Assembly: GCA_965238005.1 (NCBI GenBank)
Contig: OZ250165.1
Coordinates: 4,512,001-4,576,000, forward strand
DNA from: Longimicrobiales bacterium
Lineage (GTDB): Bacteria > Gemmatimonadota > Gemmatimonadetes > Longimicrobiales > Gaopeijiaceae
Direction: 5' to 3'
Length of the DNA: 64,000 nucleotides
Shown piece by piece: positions 1 through 64,000 of the stretch; position 1 is the stretch's first letter; each line of letters opens with the position of its first letter. The notes beneath the pieces were generated by a model. That model ran no database searches. It was not told the DNA's origin and saw only the letters and a program-made list of their open reading frames with translations. The position numbers were made by a program, and so were the translations under genes.

Positions 1-2
1 TC

Positions 3-1184
3 AGCGCGGCGGGAGAGTTCGATCTCCACATTCCGGGGATCAACGGGCCGGTGCAACTGGTGTGGGGGAGTCGGGCCCAATACGTAGGGGTGGACAAGAC
101 CAGCGGTGAGTTCCGCGCTCCGGTGTTGGCGACCCCGGCCCTGTCCGTAGCCATCGAGCCAAGAGGCATGGTGTGGCCCCAGGGCTCCCGTGAAGCACGG
201 CGAATGACGGTTCTCCTCCGGAACGACTCGCGCTCCGGAGCGGCCGGCAGCGTGGCTCTCCAGGCTCCCGAGGGTTGGGAGGTCACGCCAGCCAGCGTCC
301 CCTTCACCATGGACGTGGAGGGCTCCAGCAGGGGTTTCACGTTCACGGTAGAGCCGGGCGGAGACGTGGATGCCGGTGCCCATTTCTTCCGGGCGCTGGC
401 CATCCGGGACGACGGCACCCATTTCGACGAGCGGGTCGACATCATCGACTATCCGCACGTTGAGCGCACCCTCTACATGGAGCCCGCCGAGATGCGGGCC
501 TCGGTTCTGCCCGTCACGGTGGCCGCGGGGATCAAAGTGGGCTACGTGATGGGGTCGGGTGACGACGGGCTGGAGGCCCTCCGCCAGATGGGTGCCGACG
601 TGGAGGAGGTGCCGGCCGAACGCGTCCGTGACGGGGACTTCTCCCTGTACGACGTCCTGGTACTCGGGATCCGGGTGTACGAGACTCGCCCCGACGTGAC
701 GGCGGCGAACGACCAGATCCTGGAGTTTGCCCGGGCCGGCGGGACGGTGATCGTGCAGTACAACAAGTTCGAGTATCCCCGGGGTGGCTTCGCTCCCTAC
801 CCGTTGAGCATGGGGAATCGGTCGGCCCCGCGCGTGACGGACGAGAGCTCGCCGGTCGCGCTTCTGGATCCAGCATCCCCCGTATTCAACACGCCCAATC
901 GAATCACGGAGGCGGATTTCGAAGGGTGGGTGCAGGAGCGGGGCCTCTACTTCCTGAGCGAGTGGGACGAACGCTTCACGCCGCTCGTCGAGCTCACCGA
1001 TCCGGGTGAGGAGCCGACCCACGGATCCCTCCTGGTCGCGTCCGTGGGAGAGGGGATCTATGCTTACGTGGCCCTCTCCTTCTTTCGGCAGTTCCCCGCC
1101 GGTGTCCCAGGGGCCTACCGGCTCTTCGCCAACCTCGTGTCGCTGACCGCGGCCGAGTGGAACGCACATCAGGGATCGCGGTGA
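3..1184 (+). CDS. C-terminal part of a LmbE/PIG-L family protein (NEW3-like Ig domain plus class I GATase-like C-terminal domain); 5'-truncated by the window edge
   Basis: Frame is open from nt 3. Motifs IDYPHV, VGYVMGSGD, GWVQERGLYF and FFRQFPAGVPGAYRLFANL are typical of LmbE-like C-termini. It precedes a sodium:solute symporter, as is common for this family. Confidence 0.75.
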   Translation, partial: SAAGEFDLHIPGINGPVQLVWGSRAQYVGVDKTSGEFRAPVLATPALSVAIEPRGMVWPQGSREARRMTVLLRNDSRSGAAGSVALQAPEGWEVTPASVPFTMDVEGSSRGFTFTVEPGGDVDAGAHFFRALAIRDDGTHFDERVDIIDYPHVERTLYMEPAEMRASVLPVTVAAGIKVGYVMGSGDDGLEALRQMGADVEEVPAERVRDGDFSLYDVLVLGIRVYETRPDVTAANDQILEFARAGGTVIVQYNKFEYPRGGFAPYPLSMGNRSAPRVTDESSPVALLDPASPVFNTPNRITEADFEGWVQERGLYFLSEWDERFTPLVELTDPGEEPTHGSLLVASVGEGIYAYVALSFFRQFPAGVPGAYRLFANLVSLTAAEWNAHQGSR

Positions 1185-1187
1185 CCG

Positions 1188-1361
1188 GTGACAGACGTAG
1201 ACGAGCACCTGCAGCCGAGCGCCGAGGATGACGAAGAGGGAGGGAGGATCGGGATCTTCCCGAGTTGGGGCTGGCTGTACGGTACCGTTCTGGTTTACTC
1301 CACGGTCGTGATCATCCTCCTGCACATCTTCACCGTCACCCTCGACTTCGGGACGCCGTGA
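1188..1361 (+). CDS. Small single-pass membrane protein (57 aa), absent from the ORF track
   Basis: Manual translation MTDVDEHLQPSAEDDEEGGRIGIFPSWGWLYGTVLVYSTVVIILLHIFTVTLDFGTP. Its TGA overlaps the symporter GTG (GTGA at 1358-1361). Confidence 0.7.
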   Translation: MTDVDEHLQPSAEDDEEGGRIGIFPSWGWLYGTVLVYSTVVIILLHIFTVTLDFGTP

Positions 1362-3046
1362 CGGCCCTCGACTGGATGGTCTTCGCCGTCTACTTCGCCG
1401 GCGTCATCGGGTTCGCACTCTATCAGAGCCGAAAGAACGTCGGGGTCGAGGGCTTCTTCCTAGCGAATCGAAGCCTTCCCTGGGCGGCGGTCGGACTCTC
1501 GGTCATGGCGACCCAGGCCAGCGCCATCACCTTCATCGGGACCACGGGGCAGGCCTTCGACGACGGGATGGAGTTCATCCAGGTGTACCTCCCGCAGCCC
1601 TTCGTCATGGTGATCCTGTGCGTCCTCTTCGTCCCCTTCTTCTACCGCTCCAAGGTCTTCACGGCCTACGAGTACCTCGAGACCCGATTCGACGCCAAGA
1701 CCCGCTCGCTGACGAGTTTTCTATTCCTCATTTCCCGGGGACTGGCGGCGGGCATCGTGCTCTACGCTCCTGCCATCGTTCTCTCGGTGATCATGGGATG
1801 GGACGAGAGGGTCACGATTCTCATCATGGGTGCGGTCACGATCGCCTATACGATGGCCGGCGGGATCACCGCCGTCATCTGGACCGACGTCATCCAGATG
1901 CTGATGATGTTCGTAGGGATCGCGGCGGCTCTGGTCATCCTGTTCGGCACTCTCCCGGGCGAGGTGGGTGTGGCCGATGTCGTCTACATCGGCGGGATCC
2001 AGGATATGTGGTCGAGCATCGACTGGTCCTGGGATCCGACGAACACCTATACGATCTGGTCCGGGATGATCGGGGGGTTCTTCCTGGCCCTCGCATACTT
2101 CGGGTGCGACCAGAGCCAGGTTCAGCGGTACCTCACGGCGGACTCTCTAAAGTCCAGCAGGCTGTCACTCATCTTCAACGCGTTCCTCAAGGTGCCGATG
2201 CAGTTCGCCATCTTGTCCATCGGCGTCCTGTTATTTGTCTTCTACCACTTCGAGCGCCCACCTCTGCTCTTCAACTCGGCAGAGGTGACCATGGTGCGCG
2301 AGAGCCGGAGCGGGGACGACTTCAGGAGGCTCGAGCAGGAGCACGGAGACGTGCACTCGCTGCGGAGGCAGGCGACGCTCGGCCTCATTGAAGCCCGGCG
2401 TGAGGGCCAAGATCTGGCCGATCTGCGACAGCGCATCGGCGAGTACGACGGACAGCTGCAGGGGCTCCGCAGGGAAGCGAGGTCCGTCGTGTCCGAGGTC
2501 CGGGGGACCTCGTCCAACGACGTGAACTACGTCTTCCCGTCCTACCTCATCAGGTACGTGCCGGCTGGCATCCTCGGGCTCATGATCGCCGTGATCTTCG
2601 CGGCAGCCATGTCGTCCCTTGACTCGGAGCTCACAGCGCTATCCAGCGCTACGGTCATCGACTTCTACAGGCGACATTTTCGGGTGGGGGCGTCGGAGGC
2701 GCACTACCTGACCGTGTCGCGTATCACGACGTTATTCTGGGGCCTGTTCGCGTGTGGGGTGGCGCTCTACGCCGGCAGGCTCGGATCGCTTCTCGAGGCT
2801 GTGAACCAGGTGGGCTCCTTCTTCTATGGATCGCTCCTGGGCGTCTTCCTCCTGGCCTTCATGGTGAAGGGTGCCGACGGAAACGGGGCCTTCTGGGGAC
2901 TGCTGGGGGGCATGCTGGCCGTCTTCGTGGTGTCCACCACGACGGACATCTCGTGGCTCTACTACAACGTGGTGGGTGCGCTGACCGTTCTCGCCATCGG
3001 GACGCTGATGAGGGTTGTCTCGTCCCGCCCTCTGGCCTCGAGCTAG
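1358..3046 (+). CDS. Sodium:solute symporter (SSS family)
   Basis: Motifs FFLANRSLPW, SVMATQASAITFIG, AVIWTDVIQ, DQSQVQRYL and AAAMSSLDS; many TM helices. Start moved from 1265 to the GTG at 1358 (VTALDW). Confidence 0.92.
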   Translation: MTALDWMVFAVYFAGVIGFALYQSRKNVGVEGFFLANRSLPWAAVGLSVMATQASAITFIGTTGQAFDDGMEFIQVYLPQPFVMVILCVLFVPFFYRSKVFTAYEYLETRFDAKTRSLTSFLFLISRGLAAGIVLYAPAIVLSVIMGWDERVTILIMGAVTIAYTMAGGITAVIWTDVIQMLMMFVGIAAALVILFGTLPGEVGVADVVYIGGIQDMWSSIDWSWDPTNTYTIWSGMIGGFFLALAYFGCDQSQVQRYLTADSLKSSRLSLIFNAFLKVPMQFAILSIGVLLFVFYHFERPPLLFNSAEVTMVRESRSGDDFRRLEQEHGDVHSLRRQATLGLIEARREGQDLADLRQRIGEYDGQLQGLRREARSVVSEVRGTSSNDVNYVFPSYLIRYVPAGILGLMIAVIFAAAMSSLDSELTALSSATVIDFYRRHFRVGASEAHYLTVSRITTLFWGLFACGVALYAGRLGSLLEAVNQVGSFFYGSLLGVFLLAFMVKGADGNGAFWGLLGGMLAVFVVSTTTDISWLYYNVVGALTVLAIGTLMRVVSSRPLASS

Positions 3047-3060
3047 TGTCAGGACACTAA

Positions 3061-4143
3061 CTACTCGTCTCCGAACGAGATCCCCAGGTTCCGCGCCGTC
3101 CTCACCACGTCACCGTCCACGGGCACGAGCTTGACTTGGGCGATGGCCTCGCTCAGGGGGACGGCCAGGACGTTGGGAGGGTCGAGAGCCACCATGCAGC
3201 CGAAGCGCCGGTCCTTCACCAGCTCTACGGCAGCCGATCCGAAGCGGAGAGCCAACAGGCGGTCGTAGGCGCTGGGCTCTCCTCCCCGCTGGAGGTGACC
3301 GAGGGCGAGAGATCGGGTCTCGTAACCGGTTCGCTCCTCGATCTGGGCGGCGAGCCTTTCGGCGATGCCGCCGAGGCGGGGAGAGCCCCCGGCGCGGGCC
3401 TGTTCCTTGAAGGTCTGCGATCCACCGGCCTCGGCCGCGCCCTCGGCTGCGACTACGATGGCGAACCCGTTCCCCGCCTCGTAGCGGTCCTCGATCTTGG
3501 CGCACAGAGTGTCGAAGCTGTAAGGAATCTCCGGTATGAGGATCACGTCGGCCGTGGCCGCCACACCAGCGAACAGTGCGATCCAGCCGGCGTTCCGACC
3601 CATGAGCTCCACTACCATGACGCGGCCGTGAGCCTCGGCGGTGGAGTGGAGCCGGCCGATGGCGTCGGTGGCTGTGGCTACGGCAGTGTGGAAGCCAAAG
3701 GTCACCTGGGTCGAAGCCAGATCGTTGTCGATGGTCTTGGGGACTCCCACGACCGAAAGTCCCTTCTCGGCCAGCACCGACGCGATGTGCAGAGAGCCGT
3801 CCCCTCCGATGGCGATGAGAGCGTTCATCCCGCGACGGCGAAACTCTCCGATAACTTCGTCGGACCGGTCTACGAGCTCCACCGATCCGTCGGGTCGCTC
3901 CACGGGCCACTCCAGGGGACTTCCACGGTTGGTGGTGCCCAGGATGGTGCCGCCCACGTGCGTGATCCCGCGGACGGACTCACGGGTCAGGGCCACCACT
4001 CCGTCGTCCTCGAAGAGGCCCTGATATCCGTGGCGGATCCCGAACACGTCCCAGCCCAGATGGAGGGCCGAGAGGACCACGGCCCGGATTACTGCATTCA
4101 GGCCGGGGGCGTCTCCACCGCCCGTGTTGATGGCAATTTGCAC
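3061..4143 (-). CDS. pfkA: 6-phosphofructokinase (PfkA family)
   Basis: Motifs TGGGDAPGLN, GGTILGTTN, IGGDGS, PKTIDND, ELMGRNAG and LGHLQRGG. Confidence 0.93.
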   Translation of the reverse strand: MQIAINTGGGDAPGLNAVIRAVVLSALHLGWDVFGIRHGYQGLFEDDGVVALTRESVRGITHVGGTILGTTNRGSPLEWPVERPDGSVELVDRSDEVIGEFRRRGMNALIAIGGDGSLHIASVLAEKGLSVVGVPKTIDNDLASTQVTFGFHTAVATATDAIGRLHSTAEAHGRVMVVELMGRNAGWIALFAGVAATADVILIPEIPYSFDTLCAKIEDRYEAGNGFAIVVAAEGAAEAGGSQTFKEQARAGGSPRLGGIAERLAAQIEERTGYETRSLALGHLQRGGEPSAYDRLLALRFGSAAVELVKDRRFGCMVALDPPNVLAVPLSEAIAQVKLVPVDGDVVRTARNLGISFGDE

Positions 4144-4183
4144 TGCGCTCGCGCGTCGAAGAGCCGACGACGGCTCGAGTTAG

Positions 4184-4454
4184 TTTGGTGTTACAGAAGT
4201 GTCTCGGCCATTGATCTCGCTGCGCTCGATCGTCTCGCGGTCAACTCGGCGCTCACGACGAGCATGAAGGTCGCTCGGCTCGAGCACCGATGCATCCGGC
4301 CCTGCGGCGTTCCTCCTCCTCGGACCACGGCCTTCGGCCGCGGTGCCCGCGTTGCTATTCCTCGTCGTCGCGCCTGACCCACGCATCCGGCGCGGGTACC
4401 CCGGATCCGGCGCCTCGGCACTCTCGGTGGCTCGCGAACTTCTGGGACACCACA
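4184..4454. mobile_element. Long diverged copy of the MITE-like structured repeat family
   Basis: Shares AAGTGTCTCGGCCA, TGCATCCG, GACCACG, CGCGGTGCCCGC and GGTGGCTCGCGAACTT with the other copies. Its 17-bp ends are inverted repeats (14/17), with flanks TTAG and CTCG. Confidence 0.7.
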
Positions 4455-4464
4455 CTCGGAGCCG

Positions 4465-5622
4465 TTATCGGAATCGTAGCGTTCCGGAGGCTTCCACCCC
4501 GATCAGCCCGTGGGTCGTCCCGTCCGGCGCCTTGAGGCGTCCCACGTTCACCTTTGCCCGCGGGAAGAAGTCGAGCCCCATGATCCGTAGGGGCAGGTCG
4601 AAGCCTCCGCCCAGGATCCAGCTGGCACCTGCGTCCACCTCTCCCGGTTGCGTGCCCAGGTCCTGAAGTCGGAAGTCCACGATTGGTCGCAAGTAGAGCG
4701 TCGATCTGATGGGAATCGCACCTCTCAGGCTCGCGAAGAGGAGGTTCTGCGTATTGGTCGCGACGAGGGAGTCGCCCACGATGTCCCCGGTGGAGTTGAG
4801 TATCTGCGGGCTCAGATCTCCCTCGGCGCGCCAGACGTCGGCGGCCGAGACGCTCCACGTGGTGCTTCCCGCACGAAATGCGTAGGTCGCGTCGACGCGT
4901 AGACGCTTGCCCGACTGGAAGAGGTTCCGGCCACCGAACTCGTCCGATTGAAAGGACTGGAGCGTGAACCCGGCGGTGAACTTCCCGGTCTCACCCACGT
5001 TCCGGTCGAGGCCGACTCTTATGCGCAGCTCGTTTCCCGGCGAATAGGCCAGGCTGGTATCGGAGCGCGGCTCGAATTCGTCCGCCGCTCGATAGCTCAC
5101 GCCCAGGCCCAAGCCCCACGTGCCGAGACTGTGCGCCGTGGCCACTCCGGTCGTGACATAGGTTCCCGTGCCCCAGTTCGACTCCCGGAAGCCCAGGATG
5201 TCCGAGGAAAGCACGGACGCCACCACGGCCTCCTCGGAGTCGTGGGTGACGTTGCCGGTAGGCAGGTTCACGCCAAGCGTGAGGATAGCCCAGGGCGAGG
5301 CCAGGTAGCTGAAGTGTAGCCTCGTGTCTACCACACCGTTGAGGACGGAGACCCGGCCGTCCCGCTTAACGCGGCCCTCCGCCCAGGCGGAGAAGAGCTC
5401 CGCCGAGAACTTGTCGCCCGCGGGGAGCCGGTAGGCGATGGGGATCATGAGCAGCTGGGCCGCATCGACTCCCAGATCGTCATCGAAATCGTAGCCTTGG
5501 TAGACGGCCGAGACACCCAAGCTCTGTACGTTGGTCTGGGCTGCAGCGTGGGTGTGGGCTCCGAAGCTGCCCACGGCTCCGAAGACCAGGATCGCGAACA
5601 GGGAGAAGTGTCTAGTGCTCAT
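4465..5622 (-). CDS. Hypothetical exported protein, probable outer-membrane beta-barrel
   Basis: Sec signal ending AAA-Q, amphipathic beta-strand patterning and an aromatic C-terminus (LRFR). Overlaps the upstream TPR gene by 4 nt. Confidence 0.65.
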   Translation of the reverse strand: MSTRHFSLFAILVFGAVGSFGAHTHAAAQTNVQSLGVSAVYQGYDFDDDLGVDAAQLLMIPIAYRLPAGDKFSAELFSAWAEGRVKRDGRVSVLNGVVDTRLHFSYLASPWAILTLGVNLPTGNVTHDSEEAVVASVLSSDILGFRESNWGTGTYVTTGVATAHSLGTWGLGLGVSYRAADEFEPRSDTSLAYSPGNELRIRVGLDRNVGETGKFTAGFTLQSFQSDEFGGRNLFQSGKRLRVDATYAFRAGSTTWSVSAADVWRAEGDLSPQILNSTGDIVGDSLVATNTQNLLFASLRGAIPIRSTLYLRPIVDFRLQDLGTQPGEVDAGASWILGGGFDLPLRIMGLDFFPRAKVNVGRLKAPDGTTHGLIGVEASGTLRFR

Positions 5623-6998
5623 TGCTCACCTCCCGGCCGCCGTATACTGATGGTCACCCGGGCCCTGGTCGTCGCCGTGCCCTCCTGCTGCGTGGCCTCC
5701 TGGGAGGAGTCACGCTCCGAGGCCTGCTTGTTATCCTGCCCCGCACTCGTCGTGGTACCCTGGTCGATGACCGTGGCCGTCGCGCTCGGGTTCACGTCCT
5801 GCGACGTCTCCTGCAGCAGGTTGTCGGTGGGAGCGATGTCGCCGGCGTCGGCCACACCGGTCACCCCCGACGTCTCACCGGCCGAGGCATCCTGGATGTC
5901 GGCGGTAGTGGTCGCCGCCGCGTCGTCGAGGCTCTGGGCCTCGGTGTTGGCCGTCTGCGCCGCGTCGAAGGTGGGATCGATGGATGCGGCCTGCTGGAAG
6001 AAGTCGGAAGCCGCCTGGAAATCGCCCCGGTCCATGGCCATGAGGCCCTCGCCGTAGGACAGGAACGCCAGGATGCTCTCGGCCCGGTTCTCGTTGATGG
6101 CCTCGCGCTCGGCGGGCGTCAACACCGCTCCGAGCACGTCGAGAATCTGGAATACGAGACCCTTCTCCATGTCGAAGATGGCCTCGAGCTCGTCCTGATC
6201 CGATACCGATCCGGCCGCCTGGGCCCGCACGGTGTTCATCACCTCGGCGTCGAACTGGATATTCTCCTGACCCAGGGTCGTGAGCACACCCTGGACCACG
6301 TGCTCCGACCTCAGGAGCCTACCCGCCCGGGCTCCCGTAACCGGATCGGCGTAGCCGGCCTCCGACAGCGCCATCTCGTCGAGGAGCGACTGGATCTGTG
6401 TCCGCTCCAGGACCGTCAGAGCGTTGGAGATGGCGAGATCGGTGATCATCATGTCCGCAAGAGCCACCTGAAGTGGCAGCAGGCCCTCGTCGTCCGAGAT
6501 GAGCCGGAAGGGGAACACCGCCACGGTGCGCGGCTCCGGAGGCTCGGTGGCCAGCTCGGCTTCTTGGGCCAGGGCGGCCTGGGCGGCGGACTGCAGCTCG
6601 TTCCGAACGATGAGCAGGAGGCGATCCTCCAGATCGTCCTTGAGGGGACCCCAGTTGCCCACATCGAGGTACGTAGTGTAAGCCTCTCTGGCTCCGGCCC
6701 AGTCCTCCAGCGACTCGTTGGACAGGCCGAGATAGAGATAGGCCGCCCCGGATTCGGCGCCCACCTCGACGGCGTTGGCCAGCGTCGTGCGCGCCTGCTC
6801 GAAGCGACCGTCCTTGTAGAGGGCTATGCCCAGACGGGTCTGGGCGGTAAGGTCACCAGGATTCTGAGAGAGCTGCTCCTGGAGACTGGGGATTTGGGCG
6901 GGATCGGCGTCGAGGCCCTGTCGCGCACAGCCGTCCAGCAACAAAGGGAGGACGAGTAGGAGCGAGAGGTGCCGGGTACTGTTCCAAGCCAAGGACAT
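5619..6998 (-). CDS. TPR + CsgG/HfaB (TolB-N-like) domain lipoprotein with an acidic/Thr-rich tail
   Basis: Lipobox-like LLLDGC; TPR-like helices (LGIALYKDGRFEQA, AYLYLGLS); CsgG-like segment TVAVFPF...VLERTQIQSLLDEMAL...ARAGRLL. Start taken as the ATG at 6998. Confidence 0.8.
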   Translation of the reverse strand: MSLAWNSTRHLSLLLVLPLLLDGCARQGLDADPAQIPSLQEQLSQNPGDLTAQTRLGIALYKDGRFEQARTTLANAVEVGAESGAAYLYLGLSNESLEDWAGAREAYTTYLDVGNWGPLKDDLEDRLLLIVRNELQSAAQAALAQEAELATEPPEPRTVAVFPFRLISDDEGLLPLQVALADMMITDLAISNALTVLERTQIQSLLDEMALSEAGYADPVTGARAGRLLRSEHVVQGVLTTLGQENIQFDAEVMNTVRAQAAGSVSDQDELEAIFDMEKGLVFQILDVLGAVLTPAEREAINENRAESILAFLSYGEGLMAMDRGDFQAASDFFQQAASIDPTFDAAQTANTEAQSLDDAAATTTADIQDASAGETSGVTGVADAGDIAPTDNLLQETSQDVNPSATATVIDQGTTTSAGQDNKQASERDSSQEATQQEGTATTRARVTISIRRPGGEQ

Positions 6999-7206
6999 CG
7001 GAAGCTTCCAGCAGGGGAAACGAATGCTCCATACAGGACGGGATTCCGCGGGCCATATAGAAGACTCGCACTCCCGTCGGAGTGGTCCTAAATTCACGGT
7101 GAGGGCTCCCGGCGGGCAAACGAAATCTTGCTCCTTTGGCCCGCCGTTTGCGCCCGCCGGCGCTGTGGCTCGGAGGGGTGAGCCCTCGCCTCGAGGAGGA
7201 TTGGTC

Positions 7207-7908
7207 TTGCGCATCGACGCCCCCCTTTCAGTTGCCGCGGTGGTGCTGGCTCTCGGCGTTGCGGTGCAACCTGTTCACGCCCAGAACCCTGACGTGCCCA
7301 CGGTGGCCGTACTGGACTTCACCGGTCTCATGCTCGGCTCGGCGGGCAACTCCGCCCCCCTGGGCAAAGCCGTCTCCAGCATGCTCATCACGGAGCTCAT
7401 CGGTAATCCCGGTCTTCAGGTCATCGAGCGATATCAGCTCCAGGACCTGCTCATGGAGCAGCGACTGGCTCTGTCCGGCAGGGTGGACGAGGGCACGGCC
7501 GTCGAGATCGGCAAGATGGTGGGTGCCCAGTACATGATCTACGGCCAGGTCACGAGCATCGCCGAGCAGCTACGGATGGACATGAGAGTCGTCGACGTGG
7601 AGACGTCGGAGGTGGTCGAAGCCCAGAAGATGAACGACAAGACGAGCGAGCTTCTGTCCGTGGTTGTGCGCATGGCGGACTCCTTCGTGGAGAAGCTGGA
7701 CCTGGATCCCCCGTCGTCCAGGGCGAAGATGGAGCCGATCCCGGTGCGGGCCACCGTAGAGTTTTCCCGTGCCGTCGATTTCGAGGACAAGGGTGAGATC
7801 GAGCAGGCCCTGGAGCATTACAGGGCGGCACTCGAGATCCACCCAGCCCACCGCGCTGCTCGACAGGCGGTCGATCGACTGGCGGCGAGCGGCGAGGACG
7901 ACCGATGA
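7207..7908 (+). CDS. Exported CsgG/HfaB-family protein with a C-terminal TPR
   Basis: GAGGAGGA RBS before the TTG at 7207; signal peptide VHA-Q; TVAVLDF...VIERYQLQDLLMEQRL...AVEIGKMVGAQYMIYG; TPR ALEHYRAALEIHP. Confidence 0.85.
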   Translation: MRIDAPLSVAAVVLALGVAVQPVHAQNPDVPTVAVLDFTGLMLGSAGNSAPLGKAVSSMLITELIGNPGLQVIERYQLQDLLMEQRLALSGRVDEGTAVEIGKMVGAQYMIYGQVTSIAEQLRMDMRVVDVETSEVVEAQKMNDKTSELLSVVVRMADSFVEKLDLDPPSSRAKMEPIPVRATVEFSRAVDFEDKGEIEQALEHYRAALEIHPAHRAARQAVDRLAASGEDDR

Positions 7909-9695
7909 CGAAAGCACTCCGAGGGGCGGTCGCTTGGACGCCCGCCCTGACGCTCGCCTGCATGGCTCTGATTCCGGATGGGCTGGGCGCCCAACAGGAT
8001 GCCGAGATCGCGTTCGACACGGATCTGCCACGGGTCCTGGTCTTCATCCAGGAGGAAGACGGGCAGATCGCCGCCCGTGAGATGACCAACTTCCTGCTCG
8101 AGGGGGGCTTCCCGGTGGTGGATCCGGCCTTGGCGTACACGGCCGCCCAGAGGGAGCTGGTGCAGGCGGCGCTGGGTGGGGACGAGGGTGCCGCTACGAG
8201 CCTGGGTCGTGACTTCGGGGCGCAGGTGCTGATTCTGGGGCGCGCGGACTGGGGCGCCCGGCCCGACAGGGTGGATCAGACCGCCATCACCGCCACGGGA
8301 GAGGTGGCTGTGCGCGCGCTGCGGCTGGATCTGGGCAGAGTCATCGCCACGGCGGAGGGTGACGGCGGGCGGGTCCTGGAGGCCACCGAGCAGCGCGGAA
8401 AGGCGCGGGTCCTGCGAAAAGCCACTCAGGAAGTGCTCGAGAACACCTCCTTCCTCGGCCAGCTCATGAACAATTGGGTCGACGAGCCTTGGGAGAACGC
8501 TCTCTACTGGGTGCCGGACCCCGGCTCCGTCCCCGCCGAGATGGCTTCTGCGGCCCGGGGGGCCGGTCCCGGACTCGCGATACTTCGTGCCGACGTCTCA
8601 CCGTCCACCCAGGCGGGGGCCACCCGTGGACTCGGCGTGGTGAAGAAAGGGGACCGGTCCTCGGATCTCTTCAACCCGATCCGCATCGAGGGCGTTGTCA
8701 TCGGTGAGACCAGAGGTGTGGAGGTCGAGGGCAAGCCCGCCAACCTCATCGACCTCGAGGAAGGCGAGGCAGAGCGCCTGGGCGTCGAGGGGCAGACGGC
8801 CCAACGGTTCTGGGCGGAGACCAACCTGCCCATGAGCCAGGATTCGGTCAGGGTTGTGGCGGAGGGGCCCGGTGGCTCCACCACCGAGGCCGTGGCCGCC
8901 CCACGCATCGACGAGCGCTGGGCCGTGGTGATCGGCGTGGGCCAGTACGGGAGCGCCGATATCCCGGACCTCGAGTTCGCTGGCGCGGACGCACGGGCCG
9001 TGTACGAGTTTCTTACGAGCTCCGCTGCGGGACCCTTCGAGGAGGATCACGTTCGCTTCCTCACCGACGAGGAGGCCACCGGCGAGGCCATGCGGGATGC
9101 CCTTTTCGTCTTCCTGCAGCAGGCCGACTGGGACGACCTCGTCTTCATCTACTATGCTGGCCACGGCGCGCCGGACCCCAACCGTCCGGACAACCTCTAT
9201 CTGCTGCCTACCGACAGTGATCTGGACGCTTTGGCGTCCACAGCGTTCCCGATGTGGGACGTCAAGACGGCCCTACGGCGACAGATCGCGTCCGAGCGCG
9301 TGATCGTGGTTGCCGACGCTTGTCACTCTGCCGGGACGGCGGACGGCGACGTGGTCGGGGGAGCGGAGGGCAACGCCATCGCCGGCGGCTTCGCTCAGCT
9401 TTTCTCGCCGTCCAGGCGGCTTATGATGACGGCCGCCGATACGAACGAGTTCTCCCTCGAGGACGCACGGTGGGGAGGCCACGGAGTGTTCACGCACTTC
9501 CTTCTGGACGGGCTCAGGGGGAACGGTGACGCCAACGCGGACGGCGTCGTAACGTTCAGCGAGATCTTCGACTACGTGAGCAAGAACGTGATCTCGGCCA
9601 CCGAGGGCCGTCAGAATCCGCAGCGGTCCGGGTTCGGGGACATACCCCTCGCGGTGGTGGAGACGGCCGGCACCGGGGACGGTGGAGGTCGGTAG
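7905..9695 (+). CDS. Exported caspase-family (peptidase C14) protein with an N-terminal accessory domain
   Basis: Signal peptide; C-terminal C14 domain with WAVVIG, YYAGHG (catalytic His), ADACHS (catalytic Cys), GHGVFT and QNPQ. Confidence 0.9.
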   Translation: MTKALRGAVAWTPALTLACMALIPDGLGAQQDAEIAFDTDLPRVLVFIQEEDGQIAAREMTNFLLEGGFPVVDPALAYTAAQRELVQAALGGDEGAATSLGRDFGAQVLILGRADWGARPDRVDQTAITATGEVAVRALRLDLGRVIATAEGDGGRVLEATEQRGKARVLRKATQEVLENTSFLGQLMNNWVDEPWENALYWVPDPGSVPAEMASAARGAGPGLAILRADVSPSTQAGATRGLGVVKKGDRSSDLFNPIRIEGVVIGETRGVEVEGKPANLIDLEEGEAERLGVEGQTAQRFWAETNLPMSQDSVRVVAEGPGGSTTEAVAAPRIDERWAVVIGVGQYGSADIPDLEFAGADARAVYEFLTSSAAGPFEEDHVRFLTDEEATGEAMRDALFVFLQQADWDDLVFIYYAGHGAPDPNRPDNLYLLPTDSDLDALASTAFPMWDVKTALRRQIASERVIVVADACHSAGTADGDVVGGAEGNAIAGGFAQLFSPSRRLMMTAADTNEFSLEDARWGGHGVFTHFLLDGLRGNGDANADGVVTFSEIFDYVSKNVISATEGRQNPQRSGFGDIPLAVVETAGTGDGGGR

Positions 9696-9721
9696 GGATC
9701 CAATCTAGCAGCTTCCAGAAT

Positions 9722-9753
9722 CCCGCCCGGTCTGCCCCGGGCGGGCTCCTTTT
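9722..9753 (+). terminator. Intrinsic terminator-like hairpin between convergent genes
   Basis: 9-bp stem CCCGCCCGG/CCGGGCGGG, 6-nt loop, followed by CTCCTTTT. Confidence 0.65.
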
Positions 9754-9765
9754 CGTTGGGGGCGA

Positions 9766-11580
9766 CTAGAACTCTCGCCAGTCGCCCTCCAGGATCTTGT
9801 GGTACACCTCGGACGCCAGCAGCAGGTCCACCACGGCCTGGTCAAGCATGCCATCCTGGGCCTCCATATTCAGGATGTCGAGGGCCCTCGTGGCGGGAAG
9901 GGCGCGCTTGTACGGACGGTCGGAGGCCGTGAGGGCGTCGAAGATGTCGGAGACCGTCATGATCCGGGTCTGGATCGCGATCTCAGACGCGCCGATACCG
10001 CGGGGATAGCCGGTCCCGTTGAGCTTCTCGTGGTGCCCATGGGCGATGTCGGCCACCCTCGCGAGATCGCCGGTCCACGGAATCTGCGTGAGGAAGTTGT
10101 AGGTGTGAGTCACATGGGACTCGATCTGCTTCCGCTCGTCCGGATCCAGTGATCCCTTTGGGATCGAAAGGAAGTGGAGCTCTTCCGGCGTGACGTAGGG
10201 TACCTGCCGGTCCTCGAAGTCCAGGAATGTCGCAGCGGCGATGTCGTTCAGAATTTCCGCGCTGGCCTCGGGAAGAACCCTCGGCTCGTTGGACTCGCGG
10301 ATGGCCTCATGGAATCGGTCCAACTGTTCGAGGGAGCTCTCGTACGCCTCCTCGAGGCCTCGGAGAAAGACGTCGAACCCGTCCTTGCCGTCCTGCAGGA
10401 GGTGCTCAGCCTTCTTCTGATGGAAGTCCGACTCGAGCGTGCGACGGATCAGATCGAAGCGAGCCTCGATCCGTTCGAGGAGCACTGGCGGCAGCTTCTT
10501 GGGCTTCACGAGAACGTTCTCCCGAACGCCCACCTTTCCGAAGTCGTGCAGAAGGCCCGCGTAGCGCAGCTCCTTCATCTGCTCGCGCGTGAAGCTGGTG
10601 TCCTTGAATGGACCGTCACCAGCCCGGTCGGCCACCTCGGCGACGTCGCAAGTCAGGGTCGACACGCGCACCGAGTGTCCCGACGTGGTCGGGTCCCGCT
10701 GGTCGATGGCGATGACGGCGGCCTTGATGAAGCCCTCGAAGAGGTCCTCGATGTCCCGATAGAGCTGTCCGTTCTCGATGGAGACGGCCGCCTGCCCGGC
10801 AAGGGACTGGACCAGCTCGACCTCCCTGGTCTCGTAGGGAAGCACGTACTCGTCCGCGGTGGCCTCGTCACGGATCACACCCTCTGGATCCGACTTCCGG
10901 TTGATGAGCTGGAGCACGCCGACCACGGCATCCCGATGGTCCTTCATGGGGACCACCAGCATGGACTTGGCCCGGTAGCCCACCTCCTCTTCGAACGCAC
11001 GGTTGAACGAGTAGGGCGCCGACTGGGGAATCTCGTACGCGTCGTCGATGATGAGTGGCTCCCCGTGCAGGGCCGTAAATCCCGCTACGCTGGTCTCATC
11101 GAAGGGAAGCGAGAAGTCCGGGGTCGGTAGATCGGGGAGAGAGGCATTCTGAGCCCGCAGGAAGTGGAGTGTCTTCTCTCCGTCGTCCCCCTCTTCGACC
11201 AGATACAGACTCCCGGCATCGCTGTCGGTCAGCCGTCGGGCCTGGGTGAGGATCATGCCCAGGAGTGAGTCGGGATTGCGCTCGCTCATGAGTGCCATTC
11301 CCACCCTGTTCAGCCCTCGCAGGTCTCCGTGGACCTGGCTCAGCTGAGCGTCGGCTGCCGCTCTCGCCCCGGACCCGTCGGCCAGGACGGTCACGTGACT
11401 GGGCACCGACCCCAAGTCGCCGGTCTCGCAGAGTCCGTCGGAGAGGACCAGGACCGCTGCCCCGTCATGGGCCGAGACCTCGGTCAGGCTGGAGATCTCC
11501 ACGACCTCCACGCCGTCGCCTAGAGCGGCCAGAGCCTGCGACGCGTTCCCGGTTTGCGCGAAGATCAAGAGCTTCGTCAT
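9766..11580 (-). CDS. GAF + HD-GYP domain phosphodiesterase
   Basis: GAF motifs (DAGSLYL, SMLVVPM, GVLQLINRK); HD-GYP motifs GHSVRV, LLHDFGK, HHEKLNGTGYP and DIFDALT..RPYK. Confidence 0.92.
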   Translation of the reverse strand: MTKLLIFAQTGNASQALAALGDGVEVVEISSLTEVSAHDGAAVLVLSDGLCETGDLGSVPSHVTVLADGSGARAAADAQLSQVHGDLRGLNRVGMALMSERNPDSLLGMILTQARRLTDSDAGSLYLVEEGDDGEKTLHFLRAQNASLPDLPTPDFSLPFDETSVAGFTALHGEPLIIDDAYEIPQSAPYSFNRAFEEEVGYRAKSMLVVPMKDHRDAVVGVLQLINRKSDPEGVIRDEATADEYVLPYETREVELVQSLAGQAAVSIENGQLYRDIEDLFEGFIKAAVIAIDQRDPTTSGHSVRVSTLTCDVAEVADRAGDGPFKDTSFTREQMKELRYAGLLHDFGKVGVRENVLVKPKKLPPVLLERIEARFDLIRRTLESDFHQKKAEHLLQDGKDGFDVFLRGLEEAYESSLEQLDRFHEAIRESNEPRVLPEASAEILNDIAAATFLDFEDRQVPYVTPEELHFLSIPKGSLDPDERKQIESHVTHTYNFLTQIPWTGDLARVADIAHGHHEKLNGTGYPRGIGASEIAIQTRIMTVSDIFDALTASDRPYKRALPATRALDILNMEAQDGMLDQAVVDLLLASEVYHKILEGDWREF

Positions 11581-12491
11581 CGCATCAGCCAGTCTGCCTT
11601 GTCGAAGGCCGCGCTCGCGCCCTCCAGGTCACCGAGCGCGTCAAGGATCTCGCCCTTGAGCAAGAACACGTCTGCGCTCAACTCCTCTTCGTCCAGGAAA
11701 GCCAGGGTAGCCGAAGCGTCATAGAAGAGCCCGACTTCCCGGTAGACCGCCGCGGCCATGAGGGCGCCGTCTCCGGTAGGATCCAGGCCGGCCGCGGCCA
11801 AGGACTCGAGCGCTCCTGCCACCTCGCCGTGCTCCTCACCGCCCAGGACCAAGAATCGCTGCTCGCGCGTCGGCCGGCCGGAGCCGGAGGGCGCCACGGT
11901 CCAGGCGTACGTCTGGCCCCTGAGCAGGTCCGGAGCATCGGTGGGCAGCGCCCAGGTCGTGTCGGAGGTCTCATAGCGGGTGATCCCGCCCTCCAGATTC
12001 CGGACCTGGATCATGTAACCGGTGGCGCCTTCCACCGAGTGCCAGAAGAACGTGGGGCGCGCGTCCATGACCGGGAGGCCGTTCCTGGGCGCGATCAGAA
12101 CCGGCTCGCCGGGGATGGGACGGATCATCCCCTGTCGATTGGGATTGCCGCGGGCGTCGGTGGTGGCGGCGCTGGCGAGGACTCGCATGGTCCTCGAGAA
12201 GGCGCCCGCCTCGGAGTCGCCGCTGGCTGCGGGAATGGTCAGCGTCTCCGTCACACGTTGTGTGCGGCCGGTGGCATGGACGATTACCGCCTCTCCTCCA
12301 CCTGTGATGATCTGATCCCCGCTGGCCAGCCGGGTGCCGACCGCGGCCGCAATGGGGGCACCATCCCCCAGGATGACCTCGACAGCCCCCTGAACACTCA
12401 CTACCACGGCTGCGGGAGCCTCTTGGATCGGGGGTCCCCCGTTTGCTCCGAGGAGCAGGAACGAGCTCGTTGCGATGAGAAGCTTCTTCAT
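11577..12491 (-). CDS. Exported protein with a FecR-like N-terminus, a DUF928-like Ig region and a C-terminal TPR-like helix pair
   Basis: Signal peptide MKKLLIA; VQGAVEV...LASGDQIITG (FecR-like); RPTFFW...LPTDAPDLLRGQTYAW (DUF928-like). GGAG RBS before the ATG at 12491. Confidence 0.65.
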   Translation of the reverse strand: MKKLLIATSSFLLLGANGGPPIQEAPAAVVVSVQGAVEVILGDGAPIAAAVGTRLASGDQIITGGGEAVIVHATGRTQRVTETLTIPAASGDSEAGAFSRTMRVLASAATTDARGNPNRQGMIRPIPGEPVLIAPRNGLPVMDARPTFFWHSVEGATGYMIQVRNLEGGITRYETSDTTWALPTDAPDLLRGQTYAWTVAPSGSGRPTREQRFLVLGGEEHGEVAGALESLAAAGLDPTGDGALMAAAVYREVGLFYDASATLAFLDEEELSADVFLLKGEILDALGDLEGASAAFDKADWLMR

Positions 12492-12511
12492 AACTGACTC
12501 CAATGGGCTCC

Positions 12512-14732
12512 CTACTTCGTTGTCCGACGGACGACGAAGTCCCAGTCCGCCGGCGGAGGGTTGGCGATGTTCTCCTTCGATCTCTCCAAATACACTTTCG
12601 AAGGCCCGTCACTGGGATCCGCGTCCAGTGCGGCCTTAAAGTACTCGCTTGCAAGCTCCCAGTCGCGGCCGCGATAGACCTTCATCCCGGCCTCATAGTG
12701 GGCGATGGCCTCTTCCTTCTCGGGGGAAAGGGCTACGCCTGCCATCTCCAGGACCTCATAGACGGTCACTGGCTCGATTTTGCCCTTCACCGTCATGAAG
12801 TCCAGCACGCGCACACGGAAGTCGTCCCGTGTCGCGGCCTCGACCGTGTGCTCCGAAGCCATGACCAGCGTGTCGTAGGACTTGTTGGCGGGCTCGAGTC
12901 GGGCTCCGAGGTTCACCGCGTCGCCGATGGCGCTGTAGTCGAAGCGGTCTTTGCCACCCACGTTTCCTACCACCACTTCACCCGTGTTGAGCCCGATGCG
13001 TACCACCATCGTCTCTGCCTCGGGGTCGGCGGCGATCCACCGCTTGTTCAGATCGTCCATCTTCCGCTGCATGAGGATGGCGCATCGGAGTGCTCGATCC
13101 GCGTGATCGGCTACTGGAGTCGGCGCGTTCCAGAACGCCATGATGGCGTCGCCGATGTACTTGTCGAGCGTGCCCTCCTCGGCCATGACCAGGTCGGTCA
13201 TCTCGGAGAGGTACTCGTTCAGATGGGCGATCAATTCCTCGGCGTCCATGCGCTCGGACATGTCCGTGAAGCCGGCCAGGTCCGAGAAGAGCACCGTGAT
13301 GGGGACCTTCTTGCCCCCCAGCTTGAGGGAGTCGGGGTTCTCGGAGATCTGACCGACGACCGTGGGCGACACGTACTTTCCAAAGGCGCTTCGGATGAAC
13401 CGCTTCTCCCTCCCCTCGACGATGGAGACGTACGCGGTGGAGCCCAGGTACGAGAGCCCGACCGCTACCAGCGGCACGACGATGGGGATCCAGAAGTACG
13501 GCTCGACGGAGCCGAGGCGGCCCAGATACGCCATGAAGGCCCCAGCGGACGTACCCAGCCCGAGGACCACCGTCAGGGCACCCCCCCAGACCGCTCCCTT
13601 CAGAAAGACCACTCCTCCGGCGGCCAGTCCGAGAAGCAGGAGCAGCGCCCAGGTGGCCCCTTCACCCCATGGGCCGGAGGTACTCCTCGTCGATGAAATT
13701 CTGGAGGGCCTGGGCGTGGATCTCCACCCCGAACATCCAGTCGAAGAGGGCGTCGGGCGGGAACGACTGATCCCTCTCGGCCACCGCGCTGTACGGGAGG
13801 TGGTCGTAAGGGGTCCGGAACTTGTCGGAGTCGTGGAAGCCGGTTCCCAGGAGAACGATCTTGTCCCGGAAGAAGTCTGGGTTGATGTAGGCGAGCCCTA
13901 CCGCGCTCTGCGAGGCGACGGCCGGGAACGTCCCAACGTCGATCTCGCCCTGCACGAGATGGGAAGGGGGGCCGCTGAAGCGTAGCGGAAACGTAATGGC
14001 CCAGGTCTTCGGAGTCGATCCGGGCTGCCACCAGTCATCGGGTACCTCTCCCAAGCCCTCCGGGAGTCCCGGAAGGGACACGCGACCCGTGGCTCTCGCG
14101 TCGGACATCATGGCTTCCACGTCCAGGCCTCGGGAGTGGGCGTACAAGGCCAGGGCGAACCCGGGAGCGAGCCCGTCTTCGGATCGAACGGCGAGGGTCC
14201 CGTCGCGGATGGTCTCGAAGGGCGTGGGCAGGTCGGCGGAGGCGACTCCGGCGGCCACCTCGGCGAAGTAGGGGTCCGGATCGGCGAGGACCTTCGTCTC
14301 TCCGTCCTCGGACTCCACCACCGGGGAGACCAGGACGACGTTGCCGGCGTCGGCCAAGGCCTGTCGAAGACGGTCGTCACCGCCATCCATGGCATTGAGC
14401 TCGTCCCAACGACGGTCGAGGTAGACGTCCAGCCCGATGGTCTTCGCCCCCGCGAATGAGACCGCGTTGACGAGGTCCGCCAGGTGGGGGCGGTAGAAGG
14501 GTGACAGGTAGTTCCAGTCCTTCGTCGCTTCTTCATCGAAGAAGACGATGACGACCTCCGTCTGTCCCTCGGTTCGGCGGAGCTGCCGGGAGGCGGCCTG
14601 CTGGAAGAAGTCGAGGGTGCCCAGCTCGAGGTCCTCGATCTGGGTGAGCCTCCCGTACCGGTCGGCGATCTGGGCCACAGAGGCCGCGCCCAACGTGATC
14701 AGCCCGAGAACACCGGCGCGCTTCCACTTCAT
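12512..14732 (-). CDS. CHASE2-domain class III adenylate cyclase, interrupted by a 1-nt frameshift at 13665-13668 (sequencing error or pseudogene)
   Basis: 5' ORF is CHASE2 (GAKTIGLDV, DKIVLLG, MFGVEIHAQAL). 3' ORF has TM helices plus cyclase motifs FSDLAGFT, DKYIGDAIMAFW and YSAIGDAVNLGARLE. Removing one G from ATGGGGTGAA joins them (PMGEGATWALLLLLGLAAGGVVF). Confidence 0.9.
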
Positions 14733-14798
14733 GGCATCACGGTCGAGCCGTGTCGGGGCCCCAGCCCAGCGGATCAGGCACGGTCGAGAGGCTCGGCG

Positions 14799-16682
14799 CT
14801 AGTTGTGGATCTCGTACATCAGCGACGCACTCCCCCACGAGTCGAGACGCACGGCTCCATCGGAACCCTCCGCCGGGCCGGCGGCCCTGCGAACGGCGTC
14901 AGCAATGAGATCGGCGAGCTCGAGCTTGCCCGCGGTGAAATCGTCACCGACGGCGATGTCCAACGGTTCCGGTGTCAGGAAGGCGCGGACCATTCCGCGG
15001 CCAGCCGGCGGCATGGCCTGGATCTCGAACTCCATGCTCTCGGTCGGGAACTCGATTCGCTGTCCCGCGGTCACCGCGTTCTCCCGGTCGTACGGGTTCG
15101 GGAAGAGTACGGTGACCGTCCCGTCGGTACCGAGGTCGACGAGGGTCAGGTATCCGCTGCGCTCGGCCTCGGCCAGGAAGCGCACGTTCTCGCCGATGCC
15201 GAAGCTGGACACTCCGCCGGCGAGCCAGACCTCGAGGCTGAACGACTGTGCCGGGTTCTCCATGTCGCCGAGCCTCTTCGCGGAGGCCTCACGCATGAGG
15301 GCATCGGCCAGGTCGGTGGCGCCCTCGGCGCCGGCCGGGAAGACGTGCCGTGCCGCCCCGTCCATTCCAACCACCCGGATGTCCATTCCCCGGCGCCGCA
15401 GCAGCAGATCGGAGTAGGACTCCTCATCATGGATAAGCACGATCGCCTCGGAGCCCTCGATGGCGCTCGCCAGAGCGTCGGCGGTGCCGGTGTCCGCCCC
15501 GGCGACGTTGACTCGCAGAGGGCTGGACGGGAAGCGATAGCCCTCCAGGGTCGCCCGATCACCCTCGCTCACGGATCCCGTCAGGACTCTGGCTTGGGAG
15601 CGGTCCGAGCTCACCGACTCCACCACCATGCGGGCGCCGTCGGCCGTGCTGAACGTCGATCCCAAGGTGATCCCAAGCGCCTGGCCGCCCTGTAGCTCAG
15701 CCGTGGAGCCACTGATGGAAAGCACGGGCAGAGACGCCGAAGACGTGCCCCGGGACCCGCCCTCCACGAAGAAGAGTGGAAGCGACTTGGACGCCACATC
15801 CTCGGAGAGGTAGGGGTCCTGCTCGAAGCGATTTCTCTTGAGGTGGTCTGACACCCGGCGGTATGCGTCCTCGTACGACATGTCCGCCGGGGCCCTCCAG
15901 AGCTCCCGGATGAGGAAGGTCGTGAACGCCCCGCCGTGGAACGGGTCCGCGCCGTTCTCCCCCGGGAAGAAGGCGTCCACGGCCGGCTGGTCGGGCTGGG
16001 CGGCGGCGAGCTCCAGGACGTTCGCGCCCTGGGAGTCGAAGCCCGTCCGGTCTCTCTCGTTCGCGAGTGCGCGCCGGGAAATGGTCGCCGGCCTGTCGAT
16101 CTCGGATACGTCCCGTCCGAGCTGGCGTGTTCGGGAGAACGGAGTGACGTCGCGCGTTCCCGATCCGGAGCTGCAGTTGTCCAGGAACACCACGACGTTG
16201 TCCGTCGGGAGGGCCCGGAGCCAGGCTCCGAACTCGTCGTCGCTGATGTCGAACTCGGTCGAAGTGGGGCTGACGTCGGCGGGGGCCAGCGTCTCGTCCA
16301 GACCATCGTCCTCGTCGCCGCTTTCGTCCCACATCTGCGAGCCGTGTCCGGCATAGAAGACGGTGACATTGTCGCCGGGACGCGCCCGCTCGGGCAGCCA
16401 CTCCGTGAGGGCGACCTCGATGTTGGCGCGGGTGGCTTCCTGATTCAGGAGCATCCGGATGTTGTCCGGCGGGAAACCGTACCGGCTGAGGAGAACGTCC
16501 CGCATGCCCCGTGCATCGTGCTCCGCACCGGGGAGGTCGCCACCTGTTACGTCGTCATAGTGGATGTAGTCACTGATTCCGATGATCACCGCCCAGTGTG
16601 TGGGAGCGATGCGTTCGGCGGGCCCGAAGGCGAGCAACGGTACGGCTGCCATTGCCGCCACCACAGGGGCGAAACGTCTCAC
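14799..16682 (-). CDS. Exported metacaspase-like (peptidase C14) protein with a C-terminal DUF4384-like domain
   Basis: Signal peptide; WAVIIGISDY, YAGHGSQ, DEDDGLDETLAPAD, LDNCSSG and GAFT; C-terminal GYLTLVDLGTDGTVTVLFPN is DUF4384-like. Confidence 0.9.
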   Translation of the reverse strand: MRRFAPVVAAMAAVPLLAFGPAERIAPTHWAVIIGISDYIHYDDVTGGDLPGAEHDARGMRDVLLSRYGFPPDNIRMLLNQEATRANIEVALTEWLPERARPGDNVTVFYAGHGSQMWDESGDEDDGLDETLAPADVSPTSTEFDISDDEFGAWLRALPTDNVVVFLDNCSSGSGTRDVTPFSRTRQLGRDVSEIDRPATISRRALANERDRTGFDSQGANVLELAAAQPDQPAVDAFFPGENGADPFHGGAFTTFLIRELWRAPADMSYEDAYRRVSDHLKRNRFEQDPYLSEDVASKSLPLFFVEGGSRGTSSASLPVLSISGSTAELQGGQALGITLGSTFSTADGARMVVESVSSDRSQARVLTGSVSEGDRATLEGYRFPSSPLRVNVAGADTGTADALASAIEGSEAIVLIHDEESYSDLLLRRRGMDIRVVGMDGAARHVFPAGAEGATDLADALMREASAKRLGDMENPAQSFSLEVWLAGGVSSFGIGENVRFLAEAERSGYLTLVDLGTDGTVTVLFPNPYDRENAVTAGQRIEFPTESMEFEIQAMPPAGRGMVRAFLTPEPLDIAVGDDFTAGKLELADLIADAVRRAAGPAEGSDGAVRLDSWGSASLMYEIHN

Positions 16683-16693
16683 GGCGTGGGCTC

Positions 16694-17608
16694 CTAAAGC
16701 AGGATGTCGGCCAGTTCGGCCGCGGCGTCGACCTGAAAGCTATATCCGAGGGAGAGGGCCTCGTCCCGGTGTGACGACACCAGCTCGGAGAGCTTCTCGT
16801 CGTGACGCTCGGGATCGTGGTGAAAGAAGAGGAGCCTCTTCGCGCCCACCTCGTCAGCGAGATGGAGCGCCTGGCGGAAGGTAGAATGCCCCCAGCCCAG
16901 CTTGGACTGGTACTCCTCCTCGGTGAACATGGCGTCGTGGATCAGAACGTCCACATCGCCCACGAAGTCGATGAACTGGCGATGCCAGTCCTCGCCCACG
17001 TCGTAATCCTCTCCCGCGATCTCGTTGTCCGGGATGTAGGCGAGGGACGCACCTCCGTACTCGATGCGATACCCGACCGTGAAGGACGGATGTCTCATTC
17101 GCATAGCCGATACGCTGAACCCGTCGTCCTCCCAAACGCCCTCGTTCAGATGGGAGAACTCCTTGTGCGCAGCGAGAGCGTCGAAGGGGATCGGGAAGTA
17201 GATCGGCCCCATCTGCCCGGCGAAGAGCGTCTGAATGTCCACGTCGAACTGCTTGGGACCGATGATTTGGAGCGACGCGGTGGGGTTGTACAAAGGCACG
17301 AAGAATGGGAACCCCTGGATGTGGTCCCAATGGAAGTGTGTGAGGAAGATGACGGCGTCGGTGGCGCCATCCTCGCTCATCATGTGCGAGCCGAGGGGAC
17401 GGATCCCCGTGCCGGCGTCGAAGATGAAGCGCCGGCCGTCGTCGAGGCGCACCTCCATGCAGGGTGTATTCCCCCCGTATTTGGCGGTCCCTGGGCCCGG
17501 ACTGGGGATAGACCCTCGGGTTCCCCAGCAAACTGCCTCGATCACGGGGTGTGCCTCCTCGGTCTCCATCGTCGTGGCCGGCGAGGCGGCGTCCATCGCT
17601 TGCTCCAC
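16694..17608 (-). CDS. MBL-fold metallo-hydrolase (RNase Z/cyclic phosphodiesterase-like)
   Basis: Motifs WGTRGSIP, YGGNTPC, FDAGTG, THFHWDHIQG (HxHxDH), GWGHS and FHHDP. Confidence 0.9.
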   Translation of the reverse strand: MEQAMDAASPATTMETEEAHPVIEAVCWGTRGSIPSPGPGTAKYGGNTPCMEVRLDDGRRFIFDAGTGIRPLGSHMMSEDGATDAVIFLTHFHWDHIQGFPFFVPLYNPTASLQIIGPKQFDVDIQTLFAGQMGPIYFPIPFDALAAHKEFSHLNEGVWEDDGFSVSAMRMRHPSFTVGYRIEYGGASLAYIPDNEIAGEDYDVGEDWHRQFIDFVGDVDVLIHDAMFTEEEYQSKLGWGHSTFRQALHLADEVGAKRLLFFHHDPERHDEKLSELVSSHRDEALSLGYSFQVDAAAELADILL

Positions 17609-17892
17609 CCGAACTCTCCCGGTGAGTCGTCAGCGCCTCGAGATACTCTTTGAATCTACTTGAGCGAGGCCGGTTTCGGCGAGGATTTTCGTTCTTGTGG
17701 CTACGCTAACCAGACGGATCGGGGTTGCGCGCATGGGCGCGGAACCCCTGTAGTCCGCCGGCCCGATGCGGTTGCCGATGACTTCTCAGTTGCCTCCCCG
17801 GGCTCGCGGGTCGAGCGTGGGATCTCCGATGCCCAGCACTCGGTGCCGGGGATATGAGCACTGCTGACACGTGCTCCGACCCAGCCGGCCCA

Positions 17893-20800
17893 CTAGAGGC
17901 AGGGCATGTTGCCCACGTTCACCGGAGCAAGCGCGAACGCGGAGCCCGGGTTTCTGAGGTCGATGGTGGCGATCAACGCGTCAACGTCCTCCTCACAGAG
18001 CATCGGGTTCAGCTGAATGGTGAAGCCGCTCCCCACCGCCGGCGTCGCGCTCGTGGTGCCTATGCCCGACAGCCCACTCACGCTCGTGAGCGATGCGTTC
18101 CCCGACACGAACACTGTCCACAGGGGCGATGTGATGCCGCCCAACGCGTCCAACGAGGTGAGCGCGTCATTGTTCGAGATGGTTATTCCACGGTTTACGG
18201 TCGTGAGGAGGGTGAAGTCCAACGTCGTCAAGAACGGGTTGTTTTCGATTCGGAGCAGTCCGTAGGTGGTGCTCACACCTACTCCTGCCCCGAGCAGGGC
18301 TAGCTTCGGGAACGAGACACTCGTGAGGCCGTCATTGTTTTCGATGACGAGCGTCTCGCCCACGGTGACCAGTGCGCCGAGCGGCCCAAGGGTCGTCAGC
18401 ATGGGGTTGTCCGAGATGTGCAAGTCTTCCTGGATCGTGGCCAGCATCGGCGCCGTGAACGAGGTGAGGTTGGGCTGACCTCTCAGGAAAAGATCGTCGC
18501 CGACGAACGTGAGTGCGGGGAACGAGAGGCTCTCCAGACCGTCGTTGCCGTCCGCCGCACCAGACTCCGCCATGTCGATGTCGTCTTCAACCCTCTCCAG
18601 GCTCGAGAAGTCGAGAACCAGGGGTGTCCCGCCGGTCCCGTTTTCCCACACCTCCATGTCGTCGCCGATGGTGACGAGGCTCGGCAGGGACAACAACCGG
18701 AGCGCCGGATTATCCACGACGTCGAGGTCGTCGGCGATCGTGTGCAGCACGGCGAACGAGGCGGTCTCCAGATTAGTGTTCCTCTCCAAGTCGATGTTGT
18801 TGCCGATCGACTCGAGGCCCGGGAAAGCAGTCTGGATCAAGTTGAGATTGTCCAACACCTTGACGTCGTCGCCTACGATGGCGAGAACGGGCAGGTTGAT
18901 CGTCGCCAGTCCGGGGGTGTTGGCGATGGTGAGATCGATCCCGATCTCTTCGATTCCATTCAGGCCCGCGACATCCGTCAGCGACAGGTTATTTGTGATG
19001 GTGACGTTGCCCGTGACCTCCCGGATCGTCTCGAGGCCGTCGAGGTTGGTCACCGACGTTCCCTCGACCCTCAAGCTGCCCTCGATCTTGATATAGCGGG
19101 CGGCCGCGGCTTCGGCGAGGGTCATTACGCCGACGCCGGGGGAGTCGCTGATGACCAGATCGCCGACGTGTGCCTTGAAGACGTCAGTGAGGATGACGAA
19201 GTCGGCCCGCCCCGTCGGGTTGTTCGGATCGAGCGTGACGCTGGCCGACGAGGGCGAGAACCCCTTGTAGTCGGCTCTGGGGAGTGGGTGGACCGTGTAG
19301 CTGCCGGCGAACAGGCCGGGGAACCGGTAGTGGCCGTCGACATCGCTCTCCGTCTGCATGAGGAGTGTGGAGCCCTGTCTCAGTTCCACTTCGATGATGC
19401 GGATGGGCTCGGGCGCCGCCGCAGGGCTGCCCTCGGCCTCGCCCGGTACCGGTGATGCGGCTCCCAGCGTGAACGTGCCCTCGATGAACGAAGTGACCGT
19501 GGCGAAGAAGTCCGAGCCCGTCCCGTTCACGAACACACGGAACAGGGCGTCGCCCGGTGCCGCCGAGGGCGCCACTCCGGTGAGCGTGCCCGTGAGCGTG
19601 CTGCCGCTCGCGTTGAGCTTGGGCGACGAGCCCGCCCACGTCACTTGGTCGATGAGCGGGATCACGTCTCCGTTGATGTCCAGCGGCTGGAGCATCACCT
19701 CCACGCTCGAGCCCACCTCGACCTCCGGTGTCTCCGGGCTGATCGTGACTCTCCGAACCTCCGGCGTCGCCTCCACCTCCACGTTCAGCACATCGGTCGT
19801 GACGGTCAGCGCCGTGGGCGGTGCCCTCGTGATCGCGAATCCGGCAGGTGCCGCATACGCCGCCGTGTAGTCGCCCGCCAGGATCCCGTCCAGGAAGAGC
19901 GAGCCCGACGCGTCCGTCACACCCGACGACGCCTCGGTGCCGCCCTGCGTGAGGACCACGCCCAGACCCGCCACCGGTGCGCCCCACGGCGTCACGGCCG
20001 TCACCGCCACGCTCCCGAAGATGGGCGTGTAGGGGAACGTCGCCTCGCTCGTGAGCGTCGCCACCCGGATACCTCCGGCCGCCACACCCCGGGGCACCAC
20101 GACCCGGATGCTCGTGGCCGTGATCTCCAGCACCTCGACCTCCACCTCACCCTCAGACGTCGGGAAGAACACCCGCGTGTTCGACGCGATGATCGGATCG
20201 AAGCCGCTGCCCAGGATCAGTGCTTCCTGGCCGGGGATCGGTACCTCGGGATCGAGTCCCGTGATGTCCACTGGGGGCGGAGGAGAGGGAGGCGTGAAGC
20301 CGCCGCTCGCGCTGCCCCACGCCGGATCCGCGCCACTGATGCCCAACGCCATCGGAGGACTGCCTCCGTCCACGGGCGCCACCATCAGCCCGTCGCCTCC
20401 CGCGTACAGCGCCCAGCCGCCCTGGATCGCAGGCCGGGAGCCCGTCACAACGCCCGGCACCGGACCCGAGCCCTGGATGAACACCTGGCCTTCTCCGTCC
20501 AGATAGGCCAGCCGTCCCTCCGCCGTCACCGTCGGGAAGCTCGCAGCGCCCGGGATCAACAGGTTCCGGCTGCCGCTCACCACGTCCACCAGCTCGATGG
20601 AGCCGCCACTCACGTACAGACTCGTGGCACCCGCCCACGCGGGCAGCGAGCCCGCCGGCCCCTCCGACTCCCCCGAGCCGTCGGCGTTGGCCAGCAGCAG
20701 CACCCCGCCCCCGTCCGCCGCGATCTTCGTCCCGTCCGGCGACGGAGCAGGCCACGAGCCCGACATGATCGCAACGCCCGAGATGAAGACCATCCTTCGC

Positions 20801-21674
20801 CGTACATCACCCCGTTGCCCGTGGGCACAGGGCCGTGCGCTTCGCCCGTCCCCGCGATCACCCGCGCCGTGCCGCCCACCACAGGGGCCGTCATCACCAT
20901 GCCGCCCTGGATGAACGTCATCTCCCCGCCGAACACGTAGACCCACACGCTGGCGCTCAGACCCGTGGGCGTCGTCACAGTCACGAGCGTCCGGCCGCCG
21001 CCGCCGCCCGTCACCGTGCCGGCGTCGTTGACCGATGCCACTCCGGTCGAGGCCACCGTCCAGCCCAGCGGTACGTCGGCCAGCACGCTGCCGTCGCTCC
21101 CCAACACCTCCGCCTCGAACGTCCGACTCCCGCCCGGAGGCAGCACCGCGCCCGTCGACAGGATCTCGACCCCCACCGCATCGGCGCCCGGACCCTCGTA
21201 CGTGAGTGGTACGGAGAACGGTGGCGGAGGCGTGGCGGTCTGCGTGTCGGTCGTCGCCACCGTGAGGGGTGGCGACTCGAAGAGCACGGTCTCGCCCTGC
21301 ATGGCGATGATCGTGACGCACACCGGCTCACCGGGCGTGATCCCCGGAAGCTCCACCGACAGGTCGTACACGTCCTCGCCGGGCGTCACCTCGAAGATCA
21401 CGTCCAGCAGCACTTCGGTGCAGCTCACATCCTTGACGATCAGCCGGAAGCGGTCCACCCGGTCGAACGCCTGGCTCAGGGCGTCCTCCTGGGCGGCGCT
21501 CAGAGCGGGGGCGCCCGGTGCCACCGCATAGCTGAGCTGAGGCACCAGGTGGAGCACGTGCGGCCGTTCGTCCGTGGCCGGACCAGCCACGGGGCCGTCC
21601 ACGCAAGAACCGAGCAGCAACGCGGAGACTAGAGCTACCAATCCCGGGAGGGAGACCGGCCGACGTGCCTTCAC
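17893..21674 (-). CDS. Large surface lipoprotein (Ig-like, TolB-like propeller, IPT/TIG, carboxypeptidase-regulatory-like domains and C-terminal receptor-L-domain-like leucine repeats), frameshifted near 20795
   Basis: Lipobox LLLGSC after the GTG at 21674. ORF 20610-21749 reads as protein up to GVMYGEG and ORF 17893-21321 reads as protein from MVFISG. The C-terminus has many L..L..VG..L.I..N..L repeats. Confidence 0.75.
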
Positions 21675-21853
21675 GGGGGGACCTTCCAATCCTTCAGCGA
21701 CAGAGAGGGACTTTAATCGCCCCTCCTTCCAATCTTCGTGCACTTCCACCCTCTTGCAAGCGAAAATCCCACGACCGGATGAGGCCCTTTTCCGGTCCTT
21801 CCGACCGGGAGTATGTTTTAGTCCCTCACTTCCACCGAGCAGGAGTGCCTTGA

Positions 21854-23032
21854 GTGGCCGCTGAACCCCGTGATCTGTCCTTGGACGAAGTGATGGAGAT
21901 GCTCCGACACGTCGACCTCTTCCAGGGACTGCCGGACGACGAGCTCAGTGGCGTGAGCGAGGTCGTCAATGGCGTGACCGCACAGGATGGTGAGGTACTC
22001 TTCGAGGAGGGAGAGCCCGGCGACTGCTTCTATGTTGTGTCAAAGGGCGCCGTGGAGATATCGAAGGGCGTTTCGGGGGGCGGAACAGATAAGCTCGCGG
22101 TCCGCAGGGCCGGTGAAGCCTTCGGGGAGATGGCCCTCTTGAACGACGCCCCCCGCTCAGCTACGGCCAAGGCGATGGAGGAAACCGAGCTGCTGACCTT
22201 GTCGCGTGAGGACTTCGAGCAGCTCGTCGGCGGCGACGGCCTCGCGATGCGCATGTTGCAGGTGCTCTCGAAGGCTCTCCGTGCCCTCGACGTTCGGTTT
22301 GCGAGCCTCGAGCGGGGCGTCCCGAGTCCGGTAGTGACGGGGGGCGGAGCCGACGACGCCAACCGGGCTCTACAGCGCGCGATCATGCCAAGGAGCGCCC
22401 CGACGGCCGACGGGTTCGACATCGCCGCCGGCACGATGCTGGAAGAGTCGGGCGCCGGCCGGACCGCCTGGGAGACCGTCCGCTTTGCCGACGGGAGAGC
22501 GGGCTTGGTGACCATGACGGTCCACGGAGACGGGCTTCCACCCGCCCACCAGTTGGCCCTCGCCCGGGCCTTCCTCAACGAGTTCGCACGGACGGGTCAA
22601 TCGACGGAGTCGCTTTTCGCAGCCGTCAACGACGGTCTGTCTCACAACGAGACGCCCGGCGTCGATCAGACGATCGCGGCCGGGATGTTGGTGCCAGGCG
22701 ACGGTTCCGTGCTCTGGTCCGGAGCGGGTGATGTCCGAGGCGCGGTGATCCGCAGGGACGGAACTCTGGACGAGTTCCCGTCCCACGGCCCCCCCCTGGG
22801 CATGCTGGACGGCTTCCAGTACGGAACCCAGGAGTACGAGATCGGCACGGGCGACATGGTGATCGTCCTCTCGACGGGCTCGACCGGTCTGTTCAGGGGG
22901 GCGGCCGACCTGGTCTCCACCCTGCAGCAGAAGCCCGCCGGAGAGGTCGTGGCGACCGTGCACAAGGCCATCCGGAAGCTCCAGGGCGAGGACGTCAAGG
23001 AGACTACGGTCCTATTCATGAGGAAGCACTAG
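21854..23032 (+). CDS. Cyclic-nucleotide-binding domain fused to a degenerate SpoIIE/PP2C-like domain
   Basis: LFEEGEPGDCFYVV and FGEMALLNDAPRSATAKA (intact phosphate-binding cassette); LQRAIMP, GPPLG and GDMVIVLS (SpoIIE-like) but lacking the catalytic Asp residues. Confidence 0.85.
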   Translation: MAAEPRDLSLDEVMEMLRHVDLFQGLPDDELSGVSEVVNGVTAQDGEVLFEEGEPGDCFYVVSKGAVEISKGVSGGGTDKLAVRRAGEAFGEMALLNDAPRSATAKAMEETELLTLSREDFEQLVGGDGLAMRMLQVLSKALRALDVRFASLERGVPSPVVTGGGADDANRALQRAIMPRSAPTADGFDIAAGTMLEESGAGRTAWETVRFADGRAGLVTMTVHGDGLPPAHQLALARAFLNEFARTGQSTESLFAAVNDGLSHNETPGVDQTIAAGMLVPGDGSVLWSGAGDVRGAVIRRDGTLDEFPSHGPPLGMLDGFQYGTQEYEIGTGDMVIVLSTGSTGLFRGAADLVSTLQQKPAGEVVATVHKAIRKLQGEDVKETTVLFMRKH

Positions 23033-23052
23033 TTCATGAGGAGGCATTAAGC

Positions 23053-23352
23053 ATGGAGGTCACCGAGAAAGACGTCCGTAACGCGCTGAAGAAGGTCAAG
23101 GACCCCGAGCTGGATCTCGACCTCGTCGTCCTGGGCCTCGTCTACGACATCGAGGTCGATGGTGAGGACGTGCATGTGGTCATGTCGCTGACCTCGCCGA
23201 TGTGTCCTGTTGCCGACCAGCTCGTCTTGGACGCGCAGGCTGCCGTGGAGGGGGTGGACGGTGTGGAGAGCTGCGAGGTCGACCTCACCTTCGACCCGCC
23301 ATGGACGCCCGAGCGCATCGCGCCACTGATTCGGGCATCGCTGGGACTCTAG
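23053..23352 (+). CDS. Metal-sulfur cluster assembly factor (DUF59/SufT-like)
   Basis: Motifs VKDPEL...VVLGLVY, SLTSPMCP and TFDPPWT; GGAGG RBS. Confidence 0.92.
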   Translation: MEVTEKDVRNALKKVKDPELDLDLVVLGLVYDIEVDGEDVHVVMSLTSPMCPVADQLVLDAQAAVEGVDGVESCEVDLTFDPPWTPERIAPLIRASLGL

Positions 23353-23516
23353 TCTTCCGTTTCCGAAGTTCGCGAGCCACCAAGAGGGTCGGGGGGGCGT
23401 GGGATCAAGGCGGGACGACGCGGCGTAGCGTAAGCTACGGTAAGGAGTTCCAACGCCGAGCCCACGGATGCACCGTGCCCTCGACTGGCCGAGACACTTT
23501 GGTAACGGGACTCTAG
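23349..23516. mobile_element. MITE-like repeat copy (160 bp between CTAG flanks)
   Basis: CTAG at 23349-23352 and 23513-23516; imperfect 17-bp terminal inverted repeats; closely similar to the reverse complement of 25433-25600. Confidence 0.85.
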
Positions 23517-23635
23517 GAACGATTTCGCCGCTCCGAGCACTGGATACGGGGGGGGGTCGTCGTATAGACTATTTCGTTCGAACGATCGTTCGAACTGTAA
23601 TCGAGAGAGCGGATCGTCATGAAGTGGCGGGGGAC

Positions 23636-24187
23636 TCAGGGGACGAGCTCTACGTCCTCCAGGTAATCCCGCAGTGGACGTGCCACCTCGACCGCCCGTT
23701 CCGTGACGGCCAGCGTCAGGGGCTTCGTCGGCTTCGTACTGCCCGTAAGGTGCTGCACAACGGCCTCGCCCAGGCTCGAATCGGAGCTGGCGGAAGCTGC
23801 GTGGTACTCCGCGTAACGGGCGCCCACTCTCTGCTCGAAGAAGGGAAGCTGGGCCTCGGGGGTTCCGTTCTCCACCATGTCCTCGAAGACCGCTGCGTGG
23901 AGGGCATCGAGGGTCCGTTTGAGCAGGTCGGCGGGGGCGCGACCTACGAACGCTTGCTGCGCACCCCGGGTGTGGGCCCACATGAGGAAGATGAGGGCCT
24001 CCTCTACGGCGTGCTGATCGGGCTCACCCTTCAGGTCCACCAAGCCCAAGCCGCTGAGCGCGGTCTCGCCGTCGCCTTCTGAGACGAAATCGGTGAAGCT
24101 TTCCCAAACGAGACGGGCGAGGTCGTCACCGAGGTTGTCAGGTGTTATCGTCTGGGGAGCATGGAACTCCCAGGTGGCCTCGGTCAT
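23636..24187 (-). CDS. Hypothetical protein (helical, acidic)
   Basis: ATG start, natural composition and GC3-rich codons, unlike the overlapping alternative ORFs. Confidence 0.75.
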   Translation of the reverse strand: MTEATWEFHAPQTITPDNLGDDLARLVWESFTDFVSEGDGETALSGLGLVDLKGEPDQHAVEEALIFLMWAHTRGAQQAFVGRAPADLLKRTLDALHAAVFEDMVENGTPEAQLPFFEQRVGARYAEYHAASASSDSSLGEAVVQHLTGSTKPTKPLTLAVTERAVEVARPLRDYLEDVELVP

Positions 24188-24306
24188 TTTTAGCTATCGT
24201 GTCGTATATGGCATCCAGATGAAGATGACTGGACCCCCAATTCCGCTCCGTGATGTTGGGGTGTCAAGCATTTTTCGGACCCCCGGCACTCGGAGCTAGA
24301 TCAGTC

Positions 24307-25011
24307 ATGACGTTTGAACACCCAAGTCGCTCCTTCCTTCGGCAGTTTCAGAGGCTTACCCCGCGTCGTCTGCTCGCCATGGCCGTCCTGATCCTGGGCG
24401 CCTGCACGAGCGCGGCTTCGCTTCCTGCCCCCCGCTCTCTCATCGTTCGTTCCGGAGCCAGGCTTCAGGCCGACCGGGCTCGACTGTCCGACATCGACGT
24501 CTGGGTGCGTGCCCAGCAGGAAAACATCACGATGGATCCGTCGTTCTGGATCATCGAGAGCACCACACGTGACGAGACGTATCCTTGGCAGGGGCTCACG
24601 ATCAGCTCCGACACGGCGTACGTGTTGGTGCCGGCGGTCGCGCCGGAGTCGGGCTCGATCATGGCTTTCTACGGGCACTACCATCTCATGAAGACGATGG
24701 ACCGGCTGGACGAGTTCCTTCCCGAGGCCGCGGAGGCCGAGGGATATGAGCTCGAGATAGCCATCCTCACCCGAGTGGCGGACGCCTGGCTGTACGGAAG
24801 GGCGCTGTTCGACATGACTCCCTATGGGCCTCTTGACGAGCTCATGTATGCGCGGGAGCACGGCTTTCTGGAAGCGTTCATCCTCACGTCCCGCCCCGAC
24901 GAATTCAAGGAGGAGAGGAGTGCCTGGCTGGACGCGAATCCTGGACAGCAGGAGGAGTACCTCCGGTGGTTCCTGGAAACGTTCGAGCGGGAGCCTCTCG
25001 GCCTGAGGTAA
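24307..25011 (+). CDS. Hypothetical lipoprotein
   Basis: RRLLAMAVLILGAC lipobox; natural composition. Confidence 0.75.
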   Translation: MTFEHPSRSFLRQFQRLTPRRLLAMAVLILGACTSAASLPAPRSLIVRSGARLQADRARLSDIDVWVRAQQENITMDPSFWIIESTTRDETYPWQGLTISSDTAYVLVPAVAPESGSIMAFYGHYHLMKTMDRLDEFLPEAAEAEGYELEIAILTRVADAWLYGRALFDMTPYGPLDELMYAREHGFLEAFILTSRPDEFKEERSAWLDANPGQQEEYLRWFLETFEREPLGLR

Positions 25012-25038
25012 CCCCTACGCCAGGTTTGGGTTGCGCCG

Positions 25039-25365
25039 CTACGGCAGCGGGCCTGAGACCTCCCACTTGAGGCCGATGGCGCCGACGTCGCCCTCCACGG
25101 CCGATACATGAACGTCCACCCGCCCGGTGCGGTGAATGCGATCGTCTGAAGGTCGCCCACCGAACAGCGCGAACCCGTCGACCCGAATCCTGCACGACCT
25201 CTGGCCGTCCGGTGAGTCAGCCCGTAACGTCGCGCCCTTGAGCTCACGGGTCGTGGGAGCTTCCCCGGACTGGAAACGGAGCTTCAGCAGCCGGCCGCCG
25301 TGGGGGGCCTCCATGGCATCCAGAACGCGGAAAACCGCTTTGTGCTCTGGGGTGACGGTGGCCAT
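25039..25365 (-). CDS. Hypothetical protein
   Basis: ATG start preceded by GAAAGG; beta-rich 108 aa product; fills the gap between neighbouring genes. Confidence 0.7.
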   Translation of the reverse strand: MATVTPEHKAVFRVLDAMEAPHGGRLLKLRFQSGEAPTTRELKGATLRADSPDGQRSCRIRVDGFALFGGRPSDDRIHRTGRVDVHVSAVEGDVGAIGLKWEVSGPLP

Positions 25366-25432
25366 ATGCCTTTCGGTGTGGGAACGAGGCTCCAGCCGGA
25401 TGTCATAGGCTAGCGTGGGGTCTCCGAAATTC

Positions 25433-25600
25433 CTAGTGTCCCGCTGCCAAAGTGTCTCGGCCAGTCGAGGGCACGGTGCATCCGTGGGCTCGGCGTTGGG
25501 ACTCTTTACCGTAGCTAATGCTACGCCGCGTCGTCCCGCCTTAATCCCACGGCGCCCCGAGCCTCTTGGTGGCTCGCGAACTTCGGCAACGGAACACTAG
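25433..25600. mobile_element. MITE-like repeat copy (160 bp between CTAG flanks), opposite orientation to the 23349 copy
   Basis: CTAG-TGTCCCGCTGCCAAAGT ... ACTTCGGCAACGGAACA-CTAG; 14/17 terminal inverted repeat. Confidence 0.85.
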
Positions 25601-25682
25601 AGCCGTGGCGTGCTCCGGTCTGCGGGAGCCGTCAGGATGAAGACGGACCCGGGGATTGCCGGTACTCTGTGGACGAGGAGAC

Positions 25683-27137
25683 ATGGTGGAAGGAACAATC
25701 GATGGACGGGGGCGGCGGCCACACGACAACGGACTCGTCCTGGACGAGGACGAGATGCGTCGCCTCGGCTACGAGGCCGTCGATCTCATCGTGAAACGCT
25801 GGACAACGCTGCGGGAGAGCACCGCCTGGGTCGGAGCCACCCGTGAGGAGATGGAGGCGCTTTTCCGGGAGGCGGCTCCCGAAGAGGGCTCACCACCCCT
25901 CGAAGTGATGGAGCGTGCGGCCAACGAGGTCATGCGCTACGCAGGACGAATCGATCATCCCCGCTTCTTCGCCTTCGTCCCTTCATCCCCGACCTGGCCC
26001 ACGCTGTTGGCGGACATGCTGGCGTCCGGATTCAACGTGTTCCAGGGGACCTGGCTCGAGTCCGCCGGTCCCAGTCAGATCGAGCTCGTCGTCCTTGACT
26101 GGTTCCGTGAATGGCTCGGACTGCCGGCCACGGCCGGGGGCGTATTCACGAGCGGCGGCTCGGCTGCGAACCTGGACGCGCTGGTGACGGCCCGGGCCAG
26201 CCGCGGTCATCCTGCCGATCCCATCCTGTACAACTCGGACCAGGCCCACTTCTCCCTTGGCCGGGCAGCCCGCATCGCGGGATTCGGGCTAGATGCCGTG
26301 CGCTCGATTCCCACGGATGACGAGTATCGAATGGACCTGGATGCCTTGCGGCAGGCGATCCAGCGCGATCGTGATGCAGGACTCAACCCCCTTTTGGTGG
26401 CTGCGAATGGTGGGGCGACGAACACGGGGGTGGTGGATCCGCTCCGTGAGCTCGGTGGGCTCTGCAGGGAGGAGGGCCTCTGGCTTCACGTCGACGGCGC
26501 GTACGGGGGCTTTGCCGTGCTCACGGAGGAAGGCCGGGCAGCCCTGGACGGAGTCGATCTCGCCGACAGCGTAACGCTCGATCCCCACAAGTGGCTGTTC
26601 CAGTCGTACGAGACCGGATGTCTTCTGGTTCGGGATGCCTCGGAGCTCGAATCGGCCTTCAGCACGAGCCCCGAATACCTCCAGGATGCTCAGATGGGTC
26701 GCGATCACGTGAACTTCGGTGACCGCGGCCTTCAGCTCTCCCGGTCCTTCCGGGCGCTGAAGGTCTGGATGTCCATCAAGACCTTTGGGGTGGGTGCGTT
26801 CCGCGAGGCGATCCAGCGGTCGATGGATCTGGCGCGGGAGGCGGAACGGTACGTGTCGGGCTCTTCCGAGCTCGAACTGCTCAGTCCGGCGAGCCTGGGC
26901 GTCGTGTGCTATCGCTACGATCCGGCGAGCCACGAGATCGATCCCGAGGGCCTCGAGGATCTGAACGTCGAGATCCAGGAGCGGATCGTATCGAGCGGCT
27001 ACGCCATGGTCTCGTCCACGCGCTTGAGGGGGGTGTACTCGCTCCGCCTGTGCGTGATGAACTACACGTCGACTCGGGAGGACGTGGTGGGCACACTCCG
27101 CATGGTGGAGGAGATCGGACGGGGGCTCCTGGCGTGA
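25683..27137 (+). CDS. PLP-dependent group II decarboxylase (aromatic-L-amino-acid decarboxylase-like)
   Basis: Motifs [33 protein letters not shown] (PLP Lys) and [17 protein letters not shown] before the ATG at 25683. Confidence 0.92.
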
Positions 27138-27862
27138 GGATCGTGATGGCCGGGGCCCTCGCCTACCCCGTCATCGTGCTGCTTCTGGTGAAGGCGACGG
27201 CGCTCGGGCTTCTCGATGCGCTCTTCCTGGCGGGGCTTCTCGAGCTTCTTCCGACCCTGGCGCTGGGCCAGATGGCGTTGGCGCGCGACGTGGTCATCGA
27301 GAGGGCGCCGGCGTACATGAGCTCCGGCTCCACGGTTCTGCTGCTCGGGATTCTGAGCCTTTTCATGGGACGGCGGTTGGTGGGACCGCCGGCTCTGGGA
27401 CTCGAGGCTCCCTTGTCGGTTTCGAACGTCCTGTGGACCGGAACGTTGTTTCTGGTCGGCATCGGCACCCTCCTGGTGTTCCGGGCGTTGCGGAGGGCCA
27501 TGGGGACCGAGGAGACCCGGTTGGTGCACCAGCTCATGCCGGTGACGGGCAAGGAGAGGTGGCTCTTCGCCGGCCTGTCCCTCTGTGCCGGCTTCGGCGA
27601 GGAGATGGCGTACCGCGGGTACGCTCTCACGGCTCTCGTCCTGGCCACCGGGTCGGCTACCTTGGCGCTGATCGTGACCTCCGCGACCTTTGGAGTGCTC
27701 CATGCGTACCAGGGCCCGATCGGCGTGGTCAGGACCGGAGTCGTCGGGCTGATCATGGGCGCTGCCTTCCTCCACACGGGAAGCCTCTGGCCACCCATTG
27801 TTGCCCATACGCTCATAGACCTGGTGGCCGGTCTCGCGCTGAGGGAGCGGTTGCTGTCTTAG
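27134..27862 (+). CDS. CPBP family (CAAX/Abi) intramembrane metalloprotease
   Basis: Motifs GEEMAYRG, FGVLHAYQG and VAHTLID; GTG overlaps the upstream stop. Confidence 0.9.
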   Translation: MRIVMAGALAYPVIVLLLVKATALGLLDALFLAGLLELLPTLALGQMALARDVVIERAPAYMSSGSTVLLLGILSLFMGRRLVGPPALGLEAPLSVSNVLWTGTLFLVGIGTLLVFRALRRAMGTEETRLVHQLMPVTGKERWLFAGLSLCAGFGEEMAYRGYALTALVLATGSATLALIVTSATFGVLHAYQGPIGVVRTGVVGLIMGAAFLHTGSLWPPIVAHTLIDLVAGLALRERLLS

Positions 27863-27898
27863 CCCCGTTTCTTTGGTGCCTTCGAATGAGGAAGTGAC

Positions 27899-28315
27899 AT
27901 GGAGATAGATGTGGCCCTATTGGCCGACGCCGCCACGATCGACGCCACCGGGAAGATGAACATCCTCGGAATCTTCGACCGCATCAGCGTCAGTCAATTT
28001 CCCGCCCAGCACGGGCGCATTGCCCTTGTCCTACGCCTCACGGCCGGAACCTCGGAGGTGGGGACGCACGAGATGGAGATCCGGCTGTCCGATCCGGATG
28101 GGGCCGAGGTGCTGTCGCTGAACGGCGAGATGCACTTGGCGGGTGGGCCCGGTGCGGGTGAAGGCTTCCGAGTGCCCCATGTACTCAATCTGGACGGACT
28201 GGTGTTTCCCGGACCCGGCCGCTACAGCTTCGACGTCAAGGTCGACGGGGAGCACCACGTGTCCATCTCACTCGTCGTGGACGGACCACCCCGGGTGCAG
28301 GGTGCCCTTGCTTGA
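27899..28315 (+). CDS. Hypothetical protein (DUF6941-like)
   Basis: LLADAA...GKMNILGIFD...FPGPGRYSF pattern; GAGG RBS. Confidence 0.7.
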   Translation: MEIDVALLADAATIDATGKMNILGIFDRISVSQFPAQHGRIALVLRLTAGTSEVGTHEMEIRLSDPDGAEVLSLNGEMHLAGGPGAGEGFRVPHVLNLDGLVFPGPGRYSFDVKVDGEHHVSISLVVDGPPRVQGALA

Positions 28316-28373
28316 GACGCATCCCGGTCCTATCTCCCCGAAGGCGTCGGGCCCCGGTGAACGCTTGACTTGC

Positions 28374-28400
28374 GGAAACAATCTGCCGATGGAATAGGTA
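28374..28400 (+). promoter_or_regulatory. Possible ECF-type promoter (GGAAAC-N17-GGTA)
   Basis: AAC-type -35 and GTA-type -10 in an A-rich patch upstream of the hypothetical/sigma/anti-sigma genes; match by eye only. Confidence 0.25.
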
Positions 28401-28440
28401 AATAAGTAAGAGGGAAGCTCGGCAACAGAGGGGGCGAGCC

Positions 28441-28863
28441 GTGATCGTGCACTGCGATTTCGAGGAACTGACGGCGCTGAAGGCCGGCGCGTGGCAGATC
28501 CTCAACGGCTATGCTCTGGAGCGGGGCGTCGTGGCCGCTCCACCGGAGGAGCGGGAGCAAGTGGCCGCCCTGCTTCCCCGCCTGAACGGGGACTGGTCCG
28601 TCCAGACGCTCGCCGAGCAGAAAGCTCTCCGCAGTGCGGTGGCAGCCATCGTCGAGATCCTGCGGGTCGAGATGGAGACGGCGGTGACGACCACGCATCC
28701 GGCTCACGAAGGAGCCGTATCGGCCTACTTCGATTTCGCCCACGCCTTCTCGGTCCTGTCGCGTCTCGAGGAGGTCGGGCAGGAGATGGTGGCCCTCATC
28801 GAACTGGTGATCGGGGGCCCAGTCACCGACGAGCTCGCCAGAGAGTTCGTCTTTCCAGACTGA
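28441..28863 (+). CDS. Hypothetical protein
   Basis: GAGGGG RBS, GTG start, natural helical composition. Confidence 0.75.
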   Translation: MIVHCDFEELTALKAGAWQILNGYALERGVVAAPPEEREQVAALLPRLNGDWSVQTLAEQKALRSAVAAIVEILRVEMETAVTTTHPAHEGAVSAYFDFAHAFSVLSRLEEVGQEMVALIELVIGGPVTDELAREFVFPD

Positions 28864-28931
28864 TCTCCGCCGGGCAAACTCCGGCTGAGCCGCACTACGG
28901 CTTCAATGCGCACCACTGGGTGCCAAGATCC

Positions 28932-29543
28932 GTGACGAGCAGCGAGAGACTTCCGAATTATGTGAACCAACAGGGGGCGAGCTTCCTCGATGAAGCGATC
29001 CCGCATATGGACGCCGTGTATCGGTTCGCTCTGCGCTTGGCCGGGACCCAGGACGGGGCCGAGGATCTGGTACAGGACATGTACTTCCGGGCCTTCAGAG
29101 CCTGGGAGCAGTACACGCCGGGAACAAGATGCAAGAGCTGGCTCTTCAATATCTGCAGGAACGTATTCCTCAGGCATCGGGAGCGGGGGCAACGCCACGA
29201 TGAGATTGTGGCGGAGACGGCGTACGAGGATCCCAGGGCGCTCTCGCGCGAGGCTGCCGTGTTCGCGGCGTCCAAGGACGCCGATCCGGAGGGCGAGTTC
29301 TTCCGCTCGATCGTAGACGAGGAGATCCTTCGCGCCATCGATAACTTGCCGGATGAATACAGAATAGCCGTGGTGCTGTCGGACCTAGAGGACCTTTCCT
29401 ACAACGAGATTGCCGAAATCATGGAGATTCCGGTCGGGACGGTGAAGAGTCGACTGTTCAGAGGCAGACGGCAGCTTCAGGAGCGACTCCACGCATATGC
29501 CGTCGAGATGGGATACATTTCCGAAGCGCTTGGGGATGGTTAG
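28932..29543 (+). CDS. ECF sigma-70 factor (SigR/SigH-like)
   Basis: AEDLVQDMYFRAF and KSWLFNICRN (region 2); LSYNEIAEIMEIPVGTVKSRLFRGR (region 4). Start is approximate. Confidence 0.92.
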   Translation: MTSSERLPNYVNQQGASFLDEAIPHMDAVYRFALRLAGTQDGAEDLVQDMYFRAFRAWEQYTPGTRCKSWLFNICRNVFLRHRERGQRHDEIVAETAYEDPRALSREAAVFAASKDADPEGEFFRSIVDEEILRAIDNLPDEYRIAVVLSDLEDLSYNEIAEIMEIPVGTVKSRLFRGRRQLQERLHAYAVEMGYISEALGDG

Positions 29544-29864
29544 GTGACTGCTTTCAATAGGTTGAAGAGACTGTTCGGGCTTTCCGGGGGCGCCGGCGCC
29601 GGCGGCGACCCCCCCGGAGGGATGATCTCGTGCGACGAGGCCGTGGCCAGGCTGTTCGAGTACCTGGACGGCGAGCTGGACGACATGTCCCAGGAGGGGG
29701 TACGCCTTCACCTCGAGGTCTGCAAGGCGTGCTACCCCAGGGCCCAGTTCGAGAGGCACTTCCTCGAGGCCCTCGGCCGTTCCCAGAGAGACGGGCATGC
29801 CTCGGAGGAGCTGAAGGGTCGCGTCCTCCAGGCCCTGGCCGAGGGGGGCGCCCGAGGGGGTTAA
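29544..29864 (+). CDS. Zinc-binding anti-sigma factor (zf-HC2/ZAS, RsrA/RshA-like)
   Basis: C...EYLDGEL...HLEVCKAC (HxxxCxxC), immediately after the ECF sigma gene. Confidence 0.9.
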   Translation: MTAFNRLKRLFGLSGGAGAGGDPPGGMISCDEAVARLFEYLDGELDDMSQEGVRLHLEVCKACYPRAQFERHFLEALGRSQRDGHASEELKGRVLQALAEGGARGG

Positions 29865-29895
29865 CACACCGCCGACCAGCCCCATCAAGACCACG

Positions 29896-29933
29896 GAGCC
29901 GCGAGTCGAATTCGACTCGCGGCTCTCGCTTTT
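29896..29933 (+). terminator. Perfect 30-bp palindrome followed by a T-tract; likely terminator
   Basis: GAGCCGCGAGTCGAATTCGACTCGCGGCTC (29896-29925), then TCGCTTTT. Confidence 0.6.
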
Positions 29934-30034
29934 GGCCCCGCCTTGATTTGCCTCGACGATCCTGAGATCGTACGCCCATCGTCGCGTCGCCCGGCGTCCA
30001 TTTTCGGTTTGCCTTCGGCTCAGCAGGAGTTGTG

Positions 30035-32545
30035 ATGACGGCCCAGACCCGAGAGCGCATCCTTCCCAGGCTCATCGAGGAAGAGATGCGCGAATCATTC
30101 CTGGACTACTCCATGAGCGTGATCGTGCAGAGGGCCCTGCCGGACGTGCGGGACGGACTCAAGCCCGTCCACCGGCGCATTCTCTTCGCGATGCACGAGC
30201 TCGGGTTGAGGCCGGACAGACCGTACAAGAAGAGCGCTACGGTCGTCGGGGACGTGCTAGGCAAGTACCACCCACACGGAGACGCGGCCGTCTATGACGC
30301 CCTGGTCCGGATGGTGCAGGACTTCTCGCTCCGGTACCCCCTCGTAGACGGGCAGGGCAACTTCGGCTCTATCGACGGGGACTCGGCGGCGGCGTACCGG
30401 TACACCGAGGCCAAGCTCGCCCTGATCGCCGAGGAGATCCTGGCCGACATCGAGAAGGAGACGGTCGATGTCGCGGACAACTTCGACGGGCAGCGCACCG
30501 AGCCCACGGTCTTGCCCTCGCGGGTCCCGAACCTGCTGGTCAACGGATCATCCGGGATCGCCGTCGGCCTCAGTACCAACGTCCCGCCTCACAACCTCCG
30601 GGAAGTAGCGGCCGCTCTGAAGGCTCTGATCGAAGAGCCCGAGCCGTCCCTCGATGTTGTGATGCGCCACCTGCCCGGCCCGGATTTCCCCACCGGTGGA
30701 TTCGTCGTGGGCCACAGTGGGGTCCGCGACATGTACGAGAAGGGACGGGGTCGAATCGTCATGCGGGCCCGCATCGTCAAGGAGTCCCTGAGGGGCGGGA
30801 AGGAACAGCTCGTCGTCACCGAGCTGCCGTACGCGGTCTCCAAATCCAGGATCATCCAGCAGATCGCGGGCCTCGCCCGGAAGGGGATGATCGACGCCCT
30901 CGCCGACATCCGTGACGAGTCGGATCGGGACGGCCTGCGGCTCGTGATGGAGCTCAAGAGGGGCGCCAAGTCCGCCAAGGTCGTCCAGCTCCTTCACAAG
31001 AAGACCAGCCTCCAATCCACTTTCGGGGCCATCCTCATCGCCCTGGATCACGGCGAGCCGAAGGAGTTCACGCTCCTCGAGCTTCTGGAGCGCTTCCGCG
31101 ATCACCGCATCGAGGTCATCCAGCGTCGCTCCCGGCACGATCTCGAGCAGGCCGAGGCGGAGAAGCACACGGTGGAGGGCCTGTTGGCGGCCCTTGGCGC
31201 CATCGAGGAGGTCATCGCCATCATCCGCAGGTCCAAGGACCGGTCGGAGGCTGCCGAGCGGTTGCAGGATCTCCTGGGCCTCTCGGAGATCCAGGCCGAT
31301 GCGATTCTCAACATGCGGCTTGCCAGGCTCACGGCCCTGGAGCGGGACCAGCTCAAGAAGCGGCTGAAGGAGCTCAAGGCGACCATCGAGGATCTGAAGG
31401 GAGTGCTCAAGAGCGAGGCCCGGAAGCTCGAGATCATGATCGAGGAGCTCGACGAGCTCGTAGAGAAGTACGGGGACGACCGGCGCACCGTGATCCTCGA
31501 GGAGGACGAGTCCGAGGAGGTCGCCGTGGAGGACACGGTGGCGGACGAGGACGTGGTCATCACGGTGAGCCACGAGGGCTTCGTGAAGCGAATCCCCATG
31601 CATCTCTACCGGCGCCGCGTGTCCTCGGGGAAGGCGCTGGCCGGCATGGAGCGCTTCGAGGACGACTATCTGGAGCGGATCTTCGTCGCGCGGACACATG
31701 GCTGGCTGCTGGCCTTCACCGAGAGAGGCCATGTGCACTTCCTATCGGTCCTCGACGTGCCCGAGGGAGGCAGGGCGTCCAGAGGACAGTCCATCTACGC
31801 CCTGACCGAGGCGGATCGCGAGGATGCCATCGTGACGACGCTGGCGGCGGATGACCTGAGCGCCGAGCGGTTCGTCGTGTTCATCTCCGAAAAGGGCGTG
31901 ATGAAGCGGACCATGCTCGCCGAGTTCGCGAACCCGCGCGCGCGGGGGATGATCGCGTCCGGCGTGAAGGAGGGCGACCGAATCCTGGACGTCCGACTCT
32001 CGGACGGGACCAGAGAGGTCATGCTCATCACGAGGGCGGGGAGGGCTATCCGCTTTCCCGAGTCCGACCTGTCCGTGCTGGGACGTACGGCTCAGGGCGT
32101 GAAGGGCATCGACCTGAAGAACCGTGACTCGGTGGTGGGGCTGCTCCTCATCCGCCGCGACGCCTGGGTGATGAGCGTTACGGACGGGGGACTCGGCAAG
32201 AAGACCGCGGTGGGCGATTTCCCCCTACAGAAGCGAGGAGGGTTGGGCACCATGGCCGTGCCATCCGGGGATGAGAGCACCCTCGTGTCGGCTCTGGAGG
32301 TGTTGGAGGGCGACGAGGTCATGGTCGTGACGGCCGGGGGGCGGGTCACGCGACTGACTGCCGACGAAGTCCCCGCGCAGGGCAGAAGGACACAGGGGCG
32401 CCGGCTGGTGCAGCTGGAGGGTGGGGACCGAGTCGTGGAGGTAACACGGGCCTACGGGGCCGCCGGGGCCCGCAGGGGGCCCGAGGGAGAGGAGGCTCCC
32501 GGGCAACTGGATCTGCTCGGTGCAGGGGCGACCGACGCCGGCTGA
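30035..32545 (+). CDS. Type IIA topoisomerase subunit A (GyrA/ParC family; lacks the canonical GyrA box, so ParC-like)
   Basis: Motifs [29 protein letters not shown] (catalytic Tyr) and GPDFPTGG; C-terminal pinwheel repeats. Confidence 0.93.
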
Positions 32546-32553
32546 GGGAACTA

Positions 32554-32597
32554 CGCCCCGGGGCCCCGGGGCGAGCCCGTCCGTGCCATGGCTCGCC
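32554..32597. terminator. GC-rich palindrome/hairpins between convergent genes
   Basis: Perfect 20-bp palindrome CGCCCCGGGGCCCCGGGGCG (32554-32573) overlapping a GGCGAGCC...GGCTCGCC stem. Confidence 0.45.
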
Positions 32598-32607
32598 GCG
32601 GTGTGCG

Positions 32608-34386
32608 CTACTCTCGCCGATCCCCCAAAGTCGCCGTAACGGTCACCCGCTCACCGTTCCGCAGCACCACGATGTCTACCTTGTCGCCCGGGGCGTGATC
32701 CCTGAGGGCATACGTGTAAGCGTAGATGTCACCGACCTCTTTCCCTCCGAATTCGACGACTACGTCACCCTTTTGGAGACCGGCCTTCTGAGCCGGGCTC
32801 CCCTCACGGACCCCTGAGAGACGCAGACCGAAGTCGGTGGGGACCATGTCCGGGATCGTTCCGAGGTAGGGGCCGTACCCGCGACTCGTGCTCGAAGACG
32901 ACTGGCCGCGCACCGGTGTCGCAACCCCCTCGATGGGGGTGAGGGCGACGCGCTCCTCCGATCCCTCCTCGCCGGCGACCCCGAGGGCCACCTCCGTCAC
33001 GAGCTCGATGATGTGCTCCAGGCCCTCTCCATCGATCTTGTCGACGTCGTCCGAGGGCCGGTGGTAGTCCTCGTGGGTGTTGGAGAAGAAGTGCAGGACC
33101 GGGATGCCCTCTCCATAGAAAGAGGAGTGATCCGAGGGGCCGAACCCGTCAGGAGAAGTAGCGATGCGCAAGGGGAGCTCCAGCGCTCGGTTGGCGTCGC
33201 CGAGGATCTCTCCCCACTCCTCCGCGGTGCCCACGCCCATGACGGTGAGTGTGCGGCCCTCCATGCGACCCACCATGTCCATGTTCAGCATTGCGACCGA
33301 TCGCTCGATGGGGACGAGGGGATTCCTCACATAGTGCGCTGAGCCCCAGAGACCCTTCTCTTCACCCGTGAAGGCGATGAAGAGGACCGATCGGGCGGGA
33401 CGTCGTGAGCCCTGCGCCAGCCGCTGAGCGACCTCGATCAGCGCTGCCGATCCGCTGGCGTTGTCGTCGGCTCCGTTGTGGACCGTGCCCGCCGCGTCGG
33501 GAGCCAGGGAGCCGTCGCCTCCGAGACCAAGGTGGTCGTAATGTGCTCCGACGATCAGGATCTCGTCGGCCAGGGACCGGTCGGAGCCAGGGAGCAGGGC
33601 CGCGACGTTCCTGGCCTCGGACATACGCGGCTGTACGGAGGTTCGGAGCGTGGCGGTCGCGCCGGCCTGGGCCGCCCGTCGAATCCGGTCGGCAGCTTCA
33701 CCTTGGACGGCGGCGACCGGAATGCGAAGGGCCGCTCGCGTCTCCTTGAACAAGCTGGGAAGCTCCTGCCTTTCGCGCATGAGCACCAGGAGGCCGAAGG
33801 CCCCGCGCCCCGCCGCCACCGAGGCCTTGAAGTGGGGATCGGCCTGCAAGGCCCGGCTGGAGCGGGCTTCGAGGTCCCCATCTTCGACGACGACGATGCG
33901 GTGCTCCAGTGGGAGCATGGGATAAGTGTTGTCCGGGTCGCCCGGCCGGTTGATGCCGTCCCCCCCGTAGATCAGGGGTACGGTGACGGCATCGGTTGCC
34001 GAGTATCCAAACGGGATCCAGTCGAATTCGACGGGGTAGCTGGCCTGGTCGACCAGGAGCTCGTTGCCGGCTACCAGGGCCGAGCCCGCACGAATGGCGA
34101 AGCTCTGGAAGTAGCTGCCGCCCGGTCCGGCACCCTCGAGTCCGAGGTTCTCGAGCCGGCTGGCGATGTAATCTGCGGCACAACGAGCTCCCCGGGAGCC
34201 GACCTCGCGGCCCTCCAGGGTGTCGTCCGCCAGATAACGAACATGTGCCAGGGCACCGGCGGACGCCCGTGTGCGACGCTCCGCCTCGGGGCAGTTCTGG
34301 GTCACCTGGCCCGCTACGAGGCCGGTGGGGCCCGCCAGGGCGAATCCACCCGCGAGCGCTGCGAGGAAGGTGAACAATCTAAGCAT
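32608..34386 (-). CDS. M28 family aminopeptidase with PA and PDZ domains
   Basis: Signal peptide; GAHYDHLG, NGADDNASG, FTGEEKGLWGS, NMDMVG, SDH and YHRPSD; C-terminal PDZ (YLGTIPD, SPAQKAGL). Confidence 0.93.
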   Translation of the reverse strand: MLRLFTFLAALAGGFALAGPTGLVAGQVTQNCPEAERRTRASAGALAHVRYLADDTLEGREVGSRGARCAADYIASRLENLGLEGAGPGGSYFQSFAIRAGSALVAGNELLVDQASYPVEFDWIPFGYSATDAVTVPLIYGGDGINRPGDPDNTYPMLPLEHRIVVVEDGDLEARSSRALQADPHFKASVAAGRGAFGLLVLMRERQELPSLFKETRAALRIPVAAVQGEAADRIRRAAQAGATATLRTSVQPRMSEARNVAALLPGSDRSLADEILIVGAHYDHLGLGGDGSLAPDAAGTVHNGADDNASGSAALIEVAQRLAQGSRRPARSVLFIAFTGEEKGLWGSAHYVRNPLVPIERSVAMLNMDMVGRMEGRTLTVMGVGTAEEWGEILGDANRALELPLRIATSPDGFGPSDHSSFYGEGIPVLHFFSNTHEDYHRPSDDVDKIDGEGLEHIIELVTEVALGVAGEEGSEERVALTPIEGVATPVRGQSSSSTSRGYGPYLGTIPDMVPTDFGLRLSGVREGSPAQKAGLQKGDVVVEFGGKEVGDIYAYTYALRDHAPGDKVDIVVLRNGERVTVTATLGDRRE

Positions 34387-34411
34387 CGATCATCCTCTTG
34401 GAGGACATTGA

Positions 34412-35503
34412 ATGTTTTCCCTAGTAGAGCCGCCGCCTGCTGCCGGCATGGTCGCGGCCTTCCTGCTCTCCGCAGCCGGTCCGACCCCACCCGCTTCCGA
34501 CCGCACACCGGATCCGTGGGGCTATTCGCCTCCCCAGTCGCAGGAGGTACACCTGCGAAACGTCCGTCAGCTCACCTTCGAGGGCGAGAACGCCGAGGCC
34601 TACTTCTCGTTCGACGGCACCCGGCTGATCTTCCAATCCACACCGCGCAGCGGGGGGTGTGATCAAATCTACACGATGTCGCTGGACGGGACCGATGTGC
34701 AGATGCTCAGCACGGGACAGGGTCGCACGACGTGCTCGTACTACTACCCCGCCGGCGACAAGATTCTCTACTCGTCTACCCATCACTTCGCCAGCGCCTG
34801 CCCGGCCGTCCCGGACTTCTCCCGGGGCTACGTCTGGGCGGTCTATCCCAGCTTCGACATCTTCGTGGCCGACGCGGACGGGTCGAACCTCACGCAGTTG
34901 ACGACCAGCTTCGGTTACGACGCCGAAGCGACGTTCTCGCCGGTAGGGGATCGGGTGGTGTTCACGTCCATGCGCGACGGTGATCTCGACATCTACTCCA
35001 TGGCGCCCGACGGCTCCGACGTTCAACGGCTCACGGACGCGGTCGGGTACGACGGCGGACCGTTCTACTCGCCCGACGGGTCGAAGATCGTCTATCGCGC
35101 TCATCGTCCCACGGATGCCCGGGAGGTCGAGGACTACACTACGCTTCTCGCCGACGGACTGATCCGGCCGAGCGTTCTGGAGATCTTCGTCATGAATGCC
35201 GACGGATCGGATCAGACGGAGATCACGCACAACGGAGCGGCGAACTTCGGTCCGTATTGGCACCCTTCGGGGACCAAGATCATCTTCGCGTCGAACATGG
35301 ATGATCGCACCGGCCGTGATTTCGAGCTCTACATGGTCAAGGAGGACGGCTCTGGTCTGGAGCGGATTACGTACTCGGACGGGTTCGACGGCTTCCCCGT
35401 CTTCAGCCCGGACGGCCGCTACCTGGTCTGGGGCTCGAACCGGGACCAGGCCGAGGAGGGCGAGACCAACATCTTCATCGCCGAGTGGGTGGAGAGCCCC
35501 TGA
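34412..35503 (+). CDS. TolB-like (PD40 repeat) beta-propeller protein
   Basis: Repeated YDAEATFSP / YDGGPFYSPDG / FDGFPVFSPDG motifs; divergent from the M28 peptidase gene. Confidence 0.9.
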   Translation: MFSLVEPPPAAGMVAAFLLSAAGPTPPASDRTPDPWGYSPPQSQEVHLRNVRQLTFEGENAEAYFSFDGTRLIFQSTPRSGGCDQIYTMSLDGTDVQMLSTGQGRTTCSYYYPAGDKILYSSTHHFASACPAVPDFSRGYVWAVYPSFDIFVADADGSNLTQLTTSFGYDAEATFSPVGDRVVFTSMRDGDLDIYSMAPDGSDVQRLTDAVGYDGGPFYSPDGSKIVYRAHRPTDAREVEDYTTLLADGLIRPSVLEIFVMNADGSDQTEITHNGAANFGPYWHPSGTKIIFASNMDDRTGRDFELYMVKEDGSGLERITYSDGFDGFPVFSPDGRYLVWGSNRDQAEEGETNIFIAEWVESP

Positions 35504-35507
35504 CCCC

Positions 35508-35689
35508 GGTTCCGTTGCCGAAGTTCGCGAGCCACCAAGAGGGTCGGGGCGCCGTGCGATCAAGGCGGGACGACGCGGCGTAGCCTAGGCGGGCACCGCG
35601 CGAAGCGTGGTCGCAAGGAGTCCCAACGCCGTGCCCACGGATGCACCGTGCCCTCGACCGGCCGAGACACTTTGGCAACGGGACACTAG
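35508..35689. mobile_element. MITE-like repeat copy (178 bp) with an alternative central hairpin
   Basis: GGTTCCGTTGCCGAAGT ... ACTTTGGCAACGGGACA-CTAG. The right CTAG contains the NUDIX gene stop; the left flank is CCCC. Confidence 0.85.
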
Positions 35690-36297
35690 GCTCCGTCGAA
35701 GAGATCGAGGAACCCCGTGAGGATCCCGTACGTCAGCCCCCACACCGCGTGCTCACCCACCTGGAGGCCTGGGAAGGCCCTGGGGCCCTCGGGAAGGTGG
35801 ATCGTGGTCGTGTGGCGGATTTCGGGATCGCGGAGCTTGGAGAGCTCAATCCACATCACCGACTCGACCTCTGATGAGTTCACCGAAGCGGTGACGTCGG
35901 GAGGGACCCCGAAGACGTATGGCACGATGGTGAGGCGGGGAAGACGCTCGCCGGTCGGCGACACCTCCGCCAGACGGCCCAGGCGCCATCCCCGGGCCTC
36001 CAGCTCGACGCCCGTCTCCTCGGCAGTCTCCCGGATGGCCGTACCGGCGAGGTCGGGGTCGCCCGGCTCTCTCCGGCCACCGGGCAGCGCCATGTGTCCC
36101 GACCAGGGATCCCGCTCCGACTCCGCACGCTTGATCAGGAGAACCTCCAGCTCGGCGGCGGTTCGCAGGACCAGGGACACCGCGGCCTGGGCGTGCCCTT
36201 CCAATGGCTGGGGATCGCTGGCGGCCCCGCCGTCGCTGGAGAGGAGGTCCATCAGCCTCTGAAGACGGGCGTCCGGAGGTGAGTGGGAATGGGTCAC
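35686..36297 (-). CDS. NUDIX hydrolase, CoA pyrophosphatase family
   Basis: Motifs DPWSGHMALPGG, TAIRETAEETG (Nudix box) and VWGLT. Confidence 0.9.
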   Translation of the reverse strand: MTHSHSPPDARLQRLMDLLSSDGGAASDPQPLEGHAQAAVSLVLRTAAELEVLLIKRAESERDPWSGHMALPGGRREPGDPDLAGTAIRETAEETGVELEARGWRLGRLAEVSPTGERLPRLTIVPYVFGVPPDVTASVNSSEVESVMWIELSKLRDPEIRHTTTIHLPEGPRAFPGLQVGEHAVWGLTYGILTGFLDLFDGA

Positions 36298-36807
36298 GCT
36301 CCCGCATACCCCCGGGGCAGGCGGCGAGGTTCAGGCTGCCCGGGCGGCGACCGAGTCCGAGGGGACTTAAGGGACAGCGTTCACGGCACCGAAAGGGCCC
36401 ATTTGGCGAGGAATCACTCGCCTCACGGATCGCCGAGGTGAATCTGGTGCCAGGGGATCTTCTCGGCCTGAGGCTACGGGCTCAAGGGATCAGTGGCGGC
36501 CTCCTGGACGGCATTCCTACGGCTCATTGGGGTGCGAGAGAGGTATAGCCTCGATCGCTGCCACAATCGATCAGCGCGGATACCCGACTTTCCGGTATCG
36601 AACGCTCCTCCAGGCACCCGACTACGTCGTGTTGGTGCAGCAGGCCGCTCGGCCGCTCGGGGGGTCATCCTGAACTTCTTCAGACTCTGCCGCGACCAGC
36701 TACTTGTCAGCGTCAGGCGATGGGCCGCCCTTTTGAGGCTCCACCGGGCGTACGTATCTTTTCGTTCAGATCATACGTATGCGTCAGCGGGCTCCGTGAC
36801 GGGACCG

Positions 36808-36942
36808 CTCAAGGTTCTGGAGCCTGAGTCGGCTGCGGTGGTGGATGCCGCGCGGTGCCCTGCCGAGCGGTGCCTTGCCGCGCTGTGCCTTGCCGAGATC
36901 AAGACCACCGCAAGTCTCCAGCGCCCCCACGTCCTCCCGCTC
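36808..36942 (+). pseudogene. Relic of a Ser/Thr protein kinase N-lobe with an internal 15-bp tandem amplification
   Basis: LKVLEPESAAVV...AERCLA...EIKTTASLQRPHVLPL resembles the kinase segment KVL.PELAAV.GAERFL.EI..TA.LQHPHILPL. Confidence 0.65.
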
Positions 36943-37191
36943 GGAACCTCCATCACCGTGCGTCCCATCGAGCCATGGACGGTTTTCAGAGGCCGGGGGA
37001 AGGAAGGTCCGGCACCAGCCAAGGATTCCAGCGCCAGTGGGATCCATCGTCCCTACGAGGCCCCTCAACGGACCGGACTTCTATGACCTCGTGACCCCTC
37101 CTCGGGCCCTCCAGGGGCTCCTGAGAGGCCCTCAAACAACCCCTTATATTCATCGTAACGTGTTGTCACTTCTTTAGATAAGGGGTTTTCT

Positions 37192-38790
37192 ATGGGTCCC
37201 GCCACGCTCACCGTCACCGAGGTCTCGCATGTCTCTCCAGGAGTTGAAAACCGGGAGCCCGCACAGTCCAACGCCGATGATGCAGCGGCCGACGACGAAC
37301 TGGATGCTCTCCAGGATCTCGGCGACAAGATCGCCACTCTCGCGGCGCACATCCATGCCGTCGAGTACCGCTTCCTCACACTGATCGCCGAGTTCGACCG
37401 GCGCCGAGGTTGGGAGTCGGGCGGGCACCGCACGTGCGCCCACTGGCTCGCCTTCCGCACCGGGATCGAACTGGGCGCCGCCCGCGAGAGGGTGCGAGCC
37501 GCCCGGGCGCTCACCGAGCTCCCCCAGATCAGCGCGTCCATGGAGCAGGGCGAGCCTTCCTTTGCGCAGGTGCGGGCGCTCACGCGCGTAGCCACTCCCG
37601 AGTGCGAAGGCGAGCTGCTCGAGCTCGCACACTGTAGCACGGCGGCCCAACTGGAGAGGATTGTGATGGCGTGGCGTCGGCTGAGCCGATTCGACGAAAA
37701 CGAGCTCGAGAGGATGCGGCATCGCTCGCGGTGTTTCTCTGTCTTCCCGGACGAGGACGGCATGTACGTGGTGCGCGGAAGGTTGGACGCCGAGGTGGGG
37801 GCAATGCTCATGCGGGCGATCGATGCGGCGAGCGATGCTCTGTTCCGTAAGGATACCTCGAAGGACACCTCGGAGGAAACCTCGGGGGAGATCGAGCCGA
37901 AGCAGCGGCGTGCGGACGCGGTGGGGCTCATGGCCGAGCGTGCCCTGGCGGTGGGGTTCGGCCGAACGGGCGTGGAAGCCACGCACGGAGAGGACCGTGC
38001 GGTGGGCGAGGACGGCGTGGACCGGGCCGACGACGAGGACACCGCACCCCTGAGTGGCAGCCGGGCCGAGCGCTATCAGGTGGTCCTCCACGTAGAGGCG
38101 GCCACGCTGGAGAGCGAGCGAGAGCCGGGGCGCTCGGAGCTGGAGGACGGGACACGCGTTTCCGCGGAAACGTCCCGGAGGCTCTCGTGTGATGCGAGCG
38201 TGGTCCAACTCAGCGAGGCCCCGGACGGCTCCGTGCTCGACGTGGGACGAAAGACGCGGACGATTCCGCTGGCGCTCAGGCGTGCGCTGGAGTCCCGGGA
38301 CCGGGAGTGCCGCTTCCCGGGCTGTGGGCTCCGCTTCACCGACGCCCATCACGTGAGGCACTGGGCCGACGGTGGTGAGACGAACCTGGAGAATCTGGTC
38401 CTGCTATGCCGTTTCCATCACCGATTGGTGCACGAGGAGGGGTACACGGTGCACTTCCCCCGGGGCGGATGGCCGAATTCCCCGGACCGGCGGCCGAACT
38501 TCCTAGAGGGGCAGCCGAACTTCCTAGGCCAGAAGCTCTACTTCCTCGACCCGAGGATGAGGCTGATCCCGGACGCTCCGCCTCCTTCACCGCCACTTCC
38601 GAGCGAGCCCGTCGAGGCGCTCGTAGAGCTGAACCGGCTCCGGGGTGTCGAGCCCGACTTCCTCACGAGCGCGGCCCGGTACAAGCGCGAGCACGACATT
38701 CCCTTAGCGGTCTTCGTGCGGGCGTTGGAAGCTCTGGAGAGTTCGTCCGGAGCTCCCGAACCCGACGTGAGGGGCCCGGCGACCCCCTGA
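37192..38790 (+). mobile_element. DUF222 + HNH endonuclease protein (REP13E12-like element)
   Basis: N-terminal IAEFDRRRGW...CAHWLAFRTG...ARERVRAARAL (DUF222); C-terminal RDRECRFPGC...AHHVRHWADGGETNLENLVLLCRFHHRLVH (HNH). Confidence 0.9.
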
Positions 38791-38809
38791 ACCCCAATCA
38801 GGTGCAGAA

Positions 38810-39078
38810 CCTAGGCAGACGCATATCGGGCATCGGCTGCTCATCGAAGGCCTCACCGTAGCGCCGCAATTTGTCAACTCCAAACGCTCCTCCAGATCGA
38901 GCGGTGCTTGCACTCCGCGCACGTGACGGGTCCGATCCTCGACACCGACGAGCAGGATGCCTCCCGCCGTGTTGGCAAACGCCACAAGAGTCTTGAGCAA
39001 CCCCTGTCGAGCGGAGAGGTCACGCTTGAACTTGAGCGTCTGACCCCCGTCGCGTTTTAGTAGATCGATGAGGTCGAT
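38810..39078 (-). pseudogene. Relic of an AlbA_2 (Schlafen-like) DNA-binding/ATP-binding protein
   Basis: (I)DLIDLLKRDGGQTLKFKRDLS...LKTLVAFANTAGGILLVGVED, with ATC where the start would be. A later fragment, GEAFDEQPMPD, lies in another frame. Confidence 0.75.
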
Positions 39079-39142
39079 ACTCGGAAGTCCACTCAGAAGC
39101 TACTCAGATGCGCGATTCTTCCGAGCTAGTAGCACTCATGTC

Positions 39143-39820
39143 TCAGACGCCCCTGGCGTCGGGCTCCCAGATGTGCTTGTGGAGCTGCGTCTGGAGGCGG
39201 ACGGGGAGCCGGTCCTCGAGAACCCAGCGGGCCAGATCAGCGAGGTCGAGCCCGTCCCACACGGGTGAGACCAGGAGGGCGGCCAGCCTACCATCCTCCA
39301 GTCGACGGTCGAGCTCGCGCTCGCGGATGACGTCTCTCGTCCACTCGTAGTCCGTGCGGTCGGCTACGACGAACTTCACCTCGTCGCGCACCGTCAGCTG
39401 GTCGAGATTGTCCCAGAGGTTCTTGTCGACCTCGCCGGAGCCGGGGCACTTGAGGTCCATGATCTTGTGCGCTCGCGGGTCCAGCGGGGCTACGTCGACC
39501 GAGCCCGAAGTCTCCACGAGAACCGTGAACCCGTTGTTCAGGAGCATTTCGACGAGGCGGAAGGCATTGGGATGCACCAAAGGCTCGCCTCCGGTGATCT
39601 CGACCAAGCGTGTGCCGATGGAGCGCGCCTTGGCTACGATCGCATCGAGGGCCACGCGCTCGCCTCCATGGAAGGCGTACTCCGTATCGCACCACACACA
39701 CCGCAGCGGGCACCCCGTGAGGCGCACGAAGGTGCACGGCAAGCCCGACCAGGTGGACTCACCCTGGATGGAATGGAAGATCTCCGTCACCCGGAGGAAG
39801 GGCGCACCGGCTTCGCTCAT
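39143..39820 (-). CDS. queE: 7-carboxy-7-deazaguanine synthase (radical SAM)
   Basis: Motifs EIFHSIQGES, RLTGCPLRCVWCDT, ITGGEPL and QLHK. Confidence 0.92.
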   Translation of the reverse strand: MSEAGAPFLRVTEIFHSIQGESTWSGLPCTFVRLTGCPLRCVWCDTEYAFHGGERVALDAIVAKARSIGTRLVEITGGEPLVHPNAFRLVEMLLNNGFTVLVETSGSVDVAPLDPRAHKIMDLKCPGSGEVDKNLWDNLDQLTVRDEVKFVVADRTDYEWTRDVIRERELDRRLEDGRLAALLVSPVWDGLDLADLARWVLEDRLPVRLQTQLHKHIWEPDARGV

Positions 39821-40134
39821 GCGTCGTTTCTCCTGCTCTTGTTCGGCCAGAGGAACCCCAGGGGCGACTCCCGCACCACGCTGCCTGCCATGAAGAGAAC
39901 GTTGGCCGGCCGCTCCGCCAGGCGCCGCATCAGGTAGGGGTACCAGGCCTCTCCGAAGGGGATGTAGACACGCACGTCCAGCCTTTGGACGTTCGCTTCA
40001 CGGATAGCCGAGACCAGCTCGTCCACGGTGTCCCCGGGTACGAAGCGCCGACTCTTTGCCCTGAGCGGCGTTCCTGTGACGAGCCTTTTGGCGGCCCGTG
40101 ATTCCGAGAGAAAGATCAATCCGTTACGCAGCAT
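39817..40134 (-). pseudogene. Proline dehydrogenase with a large in-frame internal deletion (105 aa)
   Basis: N-terminal RRFVPGDT...AIREAN is joined directly to C-terminal VRVYIPFGEAWYPYLMRRLAERPAN; the catalytic barrel core is absent. Confidence 0.8.
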
Positions 40135-40145
40135 CTATGCTTGGC

Positions 40146-40553
40146 TCAGTCTCGTCCGTTCTTGCGGAGAATGGCCTCGTCGAGCAGCCGCTTCACCTCT
40201 CCGAGAGGGAGCTCCTCCGCTTGGCTCCGCACCTCGTCACGCCCCTTGCCCTCCCACAACATCGGTGTCTCTACGTGTCCCACAATGCCCAGGCCGGTTT
40301 CGGCCCAGCGGGGGAACACGAGGTAGACGACGTAGGGCGCAAGAAGACTGCTCACCGATTCGACTTCTATGGATACCGTGTAGGGTTGGCCGTCCGAGCC
40401 CTCGAACGCGGGCGGCCGGTCATGCACCTTCAGGTAGCCGCCCAGAGTGGCGTCGGGGGCGTCGGTCTCAAGGCCATCGGTCTCCTCGGGGCTGGTCTCA
40501 GGGTTGGCGTCGGGGGCGTCGCCCGCCGGCGGTGGGCTCGGTGATTCCTCCAT
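40146..40553 (-). CDS. Hypothetical protein
   Basis: GGAG RBS, ATG start, natural composition (HDRPPAFEGSDGQPYTV). Confidence 0.75.
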   Translation of the reverse strand: MEESPSPPPAGDAPDANPETSPEETDGLETDAPDATLGGYLKVHDRPPAFEGSDGQPYTVSIEVESVSSLLAPYVVYLVFPRWAETGLGIVGHVETPMLWEGKGRDEVRSQAEELPLGEVKRLLDEAILRKNGRD

Positions 40554-40816
40554 GCTCCTGGCTCCTCGGGTCGTGTCGCCGTGAAAGTCCTGAAAGGTAA
40601 GAGAACGGTGTTAGACCTGCCCACTCCGTGAGCCTAGATTACCGTCATGATGACGCTACGCCCTCTCGACGCACGCCCAGGCATCTTCGCCCCTCCCGAC
40701 CTCCCGGGGGACTGAGCCTGGGAGCCTACCTCCTTCGAGGCTGGTGGGAGGTTTCGATCGGCTCCATGGGTTCTCGATCTCGTCGCGCTTCGAACCCGAT
40801 TCCCCTGGAGAGCACA

Positions 40817-42130
40817 ATGCCTGAAGTCAGAATCCCTGCGGACCAGGTATTCCCGGTCCTGGAAGAGAATATCCTCGTCGATGGCTTCCACGTCGTCATC
40901 GACCTGGTGAAGTCCCACGGTGCGGTCATCGTCGACGCCCTGGAGGGGAAGGAGTACCTGGACTGTTACGGATACTTCGCCACCCTTCCTGTGGGCCACA
41001 ACCACCCCAAGATGGAGGACGAGGGATTCCGGATATCCCTCATGACGGTGGCCCTGGCCAACCCGGCCAACAGCGACATCTACTCCCAGGAGTTTGCCGC
41101 CTTCGTGAAGACCTTCCGGGAGCTGGCCGTCCCCGAGGACTTCCGGTACCTGTTCTTCATCGCCGGGGGAGCCCTGGCTGTGGAGAACGCCATGAAGGCC
41201 GCCTTCGACTGGAAGGCCCAGAAGAACCGTGCCCGAGGCGTCGACGGAGGGGCGGACAAGATCCTCCACTTCAGGGACGCGTTCCATGGCCGAAGCGGCT
41301 ATACCCTTTCGGTCACCAACACCGATCCCACCAAGACGAGGGACTTGCCCCAGTTCGACTGGCCTCGTGTCTCCAGCCCCTACATCGACTTCCCCATGGA
41401 CGAGGAGGCGGTCGCGGCCAAGGAGGAGGAGGCGTGTGCCGAGATCGAGGCGGCCTTCGAGAGCGACCCCGACGGGATCGCCCCCATTCTCTTCGAGCCG
41501 CTCCAGGCAGAGGGTGGCGACCACCACTTCCGTCCCGAGTTTTTCCGCAAGCTCAGGGAGTACGCGGACCGATGCGAGGCGCTCCTGATCTTCGACGAGG
41601 TCCAGACGGGCTTGGGATCCACTGGCACGATGTGGGCCTACGAGCAGTGCGGGGTGACCCCCGACATCATCTGTTTCGGGAAGAAGGCGCAGGTCTGCGG
41701 GATCATGAGCACGCGGCGCATCGACGAGGTGGAGACGAACGTCTTCCATGTCTCCAGCCGCATCAACTCGACCTGGGGCGGGAACCTGGTCGACATGGTA
41801 CGCTGCGCACGGTACCTGGAGATCATCCACGAAGACGGGCTGGTGGCGAACGCCGCCCGTGTGGGTGCCCTTCTCAAGGAGGGACTCGAGGGCTTGGCGG
41901 CGGACTTCGAGATTGTCACCAACGTGCGCGGCAAGGGGCTCCTCGTGGCCATGGACTTGCCCAATGAAGACCTTCGGGGACAGCTTTGGCAGGGCTGCTG
42001 GGACCTGGGACTCGCCGTACTCTCGTGCGGTCCGCGCTCGATTCGTCTCCGGCCGTCTCTGGTCTTCTCGGAGGAGCAGTGTGGCGAGGTCCTTGGAACG
42101 CTCAGGGAGGTCCTGGAGGAGATCGGCTAG
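40817..42130 (+). CDS. lat: L-lysine 6-transaminase (class III aminotransferase)
   Basis: Motifs GALAVENAMKAAFDWK, AFHGRSGYTLS, EPLQAEGGD, FDEVQTG, FGKK and RINSTWGG; start at the ATG at 40817. Confidence 0.9.
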   Translation: MPEVRIPADQVFPVLEENILVDGFHVVIDLVKSHGAVIVDALEGKEYLDCYGYFATLPVGHNHPKMEDEGFRISLMTVALANPANSDIYSQEFAAFVKTFRELAVPEDFRYLFFIAGGALAVENAMKAAFDWKAQKNRARGVDGGADKILHFRDAFHGRSGYTLSVTNTDPTKTRDLPQFDWPRVSSPYIDFPMDEEAVAAKEEEACAEIEAAFESDPDGIAPILFEPLQAEGGDHHFRPEFFRKLREYADRCEALLIFDEVQTGLGSTGTMWAYEQCGVTPDIICFGKKAQVCGIMSTRRIDEVETNVFHVSSRINSTWGGNLVDMVRCARYLEIIHEDGLVANAARVGALLKEGLEGLAADFEIVTNVRGKGLLVAMDLPNEDLRGQLWQGCWDLGLAVLSCGPRSIRLRPSLVFSEEQCGEVLGTLREVLEEIG

Positions 42131-42231
42131 GGCATCGCCCTGCCTGTGATCCGCATGAGAGCGGCCATCCTCTCGGAGCACGGTGCACCGGAGGTGGTTC
42201 ATGTATCCGAGATCGAACTAGTCCCGATCCC

Positions 42232-42555
42232 ATGAAGGAGGCCCAGCGTCAGGTCGACGAGTGGATCTCGCAGTTCGAGGAGGGCTACTGGCCGCCCCTG
42301 GCCAACCTCGCGCGCCTCATGGAGGAGGTGGGGGAGCTGTCCCGTCTGGTGAACCACCGCTTCGGCACCAAGCTCAAGAAGCCCGAGGAGGACGATCAAG
42401 ATTTGGCTGAGGAGCTGGCCGACGTGCTTTTCGTCATTCTGTGTATGGCCAACGAGCAGGGGATCGACCTGGAGGAGGCGTTCGAGCGCGTGCAGGAGAA
42501 GTACCGCGCCAGAGACGGCTACCGTTGGGCCCGCAAGAAGGTAGAGGAGGACTGA
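42232..42555 (+). CDS. MazG-like nucleotide pyrophosphohydrolase (YpjD-like)
   Basis: Motifs GYWPPLANLARLMEEVGEL and LAEELADVLFV; start uncertain. Confidence 0.88.
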   Translation: MKEAQRQVDEWISQFEEGYWPPLANLARLMEEVGELSRLVNHRFGTKLKKPEEDDQDLAEELADVLFVILCMANEQGIDLEEAFERVQEKYRARDGYRWARKKVEED

Positions 42556-42562
42556 GGCGCTC

Positions 42563-42751
42563 CTAAGGCACCAGCGTGTAGTGACCGTGGATGCAGAGCC
42601 AGCAGCCGTCTTCTACGTATGGCGTCACGAGGGCCAGGGAGATGGCCGCCATCACTACCAGGACGTATGCGGGCAGGAAGGGCCACACGGCTTCGTCGGA
42701 GAGGCGAGGACCGGCGGCCAGAGTGGATATCAGGATGGACATGGCGGTCAC
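42563..42751 (-). CDS. Small hypothetical membrane protein
   Basis: GTG overlaps the upstream stop; one TM helix; C-terminal CWLCIHGH. Confidence 0.5.
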   Translation of the reverse strand: MTAMSILISTLAAGPRLSDEAVWPFLPAYVLVVMAAISLALVTPYVEDGCWLCIHGHYTLVP

Positions 42752-43950
42752 CTCGTGAAGTCAGTCAGGGTCTCGACGCACTGATCGATCTCGTCGATCG
42801 TGTTGTAGAAGTGGGGACTCACGCGGACGTGGCCCGGACGGTGGTCCACGATGATCCTTCTCTCTGCAAGATATTCTACGGCCCCCGGCGGATCTTCATG
42901 CTGGATCATGACGATGGCGGAGCGGTGAGCCGGATCGGGAGCGATGGTCAGCTGGAAGCCCGACTCCTGGGCTCGCTCCACAAGATGCTCGGTCAGGGCG
43001 CGGTTCTGATCCCGGATGGTTTCGATCCCCAGCTCGTCGATGATCTCCTGCCCGCCCAAGGCGGTGTGAACCGTCGGCAGTGCGGGGGTGCCGAGCTCGA
43101 AGCGGCGGGCGTCCTCGTGGGGCTCGAAGTTCTCGAGGTCGAAGTTGAACTGGTCTCTCGCCGCGAACCAGCTGGTGATGCGAGGCTGGAGCTCCCGTAC
43201 GAGCTCGTTACGGACGTAGAGGTAGGAGAGGCCGGGGCCCCCGCAGAGCCATTTGAGGGGGCCTGTCGTGTAGAAGTCGGCCTCGCCGGCACCCAGATCC
43301 ACCGGGATCTGGCCGGGGCCCTGATAGCCGTCAACGAGGAAGAACGCTCCCGCTCGGTGCGCTATGTCGGCCAGCGCATCCAGGTCCTGGATGTAGCCTG
43401 TGGTGTAGAGCACGTGGCTAGTCGCCAGGAAGGCGGTGCGATCATCGACGGCTTCGGCGAACTGCTCCGGATCGACCCGCACCCCGTCGTGGCTGGGGAG
43501 GACCACCAGTTCCACGTCGGGCTTCACGGCCCACTGGTAGGCCAGGGTGGGGAAGTCGAGCTCTGTGCAGACCACGCGGTTCCGCTGCCCGTAGTCGACG
43601 CTCTCGGCGATGACGGATAGGGCTGCGGACGTGGAGGGGAGTAGGGCGAGCTGCCCCGGCGCGGCTCCCAGGAAGCGGGCCACGTGGCTCCGCAGATCCT
43701 CGAGCTTCTCACACCAGGGGCCGTCCCAGGCCGAGGCCCCGAGCTCGTGCCACAGCTCCTGGAAGCTCTCCAGATACGCCATGGCACGGAGCGACAGAGC
43801 GCCCAAGGAGCATGAGTTGAGATAGATCTTGCGCTGGAGGATCGGGAACTCTGCTCGCACACTGGCGACGTCCATGGGCTGTCCTCGGGGTTCTGCCGCT
43901 CTTGCTATGAGACTCGGGGCACGAAAGGATAGGTCTACCACTTCCGGCAT
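42748..43950 (-). CDS. Class V aminotransferase family protein (kynureninase/cysteine-desulfurase-like)
   Basis: Motifs YLNSCSLG, LDFPT, VDGYQ, KWLCGGPG, RFELGTP and RVSPHFYN. Confidence 0.88.
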   Translation of the reverse strand: MPEVVDLSFRAPSLIARAAEPRGQPMDVASVRAEFPILQRKIYLNSCSLGALSLRAMAYLESFQELWHELGASAWDGPWCEKLEDLRSHVARFLGAAPGQLALLPSTSAALSVIAESVDYGQRNRVVCTELDFPTLAYQWAVKPDVELVVLPSHDGVRVDPEQFAEAVDDRTAFLATSHVLYTTGYIQDLDALADIAHRAGAFFLVDGYQGPGQIPVDLGAGEADFYTTGPLKWLCGGPGLSYLYVRNELVRELQPRITSWFAARDQFNFDLENFEPHEDARRFELGTPALPTVHTALGGQEIIDELGIETIRDQNRALTEHLVERAQESGFQLTIAPDPAHRSAIVMIQHEDPPGAVEYLAERRIIVDHRPGHVRVSPHFYNTIDEIDQCVETLTDFTR

Positions 43951-43965
43951 CCTGGATCAACGCCC

Positions 43966-45108
43966 GTGCCCTTCCTGTATGCTTCCGCACCCTGGATCGC
44001 CCTGATCGTATATCTGGCCATCAGGGTGCGCTTGCCACGTCCTCTTTCCGCGGCAGGCGCTGTCACGAGCGATGTTCCCGTGGTGAGCGTGGTGGTCCCG
44101 GCACGGAACGAAGAGCGCAGCCTGCGCGACTGCGTGCAGTCCATCTGCGCCTCGGACTACCCCGCCTTCGAGGTGATCGTGGTGGATGATCGGAGTGACG
44201 ATGACACCGCCGAGGTGGCGCGGAGCATCGCTCCCAACCGGGCCCGGAGGGTCTTCGTCGTCGAAGGGGCCGAGCTTCCCGACGGGTGGTTCGGAAAGCC
44301 GTGGGCGTGCGCCCAGGGCGCGGGAGAGGCCCAGGGCGATCTGCTGCTCTTCACCGACGCCGACACGGTTCACGGCCCGTCGCTGATGGCGATGGCCGTA
44401 GCGGGATTGGAAGAAGACCATGCAGATGCGCTCACGGTCATAGGACGCCAGCTCATGGAGACGCTCTGGGAGCGACTGGTGCAGCCCCAGATCATGCTGC
44501 CGATGCTCCTGCGTTTCTCGAACATGCGACTGCCCTGTGAACCCAGGCGCTGGCGGGGGGCGATCGCCAACGGCCAGTACATCCTCTTCCGCAGGCCGGT
44601 GTACGAGGAGCTGGGTGGTCACACTGCGGTGAAGAACGACGTGACTGAGGATCAACGGCTGGCGCAGCTACTGTGCCGCTCTGGCAAGAAGCTCACGGTT
44701 CGGCGGGGCTCGACCGTGTTCGCCACCCGGATGTACCGATCGCTGGGCGAGCTGATCGAAGGTTGGTCGAAGAACCTGGCCACCGGGGCGCGTCGCTCGT
44801 TGCCGCCGTTGTCGAGGACCCCGTTGATGTGGCTATCGCTGATCTCAGGTGTGATCCTGTGGATGGTGCCGCCGGTGCTGGCCGTTCTCGGTGCCGGTGG
44901 GATCGCCCCGGCCGGATGGGCCGTTTGGGCTGCCTGGGTCACGGGAGCCAGCGCGGTCTTTTGGGCTGCCGCCAAGTGGTGGCTGGGCGCCCCGCCCTGG
45001 TACGGACTCCTCTATCCGCTGGGAGCCGTCGTGGCGGCCTACATCTTCGTACGGAGCTGGACCAGAGGAAGTCGTATTGAGTGGAAGGGCCGGGAGTACG
45101 GCACGTGA
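43966..45108 (+). CDS. Family 2 glycosyltransferase (carotenoid/hopanoid glycosyltransferase-like)
   Basis: Motifs VPARNEE, VDDRSDD, GWFGKPWAC, FTDAD, ED and RMY...GWSKN; C-terminal TM helices. Confidence 0.9.
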   Translation: MPFLYASAPWIALIVYLAIRVRLPRPLSAAGAVTSDVPVVSVVVPARNEERSLRDCVQSICASDYPAFEVIVVDDRSDDDTAEVARSIAPNRARRVFVVEGAELPDGWFGKPWACAQGAGEAQGDLLLFTDADTVHGPSLMAMAVAGLEEDHADALTVIGRQLMETLWERLVQPQIMLPMLLRFSNMRLPCEPRRWRGAIANGQYILFRRPVYEELGGHTAVKNDVTEDQRLAQLLCRSGKKLTVRRGSTVFATRMYRSLGELIEGWSKNLATGARRSLPPLSRTPLMWLSLISGVILWMVPPVLAVLGAGGIAPAGWAVWAAWVTGASAVFWAAAKWWLGAPPWYGLLYPLGAVVAAYIFVRSWTRGSRIEWKGREYGT

Positions 45109-45172
45109 CGTCGGCCGGTGTGCGCGGATATGAGTACGGCGTTAGAGGTCTCGAAGCGCGGGAGCGCCGCCC

Positions 45173-46327
45173 ATGACGCTCGCCGCCGAGATCAAGGAGC
45201 GGGCCCGCGACTTGGGCTTCGACCTCGTGGGGGTCGCCTCGGTGGAGCCGAGCGTGCACATGGACCTGTACCGGGCTTGGATCGAAGACGGAGTCCACGG
45301 CGACATGGGCTACCTGTCCCGGGAGGATGCCCTAGCTCGCCGCGCCGATCTCGAGCGGACGTTGCCGTCCCTCAAGGCAGCGGTGGTGGTAGGCCACGAC
45401 TACTACCAGGAGGATCCGTCGGGTGTGCCGGACGATCCCGCCAGGGCCGTGGTGGCCCGCTACGCCCGGGGACGGGACTATCACAACGTCATCAAGAAGC
45501 GGCTGCTGAAGCTCCACCGCTGGATCGAGTCGCGGGCGGGGGGCCCGGTCGTGGGTCGCGCGTACGTGGACACGGGGCCGATCCTCGAAAGGGAGCTCGC
45601 GACGCGGGCTGGGCTAGGCTGGTTCGGGAAGAACACCATGCTCATCGATCCCAAGCGGGGATCGTATTTCTTCCTGGGAATCCTGCTCCTCGATCTGGAG
45701 CTCGAGACGGACGAGCCCTTTACGGAGGACCACTGCGGGACGTGCCGGAGCTGTCTGGACGCCTGCCCCACCGGAGCGCTCCTTGGGCGCGACGCGGACG
45801 GTGCCCCCGTCATGGACGCCCGGCGCTGCATCTCCTACCTGACCATCGAGCACCGTGGACCCATACCGATGGAGCTCCGGCCTCTCATGGGGAACCGCGT
45901 GTACGGGTGTGACATCTGCCAGGAGGTGTGCCCGTGGAACGAGAAGTTCGCGGAGGTCGGGCCGGAGCCGGCCTACCGGGCGAGGGAAGGGCTGGATGGG
46001 CCCGAGCTGGTCGAGCTGGCGGAGCGGTTGCTAGCGGTCGACGATGAGGGCTTCCGTGAGCTGTTCCGGGGATCTCCGATCAAGCGGGCGAGGCGGGCGG
46101 GTTTGCTCCGCAACGTGTGCGTGGCGTTGGGGAACTGGGGGGCGGAGGAGGCGGTGCCGGTGCTTGTTGCCGGGCTCTCGGATCCGGCACCCTTGGTTCG
46201 TGGACATGCGGCGTGGGCGTTGGGGCGTGTGGGCACTCCGGCCGCTCTCGCTGCTCTCTCATCCGCGCGTGCTGAACAATCGGATCCGGTGGTACTCGAG
46301 GAGATCGGCTTGGCTGTGGAGGACTGA
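45173..46327 (+). CDS. queG: tRNA epoxyqueuosine reductase
   Basis: Motifs YARGRDYH, VDTGPILERELA, CGTCRSCLDACPTGA, RCISYLTIE and GCDICQEVCPWN; C-terminal HEAT repeats. Confidence 0.95.
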   Translation: MTLAAEIKERARDLGFDLVGVASVEPSVHMDLYRAWIEDGVHGDMGYLSREDALARRADLERTLPSLKAAVVVGHDYYQEDPSGVPDDPARAVVARYARGRDYHNVIKKRLLKLHRWIESRAGGPVVGRAYVDTGPILERELATRAGLGWFGKNTMLIDPKRGSYFFLGILLLDLELETDEPFTEDHCGTCRSCLDACPTGALLGRDADGAPVMDARRCISYLTIEHRGPIPMELRPLMGNRVYGCDICQEVCPWNEKFAEVGPEPAYRAREGLDGPELVELAERLLAVDDEGFRELFRGSPIKRARRAGLLRNVCVALGNWGAEEAVPVLVAGLSDPAPLVRGHAAWALGRVGTPAALAALSSARAEQSDPVVLEEIGLAVED

Positions 46328-46451
46328 CCGTCCATGGGACGGGCGGACCTTCTTGCCGGTTGCACTACCCCACCACGCTGAACGGCAGTGGATTCGTGCA
46401 GTTGGGCGACGAACCGTCCCCCCCGCCTTCCGAAGTCGACTGGAGCGCCGG

Positions 46452-46700
46452 TCAGAACTCCCAGCGGAATGCGATCGTCGGAAGGATCGGGAGCAGCTCC
46501 TTGCCGTTCGACTGGATGACGGTCACCGCCCCGTCGTTCACCCGAGGGAAGAAGAAATATCCCCGAAGATTCGCCCGGTTGTACACGTTGAAGACGTCGA
46601 AGTAGGCCTGAAGCACGCCGCTCCCGACGTTGAAGTTTCTGGAGACGCGGAAGTCGAGCCGGTGGTATGTCGGAAGGCGGAGCCAGATCCCATCATACGT
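46452..46700 (-). pseudogene. C-terminal fragment of a TonB-dependent receptor
   Basis: RLPTYHRLDFRVSR...YFDVFNVYNRAN...LPILPTIAFRWEF (terminal Phe strand), with no upstream body. Confidence 0.75.
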
Positions 46701-46790
46701 ATACTCACGACACCGATATACGTATGCCTCTTCGAAGAGCAACTCTTCTGCCAGCGCTCGAGCACATCCACATACAGCGCTCCGCCCTCT

Positions 46791-48194
46791 TCAACGGCCC
46801 GGTGGCACCCCCAGCCGCTCCCGAGCCGTTCCCAGCACGGTCTCTGCCGCGAGCGCCGCGCCCAACAACGCCTCGTCCTGCCCGCCCGGGGCCACGAGCT
46901 GAAGCCCGACCGGCATCCCGGCCCGGTCGAGTCCCACCGGGATCGTCACCGCGCACAGTCCGAGCATGCTGACGGGGCAGGTGGGCCTGAGGGCTGCCCC
47001 ATTCGTCTCGACGTAGCGGCCGAGGTCGTCGAGATCCGACACGAGCGGTGGCGTGATGATCGCCGTGGGTAGGGCCAGGACGTCGGCTCTCGCAAACAGT
47101 GTGCTTGCCCGGGCCATCATCCTGTCACGCTCCGCCATCGACTCGGAGTACTTCTCGGACTCCAGGGACGGCGACCCTTCGAGTCTGCGGCCCACGGTCG
47201 GGTGGAGGATCTCCAACCAACCGGGCAGATCCCGCTCGAGGAACGCCAGGCACTCCGCTGGGGCGATGCCTCCGGTCATGTATAGATCTCGTGCCGCGTC
47301 GAGGAGGCTCCCATCCAATTCGGACCGTTCCCAACCGGCCGAGCCGAGCTCGGCCAGGGCCGCGTGAAGGACGTCGGCGACGTCGGCCTGGCAGTCAGAC
47401 CAGATCCCGCAACGAGGCACCGCGATCCGGATGCCGGCCGGGCCTGCTGGCGAGATCTCCCGGAGGAGCTCCTGGGGGTCTCCCCACGCGGGATCGACGG
47501 CGCCGAAGAAGAACACACCGTCCTCGACGGAGCGCGTGAGGCCGCCGACGCTGTCCAGCGTGGTGCTCAGGGGCACGACGCCCGCCACGGACCACCGACC
47601 GAACGTGATCTTGTGGCCGACGGTCCCCGTCATCGTCGCGGGAATGCGGATCGAGCCCCCGGTGTCCGACCCCAGGGCCAGAAGCGCGGACCCGGCCCAC
47701 AGGCTCACGCCGGCGCCACACGACGAGCCGCCGGGGATGCGATGGGCGTCGGCGTCCCAGGGATTCCGGGGGGTACCCCAGTGCGGGTTGATGCCCACGG
47801 CGCCGTAGGCGATCTCGACCATGTGGGTCTTCCCCATGAAGACGGCGCCCTGATCCCGCAATCGGCTCACCAGCCAGGCGTTCTTCTCCCACTGGTCCGG
47901 GAGGCGGCGAGCCGTCCCGGCGAACGTGGGTAGCCCCTGGACCCCGTACAGATCCTTCACCGAGACCGGGATCCCGCAGAAGGGAGGGGGGGCGGGGTCG
48001 GTGGCGAGCTGCTCGTCCGCACTGCGGGCTGCCTCCAGTGTGCCCTCGGGGTCCCAGTGTTTGTAGGCGTGATGGCTCGATCCGGTCGTCTCGTGCCGCC
48101 TTATGGCCTCTTCGGCTAGCTCGAGGGCCGAGAGCTCTCTCTCCCGTAGCGCTTCGGCAACCTTCGCGAGCGGTCGATCCAGAATCTCTATCAT
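46791..48194 (-). CDS. Amidase signature family protein
   Basis: Motifs GIPVSVKDL, PGGSSCG and LGSDTGGSIRIPA. Confidence 0.93.
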   Translation of the reverse strand: MIEILDRPLAKVAEALRERELSALELAEEAIRRHETTGSSHHAYKHWDPEGTLEAARSADEQLATDPAPPPFCGIPVSVKDLYGVQGLPTFAGTARRLPDQWEKNAWLVSRLRDQGAVFMGKTHMVEIAYGAVGINPHWGTPRNPWDADAHRIPGGSSCGAGVSLWAGSALLALGSDTGGSIRIPATMTGTVGHKITFGRWSVAGVVPLSTTLDSVGGLTRSVEDGVFFFGAVDPAWGDPQELLREISPAGPAGIRIAVPRCGIWSDCQADVADVLHAALAELGSAGWERSELDGSLLDAARDLYMTGGIAPAECLAFLERDLPGWLEILHPTVGRRLEGSPSLESEKYSESMAERDRMMARASTLFARADVLALPTAIITPPLVSDLDDLGRYVETNGAALRPTCPVSMLGLCAVTIPVGLDRAGMPVGLQLVAPGGQDEALLGAALAAETVLGTARERLGVPPGR

Positions 48195-48339
48195 GCGGAG
48201 ACGATACGCCGGCGGAGATCGGACGGCGAGTAAGCGGATGAGTATGCTTGCCCGAGAGCTGCTTCTTGCTACCCGCGGATGCCTGTTCTACCGTGCTCCG
48301 CACCCGCTCCTAGCGGTGCCATCGCCCAGGAGGCCGTCC

Positions 48340-49023
48340 ATGACCAAGCGGTACGACCGTCGCACGTTCCTCCGCCGAGCAGCGGCCGCCGGTCTCGTGG
48401 CACCGACCTTCCCGATCCTCGCGTGCGGCCCCGAAGGGACGACACGGGCCGAGGAGGAGGCGATCGCGGACGGGCCCTCCATCACCCGGCCCGTACTGCT
48501 CCCGTGGTCTGCTGACGCGGTGCGCATCTCGGCGCCGATGCACGAGCTGCCGATGGCATATGTGTCCAGAGGACTGCAGCGAGTCTTCGTCGATCACGAG
48601 TTCCGGGGTCGAGTCAACGTGATGTTGGCGGCCCACATATCCGTCAGCTCCGGCCTTTGGCGCATTCCGCTCGTGGGAGATGACCTGGGGGTCCCGATTC
48701 CTACCGACGACGCGCTCCGTGAGTTCGAGGAGGTCGACATCGGCGCATGGGACCCCGATATGGATCCCGTGGAAGGCGACTTCCGGATCGGGCGGGGCCG
48801 GCGCACGCGCGTGAGAGTCGACTTCGACTGTGCACCCATGTCGGGCGGGAACGGGTGGCTCAGTGCCGGGCCCGTTGAGATCGTCCAATGCCAGGCGCCT
48901 GGCGAGGAGCTGTGCCTGGAGGCGTTCATGAGCATCGGAACGGGGACCCACTATTCCCGCAGATACTGCACGGAGCCGGAGGGGGTGGTGCGGCTCGTGA
49001 CCTGGGCGTCTCCGGATCCTTGA
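48340..49023 (+). CDS. Hypothetical Tat-exported lipoprotein
   Basis: GGAGG RBS; DRRTFLRR twin-arginine motif; ILAC lipobox; four further Cys residues. Confidence 0.75.
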   Translation: MTKRYDRRTFLRRAAAAGLVAPTFPILACGPEGTTRAEEEAIADGPSITRPVLLPWSADAVRISAPMHELPMAYVSRGLQRVFVDHEFRGRVNVMLAAHISVSSGLWRIPLVGDDLGVPIPTDDALREFEEVDIGAWDPDMDPVEGDFRIGRGRRTRVRVDFDCAPMSGGNGWLSAGPVEIVQCQAPGEELCLEAFMSIGTGTHYSRRYCTEPEGVVRLVTWASPDP

Positions 49024-49131
49024 TAGGCTATGTGCTCTCCTGGCGGGTGGGGAGTCGCAAGTGAAGTGACTTCGGGTTAGGGCGGCGAAGGCTCGAGCAC
49101 GCTGCGACCACCGTACTTCTTCAACAGGCCT

Positions 49132-50430
49132 CTAGAGCACGAGAAGGTGGTACCCAAGCCCCAGCCCGGCCGCCGTAGCCAGCGTCGTTATCATCCCTGC
49201 CCTGTAGCGTAGCATGGCGAGAGCAGCACCGAGTGCGAGTGCCAGGGCCGGCAAGTCGATGGTCTGGAGCGCAGGGACCAGGAGCCGCAGAGGTCCGGGC
49301 TCCACGGTGGCTACCTCCGCGAACAGGGTGTGGAGGGAGAATCATACGGCGAGGTTCAGGATCACTCCCACGATGGCTGCGGTTATGGCTTCGAGGGCAG
49401 TCTGCAAACCGGGCCGTCCTCGCAGGTGCTCCGCGAATGGAGCTCCTACGAAGATGAACAGGAAGCACGGGGCGAAGGTGACCCAAGCCGTGACCAGGGA
49501 CCCCAGGGCGCCGGCCGCCAACGGAGACAGCATTCCGGCGTGCCGATAGGCGCCCATGAACCCCACGAACTGAACCACCTGAATGAGTGGCCCCGGCGTC
49601 GTCTCCGCCATCCCCAACCCGTCGAGCATCTCATCGGGGGCCAGCCACTGATACACGTCGACGGCCTGCTGGGCGATGTAGGCCAGCACCGCGTACGCAC
49701 CGCCGAACGTCACGACGGCTGCCTTGCTGAAGAAGACCGCCTCGGCCACGAAGACGCTCGCCGTGCCGAACAGCAGCGCCAACAAGACGACGGGCGCGAA
49801 CCAGACGGCGAGCCACAAGGTCGCAGTTCGGGCGGCGGCCATCAGGGATGGGGCCCGCTGGCCCCTCGCCTCGGTAGGAATCGTGGAGCGGCCCCCCAGG
49901 TAGCCCACCAGGGCCGCCACAAGGACGATGAGCGGAAAGGGAACGTCGAAGAAGAAGATCGCGACGAACGCGGCCGCCGCGATGGCCCAGTGCCCCGGCG
50001 CCTTCAGGGTGCGGCGCCCGATGCGGACCAGGGCTGACACCACGACCGCCATCACCGCCGGCTTGAGGCCGTAGAAGACGCCAGCGACCAAGGGAGCGTC
50101 CCGGAGCTCGGCGTAGAGCACGCTGAGCGCGAAGATCGAGACGAAGCCGGGCAGGATGAACAGCGACCCGGCCACGAGCCCGCCGCGGGCACCGTGGAGG
50201 AGCCAGCCCAGATACGTGGCGAGCTGCTGGGCCTCCGGTCCCGGGAGTAGCATGCAGTAGCTCATGGCGTGCAGAAACCGCTCCTCGCCCACCCACTGCC
50301 GCTCTTCCACCACCAGGCGGTGCATCACCGCGATCTGGCCGGCCGGCCCACCGAAGCTCAGGAGCGCTACCCGAATCCAGGTGGGAAGGGCGGCGCGCAA
50401 GGGAACGGACTGCACATCGGTTGTGGGCAT
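49132..50430 (-). pseudogene. chrA: Chromate efflux transporter with a premature stop and a frameshift
   Basis: Motifs SFGGPAGQI, LPGPEAQQ, TFGGAYAVL and ETTPGP. LNLAV*FSLHTLF has TGA at the expected Trp (49342-49344), and there is a 1-nt shift near 49195. Confidence 0.88.
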
Positions 50431-50435
50431 ATCCG

Positions 50436-51190
50436 TCAGCAAGCTGCCGTCCGAAAGTGCTCGTACAGGTCGTCGAGCATGGCGACGCCTCGATCGAGAT
50501 GTGCTTCGTCGTCGTCGTGGGCTCTGGTGATGCCGTGGATCAGCGATGCGACGCCCATGACCTCCGCCCGCCCGGACTTGTCGTCCTTGCAATCGATGTC
50601 GTGGACGATCTGCCCCAGCGCCACCAGGGCCGGGCCGTCCAGACCGAACTCAGCCAAGAGCGCCTCGAATGTGCAGGCTCCTCCGACGTGTGTGTACTCG
50701 CCCTCGAACATGTCGAACCGGAGCTCTCGCCCTCCTCCGGTTCGTAGCCCCGCGCGGGCACGAACTTGAACCGCGCCGCGGCGTCGAGGAAGCGTCGGAT
50801 GAGCGAGGCGCTGGCGATCCGGTCGACCGTGATACCGTTACGGGTCACCCATGTCCTCCCGGTCGGAAGCTCTTGCCCCGATGTGGTCCCTTCTCCGACG
50901 GGTTGCTCCGCCGTAGATCGCACGGAGTCCTGTAGGCGCAGGAGTGCACCCTGCGTCGCCGCCCGGCCCGGTGCACCGAAAAAGTCCATGGACATCACCT
51001 CCTCGAGCCGACGCTCGATCTTGCTCGTCTTCGTGCGAAGCGAGCCGAGGGATCGATCATCGCCCGTGTCCGAGCCCAGTTGCTCCGTCAGGGCGCGTGC
51101 GGAGTCCACCACGTCGCGGTAGTCGGCCTCCCCCGCCTCGCCGAATTGCTTGACGAGACGAGCGTCTGTCGTGCGGGAGTCGGGTGTGGG
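50436..51190 (-). pseudogene. chrB: Chromate resistance protein ChrB, frameshifted and 5'-truncated
   Basis: WVTR...VDRIASASLIRRFLD..ARFKFV in one frame; FDMF..EYTHVG..CTFE..IVHDID in another (shift near 50725); N-terminus missing. Confidence 0.85.
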
Positions 51191-51198
51191 CGTGTCCG

Positions 51199-51606
51199 TC
51201 AACTTCGCCGACTGAGTGCGTGAGGTGCCCGCCCGGAAAGCCACTCGTCGATGTGATCGGCGTTGATGCGTCGGCATAGGATGCCGTGATACCCGGGGCT
51301 CCGCATCTCCACGCCGATGAGTCCCAGCGTCAGAGGGGTCAAAATGGCCATGATCCGCCACCAATCGATGTCTCCCGTGAAGATCCAGCCGACCAACAGC
51401 ACCAGGAAGGCCCCCGTCCAAGTCAACTCGAAGGCCCGTCTAATGCGGAAGACGTTGCAGAAGAGGAAGAAGTGGACGGGGACGACGATGAAGACTCCCA
51501 CCATGGGGCCGAGGAGATCTTTGAGGAGCCAGCCGGCGATGGCTAGCCCCACGATGAAGACGCCATCGGTCGCAGAGAAGTAGAACCCGCATGTGCGCGC
51601 CTTCAT
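51199..51606 (-). CDS. Hypothetical membrane protein
   Basis: Four hydrophobic segments; HFFLFCNVFRIRR motif. Confidence 0.75.
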   Translation of the reverse strand: MKARTCGFYFSATDGVFIVGLAIAGWLLKDLLGPMVGVFIVVPVHFFLFCNVFRIRRAFELTWTGAFLVLLVGWIFTGDIDWWRIMAILTPLTLGLIGVEMRSPGYHGILCRRINADHIDEWLSGRAPHALSRRS

Positions 51607-51617
51607 GAGTGTTGTCG

Positions 51618-52520
51618 CTAGACGTTGAAGTCGGCTCGAAGGACAGCCCCGTCCGGTGCCACCAACACCCGAAGTTCGCCGAACCGTCCGCCGAAGTTCC
51701 GCGTGCGCAGGTCCTTACAGAGAACCTCCGTCCCGTCCGGCCCTGCCGTCGCCTCGACGACATGATAGGCGGCTGACAGGCTCCGCATCAGTCGGTATTC
51801 GGGTAGCTCCTCCAAGACGAGGGACCAGGCGTCGTCGAGAACCTCATGCCTACGCTCCTCCGTGAGCTCGCCCGAGCGGGCATCCAGCTTGAAGAGTCGC
51901 ACCATGGCTCCCTCTTCGGCCGTGCCGAGGAATTTCCAAGGGAGGAGAGCGCTGGGAACCAGCGCGACAGTTCCGGCCGGGGCGAGCCGACCGGCGCGGC
52001 CGCGCATCAGGGCCTTTGCCAGCCAGTAGATGGCGAGGATGGTCGCGTAGGCCATGGGCAACGGCCAGGTCACGTCATGGCCTCGATACCACATCAAGCC
52101 GACGTATCCGGCTACGGGGATCGAGACGGCGAGTACGAACGCGTCGATGAAGAAGACCCAGTCCAAGGACGAGCGGCGGTGAGAGAATGGGGCCAGCACG
52201 GTGATCCCGTACGTATTCGTCACGTCCATGTAACTGTGAAGGAGCATGGCCAGCACGAGAGCGAGGGGCGCGTAGGGTGCTCGAACGTCGGTAGCGGCGA
52301 GGGCGGCTCCGGCTGCGATGCCAATGGCGACAATAACCGGCGTCGAGTGGGTGTACGTTTGATGTGCCTGGAGGAAGGCGCGTTTGCCAAAGAGTCGGCT
52401 CGTGGCGTCGAGGTCGGGCAGCACGGACCCCAGCATGAACGCGGCGGCGGCCTCCGGATGAGTGGGTGCTACCGGGCTCGCCAGCACCAATCCAATCATC
52501 GCGTGCGTTACTACGTCCAT
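51618..52520 (-). CDS. Metal-dependent hydrolase (YdjM-like membrane family)
   Basis: Motifs MDVVTH, LPDLD, HQTYTHS and HSYMDVTNTYG. Confidence 0.85.
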   Translation of the reverse strand: MDVVTHAMIGLVLASPVAPTHPEAAAAFMLGSVLPDLDATSRLFGKRAFLQAHQTYTHSTPVIVAIGIAAGAALAATDVRAPYAPLALVLAMLLHSYMDVTNTYGITVLAPFSHRRSSLDWVFFIDAFVLAVSIPVAGYVGLMWYRGHDVTWPLPMAYATILAIYWLAKALMRGRAGRLAPAGTVALVPSALLPWKFLGTAEEGAMVRLFKLDARSGELTEERRHEVLDDAWSLVLEELPEYRLMRSLSAAYHVVEATAGPDGTEVLCKDLRTRNFGGRFGELRVLVAPDGAVLRADFNV

Positions 52521-52566
52521 GCCGCCTCAGCGTTCAGTGCCACAAACCTCTAGACCGCCGGCTTGC

Positions 52567-54015
52567 CTACCGGCTATCCGACACGGTCTGGATCGCCTTC
52601 AGCACTTCTCTCGTCAGATCCCAGCGGTTGAAACCCTGCCGCCCAAAGTCCAAACCGCGGCGTACGATGACGAGGTCGTGGGAGGGCACCACGACGACGT
52701 ACTGACCCCGGTTGCCGGATGTCGAGTAGGCGGTCTTCGGCACGTCGGTACGGTTGTCGGGCACGAGCCACCACTGGCCGCCGTACTGGTTGCCGCGCTC
52801 CGCGGTGGCGGGAGCCGGGGTGCGAGTGAAGTCGATCCACTCCTCCGAGAGAAGCCGCTCGCCGTTCCAGACGCCGTTCTGTAGGTAGAGCATGCCGAAG
52901 CGGGCGAGGTCGCGCGCGTTCGTGTAGACCTGGCTGCTCAGGATGAAATCTCCGAAGCGATCCACGCTCACGAGCGTATTGCGCATGCCGACGCGATCGA
53001 GCAGAGCGCGGCGCGGGTACTCCAGGTACGCCTGGTCGTTGCCGATGGCCAGCTTCATGGCATAGACGCCCAGCAGCGTGTCGTAGTTCTCGTAGTTCCA
53101 GTAAGTGCCCGGCTCCCGGAAGAGCGCACGGCTCCGCGCGCCCCGGATCGAGCTCGCGCCGGCCCAGTAGGCCAAGCCTGAGCCGGTAGCATACTCGAGG
53201 CCGAAGTCGTCCACCGGGTACAGACCGCTCGACATGTTCAAGACGTGCCGGAGCGTGATGGCCGTCCGGGGATCGGTCTCGGGAGATTGGGCCCTCGGGA
53301 GCCACTCGAATCCGAGAGGCTCGTCCAGCGCCATACGCCCCTCGTCGACCAGCATCCCCATCAGCGTGACGGCGATGCTCTTGGCCGTGGACCACGTTCG
53401 GGTCCTGGTCGCGACGTCGACGCCGGGGGCGTAGCGCTCATGGATGATCCGGCCGCGGTGGACCACGAGGAGGCTGAGAGTGACCTGCTCCGGGGACTCG
53501 CGGTCGAAGGCCCAGTCTGATGCCCTCTGCAGGGCGGGAGTATCCACGCCGGGCGGAAGAGAGTGGCCGTCGATCAGGTCACCGTCGGGCCACGCCATGG
53601 TTGCCGGGTCGCCCTTCGGCGGCGGCATATCGAGCGTCGGCAAGCTCTCGATATCCTCGAAGGTCTGATCCGGCGCCATGATGACGCAGCCGATCCCTTC
53701 GCGGAACGCCGCTCGCATGGGCGGAGTCCCTCCCGGCGCCCCGATGGCCACAGCCCGGCGCTCCCGATCGACGACGTAGTCCCCGCCGCGTGGCGTTCCG
53801 ACCGGCTGTCGCAGATAGGCCAGCTCCTGATCGAAAACCTGCTCGAGGGTCCGGTTGGACGTGAACAGGCCGTTGCAGATCAAGATGGCCTGTTGGCCAT
53901 GCCGGATCATGTCCCGGTTGAATCGCCAATAGTCGTACGATTCCTCCTGCAGGGCGCTGGCGTAGGTTGGGAGAAGGAGCGCGAGAGCGACGGTTGGGAT
54001 TAGACGACGACTCAT
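52567..54015 (-). CDS. Exported serine hydrolase (beta-lactamase/penicillin-binding superfamily)
   Basis: Signal peptide from the ATG at 54015; WSTAKS (SxxK), LNMSSG, YEN and ARDLARFG. Confidence 0.9.
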   Translation of the reverse strand: MSRRLIPTVALALLLPTYASALQEESYDYWRFNRDMIRHGQQAILICNGLFTSNRTLEQVFDQELAYLRQPVGTPRGGDYVVDRERRAVAIGAPGGTPPMRAAFREGIGCVIMAPDQTFEDIESLPTLDMPPPKGDPATMAWPDGDLIDGHSLPPGVDTPALQRASDWAFDRESPEQVTLSLLVVHRGRIIHERYAPGVDVATRTRTWSTAKSIAVTLMGMLVDEGRMALDEPLGFEWLPRAQSPETDPRTAITLRHVLNMSSGLYPVDDFGLEYATGSGLAYWAGASSIRGARSRALFREPGTYWNYENYDTLLGVYAMKLAIGNDQAYLEYPRRALLDRVGMRNTLVSVDRFGDFILSSQVYTNARDLARFGMLYLQNGVWNGERLLSEEWIDFTRTPAPATAERGNQYGGQWWLVPDNRTDVPKTAYSTSGNRGQYVVVVPSHDLVIVRRGLDFGRQGFNRWDLTREVLKAIQTVSDSR

Positions 54016-54200
54016 GGGTAACTCCCTTCGAACGGTCACGAAGCGTGACCACCGCTGTTGCATCCGGATCGGATTGATGATACGAACTTCCACTTGGGAC
54101 GCGCGAGTCGAAGGGCTCGCCTTTGAGCTGGTCTGTCGCAACCGGGCCGGGAGCACGCGGTGGCGAACTTCATGAGAGGGCTGCGTGGCGTGACGCGTGG

Positions 54201-54545
54201 ATGATCCTTGCACTTGCCATGGTCGTCCTCTGGTACACCGCCAGCAGTGGACGCGGCTACGTGCTACGGGTCGACTTCACCTTCCTGCCGGAGGCCATTG
54301 GAGCGGAGGTCGTGGTCGACGGTGAGGTCGTCGATACCCTGAAGATACTGCGGCGACAGCTCATCAACGGAATTCGAGTCTCGAACGGCGAGCACGTGGT
54401 GGTGATTCGGTCCGAGGACTGTGGCGGTCGTCCCCTGACCGTGGTCCCCGGCCCACGGGAGAAGGCCGTCTCGGTCTTCGTACACCTCAACGAGCAGACC
54501 GTGGAGAATCGGTTCGTCTGCAGGTTTGCGATGAGGAGGAGGTGA
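54201..54545 (+). CDS. Hypothetical exported protein (PEGA-like beta fold)
   Basis: Hydrophobic N-terminus; GAEVVVDG...GEHVVVI; start uncertain. Confidence 0.55.
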   Translation: MILALAMVVLWYTASSGRGYVLRVDFTFLPEAIGAEVVVDGEVVDTLKILRRQLINGIRVSNGEHVVVIRSEDCGGRPLTVVPGPREKAVSVFVHLNEQTVENRFVCRFAMRRR

Positions 54546-54639
54546 AGGGCGAGCGGTGACCGTCGGCCCGTCGAGTCAGACGGCGGGGAAGGGCGGCCTG
54601 CGTGCGGTGGCGAGGCTCGACAGCGAGGGCCGCTGCGAG

Positions 54640-54846
54640 TCAGGCCTCCGCTTCGTTGCGGGACCGGTAGAAGCGCCTGACCAGGTAGACCCCTACGCCT
54701 AGGGCGAGCAGGGCCAGTGAGATCTTGAGGCCGAGGACGAGCATTCCGAGGAGCCACGCCACTACGGGCTCCATGATGATCTTGAGGATCTCCAACAAGA
54801 TCAGACCCAAGAGGCCGGTAAGCGCCACCGGCGCAAGCGCCCTCAT
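54640..54846 (-). CDS. Small hypothetical membrane protein
   Basis: GGAGGA RBS before the ATG at 54846; two TM helices. Confidence 0.7.
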   Translation of the reverse strand: MRALAPVALTGLLGLILLEILKIIMEPVVAWLLGMLVLGLKISLALLALGVGVYLVRRFYRSRNEAEA

Positions 54847-55071
54847 CCGTTCATCCTCCAGCTGTACACGATCGGTCCACTCTGGACGGGAGTCGTCCAT
54901 GACGTGTCGGGCCCTACGGATAATCTAAAGTACCGGTTTCAGATCGTGCGAGTCGGCGCAGCGTTCCGCTTGACGACGACGCCGGCGGCAGGCCTGCGCT
55001 CTGCTCGACTCCGGACACGCTCGTCTCGCCGGCCGGGTTCGACCCTTGGCAAGATGCTGGCCCCCATGCCC

Positions 55072-57393
55072 CTAGAGCCGATACGTGTAGTTCAGCTTCA
55101 CGCTCGCGCCCCGGGAGAGTGTCAGGAACTCCCGGTCCTCGTCGAACAGCCCGTCACCCAGGCTCTGCCAGTTCTGCGTGAACACGAGGAAGAGCTCATT
55201 CCCGGGCGCGAGGATCCACCGCGTCCGCATGAAGAGCCCCACGACTTCGGTGACGTCGTCGTATTGGATGTTGCCCGTTACGGACGCAAGGGGAGTGATG
55301 TTCCACTCGCCGGCTACCCGGAAGAGGTTCGCGTCGAATGATCCCTGGGGTAGATCCACGTTGTTGTTCTCGACGTCGACCGAGAGGAGGATCCCGGGCG
55401 ACGGTCGGAGGTCCAGGCCGATCTCCAACTGGGTCCGGTCTCCGCTCCAAAAGCCGCCTCGGCGGACCTCGACCCTCCCGGAGACGACTCGGTGGCTCGC
55501 CGCTCGAGCCATGAACGTCCACTCCCAGTTCGTGTAGTTGCCCTCTTCGACGAAGATTCCATCGCTGATCTCGAACTCGTTGTCGAGGTACTCGAACTGG
55601 CGCTGGAGGTCGATGTCGAAGTTGTCTTGGCTCTCGAGATCGACGCCGAAGATCTTGAAGCGCCACTGCCGCTCTTCGGCGATGCCGGTGTCGATGTCCT
55701 CCAGGTGCCGGAACTGCACCGAGAAGTCGAATCTGCGGATCCAGTCGATGTTGGGCCTCGGCCGCCAACCGATCCTGGGCTCGACGCGGCGGAAGCCGTT
55801 CCGGGTGACGAACCCCACGGCGGGGCTGTAGTCGTCTCCGAACTCACGGTAGGAGAGGTGTGCCGACCAGACGTCGTTCGGGTAACTCATCCGGATGCCG
55901 CGGGCGGAGAGATCCGACAGCGAGCGCTCGACGTCCCGATCCGGGTTGGAGTTCCAGACGGTAAACGCCTGAAGGGTCAAGTTCTTGTCGCCGAAGAGCC
56001 GAGACGTGGTGTAGTAGAGGTCGGTCCCTACCGTGTGCCGGTCCTCGGGGGCCAGCGCCGTTGGATCGGTGGGGTCGGCCCCGGTGGAGCGACGCGTGTA
56101 AATGGCCCCGATGGTGGATTGCTCGAAGATGCCCCGCTTGACCCGGGCCACCGTGAACTGCTCCCCGGCGAAGGTGCCGCCGTCCACATCCGCAGACTCG
56201 AGCTCCGCTGTGTTCACGTGGATGAATCCGAGCTCGTATCTGCCGGCCTGGCCCCCGAGCCTGGCCGCGTAGTTGAGCGGGATCTGCTCGCCCTCGAGCA
56301 GTCCGATACGCCGGCTGAAGTAGGGCTCGGCCCCGTTGCTCGGCGCGAAGGTGAAGGCGCCCGATCCCTCGAGGAAGAAGTCGCGCCGCTCCGGGAAGCG
56401 GAGTGGAAAGCGAGTGAGGTTTAGGCGCCGCTGGTCCACCTCCGCTTCGGCGAAGTCCGTATTCACGCTCACGCCGGCCCTCAGGCTCGGCGTGATGTTG
56501 TAGTTGATGTCGAGACCGACGTCGCTCCGGTACGTGGTCGGGTCGGCCTCTTCCGGCACGTTCCTCCAGTTCGTCACCGCGTAGGGAACCGCCTCGAGTC
56601 CGATTCCCTGCGACATTCCCCGGAGGCTGGTGAGCCGGCCGGCGTGTACGGGTTGGCGGAGGCTTTGGTTGCGCCGATACCCTCGCCAGAGGATCTCCTC
56701 GTTCTTGCGGCGGATCGTGCGCTGGAAGTTGATTCCCCAGGTGTCCGAGGCCGGGTCGAAGTTCAGCGTGCGGAAGGGGATCTGGATCTCCAACGACCAG
56801 CCGTCGGGTCGAATGAACGTCTTGACCTGCCAGATTCCGTCCCACGCCCGGCTGGATCCGCCGCCCCCCCCACCGGAGCCCCCGCCCCCGCCCCCGCGAC
56901 CGCCGCTCCCCCCGGCGATCAGGGCATCGCCCATCACCCCTGTGGCATTGGTCTCGAAGAAGTAGCCGGTGCGACCGTCCCGGAAGGTGTCCAGAATCCA
57001 CATGAAACGGTCGTCGGTGCTCAGAAAACCATCCCGTCGCTTCTGGAACGCCAGGATCCCCTCGGGATCGTCGTAGAGGATGGCTCCGATGTAGATCGCA
57101 TCCTCGTCGTAGACGACCCGGATTTCCGTCCGCTCCGACGGCGTCCCGCCCTCCACGGGCTCTTGCTGGGTGAAGTCGGTGATGGGGATGGCCCGCTCCC
57201 ACGCCTCCTCGTCGAGGCGCCCGTCCACGTCGATGTCGGCGCCGCTCTCGAGTCGAAGCGCGATGAGATCGACAGGCTCGACGTCGCTCACCCCGTGGAC
57301 GGGGTTTTGGGCCGAGAGGGGAACGCGGCCGCCGAGAAGCGCAACGGTGAGGAGTGTTCCTTGGGTCAGGGTTCGAACCAGGTTCGCGGCCAT
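55072..57393 (-). CDS. DUF5916 / CBM9-like domain exported protein
   Basis: Motifs DGRLDEEAW, FTQQEP, TEIRVVYD, NTDFAEAEVD and FPERRDFFLEG; C-terminal YTYRL. Confidence 0.88.
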   Translation of the reverse strand: MAANLVRTLTQGTLLTVALLGGRVPLSAQNPVHGVSDVEPVDLIALRLESGADIDVDGRLDEEAWERAIPITDFTQQEPVEGGTPSERTEIRVVYDEDAIYIGAILYDDPEGILAFQKRRDGFLSTDDRFMWILDTFRDGRTGYFFETNATGVMGDALIAGGSGGRGGGGGGSGGGGGGSSRAWDGIWQVKTFIRPDGWSLEIQIPFRTLNFDPASDTWGINFQRTIRRKNEEILWRGYRRNQSLRQPVHAGRLTSLRGMSQGIGLEAVPYAVTNWRNVPEEADPTTYRSDVGLDINYNITPSLRAGVSVNTDFAEAEVDQRRLNLTRFPLRFPERRDFFLEGSGAFTFAPSNGAEPYFSRRIGLLEGEQIPLNYAARLGGQAGRYELGFIHVNTAELESADVDGGTFAGEQFTVARVKRGIFEQSTIGAIYTRRSTGADPTDPTALAPEDRHTVGTDLYYTTSRLFGDKNLTLQAFTVWNSNPDRDVERSLSDLSARGIRMSYPNDVWSAHLSYREFGDDYSPAVGFVTRNGFRRVEPRIGWRPRPNIDWIRRFDFSVQFRHLEDIDTGIAEERQWRFKIFGVDLESQDNFDIDLQRQFEYLDNEFEISDGIFVEEGNYTNWEWTFMARAASHRVVSGRVEVRRGGFWSGDRTQLEIGLDLRPSPGILLSVDVENNNVDLPQGSFDANLFRVAGEWNITPLASVTGNIQYDDVTEVVGLFMRTRWILAPGNELFLVFTQNWQSLGDGLFDEDREFLTLSRGASVKLNYTYRL

Positions 57394-57403
57394 GCAGATC
57401 AAC

Positions 57404-57449
57404 TCATGTCGGGAAACGGGGGCCTGTCATGTTGGGAAACAGGGGCCTG
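57404..57449. repeat. 23-bp tandem duplication
   Basis: TCATGTCGGGAAACGGGGGCCTG / TCATGTTGGGAAACAGGGGCCTG (2 mismatches). Confidence 0.85.
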
Positions 57450-57663
57450 CTCGACGGACAGCGACGGGGACGTGCATACAGTCGCTTGAAGGACACGTTC
57501 CGCTCGCTGGGTGTTGAGAGGGATGTGGGGCCCGACCCGCGGAGAGGCGATGGGGTGCCAGCAGTAGGGCTGTCGCGGACGACCGTGGGTCCCTTGTGCC
57601 CGATATGCCCGTCGCCGCACCTTGCGAGCACCACCGCTCTTCCTCCAGTAGCAGGACCTCGCC

Positions 57664-58087
57664 ATGGTCACCTTCACGCTCAACGGGCGGCCCCGGGAGG
57701 TCGACGTCCCTGAAGATACCCCACTCCTGTGGGTTCTCCGGGACACCATCAAGCTCACCGGCACCAAGTTCGGATTTGGGATGGGCCTGTGTGGGGCCTG
57801 CACGGTCCATGTGAACGACACCCCGGCCCGCTCGTGCATGACGGCCATCGGCACGGTCGCAGGAGCCGAGGTGACGACCATCGAGGGACTCTCTCCCAGC
57901 GACAACGCCTCCCGAGGGACGAGCTCGGGGAATCTCTGTGGTGGAGTCCTTCGGCTCATATGTGGCCGAGGTGGCCGAGGTTTCCGTGGACGGGGACAAG
58001 CCCCGCGTCCACAAGCTCTGGTGTGCGATCGACTGCGGCGCCCTCACCGGTCAGCGGATCAGGGAGCTGCCGATTCAGGTGGACTGA
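57664..58087 (+). pseudogene. Collapsed relic of an isoquinoline-1-oxidoreductase-like (iorA/iorB) operon
   Basis: The first [2Fe-2S] domain has KFGFGMGLCGAC (first Cys replaced by Phe). It is followed, in another frame, by IorB-like [24 protein letters not shown]...WCAIDCG joined to [12 protein letters not shown]. Confidence 0.85.
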
Positions 58088-58203
58088 GGCGAGAAGGCGG
58101 GGGCTCCAGTCCACCTCGGCGAATACTCTGGCCTGTGGTGCACCGGCCTCCCCCTGATACCTTTGGCATCACCATCTCAAGCCCTGTACACGGTAGGACC
58201 CGA

Positions 58204-60462
58204 GTGAAGACCACCCGACTGAAGCTGGCCGCCCTCCTCGCCTTTTGCCCGTCTTCGCTTCTCGCTCAGCAAGAAGCCCCCGCCCCCGGGTCCATCGGGA
58301 GCATTCCGTCGCTTGAGCCAGGGATCGCGACGGCGTCACGGGTGACCGATCCCCCAACCATCGACGGCCGTCTCGATGATGCGGCGTGGCAGCAGGCCGC
58401 TCCCATGACGGATTTCACACAGCGCGAGCCAAGGGACGGACAGCCGGCGTCCGAGAGGACCGAAGTCCGGGTGGTATTCGACGACGAAGCCCTGTACGTC
58501 GGCGTTTGGGCGTTGGACCGACAGCCCGACGACATCGTCCCCGGGGAGCGGATTCGGGACTATCGAGTGGACGAGAGCGACAACGTCGTGCTGATCCTGG
58601 ACACATACAACGACGAGCAGAACGGATTCGTGTTCGGCACGACCCCTGCCGGCATCGAGTACGACGGCCAGGTCGCCAACGAGGGCCAGGGCGGGGGGCG
58701 CTTCCTAGGGGGTGGGTTCAACAACCGACGACGCTTCCAGTCGGGAGCGGGAGCCGGCTTCAACAAGAACTGGGACGGGAGCTGGACCGTGGCCACCTCC
58801 ATCGACGGGCGGGGGTGGTACGCCGAGTTCCGGATCCCCTTCAACACGCTGCGCTACGGAGCGCAGAACGACTCCTGGGGCTTCAACGTGTCCCGGCGGG
58901 TCCGACGGCTGAACGAGGAATCGTTCTGGTCGCCCGTGCCACGGGAGTTCAACCTCTACAGGCTCAACTACGCCGGCGATCTCGAGGGTCTCTCGCCCCC
59001 GTTCCGGCGCCTGGCCACCGTCACGCCGTACCTGTTGACCTCGACGGAGCGGAACTACGAGGCCGGCGAGACGTCCTTCGGAGAGGACGCCGAGTTCGGC
59101 GGCGAGGCGAAGCTGCAGATCACGCAGGGACTGACCTTCGACATGACGGTGAACACCGACTTCGCCCAGGTCGAGGTGGACGATCAGCAGGTCAACCTCA
59201 CCCGCTTCTCACTCCTCTTCCCCGAGAAGCGGCCGTTCTTCCTGGAGAACGCGGGCTTCTTCACCGTAGGCGCGGGCGGCGCCGACCTCTTCTTCAGCCG
59301 GCAGATCGGCATCGCCGACGGCGAGCGGGTGCCCATCGAGGGCGGGGGCCGGCTCTCTGGGAAAGCCGGGGGCTTCAACATCGGCCTCCTCCACATCCAG
59401 ACGGACGGGAAGGCGGGGGGGCCGGCGGGCAATGCCTACTCCGTCGCCCGGGTCGCCCGGGAGCTGCCCAACCGATCACGGGTGGGAGCATTGTTCGTAA
59501 ACAGGAGCGGCGAGGCATCCGGTGACTACAACCGGACCTTCTCGGCGGACGCACGGGTGGGCATCGGACAGGCCTTGACGCTCACATCCTTCGTGGCGGG
59601 GACCGAGACTCCCGGGCTCGCAGGCGACGAGCACGCGTTCGACGCCAGCGCCGGATGGAGCAGCCGGAGTTGGAGGGGCACCCTCACGGTCCGCGAGATC
59701 GGCGAGTCCTTCAACCCCGAGGTGGGCTTCCTGCCCCGGAGCGGCTACCGCTACTACCAGGGATACATCCAGCGCTTCGTCCGTCCTGATCGGGTCCTCC
59801 GGGAGATCCGCCCCCACGTTTCGTACTTCACGTACCGGAGCCGGAAGAGCGAGGTCGAGCACAACTTCGAGGAGTCCGGTCGCCTGCACATCGACACCCA
59901 CTGGGAGTGGCCGAGCGGAATGGAGTTCCACACGGGCGCCAACTGGGTGCGGGAGGGGCTCTACGAGCCATTCGAGATCGCCGGCACCGACGTGGTCGTC
60001 CCGACGGGTACCTACGACGGATGGGAGGCGGCCTTCGTGTTCAACACGAACCGTTCGGCCGACCTGTCGTTCGACGGCCGGCTCAACGTGGGGAGCTTCC
60101 TCTCCGGGGACCGCCTGAATAGCTCAGCTACGATCACGTTGCGGAGTGGAGCGGCCTTCAGCACCTCGCTCAGGCTGGTGTACAACGACGTCAATCTCCC
60201 CGAGGGCAACTTCGAGACCACCCTGGTGGGCGTGAACTTCGGGTACTTCTTCACCCCGCGGATCTATCTACAGTCCCTGATCCAGTACAGTGATCAGATT
60301 GATCGCCTGGTGGCGAACGTGCGCTTTGGATGGCTGAACACGGCGGGGACCGGCCTGTTCATCGTCTACAACGATATCCAGGGCGTCGACGCCCTCGACG
60401 GGCCCCTGGGTCGCTCGCTGATCGTGAAGTTCACGCGCCAGCTCAGCGTGCTCGGGGGGTAG
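58204..60462 (+). CDS. DUF5916 / CBM9-like domain exported protein (paralog of 55072-57393)
   Basis: GTG at 58204 after AGGA; signal peptide LLA-Q; DGRLDDAAW, NTDFAQVEVD and FPEKRPFFLEN. Confidence 0.88.
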   Translation: MKTTRLKLAALLAFCPSSLLAQQEAPAPGSIGSIPSLEPGIATASRVTDPPTIDGRLDDAAWQQAAPMTDFTQREPRDGQPASERTEVRVVFDDEALYVGVWALDRQPDDIVPGERIRDYRVDESDNVVLILDTYNDEQNGFVFGTTPAGIEYDGQVANEGQGGGRFLGGGFNNRRRFQSGAGAGFNKNWDGSWTVATSIDGRGWYAEFRIPFNTLRYGAQNDSWGFNVSRRVRRLNEESFWSPVPREFNLYRLNYAGDLEGLSPPFRRLATVTPYLLTSTERNYEAGETSFGEDAEFGGEAKLQITQGLTFDMTVNTDFAQVEVDDQQVNLTRFSLLFPEKRPFFLENAGFFTVGAGGADLFFSRQIGIADGERVPIEGGGRLSGKAGGFNIGLLHIQTDGKAGGPAGNAYSVARVARELPNRSRVGALFVNRSGEASGDYNRTFSADARVGIGQALTLTSFVAGTETPGLAGDEHAFDASAGWSSRSWRGTLTVREIGESFNPEVGFLPRSGYRYYQGYIQRFVRPDRVLREIRPHVSYFTYRSRKSEVEHNFEESGRLHIDTHWEWPSGMEFHTGANWVREGLYEPFEIAGTDVVVPTGTYDGWEAAFVFNTNRSADLSFDGRLNVGSFLSGDRLNSSATITLRSGAAFSTSLRLVYNDVNLPEGNFETTLVGVNFGYFFTPRIYLQSLIQYSDQIDRLVANVRFGWLNTAGTGLFIVYNDIQGVDALDGPLGRSLIVKFTRQLSVLGG

Positions 60463-60533
60463 GGGGCACCGGGTACCCGCTCGTCCGCCGACGGACCGAC
60501 TGGCCCCCACGCCAGGGCCGTGCAAAAGCCCAG

Positions 60534-61523
60534 CTAGGCGTCGCGCACGGCCCTCTTCACCAGATTCTCCATGAGCGGGATCTTGAAGTGGTTGTGGTTC
60601 AAGGGCTCCGCTCCGCGGACCGCCAAGGCACCGGCGAGCTCGGCCGTCTCCTCGTTCTTGACGCGTCCCGTGATGAGCGCCTCAACGTCCGTGAGCCGCC
60701 GCGGCGTGCACTGCACCCCGCCGCACGCGATGCGGGCGCCCTCGATACGGTCGCCCTCCACTCTCAGCGCTGCAGCGACGTTAACCAGGGCGAAGTCCCA
60801 GCTGCCACGATCGGCGACCTTCTCGAAGTAGAAGCTGGCGCCGGCCCACGTGTTGGGGATCCGGATCTGGGTCAAGAGATCATCCGGCTTGAGTGCGGTC
60901 ATCCGCGTGATGTCCACTGAGGGCTTCATGAAGAAGTCCTCGGCGGCCACGACTCGCTCGCCGCCCGAGTTCTGGATGACCATGGAGGCGTCCAGCGCCA
61001 CGAGCGCAGGTGCGGGGTCGGAGGGAGTCACCGCGACGCACCGGCTGGCGTCGAAGAGACAGTGTTCCCGGTTCACCCCCACCGGCGTGTTGGCGTAGCA
61101 GGTGTTGCCCCCGGCCCTGTAGCAGGAGAGCCCGTAGCGGTAGTACCAGCAGCGCGTGTCCTGGCAGAGGTTGCCGCCCAGCGTGCCGGAGTTCCGAATC
61201 TGCGGGCTCGCCACCACCCCCGCCGCCTCCGCGAGCAATCCATATTGCTCCTGGATGACGGGATGACGCTCGACGGCCGTGAGCGTCGTCATGGCTCCGA
61301 TCTCGATGCCGTCGGTGGCCTCCCGGATGCCCTCGAGCCCAGCGATTCCCGCCAAGTCGATGACGGCGGAAGGTTGCTTGCCCCGGTCCTTGAACCAGTC
61401 GAGGCTGTCTTGTCCGCCGGCGATCGTCCAGCAGTCTTCGCCGAAGCGATCGAGGAGGGCGAATGCGTTGTCCAGGTCCGCCGGCTGAAACAGCTCGAAG
61501 TGCGACATCATGTCCTTCAACAT
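60534..61523 (-). CDS. Xanthine dehydrogenase family FAD-binding subunit with a [4Fe-4S] insertion (PaoB/YagS-like)
   Basis: Motifs AGGQD, ASPQIRNSGTLGGNLCQDTRCWYYR...C...C...C and SDPAPAL. Confidence 0.9.
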   Translation of the reverse strand: MLKDMMSHFELFQPADLDNAFALLDRFGEDCWTIAGGQDSLDWFKDRGKQPSAVIDLAGIAGLEGIREATDGIEIGAMTTLTAVERHPVIQEQYGLLAEAAGVVASPQIRNSGTLGGNLCQDTRCWYYRYGLSCYRAGGNTCYANTPVGVNREHCLFDASRCVAVTPSDPAPALVALDASMVIQNSGGERVVAAEDFFMKPSVDITRMTALKPDDLLTQIRIPNTWAGASFYFEKVADRGSWDFALVNVAAALRVEGDRIEGARIACGGVQCTPRRLTDVEALITGRVKNEETAELAGALAVRGAEPLNHNHFKIPLMENLVKRAVRDA

Positions 61524-61533
61524 GGGCGGCTCC

Positions 61534-63930
61534 TCACGGCGTGTTGACTTGCAGCGGTGTATGCGACTGCGGCTGCCCCGACGCGGCGTTCACGATCATG
61601 TCCGGCACCACGGGCGTCCGGTTGAAGTAGTGACCGCCCAGCGCGTCGGAAATAGCGCACAACAGCGCGGCGCCGGCACACCCCATTGTGGGCTCTCCCA
61701 CCCCCTTGGACCCTACGGGGTTCTGGGGGTCGGGCTTGTTCACGGCCGCCCACCCCATCTCCAGGGGCCCGTCCAGAAAGGACGGCGGCTTGGTCTGATG
61801 CAGACCGATGGTGCCCGGCAAACCGTATTGGGGGTCGTAGATGTGGCGCTCCAGAGTCGCCATGCCGAAGCCCTGCACGGCCCCGCCCTTTATCTGGGTG
61901 GCAAGCCCCTGGGGATGGATCACGGTTCCGCAATCTGCTACTCCCAGGTAGTCGAGAATCTCGAACTGACCCGTCTCCACGTCGAGCTCGATCCGGATGA
62001 ATCCGGCCGCCAACGCGGGAACGGTCCCGTTGCGCTCCAGGTTGTCCTTGGCCACGCCGACCAGGCCGCTGCCGGCGAGGCCCGCCACGGCGGACTTGGT
62101 CATTTGGTTGAGGTCGTCGGGGACCTCATGGCCGCTGTATTTGCCGCCCAGCTCGACGGCCCGGCGGGCCGCGGCCGCGTAGCTGAGGCGCCGCGACGGA
62201 TTGGCACTCGCGAATACGGTCTCGTTGCCGATGTCGTAGTCGCTCGGCGAGCCGCCCAGCTCCATGGCCGCGATCTCGGTGAGCTTCTGGACGGCGTCCA
62301 TGGCGGGGACGTAGTTGGTCCGGGTCATGGTGAACGACGTGTTGCTGCCGAACTGACCCAGGTTCCAGGGCAGACCCCTGCTCGAGTCGCCGCGGTGGAT
62401 CTCACAGTTCTCCCACTGCATCTCGAGGACCTCGGCGGCGACCCGCGACGTCCCCGCGTAGGAGAACGTGCCCAGGTTGCCCGCGCCCGTGTGAATGTGG
62501 AGCTTGCCGTCTGGCGTGATCCGGACCAGGCCGTCGTACCCGCTCGATCCCGCCGCGTGGAAAGCCTGCCCGACGCCGACCCCGATGACCTTGGAGCCGC
62601 GACGCTGGCCGCTCTGGGCCTTCTTGCCCTCCCAGTCGAACTGCGCGGCGCCGATGTCCAAGGCCTCGCGCATGTAGGCGCTGGTGACGGGCCCCTGATT
62701 GGGACCGTACCGCGAGTCGTTGTCCGGGGCATTGATCCGGCGGATCTCCACCTGATCGATTCCCAGCTGGTGGGCGGCTTTGTCGAGGAGCGGCTCGACG
62801 GCCGTCGCGATCTGGTTCTGGCCGGGACCCCGCTGTGCGCCGGTGGCCGGCGTATTGGTCAGGACGGGAATCCCCCGGAACCGCATGGCCAGCGGCGTAT
62901 AGACGATCGATACGGCGCTGCTGGCCGAATTCCAGTCTCCCCCGCCCGAGTTGGGACCGTTCTCCTGAACGATGTACAGGTCCACCGCCGTCACCCGTCC
63001 GTCATCGCGAAACCCCATCTTGATGCGGCCCTGGAAGCCGGGGCGTGCGGAGCCGATGAAGTTCTCTTCGGCGCGGCTGATGCGCATCAGCACGGGCCGC
63101 CCCGTCTTCTTGGCCATGTAGGCCGGGACGGCCATGACGGGGTAGGCGCTCCCCTTCGAGCCGAAGCCTCCACCGCAGAACTCCGCGATGTAGACCAGGT
63201 CGTCGGGCTCGATCCCGAGATAGCTCGCGAGACCCGGCACCACGTAGCTCTGGCTCTGGGTCGATCCGTAGAGGTAGCACTTCCCGTTCTGCCAGTACGC
63301 CATGGCGCTCCGGGGCTCCATGGAGTGGTGGGATATGTTCGCGGTCACGAAGGTCTCGTCGAGCACCAGCGACGCCTCGGCGAACCCGGCCTCCACGTCA
63401 CCGTACGACCACTCGGCCAACGGCTCCCCCATGGGCAGCCTACCCTCGCCAGCCTTCGCGAAGTCCTCGGCGGTCCACTTGCGCTCTTGAACGCCTTCTC
63501 CCCGCACCACCGTGTTGCCGTCCGTCCTGGCGTTGGGTCCGCCCGGGCGGAGGCTGTCCAGCGGGTCGACGCAGAACGGCAGCGGCTCCAGATCCAACTT
63601 GATGGCCGCGATGGCGTTCTGGGCCGTGGTCTCGTCGACGGCCGCAACCGCCAGAATCGGCTCGCCCACGTAGTGGGGCTCGTTGGTCAGGATGGGATTT
63701 CCTGGTGCGGGGATCTCGGGGACCTCGTCTGCGGTCAGGATGGCGAGGACGCCCTCCATGCTCAGCGCCTCCGACGCGTCGATGCTCCGCACACGGCCGT
63801 GGGGCATGGGGCTCGTCAGGAGCCGGCAGTGGAGCATGCCATCCGCCCGGAAATCCTCTGCGTACTTTGCCCTTCCCGTCACTTTGGCTCGGAGATCAGG
63901 AGGGGCGAAATTCTCACCGATAAGTGCCAT
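61534..63930 (-). CDS. Xanthine dehydrogenase family molybdopterin-binding subunit
   Basis: Motifs KVTGRAKYAED, MEPRS, STQ, GGGFGSK, RGPG, QIKGGAVQGFG and KGVGEP. Confidence 0.93.
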   Translation of the reverse strand: MALIGENFAPPDLRAKVTGRAKYAEDFRADGMLHCRLLTSPMPHGRVRSIDASEALSMEGVLAILTADEVPEIPAPGNPILTNEPHYVGEPILAVAAVDETTAQNAIAAIKLDLEPLPFCVDPLDSLRPGGPNARTDGNTVVRGEGVQERKWTAEDFAKAGEGRLPMGEPLAEWSYGDVEAGFAEASLVLDETFVTANISHHSMEPRSAMAYWQNGKCYLYGSTQSQSYVVPGLASYLGIEPDDLVYIAEFCGGGFGSKGSAYPVMAVPAYMAKKTGRPVLMRISRAEENFIGSARPGFQGRIKMGFRDDGRVTAVDLYIVQENGPNSGGGDWNSASSAVSIVYTPLAMRFRGIPVLTNTPATGAQRGPGQNQIATAVEPLLDKAAHQLGIDQVEIRRINAPDNDSRYGPNQGPVTSAYMREALDIGAAQFDWEGKKAQSGQRRGSKVIGVGVGQAFHAAGSSGYDGLVRITPDGKLHIHTGAGNLGTFSYAGTSRVAAEVLEMQWENCEIHRGDSSRGLPWNLGQFGSNTSFTMTRTNYVPAMDAVQKLTEIAAMELGGSPSDYDIGNETVFASANPSRRLSYAAAARRAVELGGKYSGHEVPDDLNQMTKSAVAGLAGSGLVGVAKDNLERNGTVPALAAGFIRIELDVETGQFEILDYLGVADCGTVIHPQGLATQIKGGAVQGFGMATLERHIYDPQYGLPGTIGLHQTKPPSFLDGPLEMGWAAVNKPDPQNPVGSKGVGEPTMGCAGAALLCAISDALGGHYFNRTPVVPDMIVNAASGQPQSHTPLQVNTP

Positions 63931-63931
63931 C

Positions 63932-64000
63932 TCAGACCTCCTGCGCCGCGCGCATGACCCCGTTCAGGTAATGATCGTAGGCACCGCATCGGCAGATGTT
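63932..64000 (-). CDS. C-terminus of a (2Fe-2S)-binding subunit, truncated by the window edge
   Basis: Manual translation NICRCGAYDHYLNGVMRAAQEV*. Confidence 0.85.
   Translation of the reverse strand, partial: NICRCGAYDHYLNGVMRAAQEV

Follow-up and report, generated by a model that had tools for sequence, protein, structure and literature searches.

The conserved core of this locus consists of an exported C14 caspase-like protease with a C-terminal DUF4384 domain, a CHASE2 adenylate cyclase and an exported protein resembling MtxA. The three genes lie side by side in many uncultured Longimicrobiales and probably constitute an unstudied protease-controlled switch. They were analysed in a 64,000-nucleotide stretch of one such genome (the window). 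The probability that the cassette is an order-restricted version of mtx-type envelope signalling, in which the protease would be coupled to the cyclase, is put at about one half. The question addressed is what switches CHASE2 receptors. The MtxA structure is presented without an assigned function in the excerpts of its description (PMC4439547), and the excerpted accounts of Sinorhizobium meliloti leave the passage of the signal from NsrA to the cyclase unexplained (PMC13001267, PMC5498481, PMC7529298). In this lineage the cassette is compact and highly conserved, a candidate site (RQGMIRP) can be named, and both naturally occurring deletion variants and intact orthologues exist, so gating of cAMP synthesis by a periplasmic caspase-like protease is testable with three genes. 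Interest is limited by the copy in the window being a pseudogene and by the gene set being partly published.

Locus layout and linkage of the core genes

All eleven genes named in the original prediction, together with their domains, were recovered by Pfam scanning and group into three modules. The modules are spread across four transcription units, located at 4465-6998 (minus strand), 7207-9695 (plus), 9766-21749 (minus) and 21854-23032 (plus). The genes are present as described but, with four units of alternating direction, they do not form one operon. The tight co-directional run pointed out earlier, comprising the MBL hydrolase, protease 2, cyclase, MtxA-like (then called DUF928-like) and HD-GYP genes, was found; its genes are separated by about 11, 66 and 18 nt, and one pair overlaps by 4 nt. 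A terminator-like hairpin (9722..9747, plus strand) lies where the protease-1 and HD-GYP genes converge; it is a weak call because such sites were found 7 times against 6.8 expected.

Neighbours of the MtxA-like gene were counted in 73 GTDB loci, the denominators being the loci with enough flank. These loci were retrieved with the linker RQGMIRP as the search pattern and therefore provide no test of conservation of that motif. The cyclase is a neighbour in 67/68 loci, CHASE2 in 62/64 and protease 2 in 53/55; the corresponding counts are 59/61 for HD, 50/52 for MBL and 37/49 for CNB. The co-conservation across genomes on which the original prediction depended thus holds for the core, with the triad adjacent in nearly all adequately flanked loci. 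It does not extend to a single dedicated eleven-gene circuit: the CNB, MBL and HD-GYP genes persist without the core in three genomes (G011, G005 and G294), and the barrel and CsgG-TPR lipoprotein genes are seen in many unrelated contexts.

All these loci are related and occupy one chromosomal site, which extends from pfkA to the gene at 23053; adjacency therefore partly reflects descent. The cluster might be a composite of unrelated modules kept together by descent, with the proteases and the cyclase functionally unlinked; each sub-module except the triad does occur alone, and in some genomes unrelated genes, such as those for a sulfatase or a kinase-FHA-PP2C protein, separate the modules. 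Such a composite is very improbable, however, given that the triad is still together after rearrangement of the remaining genes in a second family (L059, L061). Protease 1 also co-occurs with the core genome-wide, even when it is encoded on other contigs; protease 1 and the MtxA-like orthologue, carried by 16 and 15 of 150 genomes, share 14. An analogous set is present in another class of the phylum, where a CHASE2 cyclase lies beside an exported TPR-CHAT protease and an MtxA-like gene (L048). Other CHASE2 cyclases of the phylum adjoin an exported M48 protease (L027, L028, L038, L041, L043 and L045). In L029, a FecR-type CHASE2 cyclase is next to the same MBL-HD pair with no protease among the Pfam-scanned neighbours, and L030 has the same layout; these loci speak against the protease-controlled switch.

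The proteases and the cyclase

Protease 2 (14799..16682, minus strand) contains a C14 domain (Pfam, 82 bits) followed by DUF4384 (72 bits). Its His, Cys, two S1 Asp and post-Cys TR are kept in 55/55 orthologue matches, and the N-terminus is signal-peptide-like in 20/20 orthologues inspected. Protease 1 (7905..9695, plus strand) is built from a CsgG-like N-domain (HHalign probability 76.6%, E 2e-5), a [TSV]RG[IL]G linker and a C14 domain (66 bits); His, Cys and S1 Asp as well as RG[IL]G are present in 26/26 sequences. In both proteases the Peptidase_C14 match is above the Pfam cut-off and contains the His-Gly and Asp-x-Cys dyad, and both N-termini are basic-hydrophobic by hydropathy and inspection. 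The earlier description of two C14 proteases with intact dyads is thereby upheld, and their N-termini fit the signal peptides it proposed. Metacaspases cleave after Arg or Lys. The acidic S1 residues are invariant, and cleavage after Arg is predicted for protease 2.

The constant partner of protease 1 is an exported CsgG/LpoB-like and TPR protein (7207..7908, plus strand, start moved from 7024 to 7207; Pfam CsgG 64 bits), which accompanies it in 14/14 loci and is in one ORF with it in G330 (L067). Craspase, PCaspase and the Thoeris caspase each combine a cytoplasmic protease with a CRISPR, SAVED or TIR sensor. No such sensor domain was found by Pfam among the 18 window proteins scanned, and the proteases here differ from these defence systems in their signal-peptide-like N-termini.

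The CHASE2 class III adenylate cyclase (12512..14732, minus strand; Pfam CHASE2 89.5 bits, Guanylate_cyc 87.2 bits) retains all residues that in class III cyclases bind metal, specify ATP and catalyse the reaction. The two metal Asp, the ATP-specifying Lys and Ser/Thr/Asp, the catalytic Asn and the Arg are present in 66/66 matches and in the window copy, in agreement with the ATP specificity originally proposed from Lys and Ser. CHASE2, membrane helices and catalytic domain are encoded by one ORF in 63/65 related loci but not in this genome, where a single extra base near 13664 leads to a stop and splits the gene into a CHASE2 part (13662-14732) and a part with the membrane helices and catalytic domain (12512-13612). 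In two further runs (X4 and X5), contigs cross the site gap-free with the same allele, so the cyclase is probably a real pseudogene. Lesions at the locus also occur in 4/4 closest relatives, indicating that it is decaying in this clade. With its cyclase gene frameshifted, the cassette here cannot signal through its own cyclase.

The MtxA-like protein, its linker and related systems

The MtxA-like protein (11577..12494, minus strand) has 305 residues and a signal-peptide-like N-terminus. Its AF2 model (pLDDT 84.7, with residues 118-123 below 50) contains an N-terminal retention-module-like β-sandwich, a helix, the linker RQGMIRP (residues 120-126), an FnIII domain and TPR-like helices. Foldseek matched it to MtxA (4Z29; E 1.7e-5, TM(target) 0.59). 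With a structural identity of 14% and weak sequence-profile matches to 4Z29 (E 0.18 and 0.083), the name denotes structural likeness to MtxA, at most a possible orthologue. MtxA-like is nevertheless the best structural description and replaces the FecR/DUF928-like assignment of the original prediction: no Pfam FecR match was found at E 0.05, and DUF928 (PF06051) scored 18.8 bits against a cut-off of 26. FecR scores of CHASE2-cyclase partners elsewhere are 62 bits (L029) and 57 bits (L037).

Alignment of the system copies shows the linker unchanged in 21/21. Among database homologues, 119/120 and 22/26 have the exact sequence, and both Arg are kept in all 26 of the second set. It is lost in 2/2 orphan MtxA-like copies, in whose genomes neither C14 nor CHASE2 nor class III cyclase domains were found. 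This pattern makes RQGMIRP a candidate for a site of cleavage or docking. The orphans are more diverged overall (30-31% identity), so the loss may be drift; since they lack cyclase and protease alike, it also cannot tell docking from cleavage.

These features suggest the following pathway. The MtxA-like protein and protease 2 would, judging from their N-termini, be exported to the periplasm, where protease 2, a predicted Arg-cutter, would recognise and probably cleave the flexible linker. Cleavage would alter the engagement of the CHASE2 domain by the MtxA-like protein and thereby switch the cyclase, whose complete catalytic residues point to cAMP as the product. A general cNMP module may then process the signal, with the CNB protein binding cAMP, the GAF domain of the HD-GYP protein coupling cAMP to the breakdown of cyclic dinucleotides, and the MBL hydrolase resetting the system. 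Protease 1 and its CsgG-like partner could be a second, genome-linked input or an upstream activator, and the barrel and the two lipoproteins a surface-display module of their own that shares the site. A more specific outside-in version is rather doubtful: in it the product of cutting the Arg linker behind the retention-module-like domain is itself the CHASE2 ligand, cAMP acts on both GAF/HD-GYP (linking envelope proteolysis to cyclic-dinucleotide breakdown) and the CNB pseudo-phosphatase, and protease 1 may activate protease 2 in a periplasmic caspase cascade.

It is possible, at somewhat long odds, that no cleavage takes place. The MtxA-like protein would then be a ligand-binding co-receptor whose RQGMIRP docks on CHASE2, and the proteases, rather than gating the cyclase, would be co-regulated outputs serving surface-protein maturation, turnover or defence. 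The orphans without cyclase and protease, and the cyclase as the most constant neighbour, fit such an adaptor, but 53/55 loci have a protease with an intact dyad ahead of the cyclase, and differing protease families recur beside CHASE2 cyclases. The two invariant linker Arg also suit the acidic S1 residues, given the Arg preference of C14 proteases, and argue for the protease-controlled switch. The adaptor draws further support from S. meliloti, where the CHASE2 cyclases CyaD1, CyaD2 and CyaK are switched by a protein signal via the outer-membrane barrel NsrA and the excerpted accounts describe no protease step (PMC13001267, PMC5498481, PMC7529298). The regulon there includes FecR and TPR proteins, as described in the same excerpts, and the reader is the CRP-family Clr, in contrast to the CNB-pseudo-PP2C protein here.

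Parts of the gene set have already been published, the closest examples in the excerpts consulted being the mtxA-CHASE2 cyclase pair and a Campylobacterota cluster. In the mtx cluster of magnetotactic bacteria (PMC4439547), the MtxA gene comes before that of a CHASE2 adenylate cyclase, the reverse of the order here. Both loci encode, next to a CHASE2 cyclase, an exported protein about 305 residues long, composed of an N-domain, a linker (protease-sensitive in MtxA) and Ig/FnIII-like and TPR-like domains, and the Arg-rich linker of MtxA (QRYTTVRRS) aligns with RQGMIRP. According to the same excerpts, trypsin cleaves between the two MtxA domains, in keeping with the switch, and deletion of mtxA gave no visible phenotype, which weighs against it; unlike the present locus, no protease, phosphodiesterase or reader is named in them (PMC4439547). 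The Campylobacterota cluster shares a CHASE2 cyclase, a phosphodiesterase, an exported β-sandwich partner and TPR proteins, proposed to form one pathway; its partner is of the FecR type, unlike the one here, which has no Pfam FecR match, and the excerpted description mentions no caspase or CNB reader (PMC9239204). Signal-peptide-bearing C14 proteases beside a CHASE2 sensor are likewise known from genomic island GI 15 of Psychroflexus torquis, a secreted metacaspase cluster whose figure legend mentions neither a cyclase nor an MtxA-like partner nor a cNMP module (PMC3914696), and exported and CHASE2-fused metacaspases have been reported (PMC3501461). As excerpted, both accounts are descriptive and read as programmed cell death.

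Cyclic-nucleotide and surface-display modules

The GAF-HD-GYP phosphodiesterase (9766..11580, minus strand; Pfam GAF and HD_5) retains the motifs HD (63/63), HHExxxGxGYP (61/61) and RPYK (60/61). The window copy lacks, in frame, about 40 residues of the N-terminal domain that are kept by 7/7 aligned orthologues. Its GAF domain is of the cNMP type, with best PDB matches to the PDE5 GAF (E 3e-16), the tandem-GAF adenylate cyclase 1YKD, PDE2A, 4MCW and PDE10A. HD-GYP domains are cyclic-dinucleotide phosphodiesterases, and with a cNMP-type GAF the protein is therefore more likely a cAMP reader than the eraser first envisaged. The cytoplasmic MBL-fold hydrolase (16694..17608, minus strand; Pfam Lactamase_B_2) is a candidate cNMP phosphodiesterase. 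Its metal motif HxHWDH is kept in 53/53 sequences, its best PDB matches are RNase Z and it scores 38 bits against NF041851 (cut-off 400).

The predicted cNMP-binding effector (21854..23032, plus strand) does contain a CNB domain (Pfam cNMP_binding, 82 bits; GE 38/38, RS 37/38), but this is fused to a degenerate SpoIIE/PP2C domain (SpoIIE, 54 bits). Canonical PP2C motifs GGD and TDG carry metal-binding Asp. GGD was absent from the nine commonest motif-1 strings, TDG from the nine commonest motif-8 strings, and both from 11/11 aligned rows. The protein is thus probably a cNMP reader and pseudo-phosphatase. With 21 class III cyclase domains encoded in the genome, the readers may respond to cyclases other than this one.

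The barrel (4465..5622, minus strand; pLDDT 85), confirmed as a probable outer-membrane barrel by 16 strands in its AF2 model, and its partner, a TPR-CsgG-like-TPR lipoprotein (5619..6998, minus strand, start moved from 7214 to 6998), form a separate envelope module loosely tied to the core. Their genes overlap and are one ORF in L076, and the N-terminus of the lipoprotein is lipobox-like. Two CsgG-like/TPR proteins had been predicted, and TPRs were found in both; their Pfam CsgG matches (31.3 bits here, cut-off 20.8, and 64 bits in the protease-1 partner) are above cut-off yet partial, and in both the domain is joined to TPRs, whereas CsgG of curli secretion forms an oligomeric pore and is encoded with curli genes. 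The large surface lipoprotein (17893..21749, minus strand) contains the expected Ig-like, SdrD-B/prealbumin-like and L-domain repeats (Pfam), but its reading frame is split near 20793, where G001 and G002 have 4 bases more. It is variable cargo, found in 9/32 loci with long flanks. The barrel, present in 11/32 and hence not obligatorily linked, a difference from the NsrA pathway, tracks it (8/9 loci with the lipoprotein versus 3/23 without).

This association would fit inside-out control as in LapD/LapG/LapA, in which the CHASE2 receptor would hold or free the protease according to cytoplasmic state. The protease would in turn release from the surface an exported protein retained there, either the MtxA-like one or the large lipoprotein. 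The N-domain of the MtxA-like protein is similar to 5IX9, an adhesin anchoring domain (VIA Z 10.4, rmsd 2.1, 71 aligned; E 0.01 in a further comparison). As in LapA, a helix and then a flexible, conserved motif come after this N-domain; in LapA the motif is cut by a periplasmic protease under a c-di-GMP link (10.1101/198937, as excerpted). Inside-out control is nonetheless unlikely. The retention_LapA score (NCBIfam, 27.2 bits) is below the cut-off of 50, and lipoprotein and barrel are absent from 20/32 loci. LapA-type adhesins are giant proteins. LapA is type I-secreted and has a dialanine (TAAG) site (10.1101/198937), whereas the 305-residue MtxA-like protein has a signal-peptide-like N-terminus and an Arg motif without the dialanine. 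The cyclase keeps every catalytic residue and is therefore a writer rather than a degenerate receptor. The barrel itself gave near-tied top VIA matches to PelB, PgaA, CdiB, BcsC and CymA (Z 18.3-19.9), and its family occurs in 40/150 other genomes of the order.

Gene content and the conserved core

The source genome is a single contig of 4.84 Mb, and its relatives are labelled Gemmatimonadota/Longimicrobiales. Pfam searches bore out all eleven genes and domains at 4465..23032: a barrel, two CsgG-TPR proteins, two C14 proteases (one with DUF4384), a GAF-HD-GYP protein, a 305-residue exported protein, a CHASE2 cyclase, an MBL hydrolase, a large lipoprotein and CNB-SpoIIE, a cNMP-binding/degenerate PP2C fusion. 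The genes form four units of alternating direction, and the expected tight spacing holds for the run of MBL, DUF4384-containing protease (protease 2), cyclase, exported protein and HD-GYP. The original prediction that all eleven genes make up one protease-CHASE2-cAMP circuit was overstated; three modules were found instead. A promoter/terminator scan of the locus was at chance level, and a sequencing-run search gave no RNA run carrying the locus among the matches listed.

The core triad, which comprises protease 2, the CHASE2 adenylate cyclase and the exported MtxA-like protein, is real and strongly conserved. A GTDB scan yielded 73 loci, which are relatives and not independent cases. Among loci with enough flank, the MtxA-like gene is accompanied by the cyclase in 67/68, CHASE2 in 62/64, protease 2 in 53/55, HD-GYP in 59/61, MBL in 50/52 and CNB in 37/49. 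Thirty-two loci extend 9 kb or more to either side; 14 contain protease 1 (the second exported C14 protease) and its CsgG/LpoB-like TPR partner, 11 the barrel and the CsgG-TPR lipoprotein, and 9 the large lipoprotein. In a second family (L059 and L061) the order is rearranged, yet the triad genes are still together. Mere co-inheritance of the genes, weighed with the relatedness of the loci on one side and this persistence on the other, is very improbable.

The full-length cyclase orthologue is limited to this order among 301 phylum genomes sampled (three candidates scored per genome). Of 150 further genomes from the order, 15 contain a close MtxA-like orthologue (E <1e-80), 16 protease 1 (full-length or contig-cut copies) and 14 both. 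FnIII-repeat proteins made up most of the output of a profile search of all representatives; with 124 of the 150 rows dropped, the 26 single-stretch hits kept revealed no distant genomic context for the MtxA-like protein. A second MtxA-like copy in G305 (L053:9945-11267), with the linker kept and a C-terminal extension of ~130 residues, stands apart from the cassette, which is present in full elsewhere in that genome.

The MtxA-like linker and the probably exported proteases

The 305-residue exported protein, previously labelled FecR/DUF928-like, lies outside both Pfam families. Its AF2 model (pLDDT 84.7) contains a β-sandwich (residues 25–95), a helix (97–111), a low-confidence stretch (118–123), an FnIII domain and TPR-like helices. 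In this model the C-terminal half matches MtxA (4Z29, TM 0.59), and the N-domain has its counterpart in 5IX9, an adhesin anchoring domain (Z 10.4). The latter likeness would suit a Lap-like, inside-out release, a mechanism that is considered unlikely.

The linker carries a RQGMIRP motif that is invariant in 21/21 aligned system copies and present in 119 of the best 120 word-search hits. Among 26 profile hits the exact motif is seen in 22 and both arginines in all 26, the underlying profiles having themselves contained the motif. RQGMIRP is absent from two orphan copies, MtxA-like genes left without the core triad at the same chromosomal site (L063:9532-10443 in G409 and L064:6513-7379 in G267), which stand alone between pfkA and a gene matching window 23053-23352. 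Searches of these two genomes (94% and 97% complete) yielded no C14, CHASE2 or class III cyclase, and the orphan copies are also more diverged overall. The MtxA segment aligned with RQGMIRP is QRYTTVRRS, and trypsin separates the MtxA domains (PMC4439547).

By N-terminal inspection and hydropathy, an export signal-like N-terminus is present in 20/20 orthologues of protease 2 and 10/12 rows of protease 1, the other two beginning at a later start set by the gene caller; both proteases are probably exported. Acidic S1 residues are kept in both. The invariant TR after the catalytic Cys of protease 2 and the RG[IL]G linker of protease 1 are candidate processing sites; metacaspase behaviour is the model for these sites and for the presumed Arg specificity. 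A PDB sequence search with the N-terminal half of protease 1 gave no match. DUF4384 is often fused to proteases and is also the C-terminal domain of Csx30 (10.1101/2022.08.17.504292).

The most likely reading, with a probability of about 0.5, is that protease 2 cuts or grips the linker of the MtxA-like protein; this action, through a presumed receptor contact, would switch the CHASE2 cyclase, and the cyclase output would feed the general cNMP module. A less likely alternative is that the MtxA-like protein is an uncleaved adaptor.

Several elements have published precedents. A CHASE2 cyclase gene follows mtxA (PMC4439547), phosphodiesterase, FecR and TPR genes occur with a CHASE2 cyclase in Campylobacterota (PMC9239204), and CyaD1/D2/K with NsrA have been published (PMC13001267, PMC5498481, PMC7529298). 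CHASE2 occurs with DUF928 in Nostoc (PMC5587647), metacaspases can be exported or CHASE2-fused (PMC3501461), EACC2 systems include caspase-CHASE2 fusions (PMC8195603), and a CHASE2 gene adjoins secreted metacaspases (PMC3914696). No description of a protease-gated CHASE2 cyclase was found in the part of the literature covered, so a published mention of a protease in mtx-type clusters may exist. The additions over known work are the linker motif and its natural loss, the retention-module-like N-domain of the MtxA-like protein, the cNMP-type GAF on HD-GYP and the pseudo-phosphatase reader.

Other CHASE2 cyclases of the phylum adjoin exported M48 peptidases at six loci (L027, L028, L038, L041, L043 and L045); candidate readers near such cyclases are a CNB-MscS channel (L043, L045; also L042) and a CNB-patatin (L041). 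Another class has what amounts to a CHAT form of the cassette at L048:6416-15384 (G054), with consecutive genes for a CsgG/LipL46-like protein, a CHASE2 cyclase, an MtxA-like protein and an exported TPR-CHAT protease of 1241 residues. Different families therefore seem to occupy the protease slot.

The cNMP-handling and envelope modules

HD-GYP is present in 15/15 core genomes and in 17 genomes without the core, and full CNB-SpoIIE in 12 with it and 7 without. In G011, G294 and G005, an MBL-HD pair occupies the same site without the triad, adjoining CNB-SpoIIE or its SpoIIE part; these genomes have 8–15 other cyclase domains, and the class III cyclase domains of the window genome number 21. No CHASE2 was found in the one-contig G011 genome, which also has a cluster of three C14 genes (L096:8426-15624). 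At L029 and L030, the MBL-HD pair faces an operon with a FecR-type CHASE2 cyclase. This operon (L029:9935-16067, L030, L037:10249-16396) is accompanied by two exported proteins of ~700 and 355 residues, neither with a curated-level Pfam family.

As predicted, the cyclase residues point to an ATP-using enzyme (66/66 hits). The GAF of HD-GYP is closest to the cNMP-binding GAFs of PDE5, cyclase 1YKD, PDE2A and PDE10A, and also to 4MCW, and probably binds a cNMP. The HD-GYP motifs are intact. Since HD-GYP domains hydrolyse c-di-GMP or cGAMP, this protein is more plausibly a phosphodiesterase of cyclic dinucleotides that responds to cAMP than the cAMP eraser originally proposed. The MBL protein, a candidate hydrolase, has an intact metal motif. 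CNB-SpoIIE, whose ligand is presumably a cNMP, has an intact phosphate-binding cassette, and the GGD and TDG aspartates are missing from its PP2C domain; a PDB sequence search with the SpoIIE part gave no match.

The barrel family occurs in 40/150 genomes, with the closest orthologues (E <1e-75) in 8 genomes, all having the core. Near the cyclase, the barrel is present in 8/9 loci with the large lipoprotein versus 3/23 without; away from it, a lipoprotein of at least 400 residues adjoins the barrel in 9/16 fetched barrel loci. The modelled barrel has 16 strands, and its top VIA matches are the export barrels PelB, PgaA, CdiB and BcsC (Z 18.5–19.9), nearly tied with the porin CymA (Z 18.3); the export-barrel likeness is a lead only. 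An ESM Atlas search returned only unnamed Gemmatimonadota clusters, one of them 11% Phenol_MetA_deg. Barrel and CsgG-TPR pairs often adjoin apparent Ser/Thr kinase, PP2C and FHA genes (L075, L077, L079, L087, L088 and L036; Pfam-checked in L036 alone); in L065, L080 and L089 they adjoin apparent type VI secretion genes.

Pseudogenisation of the local copy

The window copy of the cassette is pseudogenised. Near 13664, a single additional base relative to congener G001 places a stop in the cyclase gene ahead of the membrane helices; the cyclase is one ORF in 63/65 related loci. The added base, a T with G runs on either side, leaves homopolymer length unchanged, and it is present in gap-free contigs spanning the site from two further sequencing runs with depths of 6.7 and 2, X4 (13156-13724) and X5 (13432-13965; another study), one of which shares its study with the best holder. 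An assembly error is thus most likely not the explanation. A contig of run X2 across the site has one gap, its place unlisted. Sixteen flanking or unlinked genes are free of frameshifts and stops, and one more is just 13% covered; repeats make up 6.9% of the genome.

The large lipoprotein near 20793 has four bases fewer than in G001, G002 and run X2, and HD-GYP is missing ~40 residues in frame, within an N-terminal part that is wholly absent in several relatives. Lesions are present in all four nearest relatives as well, so the locus is undergoing decay across the clade. A deletion in G001 fuses CHASE2 with the CsgG-TPR lipoprotein into an in-frame 839-residue chimera (L092:14353-16872), one in G002 runs from within CHASE2 to pfkA, and one in L098 runs from HD-GYP into the lipoprotein; in L099 the barrel and lipoprotein genes are split. 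The cyclase is intact in L098 and L099. A first impression that the congeners are without the locus was wrong, since G001 and G002 both retain it, though extensively deleted.

Four genes of these congeners (L092:3831-6240) are absent from the window genome at 23352-23636, hence a further deletion adjoining the locus. Elsewhere in the window genome, another related cyclase fragment (L031, G000:C1:987492-988406) lies amid several insertion sequences and appears 5′-truncated. At window 37192-38790, a repeat gene with the HHVRHWADGGETNLENLVLLCRFHH motif, which we take to belong to the HNH-endonuclease-like family, is probably mobile.
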